Shown here: one piece after another, positions 1-64,000 of the stretch
Position numbering within the stretch: position 1 is the stretch's first letter
How the letters are laid out: every line of letters starts with the position of its first letter
Source: Amoebophrya sp. A120
Taxonomy: Eukaryota; Protista; Dinoflagellata
NCBI GenBank assembly: GCA_905178155.1
Contig: CAJINV010000004.1
Location: 4,520,518-4,584,517 of the forward strand
Length of the DNA stretch: 64,000 bases
Direction: 5' to 3'
Made by a program: the position numbers and the translations under genes
The notes under the pieces: model-generated
Seen by the model: only the letters and a program-made list of their open reading frames with translations
What the model was told of the DNA's origin: nothing
Databases searched by the model: none

Positions 1-546
1 CTTGCCGAACATCTTCACGACGTATAGGTGTGTGATAAAAACCCTGAAGATGATTTGGATCCCAACCAACCTCTGTATGCGTGTAACATACTTCTTCGTA
101 AAGAAAGTTGTAGATGATCAAGATGAGTACAGTATTATGGATTTTCTTGTGATGGTGCTTTGCTATTTCACATCAGCAGTTTATTGGTGCGTGCGCTAGA
201 TATGATACAAGCGCGACGATGTTATTGGTTCGTCTCCTCAGAAAATTATATCGTTCCAGCATCTTCATGATCATGCCTGTCATTGTCCCATCTTGGAATT
301 TTTGATGAGCCCGCGTTTTTTGATTTTGTGTCGCTGTCTGTTTCACGCAGGGCAAGATGGATCGTGGTTGTTTTTTTTGCAAAGGAGAGAAGGCAAATGA
401 CCTCGCGAGGACCAACGCGAAGGAATCGTGTTCGTCGTGTGGCGCTTTTGAATTTCTTCCCTTAAAAACGAGCCCAGAACGGGAAGTAGAACAGTGAAAT
501 ATGCGGTTCGGGTTAGAAAGACGGTGAGCAAGAATTCGCTAAAATC

Positions 547-3500
547 ATGACGGTAAAGAAAATGGTTGCGCAGCACGCTACTATAGGACCACGGAAGCGA
601 ACTACGGTCGGACGCCACACCACAGTAGTTAATACCCGGGGAAGTAGAGAGCATCTGGGTCAACACGAGGACAACACGATGAAAAAAGAGCAACAAAAAC
701 AATTCGAGCACGACGATCAGCCAGGCTCAGGCAGCCCGGCGGCCTCGCAGCTGTCGTCCTGCAGTGCGATCGTTACAGGCATATTCGTTGACGGCACGCC
801 GGTGCGAGATTTGTCCCGGATCGGTTTTCGTGCTGCGTCGAGCGACAGGGCAGCTTTTACAAACAAGTCACGACCCGGTACGTCGACGTCTACTTCCGCC
901 GTCAAAGGCGGTTTTCGAAGTAAATGGGCCCAAATTTTGGAGGTCATCGAGAACGAGGAAGTTGTGAATTGGGGCAAAAATAACGAAGCCCCACCCTCCG
1001 ACCTCCACGATGGAACGTCAAGTTTTTGCAGTACGGAGCAGGCCGAGTTGACCTTCGACAATTCGGAGGTTTCGTTTTACTTTGAAATCGGGATTCTCAC
1101 TCCTCCTGAAGGCTGCGACTTCATCGCGGCGGCACACGACCAGGAGGCATCAAACGGTAGTCATTTTTCAGGGTCGGCGCAGAAAGGTTCCAGTTTCAGT
1201 TTTACTCCGACGCGCCCAGCAATTGCGACCCCCTTCGGCTCCTTGGAGGTTCGACTGGATCGCGCGAGCGACCATGCGTTTCACTTGCTGAAACTGAGAA
1301 GCGGAGTGGAGCTCTTCGATGACCCGCGAGGAGGTCATCTCCCCACGACATCATCCACCGAGGAGTCGTCCTCTTCTTTTGCAGCTTTTCTTCCTCCTGA
1401 ATTGCGCAACGTTTTTCACGACAGAGACCTTGAGGTCGAAATGCTGATTTCGGTGAACAAAGCATCTCCGAAGACAACTTCACTAGATCCACGTGCAGCT
1501 CCGGCTCCCGAGCATGACAGCTTGGTGGATGCTGAGGCGCTGCTTCGCTTCGAAGCTTACCAACAGTACGTTGCGAACAGTTTACAGCTCTGTGAAGCAG
1601 GAGGCGGAGCATCACTAGACCACGGAGCAGCTTCTTCACACCATCACGACTCCGCCTTGTGGTCAACGTCGACCACGCCACCCTCGATGAGAAATTTCTT
1701 CCTCGTGCAAAAAGAACCCTTCGAGCGCATCATTGCGTTGCTGAAACAGAAAGAACAACTTCTCTTCACGAAACTCAAAGAATCGGAGCTGGAGCTGGCC
1801 ATGCGGGCGGCGGGCCAGGAAAAGAAGATGGAGGCATTGCTGAAAAGGTTTTCGGATCTGCTGCGAAACCACTCCTTCGGCACGCCCAGTGGCAGTGCCA
1901 ATGGGTCTCCCGTGGAACAACAACAGATACTGGATATTCTTGCCAAAGACGCCCTGCAACAAAGTAGTACTAGAACAGACTCGACACTAAACGGCGACGG
2001 TCAAGAGCATCGAACTGCTGGTGTTGACAGCTGTGCTGTGCAAGCCGTCAAGAAGAGCCAGAATCTGTTGACAAGCGATACCGATAGCAAGATCCGGCAG
2101 CGGCAAGTGTCGGACACAGATTGGAAAATCGCTTGGAACCAGCTGTTTCTTACCGCGGCTTTGCAAGGGAAAAGGGTTGCGCTGGAGGACGTATAGATTT
2201 AGATATAGATTTGTTTCCGTAAACGTAATAAAGTTCTTTGCTGAAATGCAAAATTGGTGCTGCACCTGCACCAGATCCGGCACCTGTGAATGATCTTCTT
2301 GCTTGCTATGCTTGTTCATCTCGTCTCCATGGCGGGGTACTTACCTGTTGTAAGTAGCAGTGGTGACCATTACCGCACCTGGAAAAATTATCCCATCGAC
2401 TTTTAATTTCTATCAGGCCGATTTCACCGCCCGCCATGCTGCGTGGATGCGCTCCCGAATTGCCACGGAGCGCCAGCGACTGCTCGCGCGGCACAAAGCG
2501 CGGCTGGTGGAGAACGAGGAGCAGATCAGGGTGTTGTCCAGGCGAATCAGCGAGGCCGAAGCTGCGGGAGCTGCCGCGGAGGGTACTAGTAGTACAACGA
2601 CCCAGCACGACGACGTGTTTATTGCGGGCAACAAGGAGGAAAGCATAAGCAATGAATTTGTTGACAATGTGTCGACTTTGGAGGCTGTCTTGCAGCGGTT
2701 AAATGAAGAATTCACGAAAAACGAGAAGCGGTTGGAGCTCGGCATGGTGGAGAATCAAGGACTCTGTTCGGAGGAGGAAAAATGGAAAACACAATTGCAA
2801 TATTAAATGTAAAAATGTCTGGGTCTGGAAGAATGCAACTTGTCATGCTAGATCTGAAGCATGCAAAAATCTGTGTTGCATGATTACCAAAAGTCGTCCA
2901 GTTTTGACCAAGTCGGGAGGGAGTTTGTCATGTAGGATAGGCATGAGAGAGATCGCACAGAATCTGTCATGTTAGGTCCTACATTCCAGGCTTCATTGGT
3001 CATGGGAAAGCTGCATGACAAATCGCGCATTCTTCCAGACCAAGACACTTTTACACTCGATATGCAAGAAGCACAGAAGTTGCGGAAGTCGAAGGAGGAG
3101 GAATGGGAGGCACTGATGCATGTTGGGGCTACTGATGGTAAAAATCAACGAGATGGTGTAGTTGGTACAACTCTGCTTGACACGACAGGGACTACACCTC
3201 AACCTCATATCAACCTCCCGCCAATCTCTGTCCAACTCTGCAAGAACCTGAAAGAACACACCAAGCATCTGCAGGAAGAACGAAAGCAGCAAGACGGAAT
3301 TCTGGCTAAGATTGAAGACGCTGAAACATCTCTGCGGACGGAGCTTGCAAGGGTGAAAAGAAATAGCCTAGACGGTGAAAAACGTGCAGAAGGTGCGCGT
3401 CGCTCGGTGGAGCGGATGGAGAGATTAAAAGGTCTAGCTGCAACGTTGGAAGCGGAAAACGCACGGCTTAGTGAAGTCGTTGGGGAAAAGGTAATGCAAC

Positions 3501-5034
3501 AAGAAGTCGCACTTGTATTTTGGTAGTGGTTCCTCTTCCTTGCTGAACAAGAGGCAGCGAGTAGAGTACAGGTCGGCCGATCAATTTTCAACTTCATGTG
3601 TTAGTACTGTAGAAGTAGCATGGCCATGAGAGCAGAACTAGATGATACGAAAAATCACTAAACCAAAAATCAGGTCCGCGCATTTGGGCAGGCATTCGAA
3701 AACATGCAAAGAGATGACTCGGATCATCTTCAGTGGGACGTCGAACACGAAGATGTTGCAGCCACGGGAACAGCAGGAGCTCTCACGAAGAGTCACACAA
3801 CACAAACGGAACAACCAAGTCAGATCAAAAATCGCCAGCAAACCACCGAAAAGCAGGTCCGGCAGTTGGAACTGAAACAGTCTCTCCTCCTGGAGAAATC
3901 CCAGGATTTGCAAGCGAAACTCGATGAAGATGTAACTGAAATACCGACGACGTTGCTGGAGGACAACTTCTTGCATGAAGAAGAAGATGCAAATCAAGCA
4001 ACTACGGCTGCTAGAGGTACTTCTTCTGCCCAAGTAGGTCATCTTCCAGCAAGCGTCGCAAGCCGCAACGCCCTACGAAAAGAGGCGCACGCGTTTGCGT
4101 ACCAGGCGAGTCACAACCTGCAGGAGCTCCAGAAGTACTCCGGGAAGTACCACGCCGCAGTTTTAAGAAAGGAAGAAGAAATTTTCGCCGGGCTGCGGGA
4201 GCAGGTACTGCAGTCCGACGTTGCGATCTGGCACTTCCGCGAAAGAATCAGGAAATTAAACCTTCTGAGTTCTTGTACCAGCAACGGAGAAGCAGGAAGT
4301 TCATTCACAAGTCCGGGAAACGGAAACTATGTCAGTAAGAAGTCCGGGTCGCCGGGCTTCTTTGCTGGGCCAGCAGCTCCTGTGGTTGTCCCAAACGACC
4401 CAACTGACCTCCTGCTCTTCCAGCATTGTCAGCACGCCCCACCGTTGTGCTCCTTCCATCGACTCGCCCGCGGCAAATACCTTTTTGGAGCTCGTCTGCT
4501 ACGCAATACAAAACATTTTCGTTTCCCGTAGTTCTTGCACACGTACAAAATGCCCACGCGTACTGACAAATTTATTGTTCCATCTTGAGTGAAGCATTGA
4601 ACTTGTCATGCTGAATGAGGTTATAGAAAACATGAAGCAACAGCAACATTTCCATTTGTGCGTGTACAGGATTTTTTTCCTCTGGATAACCGCATGTGCA
4701 GGCGTACCTGGTCAGTGTGGGGACCACTACTTCTACAGGAAGTTCTTCGTCAGCTACTCATAATGCGAACACCAGCACCGCAAGCAGTACGGGAATAAAT
4801 ACCAAAGCGGCGCAGACGGGGCCGCGCGATAGGTGGAGTACGGCGGAACAAGAGCAGTCCGCAATGTTTCATCAGACCAGCATAAAGAAAGAATTCTCCG
4901 CAAGTGCTGACCGGTTGCGCCTAAAGGTGGGAAAAAACGCGACCTTTGCCTTTTCGCAGTTCGTTCAAGCATTTGACGAAATGGAATTCAAGTTTCTGTT
5001 GCGAGAAATGAAAACAATAAACCGAAGGTCGTGA
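547..5034 (+). CDS. Multi-exon coiled-coil protein with C-terminal GAS2/GAR-like domain
   Basis: ORFs 547-2196, 2360-2806, 2969-3526, 3704-4531 and 4696-5034 are colinear. Removing the element at 2801-3067 joins KWKTQLQ|EAQKLRK in frame. C-terminal FHRLARGKYLFGARL...LRLKVG...FSQFV resembles the GAR motif (GKYxFG...VRVG..L.EFL). Other intron ends were not resolved. Confidence 0.6.
2801..3062. mobile_element. Introner family A (TIR TATCAAATGTAAAAATGTCTGGGTCTGGAAG)
   Basis: TIRs at both ends; TSD TGCAA at 2796-2800 and 3063-3067; removing 267 nt restores the ORF. Confidence 0.93.
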
Positions 5035-6904
5035 AGCCTCCCCTTGAATAATCATTGTTGAGAAACTCAAACTTCTCCTAGTAGCACCATTATTCCTAGT
5101 TCTTGTCGAGCACATCCACCCGTTCAACTACCGTCTTCTAAAACTACGATCGACCTGTCTTAGGGTTGATGTTCCGCTCACCCGGACGCCTGTACAATGG
5201 AGCTGGTGGTTCTATGAAAACTTACATTTTGATTTTCATGTTTCGAAGTAGCCCTGTACAATTTGCATTTGGTTCACATCAAAGTCAAACATCATAGATT
5301 TCGAACACACCTACTTGAAATTAAGCCAGAATTGTGCGTGTAGTCAACAAAATGAAAATCTACGAGAAAGTGCAATAGTTACTCTGTGCGGCGCAGCATC
5401 CATCCCATCCTGCATGATATAGATAAGTAAAATGTTCTTCTTGTACATGATCTAGTTGCGGTCCTCTGCTGCGACATCAGAAGAAATCGAATTTTGGTAT
5501 GGAAATACGCAGGATGAAGTTGCCAACATGCGAAGAACCGCTCAACTAAAACTTTTTGGAAGACCTTGATCATGAACAATGAATGTGGTGGAGTCCTCCA
5601 CGACCGCATGTTACTCAGTGACGACGTAATATGAATAACACGTTCCGCGATTCAATCACTTATTTGCAATTGCATCTAGGTCTACTTCAGGCTGCAGCGG
5701 CATAGCTACCTCCTCCCCGATCATGTTGAGTAGATCTTCTTATTTTCTTTGGTTTTTGGCCTAAGAAGGAGCTTTTCGAGATCATCTTCTAAGTGGTACT
5801 ACAAATCGAAAAAGACGGAGTTCTGAACAACGTTCAACAACAAGCAGAAGACTGTTTTGGTTCTTCGACTCAATGAGATCGATTTTTAGAACAGTTGTAC
5901 AAAGCTGCCTCAAGCAAAAGCGGAGTCAAAATGGTTTGGATGTTTGCGACACCTCCATGCAGTGCTAGTGCATGGTATCCCGCTCAAGATCCGCGAGATC
6001 GTCCACGCCAATTTCTCCTCGACGATTTCCGTATTGATAGCTTTCGAACGTCGACCTCCTTTCCTAATGTACGTCTTCAGGTTGAGCCCCCATGTATGTT
6101 GAGCAGCCTTGTGATTCAAATTAGGCTGAGGAGTCTTATGATCAACCTATACCTGTGATTTTCTTTTGGTGATTTGGATATCTGCGAAGTACTAGTTCGG
6201 CTTCAGAAGGTTTTTGATAAAAGAATTTTTCCGTCGTTGAGGCCACTTTGTAGTCGCTGGATTGTTTCCTTTCATCCTATCGATGGATTTTTAGACTTAG
6301 ATCTTTAACCCCAGCAAACCGCCTCTAGTGCTGCTATAATTTTATTAGCCGTACTCTTCAATCATACTGTAAAATCAACAAGCAACTTACTGTAAAATCG
6401 TGAAACAAACTCTCCACAACCGCATTTTTAACTGTCAAAGTTGATCCGTTTTTGCCTTTTGATTGAAGTGTTGACAACGAACAAGATTATTATGTAAGAT
6501 TATTTATTTGTAGCATGCTCAAACACATCAACTTTGTATCACTATCACTGTACAATTGAATAATTTTTCTTTCTATCTGAAGGTAGACCGCGAAACTAGG
6601 AACTCAGACAGTCTGTCCCTGCCTTATACAATATAAGAATAAATTTTTTACGTATATGATTGCTCCTCGTCCAGTTAGGAACTAAGACCTGTACTACTAT
6701 ACGATTTACGATTCGCCACGGGAACAAGTCTAGCTGTAGCTCCTCGTCCTTGCAGTACAACTATCAGAACAGAAAATAAAAATTGGAGCAAGTAGATAAC
6801 AAACTAGACCTGCGACCTGAACCGCTAGAAGAAATTGTGGACATAAAACCACAGACGAACAGGTGTAAAAACATCAGAAAAAAAAAAACTTACTAATATA
6901 CAAA

Positions 6905-9900
6905 ATGTTGCCGGACGAACAAGAGTTTCACGATGGTGCATTTGCTCACGATGAAAGCACAACCTCCGTCGCAAACACGCCATCCAACGGGTGTTCACCA
7001 GCCGCATGTGCCGCAGGGGCGGGCGGCGCAGCAGCAGGAGGGGATGCCGCAGCCGCAGTCACTGGAACAGCAGCAGGAGCAGCAGCAGCCAGTACTACAG
7101 CCACGACCGCAGCGGCAGCCACCGGTGGGGCGGCCGCCACAGCCGCCGCGACCACGATACCCTGGCTTTTGGTCGGAGCGATCTCGGGAGTCGTAGCCGT
7201 TGTAGGCACGGTTGCCGCTGTCGCGGTCGTGTACGGATCGCAGGCCCAGGCGGTGTCTGCCCCGGCAGAGCAGACCTGCGGTGATGTCAGGCTCCAGCAA
7301 CTGGTCGGAGAAAAATTCGGGCCTGTGCTGAAATTCCACTCAATGAAGGACTTGTGCAAGGCCAAGCTCGGGGACTCGAAAGCCACAGACGCCCCCTGGG
7401 AACGCGTGCCCTCCTGGATCGTGGAGAAGGTTGAGGAAATCGGGGCGACGGATAAAGCAGGACAGAGAGGAGCGGCTGGTAATGGTACTACAAACACAAA
7501 AATCTGGAAACAAGGCAGAGCCGCTGATCTCCAACAACAGCAACAGCGAACGGCTGAGCAACAGAACCAAGTGGCCCAAGACCTGGCTGGCGCCTGTTGC
7601 TTCATTCCGGCCGCGGACGGCGCTTTCGGGGATAATTTGCACGGGGGCCACCCTGGGGGTGGAACCACGCTCTTCCCCGGCGGCGGTGCCGCGGGCGGCG
7701 GGAGCACGAACAATAATGGAGCGAATAACAATGGAGCAAACAACAGCGGAGTAAATCTAAATTCACCGCAACATCAGCAGCTCCAACGACCCCCCACCCC
7801 CGTCCGGTCCCCGATCCCGTGTACTGACGTGTCGTTCTCCGACGGAAGATCCCTGAGTGAGTTCTGCAGAGCGCAGACAGATCCCACCTCTGGTCTTCAT
7901 TCGCTGAGCCCCGTTACCCACCCTTCGACCACGTTGGTCTCGTGGTTCAAGCCCGAGGCAAACCGTCCCGTGAACCCTGGAAATGCCATCCAGGCAGGCA
8001 CGATCGCGTCGGCGTGCTGTACTACGGTTCTTGGTGGCAGTGGAAACAACGGCGGTGGTGGCAATGGTGGCACTGGAAACAACAGTGGGAACAATAACGG
8101 AAACGGGGGCAACAACGGCGGTGGTGGCAATGGTGGTAGTGGAAACAACGGTGGGAACAATAACGGAAACGCGGGCGGAAACAACGGCGGAGGGGGGCCT
8201 CCTCCGCCTCCTCCCCCGCCACCGCCACCCCAGCAGAACCAGGCGGTAGCGGCCACGAGGCTACAGGCCGGGGTTCGCGGGGGACTTGCGCGGCGGAGGG
8301 TCGCCAGACTGAGAGGACTGCAGCATCAACGAAACGCAAACGCCGCGCTACGCCTCCAACGGGTGTGGCGTGGCGCCCGAGTACGCCGCGCTCCGGCCGG
8401 TCCGGGGAGTACTGGTGCAACTCCGCCTGCTCCACCTGCGCCGGCCGCAGTTCCGGCGGGCGGCAATCCAACTCCAAGTCCTCCTCCGCCGCTGCCCACT
8501 GCTCCTCCTGGTCCAACCCCTACCACACCGCCGGGTCTTCCTCCAGTTCCCCCGCCTATTACACCTGCAGGGGGAGGTGGAGGAGGAGGTGGTGGTGGTG
8601 GTAGTAGTGGTGGTGGTGGAGGAGGAGGTGGTGGCGCGCGACCGAATGTTGGGGGCAATAGTAACCCCGCATTAGAGCCGCGAACAGGTACTTACTAAGA
8701 TAATGTGATAGAAGTGAAGATAGACAAATTTCTTGGAATTGTGTGGCTCGCCTGCATAGAAGGCTTTATATGTACGTTGGTTCGTTGTACATAGCCACCT
8801 TCCATCTGTTTGAGTTCCTTCGTCGGTTGCCGTGCAGCTGCCTTTGAAAATTTCATATCGGAGAACTAGATCTTTATACATCATGCAGATTGTACGTGTA
8901 CCTGTAAACAATAATCTTGTTGAACAACTCTGACCACCTTACACAGGTCCACCGTCCGCGCCACCGGCAAAAGCGTCAGCGCGTCCTGCTGCGAGAGGCT
9001 ATCTGAACGCATTGTTGGCTGCAATAGCAAAGAGAGACCTGTCAGCAAAGAAGATTCAGGGTGCTTGGCGGCGGAAGAAGGGACGCGAGGAAGCGGTGCG
9101 AAACATGGTACGTCGCTTGGTCTTCGGGGGACCTCCTGCAAAACCGCCACCACCAACCGAGACGGTCAGACGCGAGGCAGTCGGACTCAGACTCATGCAA
9201 GATTTAGAGGCCACGAGGATTCAGTCGGCTTGGCGCGGATATAAGACACGCGGGGAGTTAGAGTCAAGGGCTGCGCAAGAAGCACAGGAACGTCGTGCAG
9301 CAGAGACGGCTACGCATGGCAAAGATGATGTATATGCCTGGTTCTAGCGGATGTCATTTGCCATGTATCTCTGATTTTGATAAGCAAGAAATGGGCTAGT
9401 GCAATTACAACACCCTAGGATCATCATCACACCTTCACGCCGCGCATGCATCAAAAATTTTTGGCTGAGGCTGATCCAAAATGCGCATCCCCAGCGATAA
9501 TCGACAATGGCAATGTCGGCGCGGTTGTTTTAGCATCACAAGTTTGCACACTGAAATTCGTCCAGACAAAGAACCAGACATATTTGCAGTTGATAAGAGC
9601 ACGCCAAGTGGCCCTCGCTCTCGAAGACGAGGAAAGGCAAGAGCGAGAGCGGTCTGCTGCAAAGGCCACAATTCAGGCAGCCTTGCGGGGACACGATGCA
9701 CGCGAGAAGTTAAGGGTACTGGCGGAGCAGGAGCAACAGCAAGCACGGGAGGAAGCGGAGCGTCGTGCGCTCGAAGACGAAGAAAAGCAACAACGAGAAC
9801 GCGCCGCACTGGCGGAGGAGCAAGCACGGGAGGAAGCGGAGCGTCGTGCGCTCGAAGACGAAGAAAAGCAACAACGAGAACGCGCCGCACTGGCGGAGGA

Positions 9901-12900
9901 GCAAGCACGGGAGGAAGCGGAGCGTCGTGCGCTCGAAGACGAAGAAAAGCAACAACGAGAACGCGCCGCACTGGCGGAGGAGCAAGCACGACGGAAGGAA
10001 GCGGAGCGTCGTTTGCTCGAACAAGAAGAAAAGCAACAACGAGAAGCTGCTGCAAAGGCCAAAGTCGCGAACAAGCTTCAGCAACGCTGGCGGGAGAGGA
10101 AGGAGCAGCGGGAGAAGGCACGTCTCGCCGCGAGGAATCAAAACCGCTGGGCGACTCTGACTGAGGCGCAATTAGTTGCCGCAGGGAAAAGCGCACTTGA
10201 TAAAGAACGGGAACAGATTGCGAGGACCACTGAGATTCAGAACCGGTGGGAGGAGATGGCAGCCGCTGCACTGGAGCGAGCCAAGGAAAAAGAAGCGGAA
10301 GACAGTGCTGCGCTGGCAATTCCTGCAGTTTCTCCTCCAAAACCTGCGGCAGGTGTAGGCGCGGCTCTCAGCAACATCGCCCAAAATATAAATAATCCTT
10401 TTGGAGGCCAGAAGGCCGTGAACAGAGAGCCGAATCGCGATCCTTTTTGTCAAAAATCGCCTTATGGAGCCCTTGCTGCGTTTGAGGAATGGTTGCACAG
10501 CGGAATTAGAGACCACGGCGCTATGAACTCAAATGGTGAATTTGATGACAACATTCTTTACAATCTTCTTTCCAGCAAGGACGTCTTCCGACAGGATCCC
10601 AATACTTTGCGGCAGCATCAAGACGCACTCGTAAGAGAATTCGCCACTCTCAGGCTCGCAACGGAGTGGTTCGCCCGCTGTGTCGCGGCGAAGCCGAAGT
10701 CTGCTGCTTCATCCCTCTTGGACCGCCTGTCTGTATTATCCCCCGACAACACACGAGGACACCAGCGGATGAAAAATAACAGCGACGGTGCTCCCCCTGG
10801 AGGTGTGCCGTCCACGTCCTCTGAATCGAGTCGCCACCGTTCGGTTGTGGCCACAAGCGCAGTGCGGGCTCTGGCCAAATTTCTTCGCCCGGACTGGTGG
10901 ATGGCACGAAAGACCGCGTTTCTGACGGAGGAACAGGCAAAAGATGAGGACGTCAGCCAAATGACTCAGGAGGAGGCCGATATGCGTGGGCTGCTCGAGT
11001 ACCGCATAGTGCGCGAACTGCATAAAAAGATGCTGGTGACGTCGACGTCAGCGACAGCCTCGAGTACTACTGCTACGAGCTCTACTGAAGGCGCCGCTGC
11101 TGGTGCAAGTCAGAAAGAGCCCGAGAAGATACAGTTGCTGCCGGAATACTGGAGCTTGGACGACGAGAAATCTAGAATGCAACAGGAGACAGACCTGATC
11201 GAAATCTTCGAAAACGTTCTTCGCAGCGATTTTGCCACAGCAGACGCGCAAGCGGAATCAGAGATTTTTGCTCGTGCAGCTTCACGAGGACCAGCGGCTC
11301 CTGTTCCAGATGATAGTCAGACGGATACAGGAGTATCAGGACCTGCGACCGTGAGGTGCGCGTTCTCCCGAGGTACGGCCGTAAGACAAGTCAGGGCGGT
11401 AATTATGATAGGCCACAACTCGTCCTCCACCTCCTCCTCCTCGTGTGAAATAAAACACGGACAGCAACAGAGAAGACGAGGGCTGTAGTGATTTTTCCAT
11501 AATTAAACAACAACAAGAGATCATGTTGACCACCATGGTGATTTGCATTTAATAAACAAGAAATCTTGGACTTGGTACTACACCTATTTGGACAGTTGTA
11601 GTAGTTGTACCTACTGCGCTGTTTACTAGTAGTACAACCACTTGAAGAATGTAGTAGTTGTAGCTTCTCGCAATTAGGAATTGAAGTCACTAGAACTAGC
11701 AGCTCAGCGTCTACAAGCACGTAGCTGCAAGTGCGTTTTTCCATGACGCCAGGAGATCGGGAGGGGGACGCGTTGTGCACTCGGATAGTATTGGTTGCGG
11801 ATCTACTCGAGAATTTTATGCTGATGGAAGAACATCGGCAGGTCGAACAGACAACTGGAAAGCAGGCTGTACGACCATCGGACAGCGGTGAGGTGGAGCA
11901 GCAACAGCAAGAGCCTCCAGTTACTGCTGCTGCTGGTGGAACAAGCGTGGGACCGGAACAACAAACTCGAACTACAGGCACGACTGCTGCTGGCTTGTCA
12001 GAACAAGTCTCCGCTGGGTGGATCCGGGGGGCGGCAGCCAAGATAGGTTTCCTTGGTGCAGCAATGAATAAAATACGTCGACAAGGTGCAGGCCCGCAGG
12101 CGATCGAAAACCAACCGGAAGGAGAGACCGGAGTAAAGCAGCCGAAAATATTCAGCCGTGTGGTAGTTGGCCGTTACCCTGCACTGAAGGTCGTGATAAC
12201 CAAGAAACGCCTGGTCAACGCGCAGCAGTTCGCGTGGAGGGCGTTTGGGTGGCAAACAGTGAGCATATCGGAACACAATGACGAACTCGGTGTCTTGGGG
12301 GACATGTATTTCAAAACCTTCGGGGTCGGGGAGGCACAACTACGTGGGAGTCAAGAAATAACGCGGTTGCTCAAGAAAGCGTTAATGTTGAAGCCGGACG
12401 AGAACCCGGAGCAGGAGGTGGACGTCGACTGGTATGACGCACCACACCTGAACGGACGTAACAAAGGATGGGAGGGCGTATCGCTTGAAGACCGCCTGCT
12501 CGAGCAGATCCATACTGTGCTGAGAGACTTTTCCTACAGGGGCCTGACCGAAGGCGAGCTTCAGACGCTGCAATGGGCGTCCTGGGCCAGACGCCCCGGT
12601 AGAATCGTCCGTAAAATAAACCTCTTGCCCCTTGCAGCTGCCGGAGAAGGAGATGATGACGTTGACGGCCATGATAACACTAGTTCGAGTGGCGCGCCGC
12701 CACAACAACCGGCCGAGGAGACACCGGGGGCTTCGTCAAGTTCTGCGAGCGGGTCGTCCGACGCAATAGCAAGTGCAGCGCAAGAAGAAGCGACTCGCGA
12801 TTCGTCGGAAGATGCTACGCGCCTCGAAGGAGGAGCATCAGGAGCAGGCGAGGATGCTGGAGGTTTATTAAAATCTAGCACCGCTACTGATCATCGAATT

Positions 12901-13767
12901 GGCGATGAAGACGAGGAAGGTGGTGCGCCGGTACGACGCGGCATGACAGCGCCAGTACAGGAACCGGCGGCGGTTGAATCGACAGGAAATCATGACTGGA
13001 CTGATTTTTGGGGTGGACCGGAGGATCACGATGAGGAAGCTTCTATTGTTGATGAAGAGGAGCCACAGGTAGACAATACTGCAAATGGGTCTTTGTCATC
13101 AGCATCCCCGCCGGGGCAGGCGGCCGCACAACGAGAGCAGGGTGAAGATGATGATATTGCGGCGGAACTTGCAGAGAAACTGGCCAGATGGGAAGCCCAA
13201 CAACAGGCAGAAAGTCTTGCCATTGACGCGGAACTTGCGAGGCAGCTAGCCAGCCTGCCCAAGGAACCGGATAGTCCAGGTGCGGACGGCAGTGCGGGAA
13301 GCGGGCATGATGATGCAACCGTACGACCTGCAGCCGCATCTTCCTCTTCTGGCGCGACACCACTGCCTGCCGCCGCGCGCGGTGCCGCTAGTACACCGGT
13401 TGCGGTTGATGACGTCGCAAGGCCTGTAGGAGAACTACAGCCGGGGATCATCACGACCCCGCCGTCCTCTCCGACGCCGTCTCCGTCTTCTGAAGAAGAA
13501 AAAACAAAGCAGGGTGACCACAAAAAACCCCCTTCGCCGCGGCGGCCTAACCCCTTGGACAAGGCGTTGCGGCGACAGAACCTCGCCGCGGGGGCATCTC
13601 CAGGCGGAGAGGCTTCCAGCAATTCAGCTTCCTCTTCGTCCTCGCAGGATGCCGCGATCTGGTCCCCGCAAGCAAGACCAACAAGGCCACGGGGGGTGCC
13701 AGGCGTGCCGTTTCTCCAGCAGTTGAAAAAAACGCGACCAGTAAAGACAAAGAAGAAGAAAAAATAA
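6905..13767 (+). CDS. Large membrane-anchored Pro/Gly-rich protein with about 6 IQ motifs, an E/R-rich helical repeat and WH2-like motifs
   Basis: N-terminal TM segment (IPWLLVGAISGVVAVVGTVAAVAVVY). IQ-like motifs LQAGVRG, LQRVWRG, IQGAWRR, IQSAWRG, IQAALRG, LQQRWR. In-frame GT-AG introns 8688-8946 and 11373-11752, plus a degenerate introner at 9311-9600. Confidence 0.7.
9311..9595. mobile_element. Degenerate family A introner
   Basis: Right TIR ccagacatatttgcagttgata is recognisable, left TIR is decayed. TSD acggc/agagc. Removing 290 nt joins ETA|RQVAL in frame. Confidence 0.7.
9739..10045 (+). repeat. 81-bp coding tandem repeat (27 aa AEEQAREEAERRALEDEEKQQRERAAL), about 3.7 copies
   Basis: Near-identical units, e.g. 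starting at 9811 and 9892. Confidence 0.9.
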
Positions 13768-15347
13768 AATTTTTTATCCCAGCCGGAGTTGTAACTGCTT
13801 GAAAAAAAGCATGAGCATCTTGATGGTGTACCAAGATGAGTAGGTTTTTTATTGAGGAATCCTCATCTTGTGTAAGTATAACAAAAATAGTACATCATCA
13901 GTGCTGCTCGTTGTTTGAACGCGTTTTCTTTCGGACGGCGACATGAGCCATTCATTCTTGATGCAGAGTCTCTGGACGATGGTCCTGGAGCTGCCCGCAC
14001 GTATAGTCATCCTCAGCTGAAAGTGAAACGAACCAAAACCGCTGCTAGACATCCTTGTAGTTCATTTTCGATGGCGGTTCTTTCGCTCTTCCACCAGCGA
14101 AGCTCCAAAAAAGCGACAGTCGTAGCTTTCTATTTTTTCCATTGTACGATAAAGATAATTATTTTCGGCGTGAGGCGATGCGTTCTTCGTCACATACTAA
14201 TTTATGATTTCGCTATACAATTTTTCCGCGCTTCTATACGGCGAGGTTACATGAAGATCTATCAGAGAGACTGTATGATTTTTCGTAGCTGCCTAGTATC
14301 TAATGCCAAAATTATTAGAACGAAAGGCAGTGCTTGTGCCATACAATCATGAATGATTTTCGAACATTTCTCGTCCCTCCTGGATGTAGTATTTTGTTAT
14401 TGCACATCCACAAGCACATGCACAATGAGTCGTGGTTTGTATAATCTAAATGCCGTTGTATTGCTTCAACTACATCAGAAACTCTGCAACAAATTCTGGA
14501 ACTACTAAGCCTGATGCATAGATACGAAGAACAACCGCCCAGCCGAAGTCAAACCTTCACGAGCAGTTCGTGATAAACCATGTAGCCTAGCAGTCTGTGT
14601 CTTGTTGGGCAGTGTTCTGACGCCATGCCTGTTTTTTTATTTTCGGAGAAAGAAGAACGAAGATCAACACTTTTGCTACACGATCCACGACACTGCATAC
14701 TTGTTCTGAGCGATCATTCATGGATCTCCAAAAGTTTCAAGTTGTGTTGATGCCGTTGTGGTCGTGATAGAGCATCTTGCACTTGCTGTTGCTTGATTTT
14801 TGCGTGTACGAAGAAAGAGGTCCATCGAAATTCTTGATCAGTATGCTCGGATTTTTTCTTGATCAGAGAGCCTGACTCCTCGTGGTTGTTCGATCCACAG
14901 GTCGAGTTTCCTGCGCCGAAATGACATAGGGATAAGAAAGAAGCTGCACGAAATAAGGTTGGTTTGAACAAAAGCGCAAGAAGAAAGTGCATGAACACCT
15001 GTACTATGCCCAATGCGCTACGCACCATTATAAATATACTTTTATCTCACTGTAGGTGCAGCATGCAGAATTCATTCTTTTTTCATCTAAATAGATCAGA
15101 AGCAGTGCTGGACGAATATTTTTTTTTTCTTAAATAATTAAAGACATAAGTAAAATTATCTATTCGAGGAAGCCAGATTAGCGATCGACAAAGGACGAGG
15201 ACGAGGAGGACAGTCTAAGGCTTAGAACAAGATCAAGAGTCGAGCAGATTTATATCACCGCTCTTGAAGGTGGTCCTTTTCGTTTTGAAGTACTTACGAG
15301 CCTGAAAACAAGTTGAAGTTGTCCTGTTTCATACAGCGGACACGAAA

Positions 15348-18322
15348 ATGTTCGATGTCGTACATGGCTACGACGGGTTGAAATCGAAACTCGACCAAAT
15401 CATCGCAGAAACTACGTCGAACGGTGTATGCAAGAAAAAAACTGTGTAAGTGTAAATCTGTGATGCGGAAAATGCAAAACAGTTACACTTGTCATGCTCG
15501 ACATGCATGATCGGCTCGTTTCCTATGTGTTTTCCCTTCCTATCTGCGCATAACAAGTTTTCCCTGTCATTGCAGACAAACTTGTGATGCTGTTTTCCCA
15601 AAAGACTTACACTAACACATTTTTTTTCTTGGATACGGTGGATCAACCCCCGATGATGAAGCTAAAGCACTTCTACAAGAACGACAACCAGCTTTATTCA
15701 ACAGGAGCATCGTCGTGTGTCTTGACGAGGGAAAGCATTGGCTAGGGGCGCATTTATTCTACAGAAACAATCTTGCTGCCGGCGAGAAGAACAGGAGGAC
15801 CAGCACTGCTGATATTTTTACGACTGCAAATGTTGCGACTCCTGCAGTTGATTCAACATCATCATCGTCATCCACGGGTGGACGAGCGTCGTCGAGTCAG
15901 CAACCACGCTTGCAAGTCTTACTCTTTGACACACTAGAATTGGACATCGAGAGCCTGTGGATCTCCCAGCTGCTATCATCGCCCGAACGAGGTCGAGGAG
16001 GTGGAACTACATGGCAAAGCAAGAAGAATGCATGCTACGATCTTTTCCTGCTCGGGCCGATCTGCGATTATCGTCAGATAAGGAGTAGCTGTCAAGGTGC
16101 GGTGTCTGGCACGACGTCGACCAGCAGTACTAGCAGCGGAACAAGTTCATCATTCAAAAAACTCTACTACGACCGGCACCGCGGATTACCGCACCGCAAG
16201 ATGATCGCGCAACCCACACTGCAGAGCCAGCGGGACGGCACCTGCTTGGCCAGATGTTTGGCAGTCTTGCTCTGGCTGCGCTTTGTTCAGCAGATGAATA
16301 GTGATGTTGATGACAAAGACAATGGGACCTCTCGAAGTACTTCGCCGCGCTATCAGAATTATCTTCAAACCGCCTTCGACCTCGAGACGAAGCTTTTGCA
16401 AAGAGGCAGAACCTTTATCGCCCCAGAACTTAGTTCGCAAAGGAATCCAGACGCTTTTCGCCCGAAGCAGGAGGACAAGTGTGGGAACCAACAGGTTGTC
16501 AACATGACCACAGACGCCAGTGAACAGTTGATCGAGCACGAGCACGAGTTTTACCCGCTACGTACCTTGTTTTCCACCGGAGAGCGAGACACCTTCGGAA
16601 GAAGGTTCTATACGCACACAACTGCAGCTATGATTCCTGCAGCAGGGGCGGGTGAAGAACAGAATGATCGTGCCAAAAATGGGTTATTCGGCCACGTTGA
16701 AGATGGGAAGAAAAATGGAATAAGTGCAGAAATTCTTGCCGGTAAAAAGCAGAAACCGAACCCTGACATTGCTTCAAAACCGCCTGAAAGTAGTTCTTCC
16801 GCCGGATCCGGAACAAAAACTCGTCCTGCGGCGGCCTCATTTGACCCCCCCGACCGGTTACTTCAGGAGTACGTTGTTGCGAATGCTAAACTCGCAGCTA
16901 TCCGGGAACGCTTTTCGTTTTCCTCATCATCATCCCGCGAGAGTGTTGTAGTTGAGGGCGAAATTGTTCTAAACGCGTCCTCGCGGCCCCGTTCGTCGCA
17001 TCAGTTCCATAGACCCGCCTCCGCCTGGCGACTGGCCGAGGATTTAGGGGGGGACCATGTGAAGCGATGGCAGTTTCTGGAGGAGGTTTGCTTTTGGTTC
17101 GGCAACTACAACTATCAGGTGATAAAGAAATCGGGCTATGCTGTGCGGGAAGTGTTACAGGACCATGCAATGGAGCAAGAGGACAGGACAACGACAACTG
17201 CGAGCGGAGTTGCTGAAGCTACATTCTCAAACAACATCAAAAGCCCGCGCGGCGATCAACATTCTCTGCCACCTGTTTTGCTCCACCCAGCGAGTACGAA
17301 GATTCGAAAGTTCAGGCACCGCAAGACTGGCTTGATCACACACGAGGCAGACCCGACCTTTTTCGAGCCGCTGGAGGCGTGCATCGAGTTTCTCTGCTGC
17401 ACCACAGCTACAACTACCGAAGAGGAGAAGGAAGAGGGGCGGCATGAAGAGCAGCCCCTTGCACAAGATGAAGTAGCAACAACAGTATTAAATCACCCAC
17501 AGAAGTTCACAGTTTGCCCTTTTCCGAAAGTTTTCGAATCCCTGTGTCTGGCCGATATGCTTGCGCTACAAGAATCGCTAGGTGAATGTAGTACAGATCA
17601 TTCCGCGGGTCGCAGTAATTTCTCCGGTGGGGCGGGTCCTCGTGCAAGTAAAGATCATGATTCTGCGACGAGTTCTTGTCCTTTGCATGGACCACGAGAT
17701 CATGAACCAGAATCGCAGGAGATGAAGACAGCCTCTATCATCGACCTGATAGAAAGGATTGAAGTCGACAAGAGCCACAGACGTGTCTTTGTCTCGGACT
17801 ATGCACTGGACGGGAGCTTTCTGAATGATCCGGAACGCGACATTGATCTGCAAACGGAACTCCGCATGCCCGTTCTGTTGAAGCGGTAGGTGGGACAAGT
17901 AATGACTGAAACTTCTGCAGCTCCGGTGGGGGGGCCACGTGCAAACGATACTAGCCAGGCTCGATGAGGATGAGATTGAGAAACAATTGCGTTTCATCCG
18001 GGTCACGTACGTGTGTCGTTCTTAGCAGCGCTTTGCACGTGAAATAATGTTGACAAGGCAGCACTTGCCTTTCACGATCAATGACAAGGCAACGTTTTTC
18101 ACGACTGCAGACAAGCAGCATTTGTTTTTCGTTTTTTTTTTGTGTGTCAGCAATCAAGATCATCGTGAAGATCTAGACCATCTTCAGGATGGACGATCGC
18201 GGCTAGGACGAACGAAAGCAGTTGTATTGCAGCAACAAGATAAATCAACATACCTGCTTCATATTTTATTACGCTTTGGCCTTCGCTTGTTTGATACTAC
18301 GGATCGCCAGCTGCAAATATGA
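15348..18322 (+). CDS. Hypothetical protein, possible clan CE (Ulp1/adenain-like) cysteine protease
   Basis: ATG at 15348. Removing 15427-15640 gives ...TTSNG|GSTPDD...IVVCLDEGKHWLG in frame with ORF 15715. HW, FD and Q..C motifs occur in CE-clan order. Two GT-AG introns after 17886 lead to a stop at 18322. Confidence 0.55.
15427..15635. mobile_element. Introner family K (TIR TATGCAAGAAAAAAACTGTGTAAGTGTAA)
   Basis: TSD CGGTG at 15422-15426 and 15636-15640; frame restored. Confidence 0.88.
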
Positions 18323-19408
18323 TCACTACAGAGAAGCTCTCCGAGAAAACCATCGAGAAGATGAAGTATACGATCCGAGTTCTATCCAAAATCGACATAT
18401 TTGGCTTCAAGAAAGATTTGAAAAATTTGTACCTGATCATGCTCATACATCACATCAAAATATTACACGTAAAAAAAGCATGAGTTTTTAACTTTAAGCA
18501 TGACCGACCCGTTGCCATTGCACCAGTCAGGGACAATGAATATCGGCCCCGTGGTGTGCAACGAACGAGATGCAGTGCCATCATGGAGTTGGAGACAAAA
18601 TCATGTTCCTGCGTTTTTTATCCTTTCAGTTCTTGAGTGAGAATCACATGATCGATGGATGCACTTCATCTTACCGACGACACAGGGAAGCGACAGCGAC
18701 CGAAGTATTTGTTGATGTGCCCCGCCGACGTGAGCTGTATTGTGATCAGAGTATAATTCGTTAGTATAAACAACCAAGTACTTACTTACATGGACGTTAT
18801 TGATATGCGTGAGTAAGTGTCATGGCGCTCTCTATTTTTCAACATTTCATAGTGCTAGAGTTAGTCTTCGTGTCTTGAGTTGTGGTACATTTTCAAAGTG
18901 TTAGAAAATTGCACGAGCGCGCCAACAATACGAGTTTATTCTAGAAGTTAGTTCTCAGTCATATTCCGATTCGTCTCCATTGCAACATACGTTGTATGTT
19001 TATGCGCTATAATTCTTCTTGCAACTAATTGTGATAATTTTTCTGGAAATTCATTTTTTTCAAACACCATAATGACGTCCCCGCACGCCTCCATCTCGAT
19101 GAGACCTTCCCGCGCTTCAGTCCTTAAGCCCGCACGCATTTCTTTCTCGACGACGTTTGACAGGTTGATGCCGCTTCCCTCAGTAAAAATGATACGACCT
19201 CCCACCTCTACAATACGAATACCACTCAGAACGGCGGCGCTTCTTCGAATACGGTACTAATGTGCAGCACCTCCGCTAGAAGCGCTTTCTTTTGTTTGCT
19301 GCCTTATCTCCCTCGTGCCCATTCCTCCGGCGGCGGCGACCTACCCCAGCACTCCCATAGTTTCATCGCTACGTATAATTTTTCTGCTGTCGGCGGTGGA
19401 TCAACATA

Positions 19409-22400
19409 ATGTATGCCTCTTACCGGGTGCTGGGACTGCAAAGCGGCGTGAGCTATGAGGATGCCAAGCGCAAGTACCGCAAATTGTGCCTGCAAAAGCA
19501 CCCGGACAAGCCCTCAGGGAACAAAGAGGAGTTCGTCAAGATTAACGAGGCCTGGAATTTCCTCCAGGAAAATGTCTGGAACAAACAGCCGGGGGCAGCG
19601 GGTGGTGGTACTACACTAGAAGATTTTTACTTACTGTGTGATTATAGATAGCACTTGCACTTGGCGTTGGCGCCATCAAAGACTTCTTGCTCATCTTAAT
19701 GCTTTTGTTGCCAATCATCTGACACACAAGTTTTGGCCTCGATAACAAGGAAACGCAATCTATCATGTCGCCGTGGTCGTGTAATATTGGAGCAGAATCA
19801 GTTTGGCAGCTGCTTCCTTCGTAGCTTTTGTGCTTTGCAGAAGCCGGGTTGCATTTGTGCGACGCGGTTAGTACTTGTTAGGTGGTTGTACAGAATGACG
19901 AAACAGAAAAGCATGACCACCTAATCCTTTCTACTATTCGTCTCGTATATTCTAAACGAGTTGAATATGAAGAATTAACAATGATTAAAACCACCACAGG
20001 CGCCGCTTCCAGCAGCAGTCGCGCCGCTGGCCCTCCCTCCCGTAACCGCGGGCCGATGTTTCGAGGGAACGCGACGCCGGGCAGCACTGCGGGGTTTTTC
20101 ACCAACCCCAATGGCAGTAGTCGGCGCGGCGCCGGGGCCGCGGGCCAACAAAATGCAACGAACAAAAACATGGAGGAGGACATTAAGAACATGTTTTCGG
20201 GCATCAATCCGGACTTCTTCCAGAACTTTGCCGGTAGTGGGAGTCCCGGAGGGAGTACCTCGTCCAGTCGCGGTGACTACCCTTCCGACGAAGATGTAGA
20301 CCCGGGGGAGCCCACCGACGACGAGGAGCTCGAGCGCCGCGAGGACGACAAATGGCGATCGGCGAAGAGGGACGGAAGCGGAGACTATAATTTTAATTAC
20401 AACCACACTTCTGGAAGTGCAGGAGCTGGTGCGTCTGCTTCCTCTTCTTTCCACCACCACTCCCGCCGACCGAACGAGGAGGATTGGCTCCGATCGGAAC
20501 AGCGAAAATCCGAAATCGCGGACGAAAACCGGGACTTCAATGACGGGAAATATTTAACAGCGCCGGAGATCCCCACGAAGGACCGGATCACGCAGTTCAT
20601 GCGAGAACTGTTTCTGACCTGGCACAACCCCTCCATGCTGCGCAAAAAGGTGAACACGTTTCCGAACGAAGTGCTGCAACAAATCGACTGGGACATCCAG
20701 CTGGGCATCGAGAACCGGGGGGTGCTTTGGCGGGATCAGATGTTCATCGAAACCGCGGCGCCGAAAGAGAAGTCGGAGAAGTTGTTAGAGATTATCGAGC
20801 AGCGCGAACTTCTGGTAGTGGGGCAAGAGCTGCGGCGGTGCGAGATTTTGCTGGAAGAAGTAGACAAAAAACTGGACAACCGGGAGATGAAAAATGATGT
20901 AGTAAGCACGCTAGCAATGTCAACATCTTCGAAGAACAAGGTCCGCCATTTAAAACGGTTAAAGGAACACCTGTTGGAGCAGCAAGAGGAGCTAGCAACC
21001 GAGAAGGAAGCCCTGGACTACTTGCAATTTGTGGTGGCCAAGGTGGTATCAAATGTAAAAATGTCTGGGTCTGGAAGAATGCTGCAACTTGTCATGCTAA
21101 ATCTGCAGCATGCAAAAATCTGTGTTGCATGATTACCAAAAGTCGTCCAGTTTTGACCAAGTCCGAAGGGAGTTTCTCATGCAGGATAGGCATGAGAGAG
21201 ATCGCACAGAATCTGTCATGCTAGGTCCTGCATTCCAAGCCTCATGGGTCATGGAAAAGCTGCGTGACAAGTCGCGCATTCTTCCAGACCCAGACACTTT
21301 TGCACTTGATAGGTGGCAAAGTTCTACTCCGACCGCGCGGACAAGTTCAACGAACTGGCTGCGGACTCGGCGCGAGTCGAGAAAATCAACCCGCACAACC
21401 CGAATCGGCACGCCTGCAACGCTTTTTTTGAGGAGGAGAAGCAACTGTTCGCGGGGATCATTGAGAAAAATCCGGGCTACCTGCCGGAATACATGTTGGA
21501 CCCCGCTTTTTACCACGACTTGAGCCCCGCCTCGCCGACGAGTGGCGACGAGGCGGCGTTTCCGAACGACAAGATGGCACAGCACCAGAAAGCTGGTACT
21601 AATTCTGGAGAAAATGTTCATGGGGACCACGATGACAGCGAGGACTTGGTTTTCCCAGGAGGAAGTAGTACAGGTGGAAAGAACAGCAAGGAAAAGAAGA
21701 TCAAGAGCCACAAAAATAAAAAACGAAAGCGTAAAAGTAAGGAAGGACAAGAACGGAGGCGCCGGTTGTCGAGCGATGTGGAAATGAAATCAGACGACAG
21801 CGATGGTTTCAGTACATCTTCCTCCTCTGATGGAGATGCTGAATCTTCTTCTTCCAGCGACGCAGAGGAGCACGGTGACGACAAGAAGATGAGCAGCAGT
21901 AAAAAGAAGATAAAAAGGGGCGAAGCTGCTGCTGCTGCTGTTGTTGAGGATGTGTCTCGGTCTCCGACGTCAAATAAAAGTGGTGAAGACAACTACGAAC
22001 AAGAAGATGTTGATGAGAAGATCGACATGACGCAATTCCACAAAAAAAAACCGCACGCCGTGAATGCGTACGATAACCCAGAAAAAATAAACCGGGACAA
22101 ATCTTCTCCGAAATCTAGCGAAGGTGATCAACACCCCCCTGCCAAGGTCCCCTCGCGCTCCCTCTCGACGCGAATACACCCCCCCGGGTGGACACCACCT
22201 CCTGGAGCTGCAGCAAAGTCGTCGACAATTCCATCGGGTCATCAGCAAGGGAATTCTTCTTCTGCTTCTTCCTTTCTGAAGAAGCCCAGGCTCACGCCCG
22301 CGAAGGCGCAGCCGGAGCCGCGGTTTGGTCCTGCAGGTGCAACCTTAATAAAGGGAACCGAAAACAACAACAAGCCGGATGGCCACCAGCTAAGCAGTGT

Positions 22401-24809
22401 CGGAAAGGAGTACTTGGAAAAGGCGCGAAGTGCGCTGGACATTTTCAGTGGAAACGACGAAAGCAGCAGTAGCAGCAGTGACTCGGAGGCAGACAGCGTG
22501 AAATTGAGTGAAAATAATGTTGACCAGGATCGAAAAAGAAGTGGCTCTGTTCCATCTGAAAGTATTGCTGGGCAACACAATCACAAAGTCAATGTTCTTG
22601 ACAAAGCGCGGCCGCAGTCGCAGAAGCAGAACGACGCGGGTTTTTATGACGAGGACCTCCTCAGTTTATCGGCCGAAACTTCTTCCTCCTCTGAACCCGA
22701 CACCTCCGACAGCGAAGTGTTGCAGGCGCGCCGCGCAGCCAAGGCGTTGACTAATTTGACCAAACGACGCCTCGTCGAAGGGAACAAAGAGGACCTGCTT
22801 GGCGCCGCCGGGACGTCGACAATAAAACCACAAGGTCGAGTTGTATCAGGGCAAGCACCTCCGCATCAGGAGCAACAGCACAAGAACGACATGATCGAGG
22901 GTAAAGGCAACAGCGTCGCCAGTTCATCATCACCAAGATCTTCATCTTCCCTTGGGCCGCTCCGGGGGAATACAGGGACACCAGTGAGAAGAAAGCCACC
23001 TCCCCAACTGTACCCGATCAAGGGGAAGGACATCAAGGGGCAGTATCCTGTGCAAAAGTATCGTACTCGTACTCATTGCAAATATGCATGACAAATCTCC
23101 TTCCTAAGGCAAAACAGCACTACAAATTCCAGCTTTCTTCTTGCCAAAGTTTGTGATGCAATTTATAGTAGTGCGATACTTTTGCAATGCATACGCAGCA
23201 AGGGGGAGCAAAGGGCGGTGGGACGAGTGGAAGTCCGATTTTGAACAAACCAGTAGGAGGTGATAGTACTCATGCCACTGGAAGCCTGCTCGTTGGAAAG
23301 GCCGAAAATATTAAATCCTCGTCTTCAAGCAGTGGTAGTTCGTCCAGCAGCTCCATAAATGGGTATAAGGGACAGGGAAAAACCGGCAAGAAAAGCAGCG
23401 AAGAAAACTACCGAGCCGGCCCACCTATGCCCGCTGCGTCTTCAGCATCAGCAGGAGCAGCAAGTGCGCCACGGTCCGCGTCAAAAGAAGAACTCAACGA
23501 GCGAAGTGCAATAAATAAGCATAAGGGCTCATCTTCTATATCTTCAAACTACAGAAGTAACAAGCGTCCTGCGGGTGCTGTGGACCAGCACCTCCTGACT
23601 ACCGCAGCAGCGGACCCAAGAACTACCTCCTCCACACGAGTACATCACGACGACCAAAGAACCCATGGCTCCGAAGATGTCGATGACGCTGCCAAGCGGC
23701 GGCGCGGCATCGAGGAAGACATGCGGCGCGCGTTCCAGGCCGAGGCTGCGGTGAAGCGGGAAAACGAGAAAAAGATCGGGAAGTTGGAGGCCGACAGTCG
23801 GAAAATAGGGGATACATTTTTCCAAAGTGAAAAGCACAAGAACCTTCTGGAAACTGATGTGAAATACAAGCAGGGCTACGACTTGACGGAGGAATTGCAA
23901 TCACTCGGCACCAGAAACCGCGACGCAAAGTTGCTCCGGGCTGAGGAACGGGATCTGCTGAATTATTTCCACGAGAAGAGCGGTGGCCGCGGGCTTGCGG
24001 TGGTAAAGTCCTCCTCGTCGAAGAGGCCTGCGGGAGGGGATGAACAAGGGATAGGGAACAAGTCGGGAACGACAAATGATAAGAGCGGCGAAGCAGGGCC
24101 GAAGATGAAAATGAATACCAGTAGTACGGCCGCCGGTGATGAAGCTGCTCCTGCTGACATGGTAAAGAAATCACCCAGCGTCGAAGTTGTTGAGAACAAC
24201 GGAACAAAAAGACCACGCACTGCTACGACAAATAGAACCGGTGCTAGTAGCTCGGACATGGTTTTCGTTGTGGATGACGTTGCTGGCGTGGTGCATGAGA
24301 CGAAATCGAAAAGCAAGGCGAAAATAACCCGGAGTGTCAGTAAGGAAAAAGCCCGCCCTGCAGTTGTGCCTTTGACCACTGCATCTTCTTCATCCTCATC
24401 AGCTCCGCCAGCCAGTATGTTGAAAGCGACGGCAGCAGCTGCACGTGAAGCTGCAACTGGCGCAGGCGCTCGCGCAGCCTCGTCGAGTAGTAGCGGTGCA
24501 CCGCGAGCCCCAGCAGCAGCCACAGTATCCAAAAGCAAGAAGACAGAACAAGAACGCTCCTCGTCGGGAATAAATCAAGCCAAGAGCAGTTCTCGTGGGC
24601 AAAAGAAACCTGCTGATGCACCTGGTAATCATTCGGAAGACGAGGATGATATCGATCGGCTTCTGCTAAGCGGCGACACAGACTCCTCGTCGGAAGAGGA
24701 TAACAACTCTGATGAGAAAGACAACTCTGCTGGCGGACGAGAAAGTGATGGTCTTACGTCGGATTCTGAAATCGACAACATTGCAGCGACAGGAAGAGCA
24801 GATACATAG
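19409..24809 (+). CDS. DnaJ (J-domain) protein with long low-complexity C-terminus
   Basis: YRVLGL...KRKYRKLCLQKHPDK...EEFVKINEAW contains the HPD motif. GT-AG intron 19608-19999 and introners at 21047 and 23044 join ORFs 19882, 21313 and 23187 in frame. Confidence 0.85.
21047..21311. mobile_element. Introner family A
   Basis: TSD GGTGG; can be read as a GT-AG intron 21043-21312; very similar to the 2801 copy. Confidence 0.95.
23044..23193. mobile_element. Introner family B (TIR core TGCAAAAGTATCGTACTCGTA)
   Basis: TSD ggcag/cgcag; removal joins KGQ|QGGAKG. Confidence 0.9.
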
Positions 24810-25789
24810 ATCATGACGTCGCACCTTCTTAAAAATAATGTCAGAGTTGCGACGACGTGTGATCCTGATCAACATAACTACCAGCGAAATTTCAGCCGAA
24901 TTTTCATGATGAAAGCGATTTGCTTGGGCAATGCCGAAAGGTGAGTCGTCGTGGTGGTCTTGAGGCCCCGCCCGACCACAGGCACACATGCTCGTTCTCG
25001 TTGGAAATGCAAAAATAAGAAAAGTTTTCTATCGTCGTTATTGCTTTTGTACCTGTAAGTGTAACAAACAAAAGCATCGAAGAGCTTGTACCTCGTGTGC
25101 GTGTGGCATTAGATAAAAAGAGAGCTTCTACTGCATCGGCTATGGCTTGAGCTTGTATTAAATCGGTTGTGCGTTGGCTTGAGCTCGTTCAAAACAAATA
25201 TCATCTGTTTCGCGTTTGAACCGGAGTCGGTTTGTAAATTGTCATTGATGACGGATAAATTGTCTCTGTCCTCGACGTTTAAATTTATCGACCCTAAACT
25301 CGCAATCATTTCTATAAAAATACAACATATTATCGACCCGGACTCAAGTACGCGGCATCAAGCCGACAGAGCAAGAGAAGAGCCGCAAGCAGGGACGTAG
25401 TTTGCTTGCGACTGAGGCAAAGGGGAGAGCCGCAAGAACATTTTGCAACCGAGAGGAATGAACGAGGAGGAAACAACATTTCGAGTATCACGATTCACGA
25501 CAGCACGAAGACGAGAAAACTGAGGAGCGTCGCCAGCCGATCAGGTTCTTTAGGTCGTTGTTGGATCTTTGGAACATCCAGAACCTACTCAGAGGTTAGC
25601 GTTAGGCGACAAGATTCACGCTGATGTTTTCTCAAAAGCCTGTCGGCAAGTTCAGACAGTGTTTAGATTCTTTCGTTCGAGAGTTTCGCTTGCTTTTTCT
25701 CGTTATATCAATTCGAACAAACATTTTTCGCACAGACTGTTTTTTCTTCTTCACAGGTTCAGCGTGGCTGCAACACAGTCGTGGGAACA

Positions 25790-27508
25790 ATGAGCACTAC
25801 ATCTACAACTACTTCTCCTAGCGCCGGAGGGCCAGGGACCATCATGATCACCGGCGGTGCGACGTCCGCGTCGACAACCTCCATGCGGCGGGGGGGCGGC
25901 CACCGAGACGTGGCCTTTTCCACCCAACGGAGCCACGCGCCCCGAGCGGTCGTGACGCGGATGCTGTTACGTCTCCTGGCGGTGGAGGGGCCACTGCGCG
26001 CGATCGCCCTTTGGGATCGTTTGTTCGGTTCCGGGGCCTGGGATCGGGATTTCAGCCAGGTTTGGTCTTCGACTTCGTTGTCCAGCGACAGTGCTGATCA
26101 TGGCGCTCAGCAGACCACTCCGGCGGGACCAAGTGCGCCGCCCCGGCGGTTGCGAGGGTCAAAGAAGTTTCTGGCCCCGCGACACGAAATGTACGAGAGT
26201 GACGGGAGCGACGAGGGATCTTCCGAAAGTGCCACGTCGTCTCCACCGTCTGCTTCCGACCACAACAACGCTCGGCTGTCGGCTGATGGGACCAAGCAGA
26301 AAAGCCCGGACGCTCTCGTCTCCGGACCGGGGCCAGAACCAGAAGTCCCGTCGGCTGCGGCGGCTTTTCTGCAGCGCGATGTTGGTCGAGAGCTCGTACA
26401 AAAATCTTCCGCCGACCACACCGCCTTGGCTGCGAAACAAGTGCATCAAGTCGAAGAAACTACCGAGGGAGGAGCCGCTGAAAATCTGGCCGGGATGTTG
26501 GAGCAAGAAGGTGCTGCTCCGATTTTTGAAGATGCCGCCCACACCAACCACGGATCCGATCATCTCTTTGCCAGCAGTGACGACCACCAAGGAGGCTCAA
26601 CGTCTGCAGCCTCTTCGCCAAGTCATGATCTGGGTCGTGGGGCACCGGCGGATGCGGCCGAGCAAGAAGTGTCGGAGGAGCTGCAAGGAACCAGCGCCGG
26701 CGGGCCGTCATCCTCTACTTCCACTTTTGCCGAAACCGTTTCCGGAAAATTAGTGGACGACGCGGCGCTGATGTTGAGCAACTCCACGCTGAAGCTGGTG
26801 CCCGACGAAGACGATGGAGTGGAGGACAAGCTTTCTGGGACAACTACGTCGGCTGAGAAGTCGCAGCTTCAGCCCCAGGAACAAAGCTTCGTCGAGACGG
26901 CTTCTGGTCCTCGTCCAATGTTGGGAAGGGCTTTGAGCACACCCCTGCCGTCGACAGACAGGGGCGACGCGCCGGTCGCAGCCGCGGGTCCTCTCCAACG
27001 CACGATGAGCGACTCTGCTCTCCTCCGAACAAATACAGAAGAGCCGGGACTGCCCTGGTCTCTTGTGGGGAAAGGTGCTATGGGCGCGTGGCAGTTTGCC
27101 ACAGACGCTGCTAATTCCGTTTCGCTGAAAAGCGAAAAATTTCTGCATGTGCGTGATGTTGATAAACTCACGCACAAAATTCAGCAGCAGGAGGATGTCA
27201 TTGAGGTGGCAGGAAGATACCCACCAGTCCAAGGCGAGGCCGCGCCAGGTGACGCACGAATTCGCAAGGGGAACTGCAAACTCAAATACTATCGCTCACT
27301 AGCGCACCCGCACAAAGCCAAAAAAACTGAGGAGCATGATTTCGTCGTTTTCGAGCCTCTACTTGAAGTTGAAGGTGGCCGCACTCCACCCCCTCAGAAG
27401 ACAACAAGAGTCGTTGCTGAATACAGCAAACCTATGACAGGAATCTTCTTTCTGCTATACTGGTCGGCGTCGGTTTCTCCATGTATTTTCCCTGCAGCTC
27501 GACTATAG
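25790..27508 (+). CDS. Hypothetical low-complexity protein (probably continues in downstream exons to about 28400)
   Basis: 575-codon ORF with composition like neighbouring genes; no recognisable domain. Confidence 0.55.
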   Translation: MSTTSTTTSPSAGGPGTIMITGGATSASTTSMRRGGGHRDVAFSTQRSHAPRAVVTRMLLRLLAVEGPLRAIALWDRLFGSGAWDRDFSQVWSSTSLSSDSADHGAQQTTPAGPSAPPRRLRGSKKFLAPRHEMYESDGSDEGSSESATSSPPSASDHNNARLSADGTKQKSPDALVSGPGPEPEVPSAAAAFLQRDVGRELVQKSSADHTALAAKQVHQVEETTEGGAAENLAGMLEQEGAAPIFEDAAHTNHGSDHLFASSDDHQGGSTSAASSPSHDLGRGAPADAAEQEVSEELQGTSAGGPSSSTSTFAETVSGKLVDDAALMLSNSTLKLVPDEDDGVEDKLSGTTTSAEKSQLQPQEQSFVETASGPRPMLGRALSTPLPSTDRGDAPVAAAGPLQRTMSDSALLRTNTEEPGLPWSLVGKGAMGAWQFATDAANSVSLKSEKFLHVRDVDKLTHKIQQQEDVIEVAGRYPPVQGEAAPGDARIRKGNCKLKYYRSLAHPHKAKKTEEHDFVVFEPLLEVEGGRTPPPQKTTRVVAEYSKPMTGIFFLLYWSASVSPCIFPAARL

Positions 27509-28595
27509 TATTTGTAGAAATTCCCACAGAATTTAGATAAGCGTACGGCGCAGGCGCAACCAGGGACACAGCGATAGCGACACGAGGTCGCTTGTGACAA
27601 CAGCTCTCGAGCACGCGTTTGTTGTCCCAGTAGACGATAAAGAGTGACATGCTTGCAGTCTAAGTGAAAAATCTCTTTGCAGCGACTTCTGGATACATTT
27701 TCCTGAGCCAGAAGAGGGATAAAATGCGTTCTCCCCCCGACGTCGAGCTCTCTTCCAATAGCAGAGCCGCGATGGTTTCCTTTGTATAAGAAGTGGGTGG
27801 GTTGTTTCCCAGCAGAAGTTTGGGTTTGATGGTCAAGGCATCCTTAAGGCGCTTGAAACGATTCGCGACAAGCTCCGCGATCTGCCGCCCGTCGAGCCAA
27901 CTTCCCAAACCAAAAATCGAGCGAAGGGAGGAGACCCGATCCCACCGAAGGAAGACGAGGAATTTGAAAAAACGCTGCTAAGCGTCCGAGACAAGCACGA
28001 GCACGGGTTTATGTCGGAAAAGTGCAGAGATTTTTACAAAGACACGCTGGAGAAGTACCTATGGAACGCCCCGCGCCCCAAAACGATCAAACTCTCCCTG
28101 CGAAAGACCCCTTTTACTTCGGTATCTATTCGTGGCCAGTCATTCTTGCAGTTAGTTGCTTCCGAGGAGGTAAAGCGCGTGCGTTTGCATCTCCAGTTCG
28201 TTTTGCAGCTGCGTGTGCCGCCATTTTTCGGCGAGCGGATGCGTTTCTGCGCTTCGGGTCATTTTGGCGACCCGAGCCAGCGATGGGACACGCACCTTGC
28301 CTCTAGCAGCGGCCATATCCCGCTGGTGTGCGTTTCGAAAGTACTTATAGTACTTGGAGGCCGAGGGCGAGGCCCCTCAGGCTGCAAAGGTCTCGCAAAA
28401 GCGTGTGGTAAGGGCGATCGCGCTCTAGCATACTAATAGTCCCTTACTTCTGTGGTGCTCCTGGTCATCTACTTTATTTTTGTGCGAAAAGTTTTTATGT
28501 TTGGCTTTGGGCTCATTGGGTATCATACCCAATACCGTATGCGCAGGGAGATCGTTCGTCATTGTAGTGGTCTGGCCGAAGTGGGTCATCAGAGT

Positions 28596-29773
28596 TATGA
28601 GATTGATAGAGTACTCATTTCAAAAATATTCATAGTGCAAAAAAAAAATTTTTTTCACCGAAAATTGCACTGCGTTAGTTGATGCACCTTTTGCGTGATC
28701 AATTTGCTGCATTTTGTCTATGTATTTCAAATAGAATAGCCAGGAACGTACTGAGATTAAGCTACTTTATCGCTATGCTAAAGTATTGGGCTTTCGTATC
28801 TTCTTCCAGCTAGTTAGTTAAGAAATACTATCAAAGAACCTCCAAAAAAGATCATCGATTGTGGGAGAGATCGAAGAACTAGCGAAGATCCTTTAGATAT
28901 AGTAGCAGCTGCAGCAGCTGCTGTCCTCCGGTAGCCGCCCTTCCGGAAACGACCGCCGGGCCTGGAGAGCTGCTACTCCGTCGCGATGTAGCTGCGTGGA
29001 TTCGCCCGAATCCGCACGCCTACATCGCGACGGAGTAGGAGCTCTCCAGGCCCGACGGTCGTTTGCGTAGATCGGCAGGAGAGCAGCAGCAGCTGCTGCA
29101 GCTAATTACTAATTACAGGAGGATCCTCGAGCGTCTTGGCTCACTCACTCAGCCGATGATCTTTTTGCCATGTACTTCTTTAGTATTTCTTAAGTAGCTA
29201 GCTGGAAGAAGATATCAAAGCCCAATGCTATAGCATAGCTCTTAAGTCGCGTAATCTAAGTACGTTCCTGGCTATCTAGTTTGAATTACATGGATACAAC
29301 TGCTGGCCAGATCGTAAATCCAAGTGACCTAGTGACGGCCAGCATTGCAAACACGACGCAAATCAGGACGCAAATCAGGCCTGATGTCAAATCCCTCGAG
29401 CTTGTTAGGCTCTTGATCTGAATGCCAACCGATCCACCTCCTTAGCCGTAGCCATGCCATCTGTCACGCATGTTGTCCATCCTCGCCTTCATCTTGTGTC
29501 TCAAATCACCCCTGACAGGGTGCGGCTAGTGCCCCTACTAGTGCGTCGATATCAGAACGCAAACCTATAGTGACACGTAGTCACTTAGTGCTGCTAGTAC
29601 TGTTTTCCATCGTGTTTACGTCTGTAGGTTTGTCGTGCGTCTAGGTTTCTAACAACAATGCGCCAACTTGTTCATGCAGAAGACGCCTCGCCTCCTATGG
29701 CGCAACTTTCGGTGAAAAATGTTTTTTTTTGCACTATGAATATGTTTGAAGTGAATACTTTATCAATCTCATA
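28596..29773. mobile_element. 1178-bp non-autonomous TIR/foldback element with introner-type ends
   Basis: About 70-bp imperfect TIR (TATGAGATTGATA...TATCAATCTCATA), TSD AGAGT, internal inverted repeat about 28720-29290. Confidence 0.9.
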
Positions 29774-29827
29774 AGAGTTACTGGCTGTAGTAGGGGCTAC
29801 GGGTCAATTTGTTTCTACGCGTGGTTC

Positions 29828-30886
29828 GTGATGCGGTCAGAAAAAGAGGATGAGGACCTGATCATCATGATCGACGAATACAAGAGAGACCTGGAGTTTC
29901 ACCGGAAACTTGAGGCGGATCCCAACACGATAAACCTCCTGCCTCTCAGTCCCACAGAGAGAGTGTTGATGCCTGTGTTGATGCCTTCATCACTGCAAAG
30001 GGAGCGAGACTTGAAAGAGCGGCGGGATAATATAATCCAAGTAGCGTATCGACACTTTCCTCGAGACCTCAGTCTTGCCGAAGAAAATCTTGTAGAGCCT
30101 CGACCTGGCACAGGATTTAGGTCCGCGAGAGGCTTGCTCGCCACACCTGGTGCCCAGGTCAGGGTCAGGGAGGTGGTGGAAGTTTTAGCGAACAAGGCGC
30201 CGCCCCCGCCGGCAAAGCTGACATCTCTCGTGAAGAGTTTGGAGGGCTCGGAGGTCCCAACGGTCGTGGCCGTCGACAGGGAGTGGCTCTTCACCCCAGC
30301 AGAGGAAGTTGCGGCAGGTCAAAATGGACCAAAGTCAAAGGCAGTCACAATGGACCCGAAATTCGGCGCGCACCGGAATAATAGCCAGCATTTTGCAAAA
30401 CTGCTCCTGCGCCCTTTTTTAATGGAGTCTGACGTCAATTCTCATTCTCTTGAATCTGGCCGGAATTTCATTTCTGGGAATTCGCCAAATTCAAAACGCA
30501 GCGCGTCGGACCACAAAGATAAACACGAAGGTCAATTGTTGAAGACCTTGAAGGACGACCTGAATGATAAAGTGCACGCGCTACTTCGGTTGATGGTGAT
30601 TTACAACAAAAGCCGCGGGACGGGCTCGGGGAGCAGTGTCTTCGCCAACGCGGGCCAGGCACTGCGTGTGCTTGAAGAGGAGTACAACCAGGCCTGCACC
30701 AAGCTCATGAACTACAAGCTGCGGGATGCGAGCGACGGGTGCAGCACGGACGAAACGACCAGGGCCGAGGCGGCCCGAGTGGCCGAGCTCAACTCTGTCG
30801 AGCAGGCCGGAGGCTGGGCAGCGCACGGTCGCACTCTCATGTCACGCTTCGTGCGTAACGCTCTTCGTGGTTTTCGCGCGCCGTAG
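29828..30886 (+). CDS. Intronless hypothetical ORF (352 aa), possibly TE-derived
   Basis: Long ORF lacking the Ser/Thr low-complexity tracts of host genes; lies between repeat-like DNA. Confidence 0.45.
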   Translation: MMRSEKEDEDLIIMIDEYKRDLEFHRKLEADPNTINLLPLSPTERVLMPVLMPSSLQRERDLKERRDNIIQVAYRHFPRDLSLAEENLVEPRPGTGFRSARGLLATPGAQVRVREVVEVLANKAPPPPAKLTSLVKSLEGSEVPTVVAVDREWLFTPAEEVAAGQNGPKSKAVTMDPKFGAHRNNSQHFAKLLLRPFLMESDVNSHSLESGRNFISGNSPNSKRSASDHKDKHEGQLLKTLKDDLNDKVHALLRLMVIYNKSRGTGSGSSVFANAGQALRVLEEEYNQACTKLMNYKLRDASDGCSTDETTRAEAARVAELNSVEQAGGWAAHGRTLMSRFVRNALRGFRAP

Positions 30887-32235
30887 TCGAGAAAACAACT
30901 CATTGAGCGACTCGTCCAAATGGATTTGCGAAATGTTGTAGTGACCAACTTGATCTTGATATTCCGGTGAAAAGCCTGAAAAGCATAAAATATTTTTTCT
31001 TATTGTGTATTAATTTTGTTTTTTGGCGTTGGCGCTATGGCGCACTGGCACTTTCTTTCATCAGGGTTTTCATGGCTGTACCTGCGCCGCTTTGCAGGTA
31101 GAACAGCACATAGGGCATCCCCGCAATGCCTCTGCAGGTGCGCGGTGCTTGCGTGCCGCGCTTTTCGCTTCTTTTTCAAAGGGCCCACTCGAGAAGCTCA
31201 ATAGCACTTGCAGCCCCGTTGTCGGTGAGGATTCGTTTTTGTTCTAAGGCTATTTTCTACAACAACTCAATCTTTATTGTTATTCATATTCTAGCGCCGT
31301 CAGATTTTTCGTATTTTCCGTTTCAGTGTGAAGATGTTTCCCTTGTCTTTTTGTGATTGCGAAGGCAATTGAGCTCGTCCCGCGCTCGCGCAGGCTTGGG
31401 GATCATATTATTTTTCCTCGCGTTAAACAAACTCATTAAATTCCAAACGATTTTTTTCTTGTCCGGGAATTTTTCGCTCTTCTTTTTTCTTTCTCGAATA
31501 GCCAGGCAATGCCACGATTGAAGGCAGACACGCATGACGTTACTTCAATTAGGCACGGCGCTGCCCTTTTGCTATGATAAAATAATTCAAAACACGCACA
31601 AGAAGTATAGTAAGGACGGAGCACATTGAAGATGGCGATTGTGCTTTTTTTGAATGGCCTCCGTTCAAAAGATAAAGTGAGCACATCGGGCAAAGCCCCT
31701 GGCCCTATTGCGTTCAGTCTCTGTATAATTTTCGTTTTTTATTCATCTTACTCATGTATGGTATGCAATTATTTACTATGCGACTGCTAAAATTAGGGCT
31801 GTTCATTATAAAATAGTGCCGTACGTGCTTGTGTCTTCGAATGAAAAAGACTCTGGTGGAGAGAATGACGGCCTTACCTAAGTTTGACAACACCCACCAA
31901 AAGCCGCGGTGGCCTTGAGGCCCACTAGAGGGGCAGACGTTCGTCAAGGATGAAAATGAAGTGGTCCTTCGTTGTTGTGTTTTTGTACTACCACCAGTTG
32001 CATTGCATCTGCAGAGCTTGAGCATCTTGGTTTGGCCGTGGTCCTCTGCAGATGACTCGGGCTTTAGCTTGTAAATCGGTCGTGGTTGTCGTCTAACACG
32101 AATGCTGTCATCTGCTGGGCGTTTGGACCAGATTCGGTTTGTAAATTGCAATGCCTCTTTGATGACGGCTTCCGGCTTTGCGTGCAAAAAATCGATCGCC
32201 AATGTCGTTCTCGTTCGTAACGAGCTTCGGTTTCA

Positions 32236-32542
32236 TATGGAAGCGTCAGGATTGAAATCGTCAAAGCTGAAATGGTTTGTGATGCATAAAATGCTAGACG
32301 CAAAGTGCCTGTCTTGCAGAGCAGGCAACTGAGGCCGATTATAAGCCTGTTTGGGGTGTGAGATAGAGCTGCTAAAATAGCATGACAAAAGCAGTCTTCT
32401 CTGCTCAAACAGCATGACAAATTGGATTTCCATGCTGCCAAAATTTGTCATGCGCCACTTGTAGACTGGGCTCCAGCTGGTATCGCTTTTTTGCATTACA
32501 GATTATTTCAACTTTGACGATTTCGATCCTGACACTCCCATA
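32236..32542. mobile_element. Family D element (TIR TATGGAAGCGTCAGGATTGAAATCGTCAAAG), apparently intergenic
   Basis: TIRs match copies at 40455 and 56663; flanked by a roughly 75-bp direct repeat instead of a 5-bp TSD. Confidence 0.88.
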
Positions 32543-33221
32543 ATGATGGCTGTCGGCTTTGCGTACTGCAAAAAATCGGTCGCCAAGGTCGTTCTCGTTC
32601 GTAACGAGCTTCGGTTTCATTGTCGTTCTTTTTTCAAGAGCAAACCTACGTGCAAGAGAATCGGATACGGATATTATTTATTCAGAACGGTACGCGCTGA
32701 GGCCTAGAATTATTCGCTTCTCGTTCAAGCGAAAATCGGTCCTCACTCTTGTGACTGGAAAACAAAACCCCGCATTCGTGCAGCTTGGTTTCATATATTC
32801 GGTCTAGCATCGCCATTTGTCTGAACGTACTTTCGTCGCGTGCGCGTGTCCTTCGTCCTTTTGTACACTACCCATTGGTCGAAAGCAGTAGTACGTGAAC
32901 CGACGGTCGTCTGTGCCTCACCAGTTGTTTCGTGCAAAAAAATGAGAATCAGTGTACTCTGCTATTTTTTCTACACAACAGCTTCGCACCTCCTCCACAC
33001 GCAGGATATTATTATATTGACCCACTCAGTTCTAAAACAAAAACGGTCATCTGCATGATCCTCGTACAATTCATTGTAATTTTAAGCCCGACCACAGCGA
33101 CAGAACCCTGACCCTCACACTTCTTTTATAATTACTATGATCCCACCTGTTCAGAAATAACTTTTCATCACTTATCCGATCTTCACGCCCCCACATCATC
33201 CTGAAATAAACGGCTGGTAGA

Positions 33222-36200
33222 ATGATGCAGCAACGAAAACGCTTCATCCCGGTCTTGGCGGCGGCAGTTTTGTTTTTGGCCCACTTTCAAGTTCTTCACC
33301 AAGTAGTGTTTTGCTACACCCTGAAGCCCACTGCCGTTCACACGTCGCGAGAAGCGCAGCCAAACAAGGCGCAGCTACACTTCGGGAGCAAGAACAGGAG
33401 CGCCGAGAAATCTACATCGACGGGGGGCGGCGGTAATGCGAAACTTAGTACGCTTTCGTCCTCAACAACACGTAGCCGGATCTCCAACAATGAGCAGCAG
33501 AAGAGCCCTGAAATTGCTGGTGATATTACCTCCAGGTGGCAGGAGGAGATGAAGCAACATGCTCTTGGCGAATCAACAAGTCTAGGACGAGGAAGTAGTG
33601 CCTCCGGCTCCGCATCCGCTTCCGTTTCGGCTTCCTTGCTCGAAGAGGAGGAACAACTCAATCGAGCAAACGCCGACACCAGCACAACTAGTGGAGAAAC
33701 CAATAGCCAGAAACTTCCAACTGGCCAAGTTGTAACCGATAAAATCGCAGCTGCGGTAATGTTGCCTTCTTCTTTATCGCCGGAGACAATGACAAAACAC
33801 AATTCTGCCACCATCTCGCGCGGCGGGCCCGCGCCGATGCTCGGCGCCCCGAGTGCAAACGGACAAAGCACAGCTGCCTCGTCCGCCTCTCTGGAATCTC
33901 TGAACGAGAAGCAGGACGCGCTGGATGCGAAAATGGATCAGGTTTCAGCGGATTTGACGGCGAAATCCGACAGCATTCTTCTCTATCACAGGAAAAAGTG
34001 TTGTTTGACGTTAAGAACAAGTAGTACGGAATTTGTGATGCAGCAGCGCAGCCAATACCAAAATTCGTCATGCATAGCATGGTGCATGTACTAGGCTAGA
34101 CTTGTGATGCATTAATACTGCTGCAATCTGTGAAAACGAAATAAACCGCTCACGTATAACGCTTTTGCTTGTGATATCCTCCAGGTCGAAACCATGAATG
34201 CGGATGTGAAGGCGCAAGTGGAGAGCATGCGCAGCCAAGTGATGGCGGAGGTGACAGCGGTGCAGTATCCTGATTAAAAACGTCCCCACACCAGAGTCAA
34301 GATGGGAAATCTCCTAGACAAATCAACCCGCTTTGGTTGTTTGGCATGACAAGTCTGTCCTCGTAGTGTAGCCCTGTTTCAGGTAGGTCAGCAGCGTCAC
34401 AGATGTATCATAGCATGCTGGTGGTCCTACCATTAGCATTACAAATCTCAAGACACGATTAGAAAATGCTTCTCATAGGGCTCCGCATGAGATGAAACTT
34501 TTTTGGCATGCAGAATTGCATGACAACTCTGGGCCTGGGGACGTTTTTACACGGGATATGCAGGGTAGCATCACGAACGAGGCCCGGCTGAAGGAAATGA
34601 TATGAAAGCCTCAGAATGCAAATCCTCAAAGTGGAAATAATTTGTAATGCAAAAAAACGACTCCAGTCGAAGCGCCATTTCTAGTCGGCGCATGACAAAT
34701 TTACCGGGCACTCAAAGCATGTCTGTCATGCTAGCTAGGGCAAAGGGGTGCCCTTCTCTCGTGCTGATCAGCAGCACAGTTCTGAACCCGTAGAAGCACA
34801 ATATCAATAGTCGGCCGCCATTGCGTCCTGCTCTGCAATACAGTCTTTTTGGTGTCGCATTTCATGCGTCACAAATTATTTCCACTTTGAGAATTTCCAT
34901 TCTGAGGCTTTCATATATGATTGAAGCCGCCGCGAAGGATTTCTTGCCGCCCAAAGTTATCCTGAGTAAGAACATCTTCATCATCCCCACGAGGACCTGG
35001 ACCCCATAGTCAAGTTCTTGGGAACTGAGCAACACAGTAAATCCAGAGTTTTTGGGCGTCAGCACGCATGACAAGTTTTTCTCCGTATTGTATATTATGC
35101 AGGCTACTCCTACTTACCAGGGACAGCAGCATCAAAAATTCGTCTCGTCCTCATCCTGTTTACAGCATTACAAATGTTGCCAAAGCACGACTGACAATGC
35201 CTCTCATGGGACTGCGCATTTTTACAAGTGTAGTTTCTGTGATTGCAAATCTGCATGACAAGAGCTCTCGGGTGGAGACATTCTTACTCGGGATAAAGGT
35301 TGTCGAACTGTTGGAGGCGATGGATTGGTATGAACTGCAAAAGTATCGTACTCGTATAAATGCATGACAAATTCCCTCAGCATGAGAAATAAAATTTGTA
35401 ATGCGGATCTACCTTGAGAAAAAAAATGCATGATTGCAATACGCGTGCGATACTTTTGCACAGGATAATTGGGACCAGCTTGAAGCGGATGCGATTTCCA
35501 TCAAAGATATCAAATGCCAATATGTCTACTGGGTCTGGAAACTTGTGATGCTAGTTTGTGAATGGAGGTGGCCACTACATTCATTGCAATACGCAGCTAT
35601 GCATGACAAGTTTTTTAAGCTCATACGTGATTCGCTTTCTGCATGGAAAGGTGCATTGTTGCGTGACAGGCAATCGACTTTTTTGTTTTTCCTGCTCCTG
35701 CATTACAGATTTAAGCGACAACGGCATGCGCATGATCATGCGCACGTGAGACTACAAGCATGACAAACTTGCATTCGTCCAGACCCAGACATGATCCTTG
35801 CACTGTATAAAAAAAAAGGTTGTCTCCGGAGTGGTCTGCCTGGGGGTGTTCTGGGTCGTCAGCACCGTGTTTTTTATGGCGTTCTCAAACGTTACATTCT
35901 CAACTGTTACATGGATTTGTGATGCAAGAACAGCAATAGTAAAAGTGGCAATATTGCAGCTTTCGCATCACAGATTTGCCACAGATTATCATGCTGCTTA
36001 GCCATTCGAAAATTTGTCATGCTAAGCACCTTGATCAAGTGGAGGCTGATGGCAACTTTGCATGACAAATCCGTGTAACAGTTGAGAATGTAACCGTTGA
36101 GAATGCCATACTTTTGATCCTCGGTGTCTGCCTCACCTGTTGCCAGGTGGCCAATCTGTCGCGCACCGCCGCGGCCAACGCGGCGCGAGGACCGGGTATG

Positions 36201-39049
36201 ACAGTGCACAACTCCCCCTCCTTCTCATAAGTATAGCATGAACAGCAATAGTACAAGCATCAGAAAGAGTGCCGGTTTTGCATCACAAATTTGCACTGGA
36301 TTATAGTGTCATTTAGGCTACCAGAACTTGTCATGCATAATAGTGACAGGAGGGAAAGCTGCGTGGATTTGGTACTTTGCATGAGAAGTGAGAACGAGAG
36401 GGAGTTGTGCACTGTCATACCGGGGCCGGTTGTGCCACAAGTCCAAACTGTAGTGGAAGAGTACCTATGCTGTGCAAAAGTATCGTAGTAGTATAAATTG
36501 CAATACAAATTGGGTCAGCATTACAAATTAAATTTGTAATGCGGATTTGCCTTAAGAAAGAGATTTGTAATGCATAACTGCAATTACTACGAGTACGATA
36601 CTTTTGCGCAGGATAGTACCACTATGTCGACGATGTCACAACGGCGCCGCCGACCTCGAAGAATATCAAATGTAAAAATGTCTGGGTCTGGAAGAGTGCA
36701 TGTTTGTCATGCTTGTCTGGCATGACTCTTGAATCTGTCATGCACGTTACCCAAGAGCTTAAGGGGTCCCATTCAATCGAAACCGAAACCTCGTGTATAG
36801 CTATCAAAAGGTGGAGCTGATATTTTCAAAGGTGGGGGTCGAAATTTTCAAAGGTCGGTTTTCAAATTTTCAGTTGTGGAATTTGTTAAACAAATTTCAC
36901 AACTGAAAATTTCAAAACCGACCTTTTCAGAATATGAAAAGCAACCCAAGCGACTCAACTTCTTGACCGATTACAACACCAGAGGACCGAGATCGCTGCC
37001 ACCGACGCGGAGACTTTGGCTCACGGCAACTGCTGCGGGGCCGCAGTGCGCCGCGTTCTGCCTTGCAGGTAAGTAAGCGAGGTGTCGCACGTAGCCCCCC
37101 GGTTTCGGGTGGTGCAACTGCCGCCAGCAAGGGCGAGAAACGGCCAAGGCTAGGCGGACAAGGAAAAGCGGAAGACACAGAAGCGCCCCAAAGCAATGCC
37201 GGAGGCAATGCAGGGGCTGGCAAGGCAGGCAAAATAGCGGGTCGGCGAGCTATTTCGCCGGCGGTCCCGACTCCCAAAGCGCGAGCCCAGCCGGAAACGG
37301 GCGAGAGGCGGAGCGAGGGCGCGCCCGCGCTTCTTGGCGCGAGTGAAGCCGGGCCCGGCAGCGTTCCCCCCGGTTGTTTTTTTTCCCAAGCGGGGGGCCG
37401 CTTACTCTCCCTCGCCAACATTTGGCGTCCGCCGGGCCGGCCAACAAAATGCGCGACGTCGGTGCCGCGCAACGCTGCGCGCAAAGTTAATGACAAAAAA
37501 CGGCGGCACTTTTCCGCATCCAAAGCCGGCACTTCAGCAGACATCTTCTCGGCATTTCAACAGAAACGAGAAAAAACGTCGAAAAAGCCGGCGTCCAAAA
37601 TCTCCAACTTCGGAATCATTCCACAGGACATAGGTTCTCAGCCTATAGTTATAGGTTGAGAACCTATATGGCCAAAAATCACATATCCGAGAATTCCGTT
37701 TTTCGGAATGATTCCGTCAGATGAAGGTTGGATACCTCCAAATGGAGGTTGGATACCTTCTGGAGAAGGTTTCAACCTTCTCCAGAAGGTATCCAACCTC
37801 CATTTGGAGGTATCCAACCTTCATCTGACGGAATCATTCCGAAAAACGGCACAGCATCCGGAGCAAAAAAGCATCGCACTTTATAGGTTCTCAGCCTATA
37901 GCTATAGGCTGAGAACCTATATCCTGTGGAATGATTCCGCAGCCTAGGAGGTTTGGGTGACGGAATTTTGGAGGTTTGGGTGACGGAAGTTCCAACCGTT
38001 GGGCGATTTATCTCAACCGAGCCTAGGAATTATTACGCCACTGTCTGGCGCTTCTCGATGTCTTTTCGAGAAAGTGAAAGGACATCGCGACGAACCTGCG
38101 GCGCGATGGCTGCGGGGCTGCCACTCTTTTTTTGTATTGTGCGCAACGGAATCTGCGCAATTCGTTCCACTTGATACGCACCAAAAAAACCTGCCAGCCC
38201 GGTAGGAGCCCCGCGCCAAAAGTGGAAAGCGCCAGGCGCCGGGGCGGCACGGGGCTGGGAGAAATTACCGGCGGGCGGCGATCTTCTTGCAGTCTGTGCG
38301 CTGCAGCGCTCGCGAAGTTGCCGTCTGGGGAGTGAAGCACTTGCGCCCCCCAGCGTTACAATGGCCCGCGCTGCAGTTTCGCTGCCGCAGGAAGCATGCC
38401 CCCCGCGGGCTCGCGCCCGACGAGGCGCGTAAGACTTTGCGGCCGCGTTCTCACGATATATCTCGCGGAAGCCCTTTTTTTTCAAGTCCCCAGGCGCCCA
38501 GGCTCAGGCATGACCATCAAAGGTCGGGCCGAAAAGAATCCTTGAACTTTGAAAAAAACCCTGAAAATTTGGCGAAAGAATCTGGCTTCGTGCAGCATCT
38601 TTTTGGCGCGATTTTGCTGATTTTCTACCAAAAATAACGCCGCACGAAGCCAGGCGCTGTCGCCGAGTTTTCAGTTATTTTTTGCAAAAAAAAAAATTCA
38701 TTTTCGGCGGACCCCACCTTTGAAAAAAGCGACCCCCACCTTTGAAAGCTCCAGCTCGAGCTTTTGGGAGCTATGCACGAGGTTTCGGTTTCATAGAATG
38801 GGACTCCATACAAGAGCTCCATTTTTCTGTGATGCAAGAACGCAGTTTATCATGCAGAATAGGCAACACCTAGAAGCTCAGAAACGTGTCATGCTGAGCC
38901 AGCATTTGTGGCCTCATCATGAGACGCCACCCAGCATCACAAGTTTCCAGACCCAGTCCCAGACATTTTTGCATTTGATAAAGAAGCGGGCACAACGATC
39001 ATCGTCGCGGGACGCCATTTCAGAAACCTTCATTTCGCCCAGAAGATAA
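33222..39049 (+). CDS. Signal peptide / coiled-coil / single TM / Cys-tail membrane protein with 10 introner introns
   Basis: Removing 10 elements, each with one TSD copy, gives a continuous ORF: ...SDSILL|QVETM...TAVQ|GSITNEARLKEM|IEAAAKDFLPPKV|VELLEAMDW|DQLEADAISIK|KKVVSGVVCLGVFWVVSTVF|LILGVCLTCC...RGPG|PVVPQVQTVVEEY|HYVDDVTTAPPTSKK|RAQRSS...ISPRR*. Confidence 0.85.
33984..34176. mobile_element. Introner family G (TATCACA..AAAAAGTGTT)
   Basis: TSD ttctc/tcctc; related to the 56131 copy. Confidence 0.82.
34266..34558. mobile_element. Introner family H (TATCCTG.TTAAAAACGTCCCCA)
   Basis: TSD TGCAG; TIR; frame restored. Confidence 0.88.
34601..34915. mobile_element. Introner family I (TATGAAAGCCTCAGAATG; related to D)
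   Basis: About 45-bp TIR; TSD aatga/tatga. Confidence 0.88.
34958..35295. mobile_element. Introner family J (TATCCTGAGTAAGAA)
   Basis: TSD aaagt/aaggt; the mismatch allows a GT-AG reading. Confidence 0.82.
35329..35467. mobile_element. Introner family B
   Basis: TSD ATTGG. Confidence 0.92.
35508..35809. mobile_element. Introner family A (diverged)
   Basis: TIR with indels; TSD aaaga/aaaaa. Confidence 0.8.
35875..36110. mobile_element. Introner family F (TATGGCGTTCTCAAACGTTACATTCTCAACTGTTACA)
   Basis: About 37-bp TIR; TSD ttttt/ctttt. Confidence 0.88.
36197..36419. mobile_element. Introner family E (TATGACAGTGCACAACTCCC)
   Basis: TSD CCGGG. Confidence 0.92.
36466..36615. mobile_element. 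Introner family B
   Basis: TSD GTACC. Confidence 0.92.
36760..38810. mobile_element. Non-autonomous hAT-like DNA transposon
   Basis: 8-bp TSD CAAGAGCT (36752-36759, 38811-38818); imperfect TIR TAAGGGGTCCCATTC...GAATGGGACTCCATA; subterminal TTTCAAAGGT repeats; no transposase ORF recognised. Confidence 0.85.
37611..37939. repeat. Nested palindrome/foldback
   Basis: Outer inverted arms plus perfect 76-bp inner arms (37696-37771 / 37774-37849). Confidence 0.92.
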
Positions 39050-40347
39050 GTTTTTTCGAGTGATCAGCGAAGGGCTTCTTGTTCCTTTCACGGGGAGACC
39101 GACTGTCGAAATAGAAACTTCATAAGAGCTAAAGCACAAAAAGCTTTATCTAGTACATGTTCGGCCAACTGCTCTAACTGCTCCATTCTAGCGTCATTTT
39201 AGTATTTATTTGTTCTTGTTCAGCTCCTTTTAAGTATTTGAGCAGATCACAGACAAGCAAAGGATCGTCCCCACGGACGAGGACCAATTGTTCCTAATCG
39301 GACGCAGCTTCTGCTGTTGCTGGGTCACCAGGGGAGGCTACATGTCCTTCTCGGTGAAACATGAAGAAGATGAAAGGTGACAGGTTGCTGTTGGATATGC
39401 AACACACGACCTATGTGACGCAGGTGCACATCCACATGGTTTGTCATTGTCTCTGGTGTTCATCATCACAGAAACGTTGTGTAAAGGGACCTTGCACTCG
39501 CCTTATCCACAATAGGGCTGTTAGTATGTGTATGTTCACACAAACGACGTCTTGATGATCGCAACGCTTTCTAAACGACAAAGGATAAAGAAGTTCCCGA
39601 AAAAATGAAACAAAAATCAAAATGATCGTGATCCTAGTGTGACGCTCGCGGCGACGGCGAGGCAATGTTGTTGTTGATCGGAAATAGTAATAAATTCGAG
39701 ATCCCAAGAATATGTTTGTGATCTTAGTGGATATTGAACGTGATCATGATGATTTTGTGACCACAAAAAGATCCACGGCAAAAGTTAAACCCAAGTAACC
39801 CCTTGGGAGGTTGGGCAACCATTTCCTGCTCGTTGTATGGAGGACGAGGATCCCGCCGTTGAAATAAAATGAAAACGACTTCTTGATGCATGCCTGTGTG
39901 GTTAACATCATTTCTTTCAATGTCCTGACACCGAGAAAAAATTACAACAGCGGTTGTAGCAAACAAAGAACCTCATTTGGAAGCGTGTTGTATTGTTGGG
40001 CTATTTGAAGACTTCTGGACTACAAAGTCGACAATCATCATCTTCATTTGAGATTATTTGTTTCGATTTATTTATCTGGACGTGTACGATTTTACTTTTA
40101 GTTTTACCCTAGTTTTACCTTCTCCAAGCTCTGTCGTGCTTTATTGTACCAGCACTACTTTTTAAAGGGTGCGCGTTCGAACACGAACTCGAAAAAAAAA
40201 AATTAAGTCTTGGACAATAACTAAGAAACCAATTGCAAGTTTTGAAAGACAGCAGTGGTGCGACGAGGACAACTACACAACGCCAAGAAGAACTTTCGCA
40301 GCTCCTGTCTGAAGAAGAGAACGACCAGCCTCTATATCATCACCAAA

Positions 40348-42970
40348 ATGACACCAGCACAACTTCATTCCTCTTCCGGCTCTTCAGTATCGCCCTGCTC
40401 CACCAGTGCAAGAGGATCATCTTGTTCGAGAAGTACTACGAGACTGATTCGCTCTATGGAAGCGTCAGGATTGAAATCGTCAAAGTTGAAAAAGTTTGTG
40501 ATGCATAAAATGCAACCCACAAAGTGCCTGTCTTGCAGAGTAGGCAACGGAGGCAGATTGTAAGCCTGGTGAGGAGTAGAAATAGAACTGCTAAAGCAGC
40601 ATGACAAAAGGCGTCCTGCTTACCCAAACAGCATTACAAACTGGATTTAGGCACCACCAAAATTTGTCATGCGCCGCTTGGCAACTGGGTTCCAACTGGC
40701 ATCCATTTTATGCATGGCAAATCATTTCCCGAGGATGATGGTGATGGCTTCGGTCCGCCTGACTCCACGACCTGGTGGCCGAACCATCTGCGGTGAGGTG
40801 CCCTTACAGGTTGTGTAGTGGTTTCGGTCGGTTTAGCATGGCAAATCATTTCAACTTTGTCGATTTCAACTCTGACACATCCATACGCTCCACCACCCCC
40901 TCGTCCCTCGCCATGCGCGGCCTGAGCGTCCTTTTGTTCTCCTTCTCGCCGGTTCTCCTCGCCGTGCCCGGTTCCGCCGCGGCTCGACCGACGTCCTCGA
41001 TCGACGCGAAGCTGCAGGTGTTGGACGACAAACTGAACGATTTGCAGCTGGAACTGTCCGCCGGCTTTGAAAGCATCGAGAAGGGGTTGCAGAAACTGGA
41101 GACGAAGATTTCGGAATCGAGTGACAAATCCACGGCACAAATCGAGAAGAAGCTGGCAGAAGTCTTAGACGACAAAATTTCGGACATCGAGGTATGACAG
41201 CGCACAACAACTCCCCCTCCCCTCATTTGTCATGCAAATAAATCCCAAATCCAGTCGCTGCCTTGTGGCACTGCTTGCATGACAAATTCGGGAAGGAGCC
41301 CAAATAGCACTACACTCGTCCAGTGTAGTACATTTGTCATGCGAAACCGGCATTCTTGCTGATGCTTGTATTGCCGTTCATGCTATACAAATGAGGCGGA
41401 GGGGGAGTTGCGCACTGTCATAGGAGGTGACCATTTCGGATAAACTCACGTCCAACATCGATTCCCTGATCCCCTCGGACTTGTCGGAATTCCTAGGCGC
41501 GGGTAACTGGGAACCCCTCATCGAGCGGTACGTCGGGAACTACAAGGACGTGCTGGACCGCGTAACGTTGATCGGAATCTGGGTGGTGGTCTTCCTCGTG
41601 CTCTGGTTCACCATGATGCTGGCCACCTTTTGCGCGGTGCTCTGCATGTGCTGCTGCGGGGGGTACTGCTGCCGCTGCAACGTAGCAAATGTACAAATGT
41701 CTGGGTCTGGAAGATTGCCAGGTTTGTCATGCACATTTTGCATGACTCCTGATGTCTGTGATGCATGCCCTAGCGTCACAGATTTTGTGAGGGCTTCCTG
41801 ATGCCGATACCGCATGACAGATGCTCTTTCCGTGTAGCAAAACTTGGAATCTCTTTGCTGCTCATGCAATACAGATTTTTTTAGAATCCAAAATCAGCAT
41901 GACAAGTTGGATTCTTCCAGACCCAGACATTTTTACAGTTGATACAACGGGCCGGTGGACGACGTTTTTGCGAACGGCGGGAAAGTGTTCACGCATCGAC
42001 GCGAAAACAACAAGGGCCCGCGGGGAACGGAACTGCTCTCGTTGCCGTCCGGAATGGGGGGTTTTTACACGTACAAACCACTGCCGCAGTCGGGGGAAGA
42101 GGAGGACGAGGAGGAGACTAGAGAGATCAACGAGCAGAGAAACAGCATGTTGACCTCCACTTCCCAAAGAGGTTCGGAAACGGTCGCGCCCATGAACGGA
42201 GACGGTGGCGCAGATCATGCAGCAGGTGGAGCAGCGATTATGTTGCCGGCGCCCGGATCCTCTTCTCGTACCGTCGCTGGCTCCGCGCCGCGAAAGCGGC
42301 GATCTTTGTCCGAGCATTCTGGCAGGTCCGTCGTGTTGGGGCAACCCGTATCAAATGCAAAAATGTCTGGGTCTGGAAACTTGTAATGCTCAAAGTGAAT
42401 GAAAGACGCACTGCAATACGCAACTACGCATGACAAATTTTTTGGCTGCCATGTCTTACGTATTCCGCATGGCAAACTGCGTTTCTGAATGACAGGGAAG
42501 AAGGCTTTTTCCTGCCTACGCAACACAGATTCTCGAGTCATGCCAGACAAGCATGACAAACCTGCATTCTTCCAGACCCAGACATTTTTGTAGTTGATAA
42601 CCCGTGCGGGCGATGTCGCCGATTTCGAGTGGAATGATCCCAGGAGGAGTATCAAAGTGAAAAAAGCCCCCACCCCATATCGGACACGAAATTTGTGATG
42701 CTGTATTTGAGTACACAAATCGACTTGTATTGCTAGAAGGCCAAGAGACGCAGCTGCGGCCTGAATTGCAGGCAATCTGTCATGCTGTTTCCCACTTCCA
42801 GTTGCCTCCTGTCATGTTGGAGCTGCAAGCCTTTCCCACGCTAGGCAGCACTACAGTCCGCATCTTTTGCCTTCTAGCATCACAAAGCTGATTTGTGACC
42901 ACAAATCTGCATCACAGATTTCCGTTTTGATATGGGGAGGGGGGATTTTTCCTTTCGATAAGGAGCGTGA
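40348..42970 (+). CDS. Coiled-coil / TM / Cys-rich membrane protein, probable paralog of the 33222 gene; 5 introners
   Basis: Removing elements at 40455, 41193, 41683, 42349 and 42650 yields ...RLIRS|TTPSSLAMRGLSVLL...SDIE|VTISD...CMCCCGGYCCRCN|GPVDD...LGQP|VRAMSPISSGMIPGG|A*. The start could instead be ATG 40913. Confidence 0.8.
40455..40885. mobile_element. Introner family D with internal insertion
   Basis: TSD CGCTC; 431 bp versus about 306 bp for the other D copies. Confidence 0.9.
41193..41422. mobile_element. Introner family E
   Basis: TSD cgagg/ggagg; GT-AG reading possible (41192-41426). Confidence 0.88.
41683..41944. mobile_element. Introner family A
   Basis: TSD CAACG. Confidence 0.93.
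42349..42599. mobile_element. Introner family A
   Basis: TSD ACCCG. Confidence 0.93.
42650..42960. mobile_element. Introner family C (TATC...GAAAAA.GCCCCCACCCC)
   Basis: TSD AGGAG; related to the 48425 copy. Confidence 0.9.
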
Positions 42971-43128
42971 GGACCACAGAAGCGGTAAGATGACGTAGTA
43001 AGTACTTACAACTGTAGTCCTCGACTGGATGTCTCTTCGATGCGCATTGTCGATGAAACATGACCTGAAATTGAACAGAGCTGTTGCAGCTGTTTTTAAT
43101 TTCGACTTGTTCTATTCGGAGGAATGCA

Positions 43129-43619
43129 TAGTAAAGGTTGGAAGCGGAATCACGTTTTCAAGTTGGAATCACGTTTGTGGAATCACGTTTAGAGCGGAAT
43201 CACGTTTAGGGTTTGGGTCTAGGGTCTAGGGTTTGGGGTTTCTGGTCGTCGGCCAGGGCAGCCGCCGCCGGCCGGCCGGCCGGCGGCGGCTGCCCTGGCC
43301 GACGACTCTCTCTTCTCGTTCGTGGAAGGTGGCGGCCACGCACCCTGCCCGCCTTCGTGGTTGTTCTGTCGCTTCCCTGGGGTTCTCCTGGCTCCCGCTG
43401 GCCAGCCCCTTGGCCGGCGGGGTGCGTCATTGATCCCGGCGGACCGCTGGGCCCGCCCGGCGTTCGTTTAAGTACGTTGTGGGCATTTCGGTGTCTAAGT
43501 TGTTTCACTCAATTCGATTCGACAAACGCGATTCCGCCGCAAACGTGATTCCGTTAACGTGATTCCATGAGTAAACGTGATTCCAAAAATGTCAAAACGT
43601 GATACCGCCACCTTCCGTA
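43129..43619. mobile_element. MITE-like element with GGAATCACGTTT subterminal arrays, telomere-like repeats and a GC palindrome
   Basis: Four GGAATCACGTTT copies on the left, 4-5 inverted copies on the right; TSD not clear. Confidence 0.7.
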
Positions 43620-44681
43620 AATCGCTGGTGGGGGCTTTTGTGCCACACAAAGACCACAAGATGAAGACCTCACTCTAGTACATCACTCTCATTGAAGATT
43701 TTTTGAACAATAATGCAGAGGATTATGTACTGATATCCTGAGGAGCGAGGAGTTATACTCTTACTCTCCTTCGCGATGTAGTAGTTCCTAATCCTATGCA
43801 TTATATGAGAATTTTTTTTGCAGCATTGATGTGGGAGTAGGAGCTCTAGGAGCAATATTGCGCGGATGTATTGCAACGAACAGTACTAGAGCTTGATTGA
43901 TGTTGGTACCAGCACGCTGGAACTTTTCTGGACCCCCCTATTGACAAACCGGCACTCGAGATGATTAATTCGCGACCATTGCTATCATGACTCTGCGAAG
44001 ATTGCGGGTATAAATTAGGCGCATTTAGAAGTTATTTACTTTTGCTTGTAAAATTCCACTTGCATGATTTTGTGCCATAGTATGGTTGAATCATTGTGTT
44101 AAGTGCGACGGCGCACCGCTATAAACGACGATTTGCAACACAACAGAGTTCAAGTTCTACATCTGCGTCTACTGCAGCACACCAATTTGTCGAAACAACA
44201 CCTGTATGATGATTTGTAGAAGAATGCAAGCAGTTTTGCGAATTACAACACCCGCTTAGTTGTGAATCAATGAAAGCACTACATTTATTTTCTCGTTTTG
44301 GTTTATTTAAAAAAAGAGGCATGAGAAGTCGACGGAGCTACGAGGAGCAGAACCAGAGACTACTGCGACGCCGCATGGCACTGTGTGCATTTCTGCCATT
44401 TTTCTATGTCCTGCGATGTTTTATTTTGTTCCGCAAGATGAATCATGACATTGCTTCGTGTTGACGATAAGGTAGTTTTACTTTGAGCGTGCGAGAGTCC
44501 TCGATGGAAACACAAATCGTGCTTCTGCTTGGTATCATTGATGTGCGACGACGAGAGGAGACGCAAGGACTATTTTTTGTCTAAGTACGGTAGAAAGAAG
44601 GCATTCAGTTTCTCGTTTCCAGCCCCGTGTTTGAGTGTGAAATAGCTAACAAGTCTGTTTGTTGTCTTTCTTGTTGACATT

Positions 44682-45344
44682 GTGGCGAAGTTTCTACTTT
44701 CAACGTTTTTTTGCAAACTACTAGACGGACCTTGTTTCTTGAACAAGTCAGTGGAGGCCTTAAAACTATGTGTACAACCTGTTGCAAGCACAATTCTGCA
44801 ACCGCGTGAATTCGACATGCTAGCAAGAGCGTTGTTTCATCCCGCACTACCACTATCTCCGCCCAGCACTGCTGATTTTGACCAGCACACCAACGAGTTC
44901 ACAAGCCCGGCCGCCTTACCTGATTTTTTGCACGAGCCACCCCAAGAAGGACCTCCACTCCATCACAACCGCAGCGCGAACAAGCCACCATTCGTCAAAA
45001 CCTCTTTCGCGGCAGAACAAGCTGCTCCGGCCATCAAGTCTGCCGCGTGGCCCTTTGACCAATTTTCGGCGAAATCCCTGCCTGCCGGTGCGGTCGCCAG
45101 CCCCGAACATTTTCAGAAGACGCACAAGGTGAAACGCACTGCGATTGTCTCGGAAGACAACCAGATGACCGTCGGGGAGGCCAGGCGGAGGCGGTTCGAA
45201 GGGTTACTCGACCCGAAGAAGGAAGACATTGCCTCCGGCCCCGTGGATTCGCTCACTAACCAGGTGCGCAAGGTGAACGACGCCGACAACTTCCGGGACT
45301 TTTTCGTTATCCATCCCCCCAGAACTGTGGCGCTGGAGCGATAG
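44682..45344 (+). CDS. Hypothetical ORF/exon, possibly the 5' part of the 45518 gene
   Basis: 220-codon ORF; junction to the next ORF not resolved. Confidence 0.45.
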   Translation: MAKFLLSTFFCKLLDGPCFLNKSVEALKLCVQPVASTILQPREFDMLARALFHPALPLSPPSTADFDQHTNEFTSPAALPDFLHEPPQEGPPLHHNRSANKPPFVKTSFAAEQAAPAIKSAAWPFDQFSAKSLPAGAVASPEHFQKTHKVKRTAIVSEDNQMTVGEARRRRFEGLLDPKKEDIASGPVDSLTNQVRKVNDADNFRDFFVIHPPRTVALER

Positions 45345-45517
45345 TAAAGTTCTTGAACTCTTGCCGCGAGGACGGCAACCGTGGACGACCGTGGCTGGCG
45401 GGATCCGATCGTGGATCGATCTGCGCGGAGGACGACCCCAGTTGTAGCTACTCGATCGATCATCTGCGCGGACGATCCCAGTTGTAGCTACTAGCTCGCT
45501 GTGAAGAGCGAGGTCGT

Positions 45518-48500
45518 TTGTCGTGCAGGAACATGGCTGGTCTGGTCGCACCAGAGAATAGACAAGGATCAAGAAGTAGTAAAAACACGAAAGGGAAGGC
45601 TCGTCCTGGCAACGACGCTGCTCCTTTTGAAATGCGTCCTCTACAGCTTCCAGGGGCCTGCGTAAACCTGCGTTGTACAGGAGCGGGACCGCCGGCGCAA
45701 CAGCAACAGCCGTCCCTTGAATCGCTTCTGCACCGTCACAACGAGAAAATCAGCCGAGCGCTGGGCCTCCGCGGCCAGTGTTGCGTGGGGCTTTGCGGCC
45801 TGTATTGCGTGCAATTTTTTCAAGGCTGTGGGGTTGGTCTTCAAGCGGTGGAGCGGCACTTTGAACAGCTTGCACGAATTGCGGAAAAGCTGACGGGAGA
45901 TCATCTTCAAGATGAGAACGAAAAGTCCGCTGAAGAAGACAGGAACTACTCTGATGTTGACGAGCAGAGTGAGGGTCGTGAAGAGGACGAAAGCGAAAGC
46001 GAGAGCGCCCCTACGCCATCTGTCGGTGTGGGAAACAGTGCTTCTTCATCGTCTGCGGGGGGTGCTACAACTCGGCGGGTGACGCAGCATTGTGGGCGGG
46101 GCATTACGCCCAGCTGCACGCCCGAAGACGACGATGACGTCCCGTGGTTCTTGCCTTTGAAGAGCAACAGCAAGACGAGACTACAGAAGCAAATAAAGGT
46201 GTGTGCTTCTTCTTCACAGGCAGCTGCAGCTGGTGGAGCAACTACATCTGCTTCGTCAAGAATTAAGTTGTCCTCGGGCCACGCCGGGAACTTCAAGCAA
46301 GGTCGTTGTTCGGCACAGGCAAGCCCTTCACGACTGCCTCAATTTGAAGATGTCCTCGAGAACAATAACAAATCGCACAAGAAGAACGGAATAAAAAATC
46401 CCTACCACAACCTGACTGTCAGCGAGCAATCAAGTGTCGACGTCGTTCTGGTCCTGCAGCGGCTGCAGTTTTTTCACCTGGGTGTGCGGAAGTTCTTCGC
46501 CATTGCAAGCCCGCCCGGAAGAAAGCTGTTTATCGACGCCACGCTGGGGCGAGGACCAGGCGCGGCTGCTAGTCTTTCTGCTGCGATAAAGGGAGTAGGC
46601 GACGATGGCTTCGTATCAGAAAAGAACCACCGTCGCAAAGATGTTGAACCCAAAAACCGGCGGCGCAGCCTGGCGGAGCGTCTGCAGGAGGAGTTGGAGA
46701 TGACGTCGCCAGGATCTTCCACCTCTGGGGACGACGACGAAAGTCAAAACACAGCGACCTTGCTGGGCTGTCGCGCCGCTCATGCCTATGCGAGTTCGAC
46801 GACACAAGCCGTGAAGCTGCAAGGCAATACGGCTGCCAGGCAGCACAACCTGGCGGGCCGTTCATCGGTAGGACCTACAAGTCGGAGTCGTTCCTTTTCC
46901 GATCATATGGGAGCTCCGACCGTGGTCTCTGCCGGGAGTAATAAGTCCCAGTCCCGCCACTGCAGTTCCATGTCGCCGATGAAAACAAGGAACATGATTC
47001 TGTCGTCCACGTCTAGAGCTGCGTCGCTGCACCACGACAGAAAAAAGGAACAACCGGACGACGCAAGCGGCCAAACGACAAACAAACGCGCTATGTGTGC
47101 GTTTGAAGCACTGGATTGCGGCTTCGATGCTCTGTGGGTCGACCTTTTTAGGAATGACGAGAAACACGCGGCGGCCCACGAAGAACAAACGGCGAAAACA
47201 AGAAGTTTCTCCGTCGACGCAAGCACCGCGGGACACGTTGTGCGCTTGCACACGGTGAGGACCTCGAACGCGAGTTCTACGACGACCGGCAAGAACAACT
47301 TAAACTCCCGTGTAGTTGGCGAGCAGTTTTATTCCGTTGGACGCGAGGAGGAACGAGCTGAGCTTGCTGCTTGTTTTCGGGCAGTGCTGGACGTTTTTAC
47401 GGGACAGTTAAAACTACCACTACACAGAGATCGTGGTCTTGCAAAGACGAGCTCCGACGACGACCACCTCCGCAAAACATCACCTTCCACAGCGAGTACT
47501 ACGAGTGGTCTTTTTTGGTTCGCCCGTGTCAGCTTCTACCGCTACAGCCAGAAGGGGGACATGATCGGCGCGCATCAAATGTGTTTGTCGTTGGCAACAA
47601 GAGGTAGAAAAGCGTCCACCTCGGCAAGTGGTCCAGGAGTAGATCTGGAAGCAGTAGACGTGGTCTTTTACGACCCGAACCGTGCGCCGCGAGTGGTCTG
47701 TTTGGATGAACAAGCGCCGCTTGTTCATCCAAACAGACCACTCGGTGGACAAAAACAGCAAGAAGCTGCATCGCGGGCACAGCTTGAGAATCACTTCCTC
47801 CAGTTTTTTGTCGATACGAGCGTTTCACAGAAGCGGCTGCAAAACACGAAGAGTCTGGTGTTCTCGCTCAGTGTGTGGCGGAGCAGAAGTAGTTGTACAG
47901 CTGCTTCTGGTTGTGATGGATCAAGCTCCGCAAATGACCAACTCTTGACGAAGTTCGCCAGCATCCGGAGGCGATATCAAATGCAAAAACGTCTGGGTCT
48001 GAAAACTTGTGATGCTGGTTGGCGAATTCTGAGACTGAGGACGCCTCAAGTGACGGCTCAGCATGGCAAGTTTCTGACTTGCTAGGTGTTGGTGTTGCGT
48101 ACACGTACTCTGCATGACAAACCGCGTCTCGACATGACAGAAAAGCGGGGCTTTTGGGTAACGAGCATGACAGACTTTGGGGTCATGCTAGCAGAGCATG
48201 ACAGACCTTCCATTCTTCCAGGCCCAGGCATTTTCGCAATCCATAGGCGAACACCCCTCGCAACTCTTTTCCGCGATCAAGCGGTGACCGAGCGGCTGTT
48301 TCGGGTCATCGGGGGAAATTTTTCGACGCAAGATGAAGGAGGTCGGCAGATGAAGACGATGGATGTAAAAACAACTACCGGCTCTTGTACTTCTAGTAAT
48401 GCAGCAAGAAGAACTTGTTCTTCTTATCAGAATGAAAAATGCCCCCACCCCCGAACTTGAAAGCATTTGTATTGCAAACCTTTCCAAATGAAACATTCGC

Positions 48501-49522
48501 CCTCTTGCATGTATCAGCATTACAGGTTTCCAATCGTGAATAGCAGAAATTTGTATTGCAAAAGACCCCAGCAAGAGCGGCGCTTGTCATGCAAGCGATG
48601 CGATACACGCCTAGACTCTGCATCAGAAAGATTCGCACTCCTTTCACGCATGACAAAAAGTTTTCATTTGGAAACTTAGCATCACAAATTTTTGCAATTT
48701 CAGGGGTGGGGGGCACTTTTCACTGCAATACTTCTACATGTTGCCCCCACACCGACGATTTTTTCGAACACCTACTACAAAAAGAGCATATCCTGTGGAA
48801 AAGTATCTATCGCACTCGTATTGCAGTCATGCCTTACAAATTCGTTTCTTAAGGTATATCCGTATTACAAATTTTATTTTGCATGCTGAGGAAATTTGTA
48901 ATGCCTTTATACAAGTGCGAAGATACTTTAGCAATGCATGGAGCACCCGGGCCTACCTGGCTACCGGCGGTTGCTGGATCGCGCACTGAAATCGTTGGTG
49001 AGCAGTTTGTACTTTCACTTGTCCCTGCCGAAAAACTGGATCTACAATAAAGCCCTGCAGTCGGTGAAGGGCACTTTTGACGACTACGAGGACTTCGCTT
49101 CCTACGTGCGGGAGTTTGCGAAGTCGACAAATTATAACTCGTGCGCGGAATTATTCGTAGACCATCAATTATCGGGAACTACATCCACCTCTTCGACGAC
49201 GTCTCTTCTCGCGTCCGACGTGGTTTCATCTCTTGCGGAAAATAAGTCTGCAAGAGTTCTTACCTCCTATGGGGCTTTATTTCGGGATAGCTCCCGTGCG
49301 AGGAAAATTCTGGTCGAAGCGAACCCGGAGAGATGTGGCGTTTTCTTCTTTGACGAACCGTTGGCAGTCATCAAGCGTGCAGCAGGTGGCGGTGGAACAA
49401 TAAACGGAGGAAAACTTCTAAATCACTGTGGGACTTCCACGCGGCGAACCAGCGGCAGTGCCGTAACATCTGCGCGACCGAGCCTCGTGGAAATTTTACA
49501 GGCGTATTACAACGCCACTTAA
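45518..49522 (+). CDS. Hypothetical protein, possible papain-fold (C58-like) C-H-D protease; 3 introners
   Basis: Removing elements at 47975, 48425 and 48789 joins SIRRR|TPLAT...TCSS|TCCPH...QKE|HPGLP. Motifs GQCCVGL, GAHQMC, FYDPN. Confidence 0.6.
47975..48245. mobile_element. Introner family A
   Basis: TSD GGCGA; GC-AG reading possible. Confidence 0.9.
48425..48730. mobile_element. Introner family C
   Basis: TSD CTTCT. Confidence 0.9.
48789..48940. mobile_element. Introner family B
   Basis: TSD GAGCA; right terminus reads CATG. Confidence 0.88.
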
Positions 49523-49981
49523 AACTTAAAGTAGAAGAACGAAAACTGGACCCTGCAGGCTCTGATACTACTAGAGCAACTCTTGCTGTTTATTTCAAAG
49601 AAACGAACCCACCCGGTGTACTACCGTGACTGATCCATTTCCACAGGTTTACTTGAAAAGGAAATCAAGGAAGTAGAAATGGGCTACACTGCCACGACGA
49701 CTCTACAAAGGACACGAAAGCCAAGTTTCTCGACTGCGAGGAGTATATTGCTCCAACTTGTTCCATGCTCTCTTCATGCTTGCTGTTGCAAACTACGGAA
49801 GTAGCTAGTCACTCAAGCCGCTGAAGACGATCAAACGATCCACCATTCTTCTGAACGCGTGTGCGTCTGCAGAGGGCCACCTTGCGATCTTTTTACTGTG
49901 CCAGATACAACGAGGCTGATTGAGATTTTGCGGAAAGGACGAGAAAAAGATCTTCATATTGTTTCACGTCTTTTAGTATGT

Positions 49982-52321
49982 TAACTCTAAAGCGCACGAC
50001 ACCAAAATTAATTCAAAACGAATTCAAACCGATTTCAAAATGTAGCACTTTCGGCGTTTCGGAAACGTCAGAGTGGCCTGAAAGTCGTTTCCTTCGTTTC
50101 CTCAAATCGGCTAATGTTGAGCGAAAGGCGAAGCGCCCGTCGCACCCGTTGGCGTTGTCTTGAAAGTGGCGCCAGCGTCTATGCTTCAGAATGTATCTGC
50201 TATTGCGCAGGTCCCATGCCATGGCTTGGGACAGTGAGCCCTTCCGGCGCATGGTTTCTGTTTGTGGCGATGGCCTAATCATCTCGTCTGAACCAGGCGC
50301 CGTCGTCTCTCTGAGGCCGCCGCCTGGCGCTGGTTTATCTTCTATCAGACGAGGAGGACGCGCGGCAGCCTTCGCGCAAAAAAACGAAGGGGCTGCTCAG
50401 GAGTGCCTAGCGCTCCAGCTTGGCTGGCTGGCGCACAGTAGCACGGGGGTTAAAGCGAGCGCATCTGCTGCGCTGAGTCGTGCCCCTATTTTGGTAGTTG
50501 AGCCAATGTTTCTAGCACGAGCAGAGCCCTAAAACAAGTAAAGACGACGCAGGGCAGAGCGCAATAGGAATAGCCGGGCCGTGTTTGGTGCGCTTCAGGG
50601 GTAGAACGTAGCGCCAGCGCGTCTGACTTGGCAGCGTCGGGGCGGTGTTTTCCTCTCCTCTGGTTGACCCAGGTCTTGCTTCTTGGAACTGTGTGCTGAC
50701 CACACGACAACGTCCGGTGGAGTGGCTCCAACATTGGCGGCGTCTCCAGGCCGGGACCCTGCGATGGACGATTAGCACTCTCGGCAGGCCCAGTCCCGTT
50801 CTGGGCGCGGGATTGCCTGCTCAAGTGTGGGCCGGCCCCTTCTCCTCGCGCAGTGCGCCTACCTCCACAGAGCTGCCTGCCTGCGGTTTCGCTTATTCCG
50901 GCAGCCCGGGCGCCGGAAGGGCATTCCGGACGGAGCAGTCCCGGGGCCGGGCGACTGGTGTGCTTTTCTCTTGCCAAGAGGGGGGGTTGCGTATTGGCTT
51001 CCCCAGTTACCGCACTCGTAGACGGTTTTTGTATTTTTCCGTATTTCTCGGAGAACAGAAATTCGAACTCCGATTTTCTGTTTCCGGGGCTCATTTCAAA
51101 ATCAAGTTCAAAATCCGTTCAAATTCCGTTCAAAACCAAATTTCTAATATGGGGAAGGGGCTTTGAACGGATTTTGAACGGAAATTGAACGGAGATTTGA
51201 ATTTCGTTTTGAAATTGGCGGGGAATTTGAAATACGTTTTGAAATTGGCGGGAAATTTGAATCACGTTTTGAAATTGGCCTGTGGGATGAATTTCGTTTT
51301 GAAATTGGCCTCCCCCATAAATGACGCTTCGAAATGTCAACCGGGGGCGAAGCCACGCTCCGAGCCTAGGGCCGGGGCCACTCGACCGCCAGCATGCCTG
51401 AAAATTGCCGCCAGGTAGCCCCCACAGCAGCAGCGGCAAAGGTATTCTGGAGGCGCGCGCGCTGCGCGCGCGCGTATTATTCATCTTTCATTCGCCAGCT
51501 AGGGCCAGCAATAAATGCCGCGCGCCCTGTGTCCTTCTTCGTGTTTTGGCAAAGCGCATCGAAGCGCGAAGGCCTGTGGCATCGCTTGGAGTGGATGGCT
51601 GGAAGCCGGACAACCTGGGGCCACTGCGCTTGTGTGGTCGTCCACGCCCAATGCTGTGGCTGCGCGGCTAATTGCCTTGCTTCAGGTAGATTCGTTGTCT
51701 CTGCGGTAGTTGCTGCTCCCCACATGGTGGCCTCGGGAGTTCGACGCGGGCCGCGACGGTGGTAACCGAAGGGCCAGGCCTCTCTTGTCCCGCCTTGCAA
51801 AAAAAGCAATCCGCCCTCCTGAAGGTTGGGCGCTTATTTTTCATACTCATCCGGGCGAGTAGCATAGCGTAGCCTCCTCGTGTATTGTGGCCTTTGGTTG
51901 TGGTGTCTTCCACCGCCCGGCCCCGTGCTGCCTGCGGCCGGCGGGAGGGGTGCCCGGTAAGCTCGGCTTTGTCGGGCGTTTTCCTTCCACAAACCGGCGG
52001 AGGGCGCTCGGTGGGATCGTTGAATGATAGATGCTCGCCGAGGATGGTGTGAGTGTGAGAGCGGTACAACACCACGAGCGGGCGGTGAGTGATGGGAGTC
52101 TGCTTGCGACTATTGTCCCCAAAGCGTTCATTGTGTGGGATGACGACCAAACCTGGGCCAGGTTCTGTGGTGGGGCGGGCATGGCAACTGCTGACTTTTT
52201 TTGCAAAATGACCCTCGCCACAGGTGTCCAATGGCACCATGAAAGTCTGAAACATTGAAATTTTGAATTTGGTTTGAATTCGATTTGAAAAAGAATTAAT
52301 TTTCGGTGACTTTGGATTTAA
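49982..52321. mobile_element. Non-autonomous TIR DNA transposon (MULE- or hAT-like)
   Basis: Flanking direct repeat TAGTATGTT (49974-49982, 52322-52330; TSD 7-9 bp depending on boundary); AT-rich imperfect TIR of about 70 bp; GC-rich body; internal 30-bp repeats. Confidence 0.78.
51090..51310. repeat. Inverted CCGTTCAA/TTGAACGG arrays plus 30-bp tandem repeat (x4, CGTTTTGAAATTGGC core)
   Basis: Directly visible. Confidence 0.85.
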
Positions 52322-55062
52322 TAGTATGTTGAGGCTGCGGGGGGTGGACATCGATCACCTCCAGCTTCGGTGTGGTAGCCACGAAGCGGCCCTATATGTG
52401 CAAGTGGTTCTTGTAGTGCTGCATGGTCGTTTTTAGTAGGGCGCACAACCATAGATATGCTGATGAAAAAGCATAGATATTGATATTCATATTGAATAAA
52501 CTGCTGCGGATGCAACATAACCTCAACTCGGCAACATCGAGCTTTTCTGTCTCAGCGAAAGTAGTTCCGCGGATTAGATGTGCTCGCACCAGTAGTACTC
52601 GATGCCATTTAATATCCCCCCGAAGGTGACACATTCGATTTAAGTAATACGTTTTCCCCAGACGATTCCTTACATCGCCTATAGATGGAATACAAGATAC
52701 ACTGTAGCCCAAAACTACAGGTAAACACACGTCACGAGCCACTTTGGAGAATAAAAGACGGAATTGTAAAAATACCTCTTTTAATTTTCAAAGTCTCGCT
52801 CCTCGGCACGAGCACCAAAGACTCATGGAAAATGAACCATCCACAGCGTTAAGCTACCCACTTCATATACAACGTTCAGAAAGTCCCCCCCCAGACCAAT
52901 GTTTAGCAAAAGAAGTATAAAATGTTTTCGACACGTGTAAAATGTTTTCAGAACGCTCAGCTCAAGACTTAGGTTTTTTCGTAGCGTAAAAGCTACGGGG
53001 ATACGCTACTGAGAGAAAGTTTTTCTAGTAAGTACAGTCTTAGATAGTCTGTTCCAATCAAAACTGTTGTAGTTGTAAGTAACAAGACAAAGACTCGTCT
53101 CTACAAAAATAAATGCGGTGAGCAACAAAGCCAATTTTTTTTTGTGGAATTTCTGTAGTGAGTGTGAGTAACTTTGTGAAGTGTAAAATTCCAATCTCCA
53201 ACATGAGTATTGACCCCGAAACAAATCTTTTTTTTTTTGGGAGGTGATTCGACCTGTTCAGTAGTTTTTCGGATACGATCTTCACTAGAATTCCATACAT
53301 AGTTCTATCCCGCCCTACTTGTTACATATCGAGCGCCAGCAGGCTTAAACGGCGTTCATTCGCGACCTTCTGTTTATTTTCCCTTGTACACTGACAATCA
53401 TTTGTTCTGTGCTAGCAAGCTGTGCTGTCACGGCTGGTCTTTAGTCAGGTAGTTGTTTATACATCGTCTTTTCGCTATAGCAGACATACACAACAAACAT
53501 ACTTTTTTTCGATAGCAATGTACTCGAGGACTTCGATTTGGTGGACAATTTGACCTATTGAAGTCCGTATTTTTCCTGTCCTTCCATTTGTCAGATTGAT
53601 GTTCTGATTCGTATCGGAATTGACAAATGAAACCAATGCTGACGTAATATTGCAGTGTGGTTGATTTTTTGTACTTTTTGAACACTATTCTATCCCAAGA
53701 ACGCAGTAGTATCTTATCTCGTCGGAGCTTCACGATACGTAAAAGTCGATCGCGTTGTGACGTACAACAGAATGTCGAAGTAGTGTAGATTTTCCATTCG
53801 TGATCGTGAAGCTTTTTCAATTTTCAAACGCGACAAGAAAGAACAAGAAGAACGGAAGATCCTGATCCTGATTTCTTTTTCTTCACAACACTACTAGTAC
53901 TAGTCCTCCACATTTATATCGTCCTCCAAAACGCCGAGAGCGGCACTGTTTTTTTTTTCGTTGTTACTAGACGTTTCGATCAGCTGTCGTTCATGAACGC
54001 ATGGACCCGCCCGTGCATGGGCGCATGGCAGCTTGGTAAACGTCGATTCTCACTACAGAACAAGTAAAGACAACTTAGTATGAGTTTGTAGCTCAAGACG
54101 AAAGTGAAAAGTTCAGTAGAGTCAAATTAATTGTAAAAGTTAAAGTATAGAATACAAAAAAGCGTCCTTGTGGATTTTTTTCTCTTGCCTCCAGGCTTGT
54201 CCGCGTCTTCAGCACGCAAGGTACATCCAGCAGCGACCGGTCCTTTGCTTTCACACAACGGAGGATCACTGATTCTCTTTGTCCAAAACGCTCAGCAATT
54301 TGTTTTTTCAACAGCGAGGCCCGAACGTGTACGTGACCACCTGCTTGATGAAGGTCTAGCAGCTACTCCAACATCCACTGTGCTTGATGTGCAGACTGGG
54401 CGGGTCCTCGTGAGGGTTAGAATAACATCTGCGGTGGCAATCGTGGCGCCTAGGCGGGCTGCACTTTGACGTCAGCTTTTAGCGGAACAATAAACGACCG
54501 GAAGAAGTATACTACGGAGATCAACACGTGTAATATACCGACGAAGTAGCCGACAAAATCTGAATCTCCATCCGCTTCAGAGAATAAAGGAAAGCGCGAC
54601 TGGAAAGTTATTTTTTCAAAGAATAAAGAAAAAGATAAAGATATCTACATCTACTTTCGAACACCGAGAATAAAGACACAACGAGACAGCAGACGTTCTC
54701 AGGTAGGTGTTGTTTGATACTTTCACTTGATGTTTGATGTCGACACTATCGTTTTCTGGATTCGTTGGTTTCGGTTTGTGGAAAGCTATTCCGAATGTGA
54801 ATGCCTTCAGCTCCAGGATCGTCGCGCGGCATGATTTCAGTTGCCACCGCATCGATCTGGTGGATGCCTATTACTCGTGGTTGAGAAATAAGATCACGTC
54901 CATCATAATCACGACAGGTTTGGCATAGGCATCCCAAGCGAGAACTTCTTCTACGACAAGAAAGAAAAAGAAAGCGACTTATCCCAAGCAGAACTACAAT
55001 TCCATTTCTCTTGACCGATCGGACCATAAGTACACGCGCCCGCCGTGCAGTCGAGCAGTACG

Positions 55063-58000
55063 ATGATGGGCGGGACGAGCGAAGATAATTCTACCAGCGC
55101 GATCATGGACCTGATGCTAGGCACAACGACCGGCGATGAAATTATAAATCAACACGACCCAGCACCTCATGGTAGTCCAGAGCTAACCTTCAATCATGCC
55201 ACCGGCCAGATGGTGATGACTACAACGGCGCCCCCTGGTGCTGGTCCACCTGCTCCCGCGCTGGCCGCCGTCGTGCCCAGTGGAGTAGGAGGGGTCGCAA
55301 CCACTATTACAGGTGATCAGGAACTACAATGCTCAACACAAAATCACAATGCGACTGCGACTTCGCGAGGTGACCGTACTCCGGTGACCTTTGAAGAATT
55401 GATGAACGTGCAAAGCGACGACCCTCTTCTTGGGGGTCAGACTGCTTCCGGACAAGGTTCTTCAGGCTCTTTCGCTCCTTTTAATAATCCCGTTTCGTCG
55501 AACAGCGGGGCCGCAGTAGATAATAATTCCATGAATGCTGGTGACATGGAACTGGTCACTTGGGCCCTGCAGCAAAATGTTCCGGAGGTGGATAATCGAC
55601 ATCAGCAGCCATTTGTTGCTACTAATATCCACTGGAACAACCACATCAACAACCAAGGGCCCCCGCAGCTGCTGATGCACCAGATGGGTCAACACCAAAA
55701 CCAACAATATCTACACGTCGCAACTACTAATAGTAGTGCCCCGTGTAGTACTACGACATCTAGAGGCGCCGGGGCAGGACCACAACTACATGGGCAGCAC
55801 AACAACCCGCACATCATGATGAACAACTATCGATTACCTTTCGACGCGACTGTCGCAGGGAGTGGAGGGGGAACGCCTGTTCTCGACGGGGGCTTCTTCG
55901 GGGGCGGCACCACTACGTATGCATTGCAAAAGGATCGTTCGTGCTAGTATAAATTGCATCACAAAAAATTCCAGCAAGAACAGAAGTGAAATTTGTAATG
56001 CTGTTTCAGGTTTAGAAAGAGATTTGTCATGCATGAATGCAATTTATACGAGTGCGATACTTTTGCACAGGATACTACGCCTCAGATGTTGATGAACAAC
56101 GGGGGCGGTTCTTTGTTTAACCACAATGCTTATCACAGCAAAAAGTGTTAACGTTAACGGAATTTGTGATGCAGCAATGCATCACAAAACATGCCAAAAT
56201 TTGTAATGCATAGCACGCATATTGGGCTACATTTGTGATGCATGACTGCAATTTGTGAAAACCGTTACCGTTAACACTTTTCCTTGTGATAATGCTGTTA
56301 ACATGAACATCAACCCGACCACAGCAAGAACCGCTAACACTCCCAGAGGCGGCATTGGTTGCGCCGGTGCTCCTATCAAATGTAAAAATGTCTGGGTCTG
56401 GAAGGATCCGAACTTGTGATGCGCATTTTCGAACACAGAAAAATCTCTCATGCATAGGTAGCAAAAGGTGCTCAATTCTGTCACCAAAGTGGGGGGTTTC
56501 TCATGCGGGTTCGGCATTGCGGAGGCTTCTCGAAACCTGTGATGCTAGAGCTTCCATGCCAGACCTTCTGTGTCATGCAAAAACAGCATGAATCTTCCAG
56601 ACCCAGACATTTTTACATTTGATAGCTCCGACGCCGACCGCTGCGCAGCTGAACGGCGGAGCTATGGAAGCGTCAGAATCGAAATTGGCAAAATCGAAAA
56701 ATTTGTGATGCACAAAATCGATGTCAGTTGGAGACTCAGTTTCCAAATGGCGCATGACAAATTTCGGGAGTACCCAAATCCAGTCTGTGATGCTGTTTGG
56801 ACAAAGAAGACTCCTCCTGCAGTGCCACTCTGGCAGCACATTGCATACCCCTAAACAGGCTTGCAATCGGCCTCATTTGCCTGCTCCCCAATACAGGCCT
56901 TCAGTGCCCTACATTTTACGCATCACAAATTTTTCGATTTTGTCGATTTCGATCCTGACACATCCATAGGAGCCTGCTCCCCTTTGGTGGATCCGTTCGC
57001 GCCGAGTTGGCTCGTGGGCACGCTTTTAGAAGAGGAGAAGCAGCTGAAGCCGGAAGATCAGAGCGAAAATAAAGACGGCGCTGCCGCTGCTGATTCTTCA
57101 TCTTCCGGAGGTGACAAAACGTCGGCTGTAGACAACTCTGGCACAACTACTACTTCCGGGGGGAAAAACAAAGAAAACAAGAAGCAACTCGACGAGCTTG
57201 TGGTAAAGGATGTCTCGACGCCGCTCGCCATTTCAGGAGCGACACCGTTCGGCGCCGGAGAAACGACTAAAACGCCGCGGGGTTTTACCAGCAACGCGAT
57301 GAACATAACGGGGGCGCAGCAGGCGCAAAATGGAGAACCAACATTGCGTATATGTTTAATATAAACTGATGATTCTTTTGCTTGGAATTTCGCATTGACT
57401 TCTATCTTGAGCTAGCAGTCTCGAATTCTGATTTGCTCCTCGTAAAATTTAGATTTATGTATCATGACAGCTTTGCCGTCAACAAACGGCTCCTCCACTG
57501 GTACTACCCATGTTGCGGCGGCCAACGCAGCCGGCGTGAGCTCGACCGGTGCGAATCAGATTTTCAATGTGGTAGACCCGTCCCCGATGAACAAAAATAA
57601 CGGCGAGCAGAGCTGCATGAGCGGCGACCAGAGTAACCCATTCTTGCAATTCAGTGGCGACGCGCTGGAGGCAGCGATTGACGAAGCGGTGGGGCAGTGG
57701 AAGTTTGACGACCCAACTCCTTTGAACGACGGAGGAGGAGGGGGTTCCGTAAGTTGTAGAAGAGATCATGCGGCGAGGACTTGTTACAATGATCTTCACA
57801 ACAACAATTTTTATAGGGCCGGCGCGGGCCCGTCCCGTGGCAAAAGCAAAATGAATAACAACAGCTTTCATTATCATGGGAGCAGAGGTGGGTCCTCGCG
57901 CGGAGGTGGTGGAGGTGGTAATTACTACGATCAGTACCACAAGATATGAACTGCAAAAGTATCGTACTCGTATAAATGCATTACAAATTTCCTCAGCATG

Positions 58001-61000
58001 AGAAATCAAATTTGTAATGCGGGTTGACCTTAAGAAAAAGATTTGTATTGCATGATTGCAATACGAGTACGATACTTTTGCACAGGATACAAGAACAGTA
58101 AAAACAACTTTCACGACCAACAGAACCACCTATCAAATGCAAAAATGTCTGGGTCTGGAAAGTTGTGATGCTAGTGTCCGAATGATACGCAACCTGTATT
58201 AGGGGACCGCGCATCACAAGTTTCTGAGCGGCTATGTCCAGCGTGAGCCGCATGACAAATGGCCTGTTTGCATGACAAACAAGTGGCACTGTAGCGCGCC
58301 AAGCATGACAGACTTTTCTGTCTTGTCAACCAAGCATGACAGACTTGCATTCTTGTTCCACACCCAGACATATTTGCAGTGGATACCAACGCAATAAGTA
58401 CAACGACCAGCAAATAAATCTTCACCCCGTGGTCTATCCTGTGCAAAAGTATCGTACTCGTACAAATGCAAGTCTTGCATTACAAATCTCTTTCTTGAGG
58501 CAAATCCGCATGACAAATTTTATTTCTCATGCTGAGGGAATTTGTAATGCATTTATACGAATACGATACTTTTGCAGTTCATATGGTCCGGCGAGGCGCG
58601 ACGCCAACCATGGAGGTTCGGTACACAAACGGGCCGAGTACTAATCTCCTTGCCAGTGGCGGAGGTGCAGGAGCTCCTGGTGGAAACAAGGCAGCCGGGG
58701 TGATGAATGGAGGCAAAAATTATAGTAACTCGTTTTACAACGGCGCGAACGGAGGTCAACCGGAGAATGGTGCTGGACCACACGGAGTTGCCAATTCATC
58801 TCAACAAGGCACCACTACTGCGGGAGATTCTACTTCTTGCACAGCGGCCTACTACACTGGTGTTCAACAAGGAGGCGCTACAGCAGGAGCAGGTCCAGCT
58901 GTTGGTACCAGTATAAAGGGGAGCAAGATGAGTCCCCACTATGCGCCTCAGGGCAGCCCGGGGAAGAGCGGCTCTTTCCTGTTGAGCAGTTGTAGTACAA
59001 ATAAAGCTGCTGGTCAACTGGACGAGGGGGAAGGTGGTGCCACCGGCGCTGGTGCACCAGCTGAATCATCTTCCGTGGTCACAACAACAACTTCGACGAG
59101 TCAGTATGTGAAGGACCGTTTTTTCATGCAACGAACGACCAGCAAGCCGGCGCCCAGTCCGAAGGGCAGCCCCAGCAGTCGTGTCATCATTCAGGAGGAC
59201 GGCACGCGCCGGGAGCGGGATCTCGTTCACGGCGGCACGGTGAATTTAGCACCCATTCCGCCGATGGAAAAAGTCTTTTGCGCGGACACGCTCTTTCCAC
59301 AGCAAGCTATTGCTGGGGGTGGTGGTGGCGGGGCTCCTCTTGCGAACAACATCAATCATGGAGTCGCGGGGGGACCCGGACCTGAACAGCATCTGTCAGC
59401 GGCGGGAGGAGGTGTTACCGGAGGCACTACATCTGGTGCTACAACTTCAACTACAAGAACGACTACAACTTCCGAGGTGGATCACGAGATGCCGGCTCTG
59501 ACCTTGGACTCCGGTGGAAGTGTTGCGAACAGACCAGAAACACGAGATGCTGCCGACGAGCAAAAATCGCCGGAGCTGCTGCCAGGACGAGAGACCGCCA
59601 CCTACACTAAAGACGACATCGAAATGAGTCTCGCGGACACAGAGCCGTCCTCTCAGGGACCGAATTCCGCCGCCGTGCGGCCGGTAGATGCAGCATTTAA
59701 AAATGTGATACCGGCGGCAGTTGTGCAAGAACAACACCAGAATGATACTAGTACCGGCACGACCAACGTCAACAACATCGGGGGGCAACATCAAACGCAA
59801 TCAATTCTCTCCACACCCGAAATCAAGGAAGATTCTGCGCCGGCAGCCGCAGCTGTGACAGAAAATAAGAATGAAGAAAGTGCCACGACGAAGTCGTTGG
59901 AGGAGACGGCCGCGGCTAAGATGAACTTTTCCAATGTGAAAAAGCGCGAGGCTGATCGTGATGAAGACCACGATGTAGGAGCTGCCCTCGCAGTTACTGT
60001 CGCGGAAGTTCCACAGGGGGACAAAAGCGAAAGGCTGCAAGAGAGATCGACGACGGCCAAGAAAGTGAAGTTGGATCTTCATGGTAGTCCTACTACGGGC
60101 GCCCAAGTAGAGCCGCTGAATGAACAAGGGGAAAACGACGAGAAGGGAAAGTCCAGCGGAGCGCAGGAGATCAACACGACGACGGCGAACATTTCCAAAC
60201 TTAACACGAAGGTCCACCTCGGTGTTGAGGATCCGGAAGCACTGCTGGCTGCACCTGAGGAGGAACGCAGCCACCTTGCTTCCACTAAAGAGCCGACTAC
60301 AAATCAGCTCTGTTCTACCAAAATGACGCGATTAGAAGTGGTCGACCTCACATGCACTAAAACCACCAATTGTAGTGAGACGAACAGCACTTCTAGTTCT
60401 CCCGTGGTGCTTGACGCCGCGAATAAAGACGAAGCCGAAGTACCAGATCGTGCGCTTTTGGCCGCGTCCTCTTGTACGACCACTGTCGTGATGCAAGGAC
60501 AGCAGGAGACCCGCCTCGCCCAGGATCAACAACAGCAGGAGCAGGAAGACCATCGGCATGCAAAAATCATCCCGGAGATGAAGATCCAGCACGAAGTTGG
60601 TAGGAGCACGTCACAACAAGTACTAGCGCCATCATCCGGTTGCTGTATCAAGAACGATAAATCTTCTGCAGGCGCCTCATCTGGTGAGAATGAGAACATG
60701 GTGCCTGAGGAACAAATGCTTCTGAAAACTGCTGCAAATGGCCAGACTGCTGCTCGTCCAGCCAATCTCCTGCCTCGACCACAGCGCAGAGGTGGGTATT
60801 TTTTCGGCGCAGAAAGGGATCACGTAGCGGTAGCGAAGGTTGAATACATTGACAGCAGCGCGGGAGGACGGGGTTTGTGTGACAAGGACAGTAGTGAAGA
60901 TTTGTTGAGTAGTAGTTCCTGCCAGGACAATAATCTAAATCTACTTTCTCCTGGTGAAGATGAAAATAAAAAACTCCTTCATCACGACGAAATTAAAGAC

Positions 61001-63368
61001 ACGATCGTCCTCGACCACGGGGCCCCCGATGGAAACAAGAACGGCGCAACGTCGCGTCGTGGCGACTACGTGTGGGTCACGTTCAAGAACGGGAATCAAG
61101 CCTGGTTCCGGGCACCTAAGTACATTCGCGGGGGAGAAATTATCACCCAACTGAAATCTCCTGTGCTGAAACCAGTGGCTGTTGATGTTAGTACTCGAGG
61201 TCCTCTCGACGGGCGGGGACCGTTACAGCCGTTGGCCGCAGGGGACGAGGTGAAAGCAACTTGTTGTTCCATAATCGACAAGCAGGAGGAAGAACTGCCA
61301 GCGGTTGATATCACTCCAGCCCCGATCATCGCATCCAGCAACAGGGGTGTCTCTTCACTGCATCCAGAAGAGATTACAGGTGAGGTGGGAGCGTTTGTTA
61401 ACGTCAAGGGGTCCAGCACCTCGACTCCGAAGATCATCGATCCTCCCGAACATAATCTTCGAGATTCGCAGACAGACCAGAAAAACGGGAACCAACAAAA
61501 TACTAGTTTTAATATCCCAGCATTCCCATCCTCATCCAAGAAGAATTTGAATTATACCCGTTTTGATTCCCTTCCGCCACGGTTTTTCCGACTGAGCTGG
61601 GAAGAGTTTATTCGGGATCTACTAGACGGCTGGCTGGACGAGTACATAGTGCGAAACGCGTGCCAAGTAAAGGCGGACGCGGTGGTGGAAAACAAACTGC
61701 TGTTCGTGCGGGAGCAGGAAAAGCACATCGTCGGGGGAAACACGCTATGCAGTGCAAAAGTATCGCACTCGTATTGCAATCATGCATCACAAGTCTTTCG
61801 CTAAAAGGTAAATCAGCATTACAAATTTTATCTCTCACGCTGAGGAAATGCATTTATACGAGTGCGATACTTTTGCGATGCATACACGCCCGTGGCGTTG
61901 AGACAGGAGAATGAGAAGAAGTTGCAACATGTGCAGAAAGATCTGGACACCTGGTTTGCGGCGGAGCATGCGAAAAGAAAGGGCGTTGATGCTGTGTTGA
62001 ACAAAGGGGATGAAGAACATGAACACGACCAAAGCGGTAGTGCTGATGGGCGGGAAAGAACGAAGGAAATAATTCGGCTGAAGCACACCTGCTTTCCCAT
62101 CCCGCAGGTTGCCATAGCAATGATCATTGGGAATGAAGGTAAAAGCGTTATGTCTGCGGAGGTCGAATAGTAGAATTTACATTTTTTTAGAATGTTTGTC
62201 GTTCTTCGGCACCACCACCACGACATGCACAGTGGACGATTTCATCAATTTTTCGTCAATCCAGGTCGCACGGTGAACTGTTACGAGGAGAAGTCTGGGT
62301 GCTACATTGGCGTTCGGCACGAGAGCCTGTGCGGAAAGGCGTATGGCATTGTGGAGATTGTTGGGTTCGACGCGGAAATTATCTACGCCGTGGAAGAAGA
62401 CATTCACCAAATGGTGGACCGAGCGATAGAAATGTACTAAAGAGCCTTCACTTACTGTATTTAGCGCTGGTACTGCATCACTTGAATAGAGTACAACCTC
62501 TGGTGTCTTTCTGCGATTGCACGGTCCTGGAAGAGGATTATTGTGCATTATTTTCTCAAAGTAAGCTGCATTTCATCTCGCCTGCGCGTACCACTTATGC
62601 GTAATAATAGCGATGTGCTTGATCCTCGAAGATGAAATACATCACAGGAAAAGCAACCACCTTTTGACGGCTAACGACAACTTGACTCCGGCATCTCGCT
62701 TGCGGCAGGTGCAGGGAAATAGAATGAAGCGGACATCGAGCCAGAGGACTGCTTTTTTCGACAAGCGGAATACATCTGGTGAAGGCGATCGCGATCCTGA
62801 CGAGAAAAAGAATGCAAATACCGCTCCGGTAGAGGTGGACGAGATCGACCGGTTTGCCGGCACCAACGCTGGCGTGGCGCAGCAGCAGTGCATCCCGGAC
62901 AGTAGCCGCACGGGTAGTTGCAATATTCAATCTTCACCATGTGAAGATCATTCTGTGTCAGATGAAGCTGTTGACGGCTCCTCGCCGAGGTCCCCAGCGT
63001 CCAAGCGTGCCAAAAGCAACACCGGTCGCGCGGTGACTATGGTAGTTCAACGGAAAGAACCTACTTCTGACCAGAAAATTTCATCTGTGGCGACGTTGCA
63101 GAAAGAACAAGGCCTGGCGCTGCCCGATGTGCTGGATGAGCCTTGTTCATCAACATTTTCACGGCCGGGTACAACAACAGCCGGACCTGCTTCAAACGGA
63201 GCTGACAGCGAGGAGGTGGATGCTGCAACGGCGGTTGTACTTGCAAATTTGACTCAGGAGCAACGATCCACCAAGAAGATGAACTTGTGCCGAGATTATG
63301 ACGGCAGTAACGTGCCCAACAGGCAAGTTACCCAAAGGGTTACGGTTTTTTTTTTTCGGTGTAAATAA
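55063..63368 (+). CDS. Large low-complexity protein with a KH RNA-binding domain; 8 introners plus canonical introns
   Basis: Frame maintained through 8 element removals and GT-AG introns (57348-57470, about 62139-62264). KH signature FPIPQVAIAMIIGNEG|RTVNCYEEKSGCYI...VEIVG. The 3' end is uncertain. Confidence 0.75.
55918..56074. mobile_element. Introner family B
   Basis: TSD CTACG. Confidence 0.9.
56131..56291. mobile_element. Introner family G
   Basis: TSD ATGCT. Confidence 0.92.
56374..56624. mobile_element. Introner family A
   Basis: Perfect 31-bp TIR; TSD GCTCC. Confidence 0.95.
56663..56968. mobile_element. Introner family D
   Basis: TSD GGAGC. Confidence 0.93.
57945..58089. mobile_element. 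Introner family B
   Basis: TSD CAAGA. Confidence 0.93.
58131..58385. mobile_element. Introner family A
   Basis: TSD ccacc/ccaac. Confidence 0.87.
58435..58583. mobile_element. Introner family B (opposite orientation to 57945)
   Basis: TSD TGGTC. Confidence 0.93.
61746..61884. mobile_element. Introner family B
   Basis: TSD CACGC; removal joins GGNT|PVALRQ. Confidence 0.92.
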
Positions 63369-64000
63369 GCTAGTTATATATTAACTAGCTAGTAAAAGTG
63401 GTTTGCTTTTAGTTAGGTTAATGGCTTATCTATATAAGCCGTTTCTCAAGGCTTCCAGGACGCTACATCGCCGATATCCACCTCCACGGATCCGCCGCGG
63501 AACCCTAGCAAAAAACCGAGGAAGTGCCCCATGGCGTGGCGTCTGTCTACTGCCCAGGCTTTCCATTGTGCATGGCCTGCGGGAGGTTTGGCGCAGCTAG
63601 CCGCATCCAGGGGATGACTTCCGACAAGACGGCACGGTCGAAACGCAAAGCCGCGCGCCGTGCTTATGAGAAAAGGCTGAGCAGCGTGCCATCGGCTGCC
63701 ACGGGGGGCTTCGCCAAAAAGCACCCGCAAGCCAAGGGAAACATGCTCCGCAGGCCGCGGCCTGCAAAGCCGCAGGCGAGAGGCTGGGGCGCGAGGAGGG
63801 TCCGCGGGAGGGGGTCCACGCAGGGCCTCCAGAAGGGCATACTTTTACCCCTAGCCCCGACGCTGTGGTCGTTTTGTCCGTTGCCAAAAAGGGAGCATCT
63901 CGGAGGGGCATCGCGGACGGGGATCCCGGACTCTCGTGTTGTCCTGTGTGAGGTCAATCTGTCCAGGTAGGAACACAATGAAGCCGGGGCACTTTGGATA

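What the first reader, a model, noticed from the sequence alone, without database searches (positions are those of the whole stretch)
2796..61889. Multi-family TA..TA hairpin introns with 5-bp TSDs that must be excised precisely without GT-AG signals
Seen: about 30 elements in at least 10 families (A-K) share TA(T)...(A)TA TIRs and a 5-bp TSD of essentially arbitrary sequence. For every intragenic copy, deleting the element plus exactly one TSD copy restores the ORF. Trying all six registers, only about 4 can be GT/GC-AG (21043, 34956, 41192, 47971) and about 2 GA-AG. Known: introners with inverted and direct repeats and non-canonical ends have been reported in Amoebophrya; to my knowledge their excision mechanism is unresolved. 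Inference: removal is guided by the terminal stem and the direct repeat, by a modified spliceosome, an endonuclease/ligase route, or DNA-level excision analogous to pointer-bounded ciliate IESs.
Basis: partly seen in the sequence, partly recalled or inferred. Interest (0 to 1): 0.92.

Follow-up and report, generated by a model that had tools for sequence, protein, structure and literature searches.

The report
Hairpin introns cut without splice signals
Genes of the marine parasite Amoebophrya A120 are riddled with small hairpin-shaped mobile elements that lack normal intron ends yet are missing from its transcript assemblies; this was already published, but natural mutations here show one front-end U is always kept while the flanking repeat can decay, which likely points to a relaxed spliceosome cutting at fixed distances from the hairpin.

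Summary
Observation confirmed: 33 TA..TA inverted-repeat elements in at least 10 families; 32 have a 5-bp target duplication (TSD; 23 exact, 9 with one mismatch); 4 of 33 allow GT/GC-AG. The window encodes Amoebophrya sp. A120 proteins, and these are the introner elements of Farhat 2021, so the phenomenon is known. New constraints: (1) RNA-like contigs and annotated proteins lack element + 5 nt and keep the upstream TSD letter at all 6 informative mismatches, so the cut falls after TSD base 4 or 5. (2) In 307 coding insertions (mostly from a second assembly) the sense-strand first T never varies, while its mirror A varies 10 times (p=0.002). (3) Seven insertions without a usable repeat still restore long frames at +5 nt. 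This disfavours RT template switching, DNA excision and repeat-guided removal. Best reading: RNA splicing at fixed geometry, likely a U1-less spliceosome reading N-U-A as donor (about 0.55); rival: a hairpin endonuclease/ligase. Selection on the stem was not detected, and register 4 versus 5 is open. The scan noted similar introns in other dinoflagellates and Euglena.

The parts
2801..3062 (+). element, family 0, TSD TGCAA exact
11404..11787 (+). element, TSD GTAAT/GTATT (mismatch at base 4); P0003 keeps the upstream letter (Met)
15427..15635 (+). element, family 2, TSD CGGTG
21047..21311 (+). element, family 0, TSD GGTGG; GT-AG possible only at register 1
23044..23193 (+). element, family 1, TSD GGCAG/CGCAG
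28596..29773 (+). 1178-bp element with long nested palindromes, TSD AGAGT, longest ORF 70 aa
32236..32542 (.). element of the 40455/56663 type, intergenic, no 5-bp TSD, flanked by an imperfect duplication of about 75 bp
33222..39049 (+). host gene with 10 elements; its spliced translation equals public protein P0001 (423 aa, Amoebophrya sp. A120)
33984..34176 (+). element, family 13, TSD TTCTC/TCCTC; RNA-like contig keeps the upstream letter at base 2; a related protein (P0002, 80% identical) reads into an element at the same site
34266..34558 (+). element, family 3, TSD TGCAG
34601..34915 (+). element, family 6, TSD AATGA/TATGA; P0001 keeps the upstream letter
34958..35295 (+). element, family 3, TSD AAAGT/AAGGT; contig end implies register >=3
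35329..35467 (+). element, family 1, TSD ATTGG
35508..35809 (+). diverged element with family-0-like ends, TSD AAAGA/AAAAA; P0001 residue and contig end both imply register >=4; weak fold (z about -1)
35875..36110 (+). element, family 7, TSD TTTTT/CTTTT; P0001 keeps the upstream letter
36197..36419 (+). element, family 5, TSD CCGGG
36466..36615 (+). element, family 1, TSD GTACC
36664..38980 (+). element with family-0 ends carrying a nested insert of about 2 kb; TSD AAGAA; removed in P0001
40455..40885 (+). element, TSD CGCTC
41193..41422 (+). element, family 5, TSD CGAGG/GGAGG; GT-AG at register 4
41683..41944 (+). element, family 0, left end TAG, TSD CAACG
42349..42599 (+). element, family 0, TSD ACCCG
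42650..42960 (+). element, family 4, TSD AGGAG, 9 codons before the stop
47975..48245 (+). element, family 0, TSD GGCGA; skipped exactly in RNA-like contig, present in DNA-like contig
48425..48730 (+). element, family 10, TSD CTTCT; skipped in the same RNA-like contig
48789..48940 (+). element, family 1, right end mutated to ATG, TSD GAGCA; skipped in the same RNA-like contig
55918..56074 (+). element, family 1, TSD CTACG
56131..56291 (+). element, family 13, TSD ATGCT
56374..56624 (+). element, family 0, TSD GCTCC
56663..56968 (+). element, family 6, TSD GGAGC
57945..58089 (+). element, family 1, TSD CAAGA
58131..58385 (+). element, family 0, TSD CCACC/CCAAC; no protein or contig covering it was obtained
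58435..58583 (+). element, family 1, TSD TGGTC
61746..61884 (+). element, family 1, TSD CACGC; removed exactly in public protein P0004

Best explanation
These are MITE-like transposon insertions (TA..TA ends, 5-bp target duplication) that are absent from RNA-like contigs as element plus 5 nt, and they are likely removed by a U1-less major spliceosome that would cut one base before the front TA and four bases after the back TA. Shown: fixed 5-bp TSD; both orientations tolerated in genes; removal of element + 5 nt; cut after TSD base 4 or 5; invariant sense-strand first T; dispensable direct repeat. Inferred: the cut is after base 4, so the donor reads N-U-A-U and the invariant U is the +2 U of a spliceosomal donor, with +1 G and the 3' AG no longer required; the hairpin stands in for U1/U2AF by bringing the ends together and fixing the 3' cut by distance. 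Because 1 + 4 equals the 5 nt duplicated on insertion, any insertion site is restored, which would explain the genome-wide spread.
For: RNA-level removal: RNA-like run X1 record 6 (4276 nt, 0 other letters) skips 47975, 48425 and 48789, and its record coordinates match element + 5 nt exactly. The lengths of records 2 and 5 fit removal of 8 further elements. X1 has zero depth in 4 of 30 bins, all without exons. P0001 equals the 10-element splice with 0 differences at register 5, against 3 differences at register 0; P0003 and P0004 each give one more junction. Register: upstream letter kept at 6 of 6 informative mismatches: base 1 twice, base 2, base 3, base 4 twice (35508 also by contig end). 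Polarity: 5' T variant 0 of 307, mirror A variant 10 of 307, p=0.002; I had noted this prediction before the test. Repeat dispensable: 7 cases. Retention is tolerable in only 4 of 290. Both orientations: family 0 68:54, family 1 25:18. Farhat 2021: 83 of 89 spliceosome proteins and U2/U4/U5/U6 found in A120, U1 not detected; A25 repeats start TTA + two purines and its main donors are TT, which also puts T at +2 and A at +3. That +2 U is the most conserved donor base, read by U6, is recalled knowledge.
Against: No base-5 mismatch with RNA evidence exists in the window, so register 4 is not distinguished from 5. At register 5 the T is +1 and the spliceosome analogy weakens. There is no enrichment of G at +1 (96 vs 86 expected) and no AG excess beyond codon phase; AG gains and losses are 5 vs 4. 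No 3' position is invariant (A at -7 varies 3 of 307), so no branch point is identified. Wobble test for selection on the RNA stem: 66 vs 56, p=0.42; 35508 folds no better than shuffles (z -1.0) yet is removed. An early deficit of base-5 mismatches (1 of 33) shrank to 10 of 90 and is partly a codon-phase effect. Two elements with a non-T at the would-be 5' end (L073:945, L108:301) were left out because +5 nt did not restore a frame; counting them would give 2 vs 10. One of the 10 variants has neighbours on both strands. Public gene models are imperfect (P0004's start differs from my frame). The X1 and X5 run types are inferred.
Confidence: 0.55

Rival explanations
1. RNA-level removal by a non-spliceosomal hairpin endonuclease plus ligase (tRNA-splicing or IRE1/RtcB-like, or the unknown euglenid route) that reads the first U at the stem base and cuts at register 5 (or 4).
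For: Everything that shows RNA-level, strand-polar, fixed-geometry removal fits equally. No G+1, AG or branch signature. 30 of 31 window elements tested fold at z <= -2 with ends paired. Euglenid nonconventional introns leave as circles, not lariats (review passage).
Against: The single invariant base is where a spliceosomal +2 U would be, and A25 shows the same T/A spacing. A stem-cutting enzyme should select on pairing near the cut, which was not seen. A 2.3-kb nested element and a weakly folding one are both removed. No candidate enzyme was examined.
Confidence: 0.3
2. Removal is guided by homology between the two TSD copies (repeat-guided splicing or ligation), as the first reader proposed in part.
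For: 240 of 307 coding copies have exact TSDs; base 5 has the fewest mismatches (10 of 90, p=0.02 against uniform).
Against: Per-site TSD mismatch is 4.8%, similar to drift in the repeats. 7 coding copies with 3-5 mismatches, a repeat displaced by 3 nt or an 8-bp repeat still need exactly +5 nt (mod 3). Base 2 versus base 5 (same codon phase) is not significant, p=0.18.
Confidence: 0.07
3. Elements are excised from DNA in some life stage, like pointer-bounded ciliate IESs.
For: TA ends and short direct repeats resemble IESs. Only one DNA-like sample (two runs) was laid, and contigs drop rare variants.
Against: DNA-like X5 contigs run unbroken through 11 element junctions at 22-29x, like flanking DNA (records 7 and 10-14). 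A second assembly also retains the elements in genes. The conserved T and the retained TSD copy follow the direction of transcription although the elements are symmetric and lie in both orientations. Low-depth retained forms occur in X1 beside the spliced form (records 3 and 4).
Confidence: 0.04
4. The skipping is a reverse-transcriptase template-switch artefact at hairpin plus repeat, and the genes are dead.
For: Strong hairpins flanked by direct repeats are the classic setting (recalled). All RNA evidence here is cDNA-based, and none of the 10 proteins or exon translations scanned has a Pfam match.
Against: RT copies the downstream TSD first, so it should keep the downstream letter at base 3-4 mismatches; the upstream letter is kept. 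Frames run 650-1170 codons past old insertions without a stop. An artefact cannot explain a strand-polar invariant T or repeat-less copies that restore frames.
Confidence: 0.04

Closest known systems
Introner elements (IEs) / non-canonical introns of Amoebophrya sp. A120 (Farhat et al. 2021, PMC7789003)
   Same: Same organism by protein identity (P0001, P0003 100%). IR motif TAT + 7 nt + AAA, direct repeats, many families, no transposase, non-canonical ends, RNA-supported.
   Different: Nothing in kind. The paper gives 3-5-nt repeats and variable splice positions relative to the hairpin. Here the TSD is strictly 5 bp in all families, the cut lies after base 4 or 5, the first T is strand-polar invariant, and the repeat is dispensable.
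A120 introner families in Gozashti et al. 2025 (PMC12130899, Dataset file 8)
   Same: TIR DNA elements of about 150-350 bp, superfamily unknown, mostly non-canonical annotated ends.
   Different: Their automated TSD calls range from 2 to 5 and annotated donors are mixed (gt, gc, ga, at, other), consistent with an arbitrary register. Their integrase-like family 38 is a candidate mobiliser that I could not test.
Euglenid nonconventional introns (review PMC11282704)
   Same: TIR-closed hairpin, TSD-like repeats at the junctions, MITE origin proposed, mechanism unknown, longer unpaired tail at the 3' end.
   Different: CAG/CTG at +4..6 and -8..-6 rather than TAT/ATA; a purine/pyrimidine border consensus; released as circles. 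Here the tails are 1+4 (or 0+5) nt and only one U is fixed.
Fritillaria borealis non-GT/AG introns (bioRxiv 10.1101/2025.08.15.670264, abstract; review PMC11282704)
   Same: MITE-derived non-canonical introns removed by a modified U2 spliceosome: a precedent for the best explanation.
   Different: They keep preferred ends (AG-AC, AG-AT) and retain U1; here both end dinucleotides are nearly arbitrary and U1 was not detected.
Micromonas/Aureococcus TIR introners (Huff et al. 2016; recalled, not read)
   Same: Intron equals element plus one TSD, with splice sites drawn partly from the TSD.
   Different: They need canonical sites; here only 20 of 307 coding copies can be GT-AG at any register.

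Membership tests
Amoebophrya A120 introner element (Farhat 2021) | host genome is A120 | tested here: met
   two window exons are 100% identical to proteins that the sources name Amoebophrya sp. A120
Amoebophrya A120 introner element (Farhat 2021) | terminal inverted repeats starting TAT + 7 nt + AAA | tested here: met
   positions 1-3 TAT in 97-100%, positions 11-13 A in 84-93% of 290; definition
Amoebophrya A120 introner element (Farhat 2021) | 3-5-nt direct repeat at the exon/intron border | tested here: met
   5 bp: 305 exact of 403 elements; k=4 1, k=6 0
Amoebophrya A120 introner element (Farhat 2021) | repeated families, removed from transcripts, non-canonical ends | tested here: met
   14 multi-copy families among 414; 3 junctions shown and 8 inferred by length in RNA-like contigs; 4 of 33 GT/GC-AG
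MITE / non-autonomous TIR transposon | TIRs, fixed-length TSD, short, non-coding, both orientations | tested here: met
   median length 260 nt
MITE / non-autonomous TIR transposon | cognate autonomous element and superfamily | tested here: inconclusive
   no long TA..TA element with a plausible transposase ORF in 599 kb; nested-insert ORF has no Pfam match; no viral contig carries the end motif; no whole genome available
U2 spliceosomal intron | G at +1 and AG at the 3' end | tested here: not met
   10 of 307 are GT-AG at register 4 or 5; no enrichment over codon phase
U2 spliceosomal intron | U at +2 | tested here: inconclusive
   T invariant in 307 of 307, but it is +2 only if the register is 4
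U2 spliceosomal intron | branch point and lariat; snRNP dependence | not testable with these tools
   no invariant 3' adenosine; needs lariat sequencing
Euglenid nonconventional intron | hairpin joining the ends | tested here: met
   mirror pairing probability 0.72-0.92 at positions 1-3 and 8-24
Euglenid nonconventional intron | CAG/CTG at +4..6 and -8..-6 | tested here: not met
   ends are TAT/ATA with 1+4 or 0+5 tails
Euglenid nonconventional intron | released as full-length circles | not testable with these tools
   no raw RNA reads covered the exons
Ciliate IES | absent from somatic DNA | tested here: not met
   present at flank depth in DNA-like contigs and in a second assembly; one sample only, rare variants not visible
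Ciliate IES | pointer repeat required | tested here: not met
   7 coding copies without a usable repeat

The most novel reading that the evidence does not exclude
A120 has a spliceosome that needs neither G+1 nor the 3' AG: it reads a single U at +2 and measures the acceptor four bases past a transposon hairpin. Because 1+4 equals the transposase's 5-bp stagger, every insertion at any site and in either orientation is born as a clean intron, so splicing geometry is matched to one transposase.
Probability: 0.45. Interest if true: 0.85.

Novelty: already known. Interest (0 to 1): 0.58.

Why it matters
More than 60% of A120 introns are non-canonical and their removal mechanism was left open in 2021. 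The natural variants analysed here narrow it to RNA-level cuts at fixed distances with one conserved U. They also supply a cheap decisive test on existing RNA-seq: which letter survives at base-5 mismatches. If a spliceosome does this, both terminal dinucleotides that its active site is thought to need are dispensable in vivo, and a host tolerates an intron-generating transposon by matching cut geometry to TSD length. If a nuclease/ligase does it, it is a second mRNA splicing system, perhaps convergent with euglenids.

Tried and rejected
No whole genome was held, so no genome-wide census was made. Run search: no holder on record as RNA was listed. The 2026 raw RNA run X8 covered only element fragments and no exon, so it gave nothing on junctions. 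No base-level read alignment across the ten-element gene is in hand; 8 junctions there rest on contig lengths and the public protein. Farhat Table S4 (9 of 9 main A120 donors have T second) first looked like proof of register 4. I rejected that, because an aligner seeking GT..AG-like letters would pick registers 1 or 4 anyway, and Gozashti's donor counts are mixed. The base-5 mismatch deficit (1 of 33) weakened with more data and better strand calls; one strand model mis-oriented 35875. An AG excess at TSD bases 3-4 (29 vs 15 for the mirror) is matched by same-phase flank positions. The wobble test was negative. Other 5'/3' asymmetries (positions 13, 20) do not survive 30 tests. Nearby in-frame GT..AG pairs exist for 8 of 32 elements within 10 nt and 27 of 32 within 30 nt, but are excluded wherever contigs or proteins cover the junction. 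Searches for a protein covering 58131 failed. Rfam: 0 matches in the window. Pfam: 0 of 10 proteins. Viral contigs: 0. One false call (6632) stayed in the family clustering but is not in the coding counts.


Full report
1. The observation. A census for direct repeats flush with a terminal inverted repeat gives a single peak at 5 bp: 25 calls, 21 bounded by TA..TA, against 0 TA-bounded of 49 at k=4 and 1 of 5 at k=6. Three shuffles gave 1, 0 and 0 calls. With relaxed and library scans the window holds 33 elements: 23 exact TSDs, 9 with one mismatch, 1 without. Removing element + 5 nt puts 31 of 33 in a long + strand frame. 30 of the 31 elements folded are more stable than shuffles at z <= -2 (12 shuffles each).

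2. What it is. The first exon of the gene at 33222 matches P0001 at 100%, and an exon at 11794 matches P0003 at 100%; both are named Amoebophrya sp. A120 by their sources. Farhat et al. 2021 (PMC7789003; I read the abstract, sections 10-12 in full, passages of the discussion and methods, and supplement legends and Tables S4, S5, S7; figures not seen) describe A120 introner elements whose repeats start TAT + 7 nt + AAA, with 3-5-nt direct repeats. They report 29,850 copies, U1 undetected, and an unresolved mechanism. The window's elements fit that definition. Gozashti 2025 (PMC12130899; passages and 22 of 58 A120 rows of file 8) class most as TIR elements of unknown superfamily with TSD calls of 2-5. 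The related strain Kv has canonical introns and U1 (PMC12005148, passages). The phenomenon is therefore known.

3. Removal happens in RNA. Of four runs laid on 32001-49500, X1 is RNA-like (zero depth in 4 of 30 bins, all without exons; 41 Mb of contigs) and X5/X7 are DNA-like (depth in 30 of 30 bins); these types are my inference. X1 record 6 skips 47975, 48425 and 48789 with no other letters, and its coordinates equal element + 5 nt each. The lengths of records 2 and 5 are predicted exactly by removing eight more elements. X5 contigs cross 11 junctions unbroken at flank depth. P0001 equals the in-silico splice of all ten elements, including the 2.3-kb nested one; P0003 and P0004 add one junction each. 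X1 also holds low-depth (4-5x versus 36-44x) contigs that retain 34958 and 35508, as expected of pre-mRNA. X8 (raw RNA) covered no exon.

4. Where the cut is. Imperfect TSDs show which copy survives. The upstream letter is kept at all 6 informative sites: base 1 (34601, 35875), base 2 (33984), base 3 (34958; contig end 35328 fits register >=3, 35325 expected otherwise) and base 4 (35508 by protein and by contig end 35843 versus 35839; 11404 by protein). The contig-end argument assumes 31-letter words. So the donor cut lies after TSD base 4 or 5. RT template switching would copy the downstream repeat first and predicts the other letter at bases 3-4. Three imperfect sites (23044, 41193, 58131) have no RNA or protein cover.

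5. A larger sample. A census that ignores the TSD when pairing ends found 403 elements (27 from the window): 305 exact 5-bp TSDs, 60 with one mismatch, 16 with two, 22 with more; k=4 gave 1 and k=6 gave 0 (the end library came from exact-TSD copies). Host strand was set by codon score after splicing: 290 of 417 passed, and 17 of 31 hand-corrected extras were added, giving 307. TSD letters are close to phase-matched coding sequence. 20 of 307 can be GT-AG at any register and 10 at register 4 or 5. Both orientations occur. Retention would be harmless in 4 of 290.

6. One base is fixed, and it follows transcription. The first T on the sense strand varies in 0 of 307 and its mirror, the last A, in 10 of 307 (p=0.002). 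Positions 2 and 3 vary 2/3 and 7/3, so T is not generally immune. Neighbouring elements agree on strand for 8 of 9 variants checked; the ninth lies where strands change within the contig, and its own frame supports my call. Two elements with a non-T at the would-be 5' end were among the 14 extras not added, because +5 nt did not restore a frame. That fits the rule but could also hide counter-examples. A symmetric element inserted either way cannot show this polarity through DNA-level processes unless they are transcription-coupled.

7. The repeat is a footprint, not the guide. 67 of 307 coding copies have imperfect TSDs. Seven have three to five mismatches, a repeat displaced by 3 nt, or an 8-bp repeat, and still sit in frames of 45-250 codons each side that open at +5 nt and not at +4 or +6. 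There is no RNA for these.

8. What went against my reading. No selection on RNA pairing was detected (66 wobble-keeping versus 56 pair-breaking transitions, p=0.42), and a weakly folding copy is still removed. No branch-point base is invariant. No preference for G at +1 or for AG was found. An early base-5 signal faded. The published T-second donor table does not fix the register. A codon-phase bias (132/88/70, p=3e-5) is unexplained.

9. Mechanism. Shown: 5-bp staggered insertion; RNA-level loss of element + 5 nt; cut after base 4 or 5; invariant polar T; dispensable repeat. Inferred: register 4, which makes the donor N-U-A-U with the invariant U at +2 (that +2 U is the key U6-read base is recalled knowledge). 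The hairpin would then replace U1/U2AF in joining the ends and set the acceptor four bases past the last A. A25 repeats begin TTA + two purines, the same spacing. Fritillaria gives a precedent for a U2 spliceosome on non-GT/AG introns (bioRxiv 10.1101/2025.08.15.670264, abstract only; review PMC11282704, passages). I put this at 0.55, a hairpin nuclease/ligase at 0.30, repeat-guided removal at 0.07, and DNA excision and artefact at 0.04 each. The mobilising enzyme was not found.

10. Novelty. The elements are already known. I found no statement of a fixed 5-bp TSD across families, of the cut register, of the polar T or of the dispensable repeat in the passages read or in five literature searches (PMC12787238 passages held nothing on it). 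Subscription papers (Roy 2023, Henriet 2019, Huff 2016) were not read. Earlier scan notes report similar introns in other dinoflagellates and Euglena; I did not test them. Interest 0.58: known system, but its open mechanism is narrowed and made testable with existing data.

Noticed in passing
window 32156-32620: Element 32236-32542 has no 5-bp TSD but is flanked by an imperfect direct duplication of about 75 bp; intergenic; possibly an aberrant insertion or repair event.
   Followed up: partly
window about 36757-38811: A 2-kb insert with its own inverted repeats and a CAAGA repeat, nested in element 36664-38980; central long palindromes; no Pfam match for its longest ORF; no depth in the RNA-like run.
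   Followed up: partly
window 50000-52311: A 2.3-kb element with CACC..GGTG inverted repeats of about 45 bp, no 5-bp TSD and short internal tandem repeats: a different transposon type.
   Followed up: no
window 43136-43616: A 481-bp element with GG..CC ends and a GTAAA direct repeat, intergenic, with telomere-like short repeats inside.
   Followed up: no
window about 9327-9595 and about 4507-4688: Decayed elements with a recognisable right end only. The first may have TSD AAAGA/AGAGC, which would be a base-5 mismatch in a long frame, but no protein or contig covers it.
   Followed up: partly
window 33984; protein P0002: A protein 80% identical to P0001 ends by reading into an element at the same site, so this insertion predates the split of the two lineages.
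   Followed up: no
307 coding insertions: Insertion phase is biased: the register-4 junction falls between codons in 132 of 290 (p=3e-5). It may reflect target preference acting on codon periodicity; unexplained.
   Followed up: partly
L002:1-2300: An ABC-transporter-like gene whose membrane-like part and ATP-binding part read on opposite strands around elements: possible element-mediated inversion or misassembly.
   Followed up: no
TIR positions 4-7: The two arms differ by family design at positions 4-7 (41-72% paired) between well-paired positions 1-3 and 8-24, leaving a conserved internal loop next to the donor.
   Followed up: no
window 8688-8946: A candidate canonical GT-AG intron with ACAG|GT at both ends, the pattern a register-4 insertion at an xxAGG site would leave.
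   Followed up: no
window 58707-58916: Public protein P0004 starts in a different frame with a short intron where my splice gives one continuous frame from about 57450; one of the two models is wrong.
   Followed up: no
run X8 on window 34831-34915: An abundant transcript of another strain or locus retains an element of family 6 (about 520 reads), so some copies are not spliced.
   Followed up: no

What the first reader, a model, noticed from the sequence alone, without database searches (positions are those of the whole stretch)
2801..61884. One internal motif, GCATNACAAA / TTTGTNATGC, is shared by otherwise unrelated element families
Seen: families with different TIRs carry several copies of GCAT(G/C/T)ACAAA in both orientations. 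In many copies (A, C, D, E, F, G, I) a TTTGTNATGC-type copy lies about 30-45 nt inside the left end, often mirrored at the right end. Family B has the terminal pair reversed. The motif appears rare in exons. Inference: a common binding site for a transposase, chromatin protein or excision factor, i.e. a candidate cis-code replacing splice sites.
Basis: partly seen in the sequence, partly recalled or inferred. Interest (0 to 1): 0.85.

Follow-up and report, generated by a model that had tools for sequence, protein, structure and literature searches.

The report
Shared motif in transposon-like introns
A ten-letter DNA word, GCATBACAAA, occurs in this Amoebophrya-type sequence only inside transposon-like introns, at a set distance from their ends in at least nine otherwise unalike families, and is likely the docking site of the still unknown enzyme that spreads these introns through the genome.

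Summary
GCATNACAAA has 57 hits against 0.65 expected. All 57 lie in 31 elements that make up 14.8% of the window. Each element has TAT[CG]...[CG]ATA ends, terminal inverted repeats and a 5-bp target duplication. Ten in a row are missing exactly from RNA-type contigs, and nine of those ten lack GT..AG. They match the published non-canonical introner elements of Amoebophrya A120 (PMC7789003).

The first motif copy lies 30-49 nt from 46 of 62 ends, mirrored at the two ends. Further copies follow at about 32-nt steps. With the motif masked, the nine families share no detectable similarity.

In 117 elements from related contigs, changes shared by several copies are about 6- to 19-fold rarer at motif letters than at control sites. 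Private changes are only about 1.3- to 2.6-fold rarer. Selection therefore acts mainly on propagation.

Best reading (0.55): binding sites on double-stranded DNA for the unknown transposase. An RNA excision code is weaker (0.2), because neither strand form is present in every excised intron. The elements are known. The shared motif was not found in print.

The parts
2801..3062 (.). Family A element (TATCAAATGYAAAAATGTCTGGGTCTGGAA ends), 262 nt, TSD TGCAA, 2 motif cores
   Evidence: Removing it with its TSD keeps a + strand ORF open.
15427..15635 (.). Family I element (TATGCAAGAAAAAAAC), 209 nt, TSD CGGTG, 3 cores
21047..21311 (.). Family A element, 265 nt, TSD GGTGG, 2 cores; 93% identical to 2834-3062
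   Evidence: The ORF stays open for 1164 nt to the left and 3336 nt to the right after removal.
23044..23193 (.). Family B element (TATSNNGTGCAAAAGTATCG), 150 nt, 2 cores in the reversed (GCATBACA inward) form
32236..32542 (.). Family C element (TATGGAAGCGTCAGGATTGAAATCG), 307 nt, 5 cores, no TSD; flanked by 54-nt direct repeats
33984..34176 (+). Family G element (TATCACAGGAAAAAGT), 193 nt, 2 cores, both TGTVATGC on the sense strand; intron 33981-34178 (CT..TC)
   Evidence: RNA-type contigs join 33980|34179 in 4 runs.
34266..34558 (+). Family F element (TATCCTGATTAAAAAC), 293 nt, TSD TGCAG, 3 cores all GCATBACA on the sense strand; intron 34261-34558 (TG..TA)
34601..34915 (+). Family C element, 315 nt, 3 cores; intron 34597-34916 (AT..AT)
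34958..35295 (+). Family F element, 338 nt, 3 cores (GCATBACA form only); intron 34956-35298, the only GT..AG intron of the ten
   Evidence: An unspliced low-depth contig covers 34962-35328.
35329..35467 (+). Family B element, 139 nt, TSD ATTGG, 2 cores; intron 35324-35467 (AT..TA)
35508..35809 (+). Old, diverged family A element, 302 nt, TSD decayed, 4 cores; intron 35507-35813 (AT..AA)
35875..36110 (+). Family D element (TATGGCGTTCTCAAACGTTACATTCTC), 236 nt, 4 cores; intron 35871-36111 (TT..AC)
36197..36419 (+). Family E element (TATGACAGTGCACAACTCC), 223 nt, TSD CCGGG, 2 cores, first at 84 nt from each end; intron 36191-36418 (AC..AT)
36466..36615 (+). Family B element, 150 nt, TSD GTACC, 3 cores; intron 36460-36614 (CT..AC)
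36664..38980 (+). Family A element of 2317 nt with a nested 2-kb TIR insert (36779-38792), TSD AAGAA, 5 cores; removed whole as intron 36659-38980 (AA..TA)
   Evidence: No Pfam family in its 3 ORFs.
40455..40885 (.). Family C element, 431 nt, TSD CGCTC, 4 cores
41193..41422 (.). Family E element, 230 nt, 3 cores
41683..41944 (.). Family A element, 262 nt, TSD CAACG, left terminus TAG instead of TAT, 4 cores
42349..42599 (.). Family A element, 251 nt, TSD ACCCG, 3 cores
42650..42960 (.). Family H element (TATCAAAGTGAAAAAAGCCCCCACCCC), 311 nt, TSD AGGAG, 4 cores
47975..48245 (+). Family A element, 271 nt, TSD GGCGA, 4 cores; missing from an RNA-type contig
   Evidence: X4 contig joins 47968|48245.
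48425..48730 (+). Family H element (TATCAGAATGAAAAATGCCCCC), 306 nt, TSD CTTCT, 4 cores; missing from an RNA-type contig
   Evidence: The X4 contig stops at 48419, carries 53 further letters and resumes at 48941. The 53 letters equal one TSD (5) plus the exon 48736-48783 (48). The end was corrected from 48733 to 48730.
48789..48940 (+). Family B element, 152 nt, TSD GAGCA, right terminus ATG instead of ATA, 1 strict core
55918..56074 (.). Family B element, 157 nt, TSD CTACG, 3 cores
56131..56291 (.). Family G element, 161 nt, TSD ATGCT, 4 cores
56374..56624 (.). Family A element, 251 nt, TSD GCTCC, 3 cores
56663..56968 (.). Family C element, 306 nt, TSD GGAGC, 4 cores
57945..58089 (.). Family B element, 145 nt, TSD CAAGA, 2 cores
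58131..58385 (.). Family A element, 255 nt, 6 cores
58435..58583 (.). Family B element, 149 nt, TSD TGGTC, 3 cores; inverted relative to 57945-58089
61746..61884 (.). Family B element, 139 nt, TSD CACGC, 2 cores

Best explanation
GCATBACARR(T) is a repeated, positioned cis-element of one superfamily of TIR elements (TAT[CG] ends, 5-bp target duplication) that are cut out of the mRNA as mostly non-canonical introns, and it is likely the double-stranded-DNA binding site of the still unidentified transposase, or an accessory protein, that mobilises all these families.

Shown here:
- The motif is confined to the elements.
- Its first copy sits 30-49 nt from most ends, in mirror orientation at the two ends.
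- Further copies follow at about 31-35 nt.
- It is the only block shared by nine families.
- Its fixed letters are constrained, chiefly among variants that were propagated to several copies.

Inferred:
- A protein multimer would bind the arrays on both arms and bring the ends together.
- It would cut at the TAT termini and integrate with a 5-bp stagger.
- The inverted repeats between terminus and motif would be free to differ between families as long as the two arms pair. That pairing would give the RNA hairpin proposed by Farhat et al. for removal from the transcript.
For: 1. Confinement and enrichment. 57 of 57 ten-mers and 99 of 103 cores lie in 31 elements. This compares with 0.65 expected in the window and 2.1 cores in within-element shuffles. 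In 364 kb of unique sequence from related contigs the density is 12.7 cores per kb inside strictly detected elements and 1.6 per kb outside. Of the 486 outside cores, 392 sit in clusters of 2 or more.

2. Transposon anatomy. The finder gave 26 TIR+TSD elements against 0-2 in 10 shuffles, and 254 against 4 in the related contigs. The 5-bp TSD is perfect in 221 of 276 elements, with no target preference. Lengths are not multiples of three, and removing element plus TSD restores long + strand ORFs.

3. Position and symmetry. The first core lies at 30-49 nt at 46 of 62 ends. Among 276 elements a core lies at 25-60 nt from both ends in 153, from one end in 95 and from neither in 28. The forms are mirrored: T/T 118, G/G 21, mixed 14.

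4. Spacing. 23 of 68 adjacent core pairs are 31-35 nt apart and 11 are 45-50 nt apart. A step of 31-32 nt is about three turns of B-DNA.

5. Only shared block. There are 0 cross-family blastn HSPs with the motif masked and 12 short ones unmasked. TIR consensus positions 5-30 are on average 39% identical between end clusters.

6. Where selection acts. In 117 elements sampled without regard to their own motif state, the rates per site class are:

| Site class | Shared variants | Private variants |
|---|---|---|
| Subterminal motif | 0.55% | 1.9% |
| Internal motif | 1.2% | 2.7% |
| Middle letter N | 10.7% | 3.5% |
| Flank | 8.5% | 4.3% |
| Other | 7.2% | 4.8% |

The shared:private ratio is 29:75 at motif letters against 1054:655 at controls (odds ratio 0.24, p = 2e-11).

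7. Strand symmetry. Copies sit in both orientations in + strand genes: A 3/5, B 4/4, C 2/2. Excised introns exist with only one strand form of the motif. The middle letters of the two subterminal copies are independent, equal in 50 of 139 against 0.38 expected, so the conservation is not stem pairing.

8. Literature. A120 families of 250-260, 305 and 149 bp are classed 'TIR DNA, superfamily unknown' in supplementary file 8 of PMC12130899, of which I saw 19 of 58 A120 rows.
Against: - No transposase or integrase was found. There were 0 such Pfam families in 22 window ORFs and in 61 of the 121 ORFs of 220 aa or more from the related contigs. Farhat et al. report no transposase in A120 (passages).
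- Private changes are also somewhat rarer at motif letters: odds ratio 0.38-0.43 for subterminal copies and 0.56-0.64 for internal ones. This could mean some constraint at inserted copies, that is, a role in the transcript. It could also come from sparse sampling, which makes propagated variants look private.
- The related contigs were fetched with a pattern that contains family A's repeat plus the motif. I corrected for this only by keeping elements that have another pattern hit in the same locus.
- No binding or mobility experiment exists.
- The distance from terminus to first copy varies from 31 to 49 nt between families, which is loose for a fixed protein-DNA complex.
Confidence: 0.55

Rival explanations
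1. The motif would be an RNA-level excision signal. A dedicated factor, protein or guide RNA, would bind GCAUBACAAA/UUUGUVAUGC in the pre-mRNA, next to the hairpin made by the inverted repeats, and direct removal of the element plus one copy of the target duplication. It would stand in for 5' and 3' splice sites in an organism reported to lack U1 snRNA.
For: - Every one of the 10 consecutive RNA-verified introns carries at least 2 cores, and 9 of the 10 lack GT..AG.
- Private changes at the subterminal copies are rarer than at controls: 1.9% against 3.5-4.8%, odds ratio about 0.4.
- Motif letters are more often paired than other internal letters in predicted RNA folds (0.78 against 0.60).
- Farhat et al. 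report no U1 snRNA and an unknown splicing mechanism (passages).
Against: - Propagated variants are depleted far more than private ones (odds ratio 0.24 for shared against private). An in-place splicing requirement should hit both alike.
- Internal copies take private changes at nearly the control rate in the tighter clusters: 3.3% against 2.9-3.8%.
- Neither strand form is in all excised introns. 33984-34176 has 0 GCATBACA and 34958-35295 has 0 TGTVATGC on the sense strand, with one mismatch allowed.
- Both insertion orientations occur.
- The distance to the cut site varies from 31 to 49 nt.
- The middle letters of the two arms do not co-vary.
- No snRNA lies in the window, so complementarity could not be tested.
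Confidence: 0.2
2. The motif would be a binding site for a host chromatin or silencing factor that marks the elements, for example for repression or for co-transcriptional handling, rather than for the mobilising enzyme.
For: It behaves as a duplex, orientation-free site repeated at regular steps and confined to the elements.
Against: A host mark gives no reason why lineages that propagate keep every copy so strictly while inserted copies decay. It also does not explain the mirrored position near both termini. No candidate protein is known.
Confidence: 0.08
3. The motif would be a relic. All families would descend from one element whose interior was a tandem array of about 32-nt units, and the motif would simply be the part that has not yet decayed.
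For: Copies follow at about 31-35 nt like a tandem array. All families share TAT[CG] ends and the 5-bp duplication, so common descent is likely.
Against: The middle letter inside the motif and the 5 nt beside it vary at the control rate, while the seven fixed letters do not. Nothing else aligns between families. Neutral decay cannot give this contrast.
Confidence: 0.04

Closest known systems
Non-canonical introner elements (IEs) of Amoebophrya sp. A120 (Farhat et al. 2021, PMC7789003; abstract, passages and section 11 read)
   Same: - Introns without GT..AG that are absent from RNA.
- Inverted repeats at both ends that start with TAT, then about seven variable letters, then a run of A.
- Short direct repeats across the boundaries.
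- Many repeated families.
- About 17% of the genome there, 14.8% of this window.
   Different: The paper describes only the terminal inverted and direct repeats. No shared internal motif is mentioned in the text I read, and the motif strings are absent from its one held supplementary file. It gives direct repeats of 3-5 nt; here the target duplication is 5 bp (perfect in 221 of 276). It treats the families as unrelated (1954 families); here at least nine share termini, duplication length and motif. Identity of the window to the A120 assembly itself could not be tested.
Subterminal repeat arrays of plant TIR transposons: Ac/Ds (hAT) AAACGG hexamers and En/Spm (CACTA) 12-bp TnpA sites (recalled, no call)
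   Same: A short motif repeated several times in both orientations inside both ends of the element, separate from the terminal inverted repeat, and shared by autonomous and non-autonomous members.
   Different: Those families have 8-bp and 3-bp duplications and other termini (recalled). Here the duplication is 5 bp, the ends are TAT[CG], the elements sit in coding exons and are removed from RNA, and no autonomous partner is known.
Drosophila P element: internal 10-bp transposase site some tens of bp inside each 31-bp inverted repeat, at unequal distances at the two ends (recalled, no call)
   Same: A 10-bp site inside, not within, the terminal repeat at roughly 40-50 bp from the ends. Distances at the two ends are unequal: here only 11 of 153 elements have equal distances, and the commonest offsets are 1-2 or 8-9 nt.
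   Different: The P element has an 8-bp duplication, one site per end rather than an array, and no relation to these sequences.
A120 'family 38' TIR elements with integrase-like ORFs (Gozashti et al. 2025, PMC12130899; passages and part of supplementary file 8 read)
   Same: Same organism type. TIR-flanked introners classed 'TIR DNA, unknown superfamily'. A 5-bp duplication is what retroviral-type integrases usually make (recalled).
   Different: No such ORF lies in the window or in the fetched contigs. Whether family 38 carries TAT[CG] ends or the motif could not be checked, because no sequences are in the held supplements.

Membership tests
Amoebophrya A120-type introner elements (Farhat 2021) | Removed from RNA with non-canonical boundaries | tested here: met
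   10 joints in RNA-type contigs of 3-4 runs, 9 of 10 not GT..AG. DNA contigs of run X1 keep the elements at 32688-34290 and 34887-35350.
Amoebophrya A120-type introner elements (Farhat 2021) | Inverted repeat at both ends starting TAT, about seven variable letters, then at least three A | tested here: met
   TAT starts 60 of 62 ends. The two exceptions are TAG and, read inward, CAT. The A run at positions 11-15 is present in families A, B, F, G, H and I but not in C, D and E.
Amoebophrya A120-type introner elements (Farhat 2021) | Direct repeat of 3-5 nt across the boundaries | tested here: met
   5-bp duplication, perfect in 221 of 276 elements. Joint ambiguity is 1-6 nt.
Amoebophrya A120-type introner elements (Farhat 2021) | Sequence belongs to the A120 assembly | not testable with these tools
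   No genome is held for the window and the assembly is not in a searchable collection.
Non-autonomous TIR DNA transposon with subterminal binding-site arrays | Terminal inverted repeats and a target duplication of fixed length | tested here: met
Non-autonomous TIR DNA transposon with subterminal binding-site arrays | Short motif repeated in both orientations inside both ends, conserved beyond its surroundings | tested here: met
Non-autonomous TIR DNA transposon with subterminal binding-site arrays | Copies at many unrelated sites with different duplications (mobility) | tested here: met
   254 unique elements with distinct flanks. Clusters of up to 19 copies at 86% identity or more.
Non-autonomous TIR DNA transposon with subterminal binding-site arrays | Autonomous partner whose transposase binds the motif | tested here: inconclusive
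   None among 22 + 61 ORFs scanned, but only 64 kb + 417 kb were available. Binding is not testable here.
Transib / RAG-like transposons | 5-bp duplication | tested here: met
Transib / RAG-like transposons | Termini beginning CAC (heptamer-like), as recalled | tested here: not met
   Termini are TAT[CG].
hAT and CACTA superfamilies | 8-bp (hAT) or 3-bp (CACTA) duplication and CACTA termini, as recalled | tested here: not met
   5-bp duplication and TAT[CG] ends.
Strand-specific splicing signal (splice-site or branch-site type) | Present in the sense strand of every intron in one orientation at a set place | tested here: not met
   Both orientations occur. Of 13 RNA-verified introns, one has only the TGTVATGC form and one only the GCATBACA form, with one mismatch allowed.

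The most novel reading that the evidence does not exclude
The motif is the address label of a spliceosome-independent, or U1-independent, excision machine. A protein descended from the elements' own transposase would recognise GCATBACAAA next to the hairpin in the transcript and cut out element plus one target duplication. The same word would then serve both spread in DNA and removal from RNA, a true cis-code in place of splice sites.
Probability: 0.15. Interest if true: 0.9.

Novelty: new variant of a known kind. Interest (0 to 1): 0.6.

Why it matters
The non-canonical introners of Amoebophrya make up about a sixth of the genome and two thirds of its odd introns. Neither the enzyme that spreads them nor the way they leave the RNA is known (PMC7789003, PMC12130899). 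A ten-letter word shared by families that look unrelated has three uses:

- It collapses many 'families' into one superfamily defined by TAT[CG] ends, a 5-bp duplication and the motif arrays.
- It gives a concrete bait for finding the protein, by pull-down, one-hybrid or DAP-seq.
- It gives a sequence handle for finding the autonomous element in the full assembly.

The contrast between propagated and private changes is a test that can be repeated genome-wide to separate a role in spread from a role in splicing.

Tried and rejected
- No genome is held for the window. The records behind the fetched contigs could not be searched by handle. I took no further step on either.
- RNA runs: no listed holder is on record as RNA. 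Runs X4-X7 are RNA only by the tool's guess. I treat them as RNA because intergenic bins have no cover and low-depth unspliced contigs sit beside the joined ones. Raw RNA runs X9 and X10 under the same species label laid only 47 and 2 reads, all partial, so they said nothing.
- In one search the DNA run X1 flooded the joint table with repeat joints. I repeated the lay on a smaller stretch without it.
- Rfam: 0 families in the window, so complementarity of the motif to the organism's snRNAs could not be tested.
- Long candidate elements in the fetched contigs (9 of 450 nt or more) were mostly false pairings of ends of different elements. None had a transposase-sized ORF with matching ends.
- G.U against A.C mismatches in the terminal stems, a test for an RNA hairpin on the sense strand, gave 110 against 83 (p = 0.06) in the 77 of 276 elements with a strand call, and 36 against 42 in the window alone. 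This is inconclusive.
- The first end clustering (7 or fewer mismatches in 28) merged families A and B and was replaced.
- At 90% identity or more the clusters were too small to test (22 elements).
- Earlier findings of this scan: nothing for this genome or for the sequence. Three unchecked notes on other genomes describe similar hairpin-bounded introns and did not change my reading.
- Print searches. The four ten-mers occur in 544 papers; the 15 listed are unrelated. 'Amoebophrya' with GCATGACA gives one paper, where it is part of a primer. With TGTCATGC it gives none. 'Introner' with 'subterminal' gives two unrelated papers. The strings are absent from the one held supplement of PMC7789003 and from 12 of the 14 files of PMC12130899; files 13 and 14 were not searched. 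The figures of both papers, and Roy et al. 2023, were not seen.

Full report
**What the window is.**
- Long open frames lie almost all on the + strand.
- The sequence holds many short elements with terminal inverted repeats.
- A finder asked for TAT...ATA termini, at least 12 of 16 matching arm letters and at least 4 of 5 matching flanking letters. It gave 26 elements against 0-2 in ten shuffles.
- With six more added by eye and checked, and one 1178-nt element without the motif set aside, I count 31 elements of about 9.5 kb, 14.8% of the window.
- These features fit what Farhat et al. 2021 describe for Amoebophrya sp. A120 (PMC7789003; abstract, passages and section 11 read): repeats starting TAT followed by a run of A, short direct repeats at the boundaries, many families and about a sixth of the DNA.
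- Identity to that assembly could not be tested.

**The elements are introns.**
- Contigs of four runs that behave like RNA-seq join eleven exons between 33003 and 39377 and skip ten elements in a row. In these runs intergenic bins have no cover, and low-depth unspliced contigs sit beside the joined ones.
- The skipped stretches end CT..TC, TG..TA, AT..AT, GT..AG, AT..TA, AT..AA, TT..AC, AC..AT, CT..AC and AA..TA.
- Each joint falls within the target duplication, so element plus one duplicate is removed. The exons between them are as short as 25 nt.
- A DNA run keeps the elements at two of these places.
- Another contig skips 47969-48244. Between 48419 and 48941 it carries 53 letters, which is exactly one duplicate plus the 48-nt exon between two further elements.
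- Removing all 31 elements with 5 nt each leaves long + strand frames across nearly all junctions. Element lengths are spread over all three residues modulo three.

**The motif is real and confined.**
- GCATNACAAA has 57 hits against 0.65 expected. The middle letter is never A, and GCATGACA is the commonest 8-mer of the window.
- All 57 hits and 99 of 103 cores (GCATBACA) lie in the elements. The four outside are what chance gives.
- Shuffling the elements themselves gives 2.1 cores and 0.28 ten-mers.
- The fuller word, from 884 copies, is GCATBACA, then R, R, T, with a weak T run after it. The middle letter is G 481, C 265, T 138 and A 8.

**Position and symmetry.**
- At 46 of 62 ends the first core starts 30-49 nt from the terminus. 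Read inward, 33 are TGTVATGC and 13 are GCATBACA; the latter are mostly family B.
- Of 68 adjacent core pairs, 23 lie 31-35 nt apart and 11 lie 45-50 nt apart.
- Family alignments show islands of conservation that coincide with the repeats and with five or six motif copies. The spacers between them differ freely.

**More copies.**
- A scan of metagenome contigs with family A's repeat plus the core found 162 stretches, all on contigs named JACKZZ01.... Their elements are 75-94% identical to the window's, and the flanks do not match.
- The 417.5 kb hold 254 unique TIR+TSD elements against 4 in shuffles.
- Eleven end clusters have three or more members. Ends with a strict core at 25-57 nt number 241 of 273 (A), 50 of 67 (B, all in the reversed form), 14 of 20 (C), 13 of 14 (D), 11 of 16 (I) and only 30 of 82 (H).
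- Among 276 elements a core lies at 25-60 nt from both ends in 153, from one end in 95 and from neither in 28. The forms are mirrored in 139 of the 153.

**Are the families one diverged family?**
- With the motif masked, blastn at word size 7 finds no cross-family match among 30 window elements of nine families, while matches within families stay plentiful. Unmasked, it finds 12 short cross-family matches centred on motif copies.
- The families do share TAT[CG] ends, the 5-bp duplication and often an A run. They are therefore best seen as one superfamily whose only conserved internal block is the motif.

**Where selection acts.** I clustered elements into subfamilies, took the majority letter per column and counted departures from it by site class. 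Only elements that have another pattern hit in the same locus were counted, so an element's own motif state did not decide its inclusion. With clusters at 80% identity or more this left 117 elements:

| Site class | Shared by 2+ copies | Private to one copy |
|---|---|---|
| Subterminal motif letters | 0.55% | 1.9% |
| Internal motif letters | 1.2% | 2.7% |
| Middle letter N | 10.7% | 3.5% |
| 5-nt flank | 8.5% | 4.3% |
| Other positions | 7.2% | 4.8% |

- The shared:private ratio is 29:75 at motif letters against 1054:655 at controls (odds ratio 0.24, p = 2e-11). This comparison does not depend on mutation rate.
- The terminal 30 nt show no such deficit (odds ratio 0.94).
- In tighter clusters (86% or more, 46 elements), internal copies take private changes at the control rate: 3.3% against 2.9-3.8%.
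- Lineages that went on to make new copies therefore kept the motif, while copies already in place let it decay much more freely. This points to a role in spread.
- The remaining deficit of private changes, clearest at the subterminal copies, may reflect sparse sampling or a second role in place. I cannot tell which.

**Strand symmetry.**
- Copies of families A, B and C lie in both orientations in + strand genes: 9 forward and 11 reversed of 20.
- Of 13 RNA-verified introns, one has only TGTVATGC and one only GCATBACA on the sense strand, with one mismatch allowed.
- The middle letters of the two subterminal copies agree no more often than chance, 50 of 139 against 0.38 expected. The two copies sit at equal distance from their ends in only 11 of 153 elements.
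- Conservation is therefore not a by-product of stem pairing, and a single-stranded, one-orientation RNA signal does not fit.
- In predicted RNA folds motif letters are more often paired, 0.78 against 0.60. This is what inverted copies give in any single strand.

**Most likely mechanism.** The motif arrays are binding sites on duplex DNA for the transposase or a helper protein of this superfamily. This step is inferred; no protein is known. Binding on both arms at about three-turn steps would bring the TAT ends together for cutting, and insertion would make the 5-bp duplication. The letters between terminus and motif differ between families but pair within each element. That fits a separate need for an RNA hairpin in removal, as Farhat et al. 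proposed; my G.U test of it was inconclusive. No transposase was found in 22 + 61 ORFs. PMC12130899 reports integrase-like ORFs between inverted repeats in one A120 family, and classes families of the sizes seen here as 'TIR DNA, unknown' (passages and 19 of 58 supplement rows).

**Novelty.** The elements are known. I found no mention of a shared internal motif in the texts and supplements I could search. Figures, two supplement files and one subscription paper were not seen.

Noticed in passing
window 28596-29773: A 1178-nt element with 60-nt inverted repeats (TATGAGATTGATAGAG...), a perfect 5-bp duplication AGAGT and no motif core. Its interior is a nest of long palindromes (28736-29275, 28772-29239, 28947-29064). 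It has the same kind of ends and duplication as the introners but is a different class. Whether it is an intron is unknown.
   Followed up: partly
window 36779-38792: A 2014-nt insert with 41-nt inverted repeats (GAAACCGAAACCTCGTG...) nested inside a family A element. It contains palindromes of 58 and 76 nt per arm (37611-37939, 37696-37849). Its three ORFs of 156-230 aa hit no Pfam family. The whole 2.3 kb leaves the RNA as one intron.
   Followed up: partly
window 34956-35298: One of the ten consecutive element-introns has canonical GT..AG ends, formed from the last two letters of the left duplicate and the first three of the right one. The same element type can therefore be a canonical or a non-canonical intron.
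   Followed up: partly
window 33980-36658: In the four introns whose two target duplicates differ by one letter, the mRNA keeps the letter of the left (5') duplicate each time. The mismatches lie at duplicate positions 1, 1, 2 and 3. The 5' cut therefore lies downstream of that letter, within or at the element-side end of the left duplicate.
   Followed up: partly
window 57945-58583: Two family B elements in opposite orientation flank a family A element, leaving putative micro-exons of 41 and 49 nt. Together they read as a 109-nt-armed inverted repeat.
   Followed up: no
window 32183-32620: The family C element at 32236-32542 has no target duplication and sits between two 54-nt direct repeats (96% identical), upstream of the first RNA-covered exon. 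It may lie outside a coding region or inside a small duplication.
   Followed up: no
window 50012-52289 and 51181-51330: A 30-nt inverted-repeat pair 2.3 kb apart (TTCAAAACGAATTCAAACCG...) encloses a tandem array of 30-nt units (GAAATTG...TTTGAA...CGTTTT). There are no motif cores and no Pfam hit in its ORFs.
   Followed up: no
window 9738-10074 and 8042-8173: In-frame tandem coding repeats: three perfect 81-nt units plus a diverged fourth, and two 66-nt units rich in Gly/Asn codons.
   Followed up: no
loci L014, L022, L073, L045 (contigs JACKZZ01...): Host genes interrupted by the same elements include a DNA ligase/DRMBL protein, an SNF2 helicase, a TRIP4/ASCH protein and a KIN17-like protein. 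These contigs are therefore eukaryotic DNA filed among metagenome records.
   Followed up: partly

Follow-up and report, generated by a model that had tools for sequence, protein, structure and literature searches.

A gene on the forward strand of Amoebophrya sp. A120 lies at 33222..39049 (+) of the window, which here means the whole 64-kb stretch of DNA that was analysed. From ATG to TAA, it consists of 11 exons with 1272 coding nt and encodes 423 aa. The coding frame was joined from transcript joints in X3, a putative RNA run (its label, 'RNA?', is a guess). The joined frame contains 423 codons without a stop and agrees in every residue with CAD7945572.1, a public A120 protein of 423 aa that carries no name. 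Exon 1 is 100% identical to the database protein P0001, which has 423 aa and carries the source name 'unnamed protein product [Amoebophrya sp. A120]'. The locus is thus an A120 gene with a public annotation, and it codes for a membrane protein of 423 residues. An initial annotation of this DNA, made from the letters alone, had proposed that the exons read through without a stop into a sensible signal peptide/coiled-coil/TM protein, and the open frame is confirmed. A hydrophobic stretch lies near the N-terminus of the protein (residues 7-31) and a transmembrane (TM) stretch at residues 329-364, and a long helix is predicted at residues 222-302. The helix comes from a single-sequence structure model of P0001 of low confidence (mean pLDDT 55.8), which was used for helix positions alone. 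A word-based homolog search returned P0001 and P0002 only, via exon 1 and via residues 225-423, and within the reach of that search the gene looks lineage-restricted. In Pfam, P0001 has no match above the cut-off, and 18 ORFs, including the one inside the nested element described below, gave a single match, to the IQ motif, in another gene. The entire 64-kb window has 0 matches in Rfam.

Exon 1 (33222..33983) is element-free and is 762 nt long if each intron is taken as an element plus the downstream copy of its target-site duplication (TSD). It codes for the hydrophobic N-terminal stretch and for a region of low complexity. The rest of the coding sequence is divided by ten elements, E1 to E10; exons and elements are all given on the + strand, and TSDs as upstream/downstream copy. 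E1 (33984..34176; 193 nt; TSD TTCTC/TCCTC) is skipped in transcripts by 198 nt and is followed by exon 2 (34182..34265). E2 (34266..34558; 293 nt; TGCAG/TGCAG; skip 298 nt), which is loosely akin to E4, precedes exon 3 (34564..34600). E3 (34601..34915; 315 nt; AATGA/TATGA; skip 320 nt) has a terminal inverted repeat (TIR) of 57 nt at 89% and precedes exon 4 (34921..34957). E4 (34958..35295; 338 nt; AAAGT/AAGGT; skip 343 nt) alone among the ten allows a GT..AG reading, and exon 5 behind it (35301..35328) is the smallest exon, at 25-28 nt. E5 (35329..35467; 139 nt; ATTGG/ATTGG; skip 144 nt) shares family and orientation with E9 and is followed by exon 6 (35473..35507). The terminal pairing of E6 (35508..35809; 302 nt; AAAGA/AAAAA; skip 307 nt) has decayed. 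The transmembrane stretch begins in exon 7 (35815..35874), and behind it come E7 (35875..36110; 236 nt; TTTTT/CTTTT; TIR 53 nt, 91%; skip 241 nt) and exon 8 (36116..36196). E8 (36197..36419; 223 nt; CCGGG/CCGGG; skip 228 nt), whose family has a further copy at 41193-41422, is separated by exon 9 (36425..36465) from E9 (36466..36615; 150 nt; GTACC/GTACC; skip 155 nt). Exon 10 (36621..36663) and exon 11 (38986..39049), which ends at the stop codon, enclose E10 (36664..38980; TSD AAGAA/AAGAA; TIR arms of 28 nt, 93%; skip 2322 nt). E10 reaches 2317 nt because it includes N1, a nested TIR element of another type (36760..38810; 2051 nt; TIR ~80 nt, 84%) with a perfect 8 bp TSD, CAAGAGCT. N1 in turn contains a foldback element, N2 (37608..37942), with 61-nt arms that are 93% complementary, and inside N2 lies a perfect palindrome, N3 (37696..37849), with 76-nt arms, 100% complementary, and 2 nt between the arms; no strand is assigned to these three.

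The initial annotation had counted ten inserted elements from eight families, intervals of 33-89 nt between them, and more than 75% of inserted DNA, and the measurements bear it out. All ten top-level elements are TIR elements that start with TAT, end with ATA and are flanked by a 5-bp TSD. The TSD is perfect in E2, E5, E8, E9 and E10, and 4 of its 5 bases match in E1, E3, E4, E6 and E7. TIRs of the locus elements are 21-57 nt long. Beyond the TAT found at 10/10 element starts, AAA occurs within positions 9-16 in 6/10, and there is a shared internal motif, GCATNACAA. Skipped DNA amounts to 4556 of 5828 nt (78%), and the intervals are 89, 42, 42, 33, 40, 65, 86, 46 and 48 nt, corresponding to micro-exons of 25-84 nt when one duplication copy is counted as intron. 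The number of families depends on the method. There are eight by BLAST at E<=1e-3, which links only E5 with E9 and E6 with E10, besides a weak internal match between E7 and E8. Looser global alignment adds the links E2-E4 and E7-E8 and leaves six groups. E6 aligns to E10 with a score of 86.5 in reverse and 36 forward, so that the two are opposite orientations of one family. Extra copies of E1, E3, E5, E6, E8, E9 and E10 are present within the 64-kb window, while E2, E4 and E7 match in it just each other or E8.

A census of the window under fixed criteria (TAT..ATA, TIR score >=12, TSD matching at >=4/5 bases) gave 25 elements, against 1 in the reversed and 0 in the shuffled sequence, which served as chance controls. 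Nine of the ten locus elements satisfy these criteria, and E6, with its decayed ends, fails. The nine short elements (139-338 nt) have no coding capacity. Together with the TIRs, the TSD of fixed length, the several copies and the empty sites in a relative, this makes up the features of miniature inverted-repeat transposons (MITEs). No autonomous copy was found in the 64-kb window. A 5-bp TSD by itself names no superfamily.

In X3, three contigs (depths 43.9, 47.7 and 36.1) jointly cover the ten joins, with 0 deviating letters, and none of them spans all ten. Every join skips an element plus one duplication copy, and the joined contigs continue into the flanks of the locus, at 33003-33980 and 38981-39300. 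The same run has unjoined pieces at depths of 3.7-5.1, with depth 0 across the interior of N1. A processed transcript is thus found, in the sense of ten joins carried by three contigs jointly. The initial annotation had inferred that excision is both real and efficient. The first part is supported by the ten joins and by a frame equal to the public protein; for the second, the basis is contig depth, from which efficiency can be judged only poorly. Four more joints in X3 (34306>35150, 35373>36564, 36695>38934 and 36722>38931) were considered as alternative splicing and rejected. Their sides are just 21-24 nt long and lie inside repeat families, so they are attributed to contigs from other family copies. 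Reads of X9, a raw RNA run, were not taken as a signal of expression: there are 135, all partial, on two repeated element pieces, and they derive from other copies. Two further raw RNA runs, X10 and X11, have 0 reads on the locus and are uninformative about expression.

The joins define how the elements are cut out. At any allowed cut, 9/10 introns lack GT..AG, GC..AG or AT..AC, and E4, readable as GT..AG, is the only one with U2/U12-type ends (1/10). A TA..NN reading is allowed by 10/10 introns, with the 3' dinucleotide free. In the five cases where an imperfect TSD tells the copies apart (E1, E3, E4, E6 and E7), the mRNA carries the upstream (5') copy in 5/5. In the sister lineage L001, E1 has a downstream (3') copy that has diverged more, to CCCTC. 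A search with a neighbouring exon yielded one protein of 2912 aa, which starts downstream of the element cluster at 57945-58583 and adds no informative TSD case. E6 places the 5' cut at most 1 nt before TAT, and a fixed '0 / +5' cut fits all ten elements, being pinned by E6 alone. Both E6 and E10 are removed, although they are members of one family in opposite orientations. In minimum-energy folds, 8 of the 9 short elements are predicted to pair 19-24 of their first 25 nt with the mirror partner, and the fold of E5 has a z of -4.05 against dinucleotide shuffles. E6 is removed despite terminal pairing that has decayed to 9/25, and a perfect terminal stem is thus not needed. Mismatches in the TIRs are not biased to G:U over A:C (29 vs 26, p=0.79; low power), so this comparison gives no sign of selection on RNA pairing beyond the symmetry of the TIRs at the DNA level.

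The sister lineage is represented by the contig L001, in which six of the ten elements are present (E1, E2, E4, E6, E8 and E10). L001 is without E3, E5, E7 and E9, and exactly 320, 144, 241 and 155 nt are missing there, with a single target copy at each site. When 40 nt around each empty site are compared with the joined window sequence, the two match save 0-1 substitutions elsewhere in the flank. The ortholog of E10 in L001 is 252 nt long, without N1, whose site is empty too. Presence/absence polymorphism, suggested in the initial annotation as a check, is therefore found for four elements and the nested N1, all with clean empty sites. From the clean empty sites of the four, it is observed that the elements are insertions, and also that the transcript joins restore the pre-insertion sequence.

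The exons evolve under constraint. The L001 frame, joined by analogy, is open for 416 aa. Micro-exons differ from L001 at 11/472 sites with 0 gap columns, against 114/1548 sites and 115 gap columns in the shared elements, so that exon change is about threefold slower (p=2.6e-5). Across exons 2-11 there are 8 synonymous and 3 non-synonymous changes (Fisher p=8e-4), and dN/dS is 0.115. Thus, the micro-exons are under purifying selection, as had been claimed from the letters alone, and neutral evolution of the exons did not emerge (dN/dS 0.115, no indels). Taken together, micro-exon conservation and this dN/dS uphold the earlier inference that selection on the exons implies real excision. In the shared elements, conservation is only weakly higher at the termini than inside (substitutions alone, p=0.07; gaps included, p=0.019). 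Columns of GCATNACAA in the shared elements score 112/5, and the remaining interior columns 857/125 (p=0.006). Conservation of this motif was rejected as evidence, since its sites were picked in the window sequence, a choice that by itself cuts the expected differences to about half. All 4 new insertions sit between old ones (P=0.0066), and in the two lineages different elements have also been inserted some 60 nt from each other, neither lineage having the copy of the other. That new copies home to old ones was not accepted as the explanation, because a regional hot spot or regional tolerance fits this pattern equally well.

The ten MITEs, each absent exactly from the transcript contigs with one TSD copy, very probably represent the published introner-element (IE) system of A120. 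What guides their removal is likely the hairpin of the inverted ends, acting in the RNA, and not the dinucleotides at the splice sites. The intron would extend from the first T of TAT through five bases beyond the final ATA. This offset of 5 bases would undo the 5-bp stagger of the transposase, and the TIR hairpin may draw the exon ends together and fix the cut sites. We put about equal chances for and against the machinery being a variant spliceosome positioned by the hairpin, as Farhat et al. proposed when their search turned up no U1 snRNA. A more far-reaching reading combines three parts and is doubtful as a whole. It would have an orientation-blind ruler that measures structure, from the first hairpin base to exactly five past the last, and so reverses the transposase stagger without splice-site sequence; a machinery other than the standard spliceosome; and homing, in which new copies would favour sites within about 90 nt of resident ones, leading to arrays of micro-exons.

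Other explanations concern either the machinery or the level of removal. A pathway independent of the spliceosome, in which an endonuclease cuts at the base of the TIR hairpin and five bases beyond and a ligase joins the exons, is conceivable, and we hold it to be somewhat improbable. It differs from the variant-spliceosome explanation in machinery only. Such a pathway would accommodate any dinucleotide at the 3' end, TA instead of GT at the 5' end in 9/10 introns, removal independent of orientation, and an offset from the hairpin that appears fixed. It is also suspected for the nonconventional introns of euglenids, which share the hairpin, TSD-like repeats and non-canonical ends with these elements, according to the portions of a review used here (PMC11282704). 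However, the Euglena sequence code is found in 0/10 elements, and Farhat 2021 (PMC7789003), as far as its consulted parts extend, found an almost complete set of spliceosomal proteins in A120 and every snRNA except U1. In tunicates, moreover, the reviewed portions describe non-canonical introns as coinciding with a spliceosome that tolerates such borders more readily (PMC11282704).

If the elements were instead excised from DNA, as ciliate internal eliminated sequences are, element-free transcripts would come from an element-free DNA copy, and exact restoration of the empty site is what precise DNA excision would give. This is very unlikely, because the elements are kept in the DNA of the window assembly as well as in that of the sister lineage, which was assembled independently, and the shared ones have persisted through about 7% divergence. 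Run X1 has 0.75 of the sampled locus words where the exon share is just 22%, so that X1 contains elements. In X3, unjoined pieces of low depth lie beside joined ones of high depth, as expected of pre-mRNA, and the introns of A120 were defined by RNA-seq against the genome in the sections of Farhat 2021 (PMC7789003) drawn on here. Hardly credible at all is that the source of the joined contigs is a paralog or retrocopy without elements and that the locus is a dead, transposon-riddled copy. The contigs show 0 letters that deviate from the window and enter the own flanks of the locus, comparison with a syntenic ortholog that bears elements too shows purifying selection on the micro-exons, and 1 contig is on record for the public protein.

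The genome and this gene model are already public, and so is the phenomenon, which has been published for A120 (Farhat 2021, PMC7789003; Gozashti 2025, PMC12130899). What is added for the locus is the empty sites in a close sister lineage, the TSD copy retained in mRNA, the removal of both orientations of one family, and the internal motif. Transposons in coding sequence that are removed exactly from the message carry nearly no cost to the host, and this near-costless removal may explain a quick gain of tens of thousands of introns. It also bears on the old question of intron origins. The locus is a compact and well-controlled example, with six older and four younger elements and clear constraint on exons as small as 25-28 nt, and its details of cut geometry and orientation could guide work on the excision machinery.

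Several known systems resemble this one to differing degrees. Ciliate internal eliminated sequences are transposon-derived inserts in coding sequence that are removed exactly, with the frame restored, and their removal takes place in the DNA of the somatic nucleus. In contrast, the evidence at the present locus points to removal from RNA (the putative RNA run X3), and in two lineages the elements are still there in the assembled DNA. The introners of Micromonas, Aureococcus and Polarella are likewise TIR/TSD transposons that make introns on insertion and have spread genome-wide, but in the excerpts considered (PMC7789003, PMC12130899) they carry or co-opt GT-AG, whereas 9/10 elements here have no canonical reading. 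The MITE-derived introns of Fritillaria borealis are described, in the review portions used, as recent, species-specific MITE insertions removed despite non-GT-AG ends (PMC11282704). They prefer the ends AG-AC and AG-AT, which the same portions link to a tolerant spliceosome (PMC11282704), whereas the 3' dinucleotide is free here.

The nonconventional introns of euglenids share non-canonical borders, inverted ends that pair and draw the exon ends together, and TSD-like repeats, as the review portions relate (PMC11282704). A suspected MITE origin and an unequal spacer beside the stem are also common to both (PMC11282704; Nomura et al. 2025, PMC12501133, each as partly consulted). Euglenid introns are released as full-length circles, not lariats, in the account available from the review (PMC11282704). 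On the other hand, euglenids are an unrelated lineage; here the first base of the intron is also that of the stem, with a 3' spacer of 5 nt, and the Euglena signature 5'-N3CDG...CH'GN5-6|R, as given in the part seen of Nomura 2025 (PMC12501133), occurs in 0/10 elements at any allowed cut.

The closest system is that of A120 itself. In the sections of Farhat 2021 (PMC7789003) considered here, inverted repeats of 8-20 nt, able to form hairpins, stand at the intron ends, and their motifs begin with TAT, followed by about seven variable bases and then at least 3 A. Direct repeats of 3-5 nt lie across the exon/intron borders at variable positions. According to the same sections, more than 60% of A120 introns are non-canonical, U1 was not found, 15% of the canonical introns also show the IR/DR structure, and no transposase is reported (PMC7789003). 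Diverse TIR transposons in A120 and 'tens of introns in a single gene' are reported in the portions consulted of Gozashti 2025 (PMC12130899). The elements described here come from the same genome and agree with these introns in their TAT inverted repeats, in the direct repeats at the borders and in their non-canonical hairpin ends, as well as in belonging to many families, with many elements possible per gene. Set against these partly consulted accounts, there is no difference in kind; the duplication is constant at 5 bp at this locus, against 3-5 nt in the paper.

The gene at 33222-39049 of the window (+ strand) begins with an open frame of 253 codons, after which stops occur in all frames. 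An inverted-repeat search found a chain of inserts with hairpin ends across the locus, in which ten top-level elements (E1-E10) were delimited by eye and by script. All of them start with TAT and end with ATA, and one copy of a 5-bp direct repeat lies on each side. The two copies are identical for E2 (TGCAG), E5 (ATTGG), E8 (CCGGG), E9 (GTACC) and E10 (AAGAA) and agree in 4 of 5 bases for E1, E3, E4, E6 and E7. A census of TAT..ATA pairs with matching ends and a target site duplication (TSD) of at least 4/5 counted 25 elements in the whole window, 1 in the reversed sequence and 0 in the shuffled sequence; thus the pattern is not due to chance. Nine of the ten locus elements pass this census, the exception being E6, the ends of which have decayed. 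The initial annotation had described elements of eight families, with intervals of 33-89 nt between the elements. The same range was measured here, and the number of families is right at BLAST E<=1e-3; global alignment gives six looser groups, with E2-E4 and E7-E8 linked as well.

Four runs were compared with positions 33000-39300. Contigs of X3, a sequencing run used in the form of Logan contigs and whose 'RNA?' label is a guess, skip all ten elements (198, 298, 320, 343, 144, 307, 241, 228, 155 and 2322 nt), and in all ten the length skipped is that of the element together with a single copy of its 5-bp repeat. The skipped DNA amounts to 4556 of 5828 nt (78%), in line with the earlier estimate of more than 75% inserted DNA. 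The joints are borne by three X3 contigs with depths of 43.9, 47.7 and 36.1, the ten never lying on one single contig, and the listed joined pieces contain 0 other letters. Unjoined pieces have a depth of 3.7-5.1, and the 2-kb interior of E10 has a depth of 0 in X3. The three raw RNA runs yielded no usable data: X10 and X11 had no reads on the locus, and the reads of X9 matched only in part and came from other copies of two families.

Joined at the X3 joints, the exons form an uninterrupted frame of 423 codons in 1272 nt. A query with exon 1 matched two proteins among 3912 candidates. One, P0001 (CAD7945572.1, 'unnamed protein product [Amoebophrya sp. A120]'), has 423 aa, is 100% identical, and agrees with the joined frame letter for letter; therefore, the fully processed gene model is already public. 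The other, P0002, is 80% identical, and its C-terminal end reads into E1. Two protein searches gave no relatives beyond these two, and no Pfam family was found in the protein. It has hydrophobic stretches at residues 7-31 and 329-364, and a single-sequence model predicts, with low confidence, a long helix at residues 222-302. Signal peptide, coiled coil and TM segment, as proposed, are a reasonable description.

A scan of metagenome contigs with P0001 found L001 (9885 nt), the sister-lineage contig that encodes P0002 and is syntenic with window 28008-40725. The public ORF call of P0002 (253 aa, L001 5104-5862) passes from the start codon into E1 and ends in ...SILLYHRKKCS, E1 having been left unspliced by automatic annotation. 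L001 has E1, E2, E4, E6, E8 and E10 and lacks E3, E5, E7 and E9, and its alignment gaps of exactly 320, 144, 241 and 155 nt equal the transcript skip lengths of these four. Each of the four sites holds a single 5-bp target copy, and the sequence across it is the joined window sequence. Therefore, E3, E5, E7 and E9 are insertions with a 5-bp target duplication, and processing of the transcript restores the pre-insertion sequence. Presence/absence polymorphism, which had been put forward as a check, is thus found at four of the ten elements with clean empty sites. The alternating pattern of old and new elements appears to argue against loss via reverse-transcribed mRNA, since loss of this kind would be expected to take neighbouring introns together.

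After removal of its six elements by the same rule, the L001 frame is open over 416 codons. Between the window and L001, dN/dS (Nei-Gojobori) is 0.45 for the whole gene, 0.56 for exon 1 and 0.115 for exons 2-11 (8 synonymous and 3 non-synonymous changes; Fisher p=8e-4), which bears out the purifying selection on the exons claimed before. In the micro-exons, 11 of 472 aligned sites are mismatched and there are 0 gap columns; in the six shared elements, 114 of 1548 sites are mismatched and there are 115 gap columns (p=2.6e-5). Constraint is evident in the exons and much weaker in the elements. The observation of the initial annotation is confirmed, and its step from exon selection to non-canonical excision is supported by direct tests.

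The duplication leaves each joint free to shift by 1-6 bases. With every permitted cut position considered, a GT..AG reading exists for E4 only, and a GC..AG or AT..AC reading for 0 of ten; a TA start is possible in all ten introns, and the 3' dinucleotide is free. For the elements whose duplication copies are not identical (E1, E3, E4, E6 and E7), the upstream copy is kept in the mRNA in 5 of 5 cases, and at E3 and E7 the copy at the empty site of L001 is the upstream one. At E1, the copy on the downstream side has diverged further in L001, to CCCTC, which is what an intronic position would predict. The 5' cut of E6 lies at most 1 nt before TAT. The simplest rule fitting all ten would be that the intron is the element plus the next five bases; five cases are informative, and only one pins the cut tightly. 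E6 and E10 are members of one family that point in opposite directions (reverse score 86.5, forward 36), and both are removed; therefore, the signal is symmetric. In minimum-energy folds, 8 of 9 short elements have 19-24 of their 5'-terminal 25 bases paired with the mirror partner, and the fold of E5 has a z of -4.05 against dinucleotide shuffles. E6, the terminal pairing of which is mostly gone (9 of 25), is still removed, at least in the A120 strain. Mismatches between the TIRs show no excess of G:U over A:C (29 vs 26), conservation of shared elements is weakly better at termini than in interiors, and the apparent conservation of an internal motif is explained by the choice of motif sites. 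As the tests of mismatches, termini and motif added no support, a hairpin-guided step continues to be something that we infer from anatomy and literature.

The 9-mer GCATNACAA occurs 81 times on both strands of the whole window (2.56 expected; largest shuffle 7), almost only within TIR elements and in all families (in the locus, e.g., 34033-38942). Its copies are often arranged as an inverted pair, 32-50 nt from either element end, and it probably serves a transposase or an excision factor as a common subterminal binding site. E10 contains N1 (36760-38810, 2051 nt), an element of a different type with a perfect 8-bp TSD, CAAGAGCT, TIRs of about 80 nt and a clean empty site in L001; its TSD length is hAT-like. 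A 205-aa ORF inside N1 has no Pfam match. N1 in turn holds the foldback element N2 (37608-37942; 61-nt arms, 93% complementarity), which encloses the perfect palindrome N3 (37696-37849; two 76-nt arms, 2 nt apart), so that nesting has four levels: gene, E10, N1 and N2/N3.

The elements are clustered: gaps below 100 nt between adjacent elements number 14 of 25 in the window (random mean 1.16, maximum 6 in 10,000 trials) and 5 of 15 outside the locus. Removal by the same rule opens a frame of 1338 codons over four elements (57446-62167) and one of 479 codons over four further elements (55030-57361). Two further arrays, 55918-56968 (four elements) and 57945-58583 (three), with spacers of 38-82 nt, lie in the 479- and 1338-codon frames. 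The locus gene carries the heaviest element load in the window and is not different in kind. Of its 1272 coding bases, only the final 513 contain insertions, all ten of them (P=1.1e-4 under uniform placement), and the four young elements each lie between two old ones (P=0.0066). This placement could reflect homing to resident copies. A regional hot spot fits equally well, because the two lineages gained different elements about 60 nt apart, neither with a copy of the other's: a private 1178-nt element at window 28596-29773 (TSD AGAGT) and a private 307-nt element at L001 1880-2186 (TSD GTGGG). These are independent gains at nearly the same place.

Of 27 ORFs in the whole window that reach 200 aa or more, 21 lie on the + strand, and the cumulative GC skew increases from one end to the other, which fits the unidirectional gene clusters described for the genus. 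The public protein P0003 (2912 aa) matches 58707-58877 and resumes at 58916; the gap of about 38 nt (58878-58915) in an apparently continuous ORF could be a TIR-free intron of very small size.

The locus elements resemble the nonconventional introns of euglenids in the way they work: these, too, have a hairpin, repeats like TSDs and borders that are non-canonical, and their machinery is given as unknown (PMC11282704). The sequence code described for Euglena (PMC12501133) is found in 0 of the ten. Precisely the system seen at the locus has been reported from Amoebophrya A25 and A120, where non-canonical introns make up more than 60% of the total (Farhat et al., 2021, PMC7789003). The same paper describes 'introner elements' with inverted repeats of 8-20 nt and direct repeats of 3-5 nt, A120 inverted-repeat motifs that begin with TAT, and 29,850 repeated introns in 1954 families; it states that U1 snRNA was not found and gives the splicing mechanism as unknown. 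A120 introners are said to make 'tens of introns in a single gene' (Gozashti et al., 2025, PMC12130899), and a 2025 genome paper limits introner elements to part of the genus (PMC12005148). System type, genome and gene model have thus all been published before, and E1-E10 share the family features of the A120 introner elements, in full for all but the A-run, which follows TAT in only 6 of the ten.

Follow-up and report, generated by a model that had tools for sequence, protein, structure and literature searches.

In the window analysed here, a 64,000-nt stretch of the genome of Amoebophrya sp. A120, one family of short repeated elements (family B) has the anatomy of a MITE, lies in plus-strand coding sequence in both orientations (4:4), has no canonical splice ends and leaves restored ORFs when its copies are removed exactly. 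We consider it probable that family B is a non-autonomous A120 MITE that inserted both ways into plus-strand coding sequence and is likely removed as a non-canonical intron, with the hairpin setting the cuts. What leaves the pre-mRNA would be the element together with a single copy of the 5-bp target-site duplication; the terminal hairpin may set the cut sites by drawing the exon ends close to each other, at a fixed offset, and the unusual splicing machinery of Amoebophrya would read these sites.

Family B elements are 139–157 nt long, with TAT...ATA termini, ~28-nt terminal inverted repeats and a 5-bp target-site duplication, and a profile search found exactly eight full-length copies in the window, four per strand, all within plus-strand ORFs. 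The forward copies lie at 23044..23193 (150 nt), 48789..48940 (152 nt, with a degenerate right terminus, ..CATG), 58435..58583 (149 nt) and 61746..61884 (139 nt), flanked by the duplications GGCAG/CGCAG, GAGCA, TGGTC (58430-58434 and 58584-58588) and CACGC, respectively. The reverse copies, on the minus strand, lie at 35329..35467 (139 nt), 36466..36615 (150 nt), 55918..56074 (157 nt) and 57945..58089 (145 nt), with the duplications ATTGG, GTACC, CTACG and CAAGA (57940-57944 and 58090-58094). The duplication is perfect in seven of the eight copies, 23044 being the exception, and the terminal 20-mer occurs 13 times at three or fewer mismatches, against an expectation of 0.01. Family B thus has the terminal inverted repeats, fixed-length duplication, small non-coding size and many copies by which MITEs are defined. 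No transposase-like ORF was seen among the 15 window ORFs scanned, a Pfam search of 15 long window ORFs returned a weak IQ motif and nothing else, and an Rfam search of the whole window gave 0 matches. A scan of the window for hairpin-ended elements, which required TA ends, a duplication of 5 bp and complementarity at no fewer than 16 of 24 terminal bases, gave 30 hits, or 28 elements after dropping two nested false ones, while five shuffles gave 0–2. Two further families are present in both orientations in plus-strand ORFs (34601 and 56663 versus 40455; 36197 versus 41193).

The two ends of family B can be told apart, as the first-pass annotation had claimed: the 'left' end reads TATCCTGTGC (TATGCAGTGC instead in copy 61746) and the 'right' end ...GCAGTTCATA or ...GCAATGCATA. 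Profile scores are 124–148 bits in the assigned orientation versus 23–52 bits in the opposite one, and in global alignments with 58435 as reference, copies 23044, 48789 and 61746 score 80.5–84.5 forward versus 33–44 reverse, while 35329, 36466, 55918 and 57945 score 79–116 reverse versus 42–56.5 forward. Orientation is therefore assigned unambiguously, and these scores and alignments confirm the earlier statement that 57945, 35329 and 55918 are inverted relative to 58435, 23044 and 48789, to which one reverse copy (36466) and one forward copy (61746) can be added. Both orientations occur in each subfamily, as defined by the type of right terminus. The 4:4 count comes from eight copies, and a moderate bias would be compatible with a sample of that size.

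Folded as transcribed from the plus strand, all eight copies form a long terminal stem, with MFE values from -42.7 to -62.9 kcal/mol and z from -4.1 to -10.2 (for example, -54.6 kcal/mol and z -10.2 for 57945, -51.5 and z -6.0 for 58435), and the stem energies of forward and reverse copies do not differ. The arms are 22–29 nt long, with Watson-Crick pairs at 15–26 of the 28 terminal positions (22–26 in six of the eight copies). Because the arms are near-identical, transcripts of both orientations share their 5' and 3' terminal sequences and the stem: in either orientation, family B RNA starts with UAU-N7-AAAAGUAUCG and ends with CGAUACUUUU-N7-AUA. Stem mismatches on the transcribed strand comprise 30 G.U and 30 A.C, so there is no G.U excess by which selection on RNA pairing could be detected.

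Exact removal of forward copy 61746 is documented by a public gene model and by a break in an RNA-like contig, making it the sole copy with direct evidence of this kind. The protein CAD7945580.1 [Amoebophrya sp. A120] (P0001) matches the window at 100% identity along 943 aa, which identifies the DNA as that of A120. Its residues 1-1354 map to a part of its gene at 58707..63296 (plus strand), with one family B intron and two introns readable as GT-AG. Across copy 61746 it reads ...HIVGGNT|PVALRQ..., so that 144 nt are removed (139 + 5). In run X3, called RNA-like by a guess of its run type, contigs end matching at 42342, 56969 and 61739, each an extreme exact-removal register of an element, namely 42349 (family A), 56663 (family C) and 61746 (three of the three checked); the match of contig 16 ends at 61739, the leftmost exact-excision register of copy 61746. 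The raw-read RNA runs X9 and X10 gave 93 and 3 partial reads, respectively, all on a 34-nt repeat piece (56591-56624), leaving the locus uncovered.

When each element plus one duplication copy is removed in silico, seven copies (61746 and the six named in the first-pass annotation) lie within fused plus-strand ORFs of 416–1500 aa, which upholds the claim that those six sit in plus-strand coding frames and that their removal restores the frame. Reverse copy 35329 lies in a fused ORF (33210-35760) crossing five elements and reverse copy 55918 in one (55030-57361) crossing four; forward copy 48789 lies in fused ORF 45488-49519, and exact removal of 23044 brings flanking ORFs of 575 and 536 codons into phase. 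Overall, fused plus-strand ORFs cross 26 of the 29 element junctions at a threshold of at least 150 aa and 28 of 29 at one of at least 100 aa, with copy 36466 crossed only at the latter. Retention, on the other hand, would introduce an in-frame stop in six of the seven copies with a fixed frame and a frameshift in the seventh (58435). None of the 51 equivalent exact-excision registers has GT-AG, GC-AG or AT-AC ends. Between copies 57945 and 58435 lies a 255-nt family A element (58131..58385; orientation not resolvable; duplication CCACC/CCAAC, 4/5), separated from them by plus-strand micro-exons of 36 nt (58095..58130) and 44 nt (58391..58434), each free of stops in the reading frame that the fused 1338-aa ORF uses. 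The P0001 model begins at 58707, downstream of both copies, and for this pair, with the coordinates given by the first-pass annotation, removal is judged from the sequence.

The offset control discriminates exact removal weakly: 28 of 29 junctions are crossed at offsets of +2, +5 and +8, compared with 12–22 of 29 at the eight remaining, out-of-frame offsets of the range 0 to +10. A junction-by-junction test of whether the best frames are in phase gave 19 of 29, a figure confounded by micro-exons open in all frames. In protein searches, exon 55030-55917 matched P0002 (243 aa) at 'near' lengths, the match ending before the 55918 junction; no match was found for this exon at 'longer' lengths or for the 1053-aa ORF at 'near' lengths. 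With ORF fusion as the basis, the reverse copies (35329, 36466, 55918 and 57945) would be removed in the same way as copy 61746.

The first-pass annotation had gone further, proposing that excision is strand-symmetric and unlike that of the spliceosome. The observations behind this proposal hold (both orientations in plus-strand coding sequence, restored ORFs, 0 of 51 registers canonical), but direct splicing evidence concerns 61746 only, and symmetry is what the inverted repeats lead one to expect. Since the arms are near-identical, orientation independence is built into the element and a symmetric enzyme is unnecessary. Orientation independence argues against signals in the asymmetric ~90-nt core, such as an oriented branch site or enhancer, while the symmetry is also compatible with an asymmetric machine, for instance a modified spliceosome, that reads repeat-borne signals or measures from the hairpin; a bypass of the spliceosome is not implied. 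Perhaps, although we hold this only tentatively, the excision machinery of Amoebophrya reads geometry alone, that is, the terminal stem and a fixed 5-nt offset, and so reverses integration at the RNA level. If so, an insertion with hairpin ends would be neutral in coding sequence whatever its orientation and core, and the inverted pair 57945/58435 would be a natural test case. In the computed minimum-energy fold, these two copies form a 136-bp duplex that spans the two micro-exons, so that the gene would be expressed correctly only if each local hairpin were excised co-transcriptionally; failing that, the outer stem would define a 644-nt 'intron', with 80 nt of exon lost and the frame shifted.

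Could the elements be removed independently of the spliceosome, by a putative endonuclease that cuts the stem base at fixed positions and a ligase that joins the exons? Such a route can be likened to archaeal or tRNA bulge-helix-bulge splicing, or to the one suspected for the nonconventional introns of euglenids, whose release is circular. It would account for the absence of a conserved terminal dinucleotide in every register save the element's own TA and for the indifference of excision to core orientation, and it is compatible with U1 snRNA being described as not detected in the text of Farhat et al. 2021 (PMC7789003) and with the circular excision products of euglenid nonconventional introns, which have the same anatomy (PMC11282704). 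However, Farhat et al. 2021 (PMC7789003) did find nearly all spliceosomal proteins as well as U2, U4 and U6, and with the duplication copies unpaired a bulge-helix-bulge motif is not evident; we regard this mechanism as unlikely.

The ordinary spliceosome might instead use splice sites, a donor and an acceptor, with which the inverted repeat symmetrically provides each copy. GTATCG or GTACTC is present in every 5' arm, and TTTTGCAG or TTTTGCACAG closes most 3' arms; a GT...AG pair thus lies inside the element in either orientation, and in both orientations the repeat reads ...AAAAGTATCG at its 5' side and CGATACTTTTGC(AC)AG at its 3' side. In 58435, the pair GTACTC (58454)..GCAG (58577) takes out 124 nt with the frame kept and open, and 15% of the canonical introns of A120 likewise have inverted and direct repeats (Farhat et al. 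2021, PMC7789003). Chance also supplies frame-keeping open canonical GT/GC..AG pairs within 30 nt at 57945 (4), 58435 (7) and 35329 (8), so that the sequence by itself is compatible with cryptic canonical splicing of these three copies. What makes this explanation quite improbable is that the annotated protein across 61746 is the exact-excision product, matching 0 of 19 frame-keeping canonical alternatives, that with the fixed pair GTATCG..AG the mRNA would retain 23 nt of 57945 or 25 nt of 58435 and lose its frame, that the 3' arm of 23044, 48789 and 61746 lacks an AG at the corresponding place, and that no single canonical rule fits all copies.

Another explanation holds that one orientation alone is spliced, while the other copies lie in untranslated, decaying or wrongly assumed coding sequence, where ORF restoration would be due to chance in stop-poor, low-complexity sequence. 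Indeed, the direct RNA evidence covers no reverse copy, the public gene model leaves out the region 57945-58583, and the background level of open ORFs is high, with a minus-strand ORF of 250 aa also spanning the junctions of 57945, 58131 and 58435. Yet the fused plus-strand ORFs of 416, 479 and 1338 aa each require exact removal of a reverse copy together with three to four other elements, the 166-codon and 1052-codon ORFs flanking 57945-58583 are in phase only if both micro-exons are kept, and the split is 4:4, with both orientations in each subfamily. Furthermore, element words are scarce in RNA-like X3 relative to DNA (element-rich bins exceed neighbouring exons ~5–8x in X3, versus ~2,000–3,000x in DNA run X1), a scarcity not to be expected if, of the numerous copies that the depth excess in X1 implies, half stayed in mRNA. 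Taken with these points, splicing of a single orientation seems to us very improbable.

Dinoflagellates are not known to have nuclear dualism. Elimination at the DNA level, as for the TA-bounded internal eliminated sequences of ciliates, with mRNA copied from excised DNA, has in its favour the TA termini and the precise restoration of the target but is hardly credible, as X1 contigs carry the exon-element junctions of five family B copies (55918, 57945, 58435, 61746 and 48789) at the depth of their single-copy flanks (41–46), for which a ciliate-type internal eliminated sequence was rejected, and Farhat et al. 2021 (PMC7789003) defined these introns by comparing RNA-seq with the genome.

Its likely removal from pre-mRNA as a non-canonical intron places family B next to several known systems. 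DNA-transposon introners of the Aureococcus anophagefferens type were reportedly described by Huff et al. in 2016. A canonical introner of the Micromonas/Aureococcus/Polarella type was rejected as an identity for family B, with 0 of 51 registers canonical and the exact P0001 junction. Like family B, the introners of Aureococcus anophagefferens and the introner-like elements of Polarella glacialis are DNA transposons with inverted repeats and target-site duplications; unlike family B, which has none in any register, they obtain spliceosomal G[T/C/A]...AG sites from the element and/or the duplication, and an orientation bias is described for all their classes (Roy et al., bioRxiv 10.1101/2020.10.14.339549). 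Euglenid nonconventional introns resemble family B in their non-canonical borders, terminal inverted repeats that unite the intron ends in RNA, duplication-like junction repeats and suspected MITE origin (PMC11282704, PMC3935182), but they belong to another lineage, and their CAG/CTG motif at +4..+6 and -8..-6 (PMC11282704) is not seen in family B, which has CCT, GAA or GCA at +4..+6. The non-canonical introns of Fritillaria borealis are likewise MITE-derived and species-specific, with inverted repeats (Henriet et al. 2019 via PMC11282704), and prefer AG-AC and AG-AT ends (PMC11282704), whereas the 51 registers of family B include one AG..AT (copy 36466) and no AG..AC.

The closest system is that of A120 itself, the introner elements of Farhat et al. 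2021 (BMC Biol 19:1, PMC7789003). Non-canonical introns make up >60% of the total in that paper, 29,850 repeated introns were detected, and 1,954 A120 families were counted. The introner elements have 8–20 nt inverted repeats and 3–5 nt direct repeats overlapping exon/intron boundaries, and the A120 repeat motif is given as 'TAT, seven less-conserved nucleotides, at least three As' (PMC7789003), which family B fits letter for letter (TAT-CCTGTGC-AAAA and TAT-GAACTGC-AAAA). Family B shares with these elements the organism, inverted repeats at the ends, 5-nt direct repeats, non-canonical ends, a predicted hairpin, many copies and the lack of a transposase inside, with no structural difference from their published description, and very probably belongs to the 1,954 families. 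Farhat et al. 2021 (PMC7789003) do not mention, in their main text or their supplement legends, how the elements are oriented relative to transcription; 'orientation' there refers to genes only, and 'strand' is absent from the supplement legends. For a later account of the Amoebophrya splicing mechanism, the literature from 2021 on yielded Farhat et al. only (non-canonical introns and hairpin). Two-way family B introns are thus an element of an already known kind, and what is new is a modest constraint on recognition, a corollary of the published system and not a new system. Among known cases of introns that are made by transposons and lack splice signals, A120 is the most extreme. The apparent tolerance of both orientations narrows the cis-requirements to the palindromic parts (repeat arms, stem and offset), a constraint that is useful and cheap to test genome-wide.

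Our searches of the window found the terminal 20-mer of family B, a 139–157-nt MITE and candidate introner element, 13 times (at up to 3 mismatches, versus 0.01 expected), and a profile made from the aligned copies recovered exactly eight full-length copies. Those named by their start positions as 23044, 48789, 58435 and 61746 are forward, as 58435 is, and 35329, 36466, 55918 and 57945 are reversed; each scores 124–148 bits in its assigned orientation versus 23–52 bits in the opposite one. The first-pass annotation had held that the two ends of B can be told apart and that its copies lie in opposite orientations. Alignment of the copies, with its asymmetric core of ~90 nt and two distinguishable ends, agrees with the former, and the profile together with pairwise global scores agrees with the latter. 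Subfamilies set apart by the right terminus each occur in both orientations: ...GCAGTTCATA marks forward copy 58435 and reverse copies 57945 and 35329, and ...GCAATGCATA marks forward copies 23044 and 48789 and reverse copy 55918. The 5-bp duplications are perfect in seven of the eight copies, and that of 23044 differs at one base (GGCAG/CGCAG).

A window-wide scan required TA termini, a duplication of 5 bp with no more than 1 mismatch, and complementarity at 16 or more of 24 terminal bases; 30 matches appeared (versus 0–2 across five shuffles), two of them spurious nested hits. With the degenerate copy 48789 the total comes to 29 elements, a minimum count, as the scan missed a degenerate copy near 35497 that resembles family A, another MITE-like family. 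With one duplication copy each, the 29 cover 7,079 of 64,000 nt (11%); they cluster into five multi-copy families and seven singletons, and two families besides B also occur in both orientations. Packing is dense in places, with exons of 28–84 nt between neighbours (33984–35467 and 55918–56968). An internal module (GCATTACAAATTT / AAATTTGTAATGC, GCATGACAAA variants) is common to different families (57977–58020, 58476–58551) and recurs at weak profile matches (32380–32453 and 4590–4688), which suggests that the families may be related or swapping parts. About 90 raw RNA reads (X9) match the window only over 34 nt of a family A element (56591–56624) and diverge into unrelated sequence to left and right; this fragment is carried by a highly expressed transcript from elsewhere.

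Long ORFs in the window are nearly all on the + strand. After in-silico removal of each element with one duplication copy (exact removal), + ORFs of at least 150 aa cross 26 of the 29 junctions, and at a threshold of at least 100 aa they cross 28, including 36466. That B copies of both orientations sit within + strand genes, as first claimed, is borne out: fused + ORFs cross all eight B junctions (36466 only at the lower threshold). For example, 23044 is crossed by an ORF of 1500 aa (19882–24806), 48789 is included in one of 1096 aa (45488–49519), 35329 is among five junctions in one of 416 aa (33210–35760) and 55918 among four in one of 479 aa (55030–57361), and a fused + ORF of 1338 aa (57446–62167) crosses 57945, 58131, 58435 and 61746. 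An out-of-frame offset, an imperfect control, still left 12–22 of 29 junctions crossed, and a 250-aa minus-strand ORF also crosses the 57945, 58131 and 58435 junctions. A per-junction phase test placed only 19 of 29 in phase because all frames stay open in the micro-exons. At 2801, 11404, 21047, 23044 and 41193 the best frame is unambiguous and both sides are open for 84 codons or more; a sixth junction, 61746, is also clear (1052 and 92 open codons). On exact removal 6/6 come into phase, and these clean junctions support the exact-removal reading. If retained, the B copies bring an in-frame stop in six of the seven with a fixed frame, and the seventh (58435) a frameshift.

Because of the duplication, five to seven cut registers yield an identical product, and none of the 51 exact-excision registers of the eight B copies has GT-AG, GC-AG or AT-AC ends. 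Only one dinucleotide, the TA that belongs to the element itself, is constant across B copies: it opens the removed stretch on the 5' side if the cut takes 'element + downstream duplication' and closes it on the 3' side if the cut takes 'upstream duplication + element', with 48789, whose right end is degenerate, as the exception.

Downstream of 58435, an ORF of 1053 aa has a single protein match among 1.84 billion representatives, namely P0001 (2912 aa), with 100% identity over 943 aa. P0001 corresponds to CAD7945580.1 of Amoebophrya sp. A120, an 'unnamed protein product' encoded on an 11.76-Mb contig. The exons of P0001 map to 58707–58877, 58922–61744, 61889–62140, 62267–62434 and 62649–63296. 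Over copy 61746 the protein passes from ...HIVGGNT directly to PVALRQ..., corresponding to 144 nt removed (139 + 5), and with a shift of 1–2 nt the two introns that follow are readable as GT-AG, so canonical and element introns occur in one gene. Contigs of the DNA run X1 (depth about 45) pass from exon into element at 55918, 57945, 58435, 61746 and 48789. In X3, presumed to be RNA, single-copy bins vary from 0 to 15 in depth and contigs cease matching at 42342, 56969 and 61739 even as the record runs on; each stop is an extreme exact-removal register of an element, respectively 42349 (family A), 56663 (family C, a further MITE-like family) and 61746. By a crude depth measure, element-rich bins stand at ~2,000–3,000x single-copy depth in X1 and, by the same crude measure, at only ~5–8x neighbouring exon depth in X3.

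Among B copies, protein-junction or X3 contig-stop evidence comes from the forward copy 61746 only; the public model P0001 begins downstream of 57945 and 58435, and P0002, a second public protein, stops before 55918. At 57945 and 58435, splicing may instead use chance canonical pairs that preserve the frame. A symmetric GT...AG pair that exists on paper inside the repeat was rejected as a general rule, since 23 or 25 nt (counted from the sequence) would stay in the mRNA, the pair is absent from three copies and 61746 contradicts it. The P0001 model opens at 58707 outside the main frame and enters that frame by way of a 44-nt non-canonical 'intron' (58878–58921), although removing the elements exactly leaves a single ORF that spans 57446–62167, and P0002 (243 aa; 55063–55791) ends at 55791 with its frame open to 55917. 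The public gene models at 58707–58921 and 55063–55791 look incomplete, and P0001, P0002 and the intervening sequence may be one long gene.

All eight B copies folded on the transcribed strand form a long terminal stem (MFE -42.7 to -62.9 kcal/mol; z -4.1 to -10.2), with no difference between forward and reverse. Stem mismatches in the 29 elements showed no excess of G.U over A.C (30 vs 30), so selection on RNA pairing is not detectable in this sample. The copies at 57945–58089 (perfect direct repeat CAAGA) and 58435–58583 (forward; perfect direct repeat TGGTC) lie in opposite orientations, are 90% complementary across 112 nt, start with TAT and end with ATA, and carry terminal inverted repeats of ~28 nt built as TAT + 7 variable nt + AAAAGTATCGTACTCGTA. 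Between them lie a 36-nt micro-exon, a 255-nt family A element (58131–58385; TAT terminus as in B, duplication CCACC/CCAAC) and a 44-nt micro-exon. The two copies complement each other better than their own far arms, with the arms 58062–58089 and 58435–58462 100% complementary over 28 nt, and in the computed MFE fold of 57930–58600 they pair together in a 136-bp duplex that encloses both micro-exons and the family A element (-313.9 kcal/mol vs -209.5 for the summed local folds). Were this outer stem used, 644 nt would be lost, 80 nt of them micro-exon sequence, with a frameshift; the flanking ORFs (166 and 1052 codons) are in phase only with both micro-exons retained. If the hairpin rule is true, removal at 57945 and 58435 should be local and probably co-transcriptional. 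Upstream, the 68-nt stretch 57749–57816 resembles a canonical intron: it starts with a consensus-like GTAAGT, ends in TTTTTATAG and contains an inverted repeat. Splicing it out would put the fused ORF out of frame; that ORF passes through it without a stop.

These MITEs inserted into coding exons in either orientation, and the insertions are tolerated because at the RNA stage the cell most likely takes out 'element + one duplication copy'. RNA from either orientation starts with UAU-N7-AAAAGUAUCG, ends with CGAUACUUUU-N7-AUA and forms an identical stem, so that the two-orientation result would exclude an oriented signal in the core. Such symmetry is inherent in inverted repeats, and the result is no proof of a symmetric or a non-spliceosomal machine. 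The first-pass observation is confirmed, and its interpretation, that excision is strand-symmetric, unlike spliceosomal recognition of donor, branch and acceptor, is partly supported: copies of both orientations lie in + strand coding sequence, exact removal in silico restores ORFs for both and canonical ends are absent, but the symmetry comes from the inverted repeats.

Integrase-type enzymes typically create 4–6 bp duplications. The text of Gozashti et al. 2025 (PMC12130899) describes A120 introner families with inverted-repeat ends and ORFs resembling LTR-retrotransposon genes, which, given such duplications, makes an introner element of that type a candidate mobiliser of the window's MITEs with their 5-bp duplications. 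According to the text of Farhat et al. 2021 (PMC7789003), non-canonical introns account for more than 60% of those in A25 and A120; a subset termed 'introner elements' has inverted repeats of 8–20 nt along with direct repeats of 3–5 nt that overlap the boundaries; repeated introns number 29,850 and occupy 17% of the A120 assembly; no U1 snRNA was detected; and exon boundaries may be joined by hairpins. Every feature given there for A120 introner elements fits family B, so this kind of element is already known and is published for Amoebophrya sp. A120 itself. The article's main text and supplement legends make no mention of element orientation ('orientation' refers to genes only), and 'strand' is absent from its supplement text; the orientation point, not found in these texts for A120 introner elements, places a modest constraint on mechanism. 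That introns can be created in either orientation has been published for Polarella classes and, through a citation in the same preprint text, for Aureococcus introners (bioRxiv 10.1101/2020.10.14.339549). Whereas family B is without GT-AG, GC-AG or AT-AC ends, the Polarella and Aureococcus introners, as described there, use spliceosomal G[T/C/A]..AG sites.
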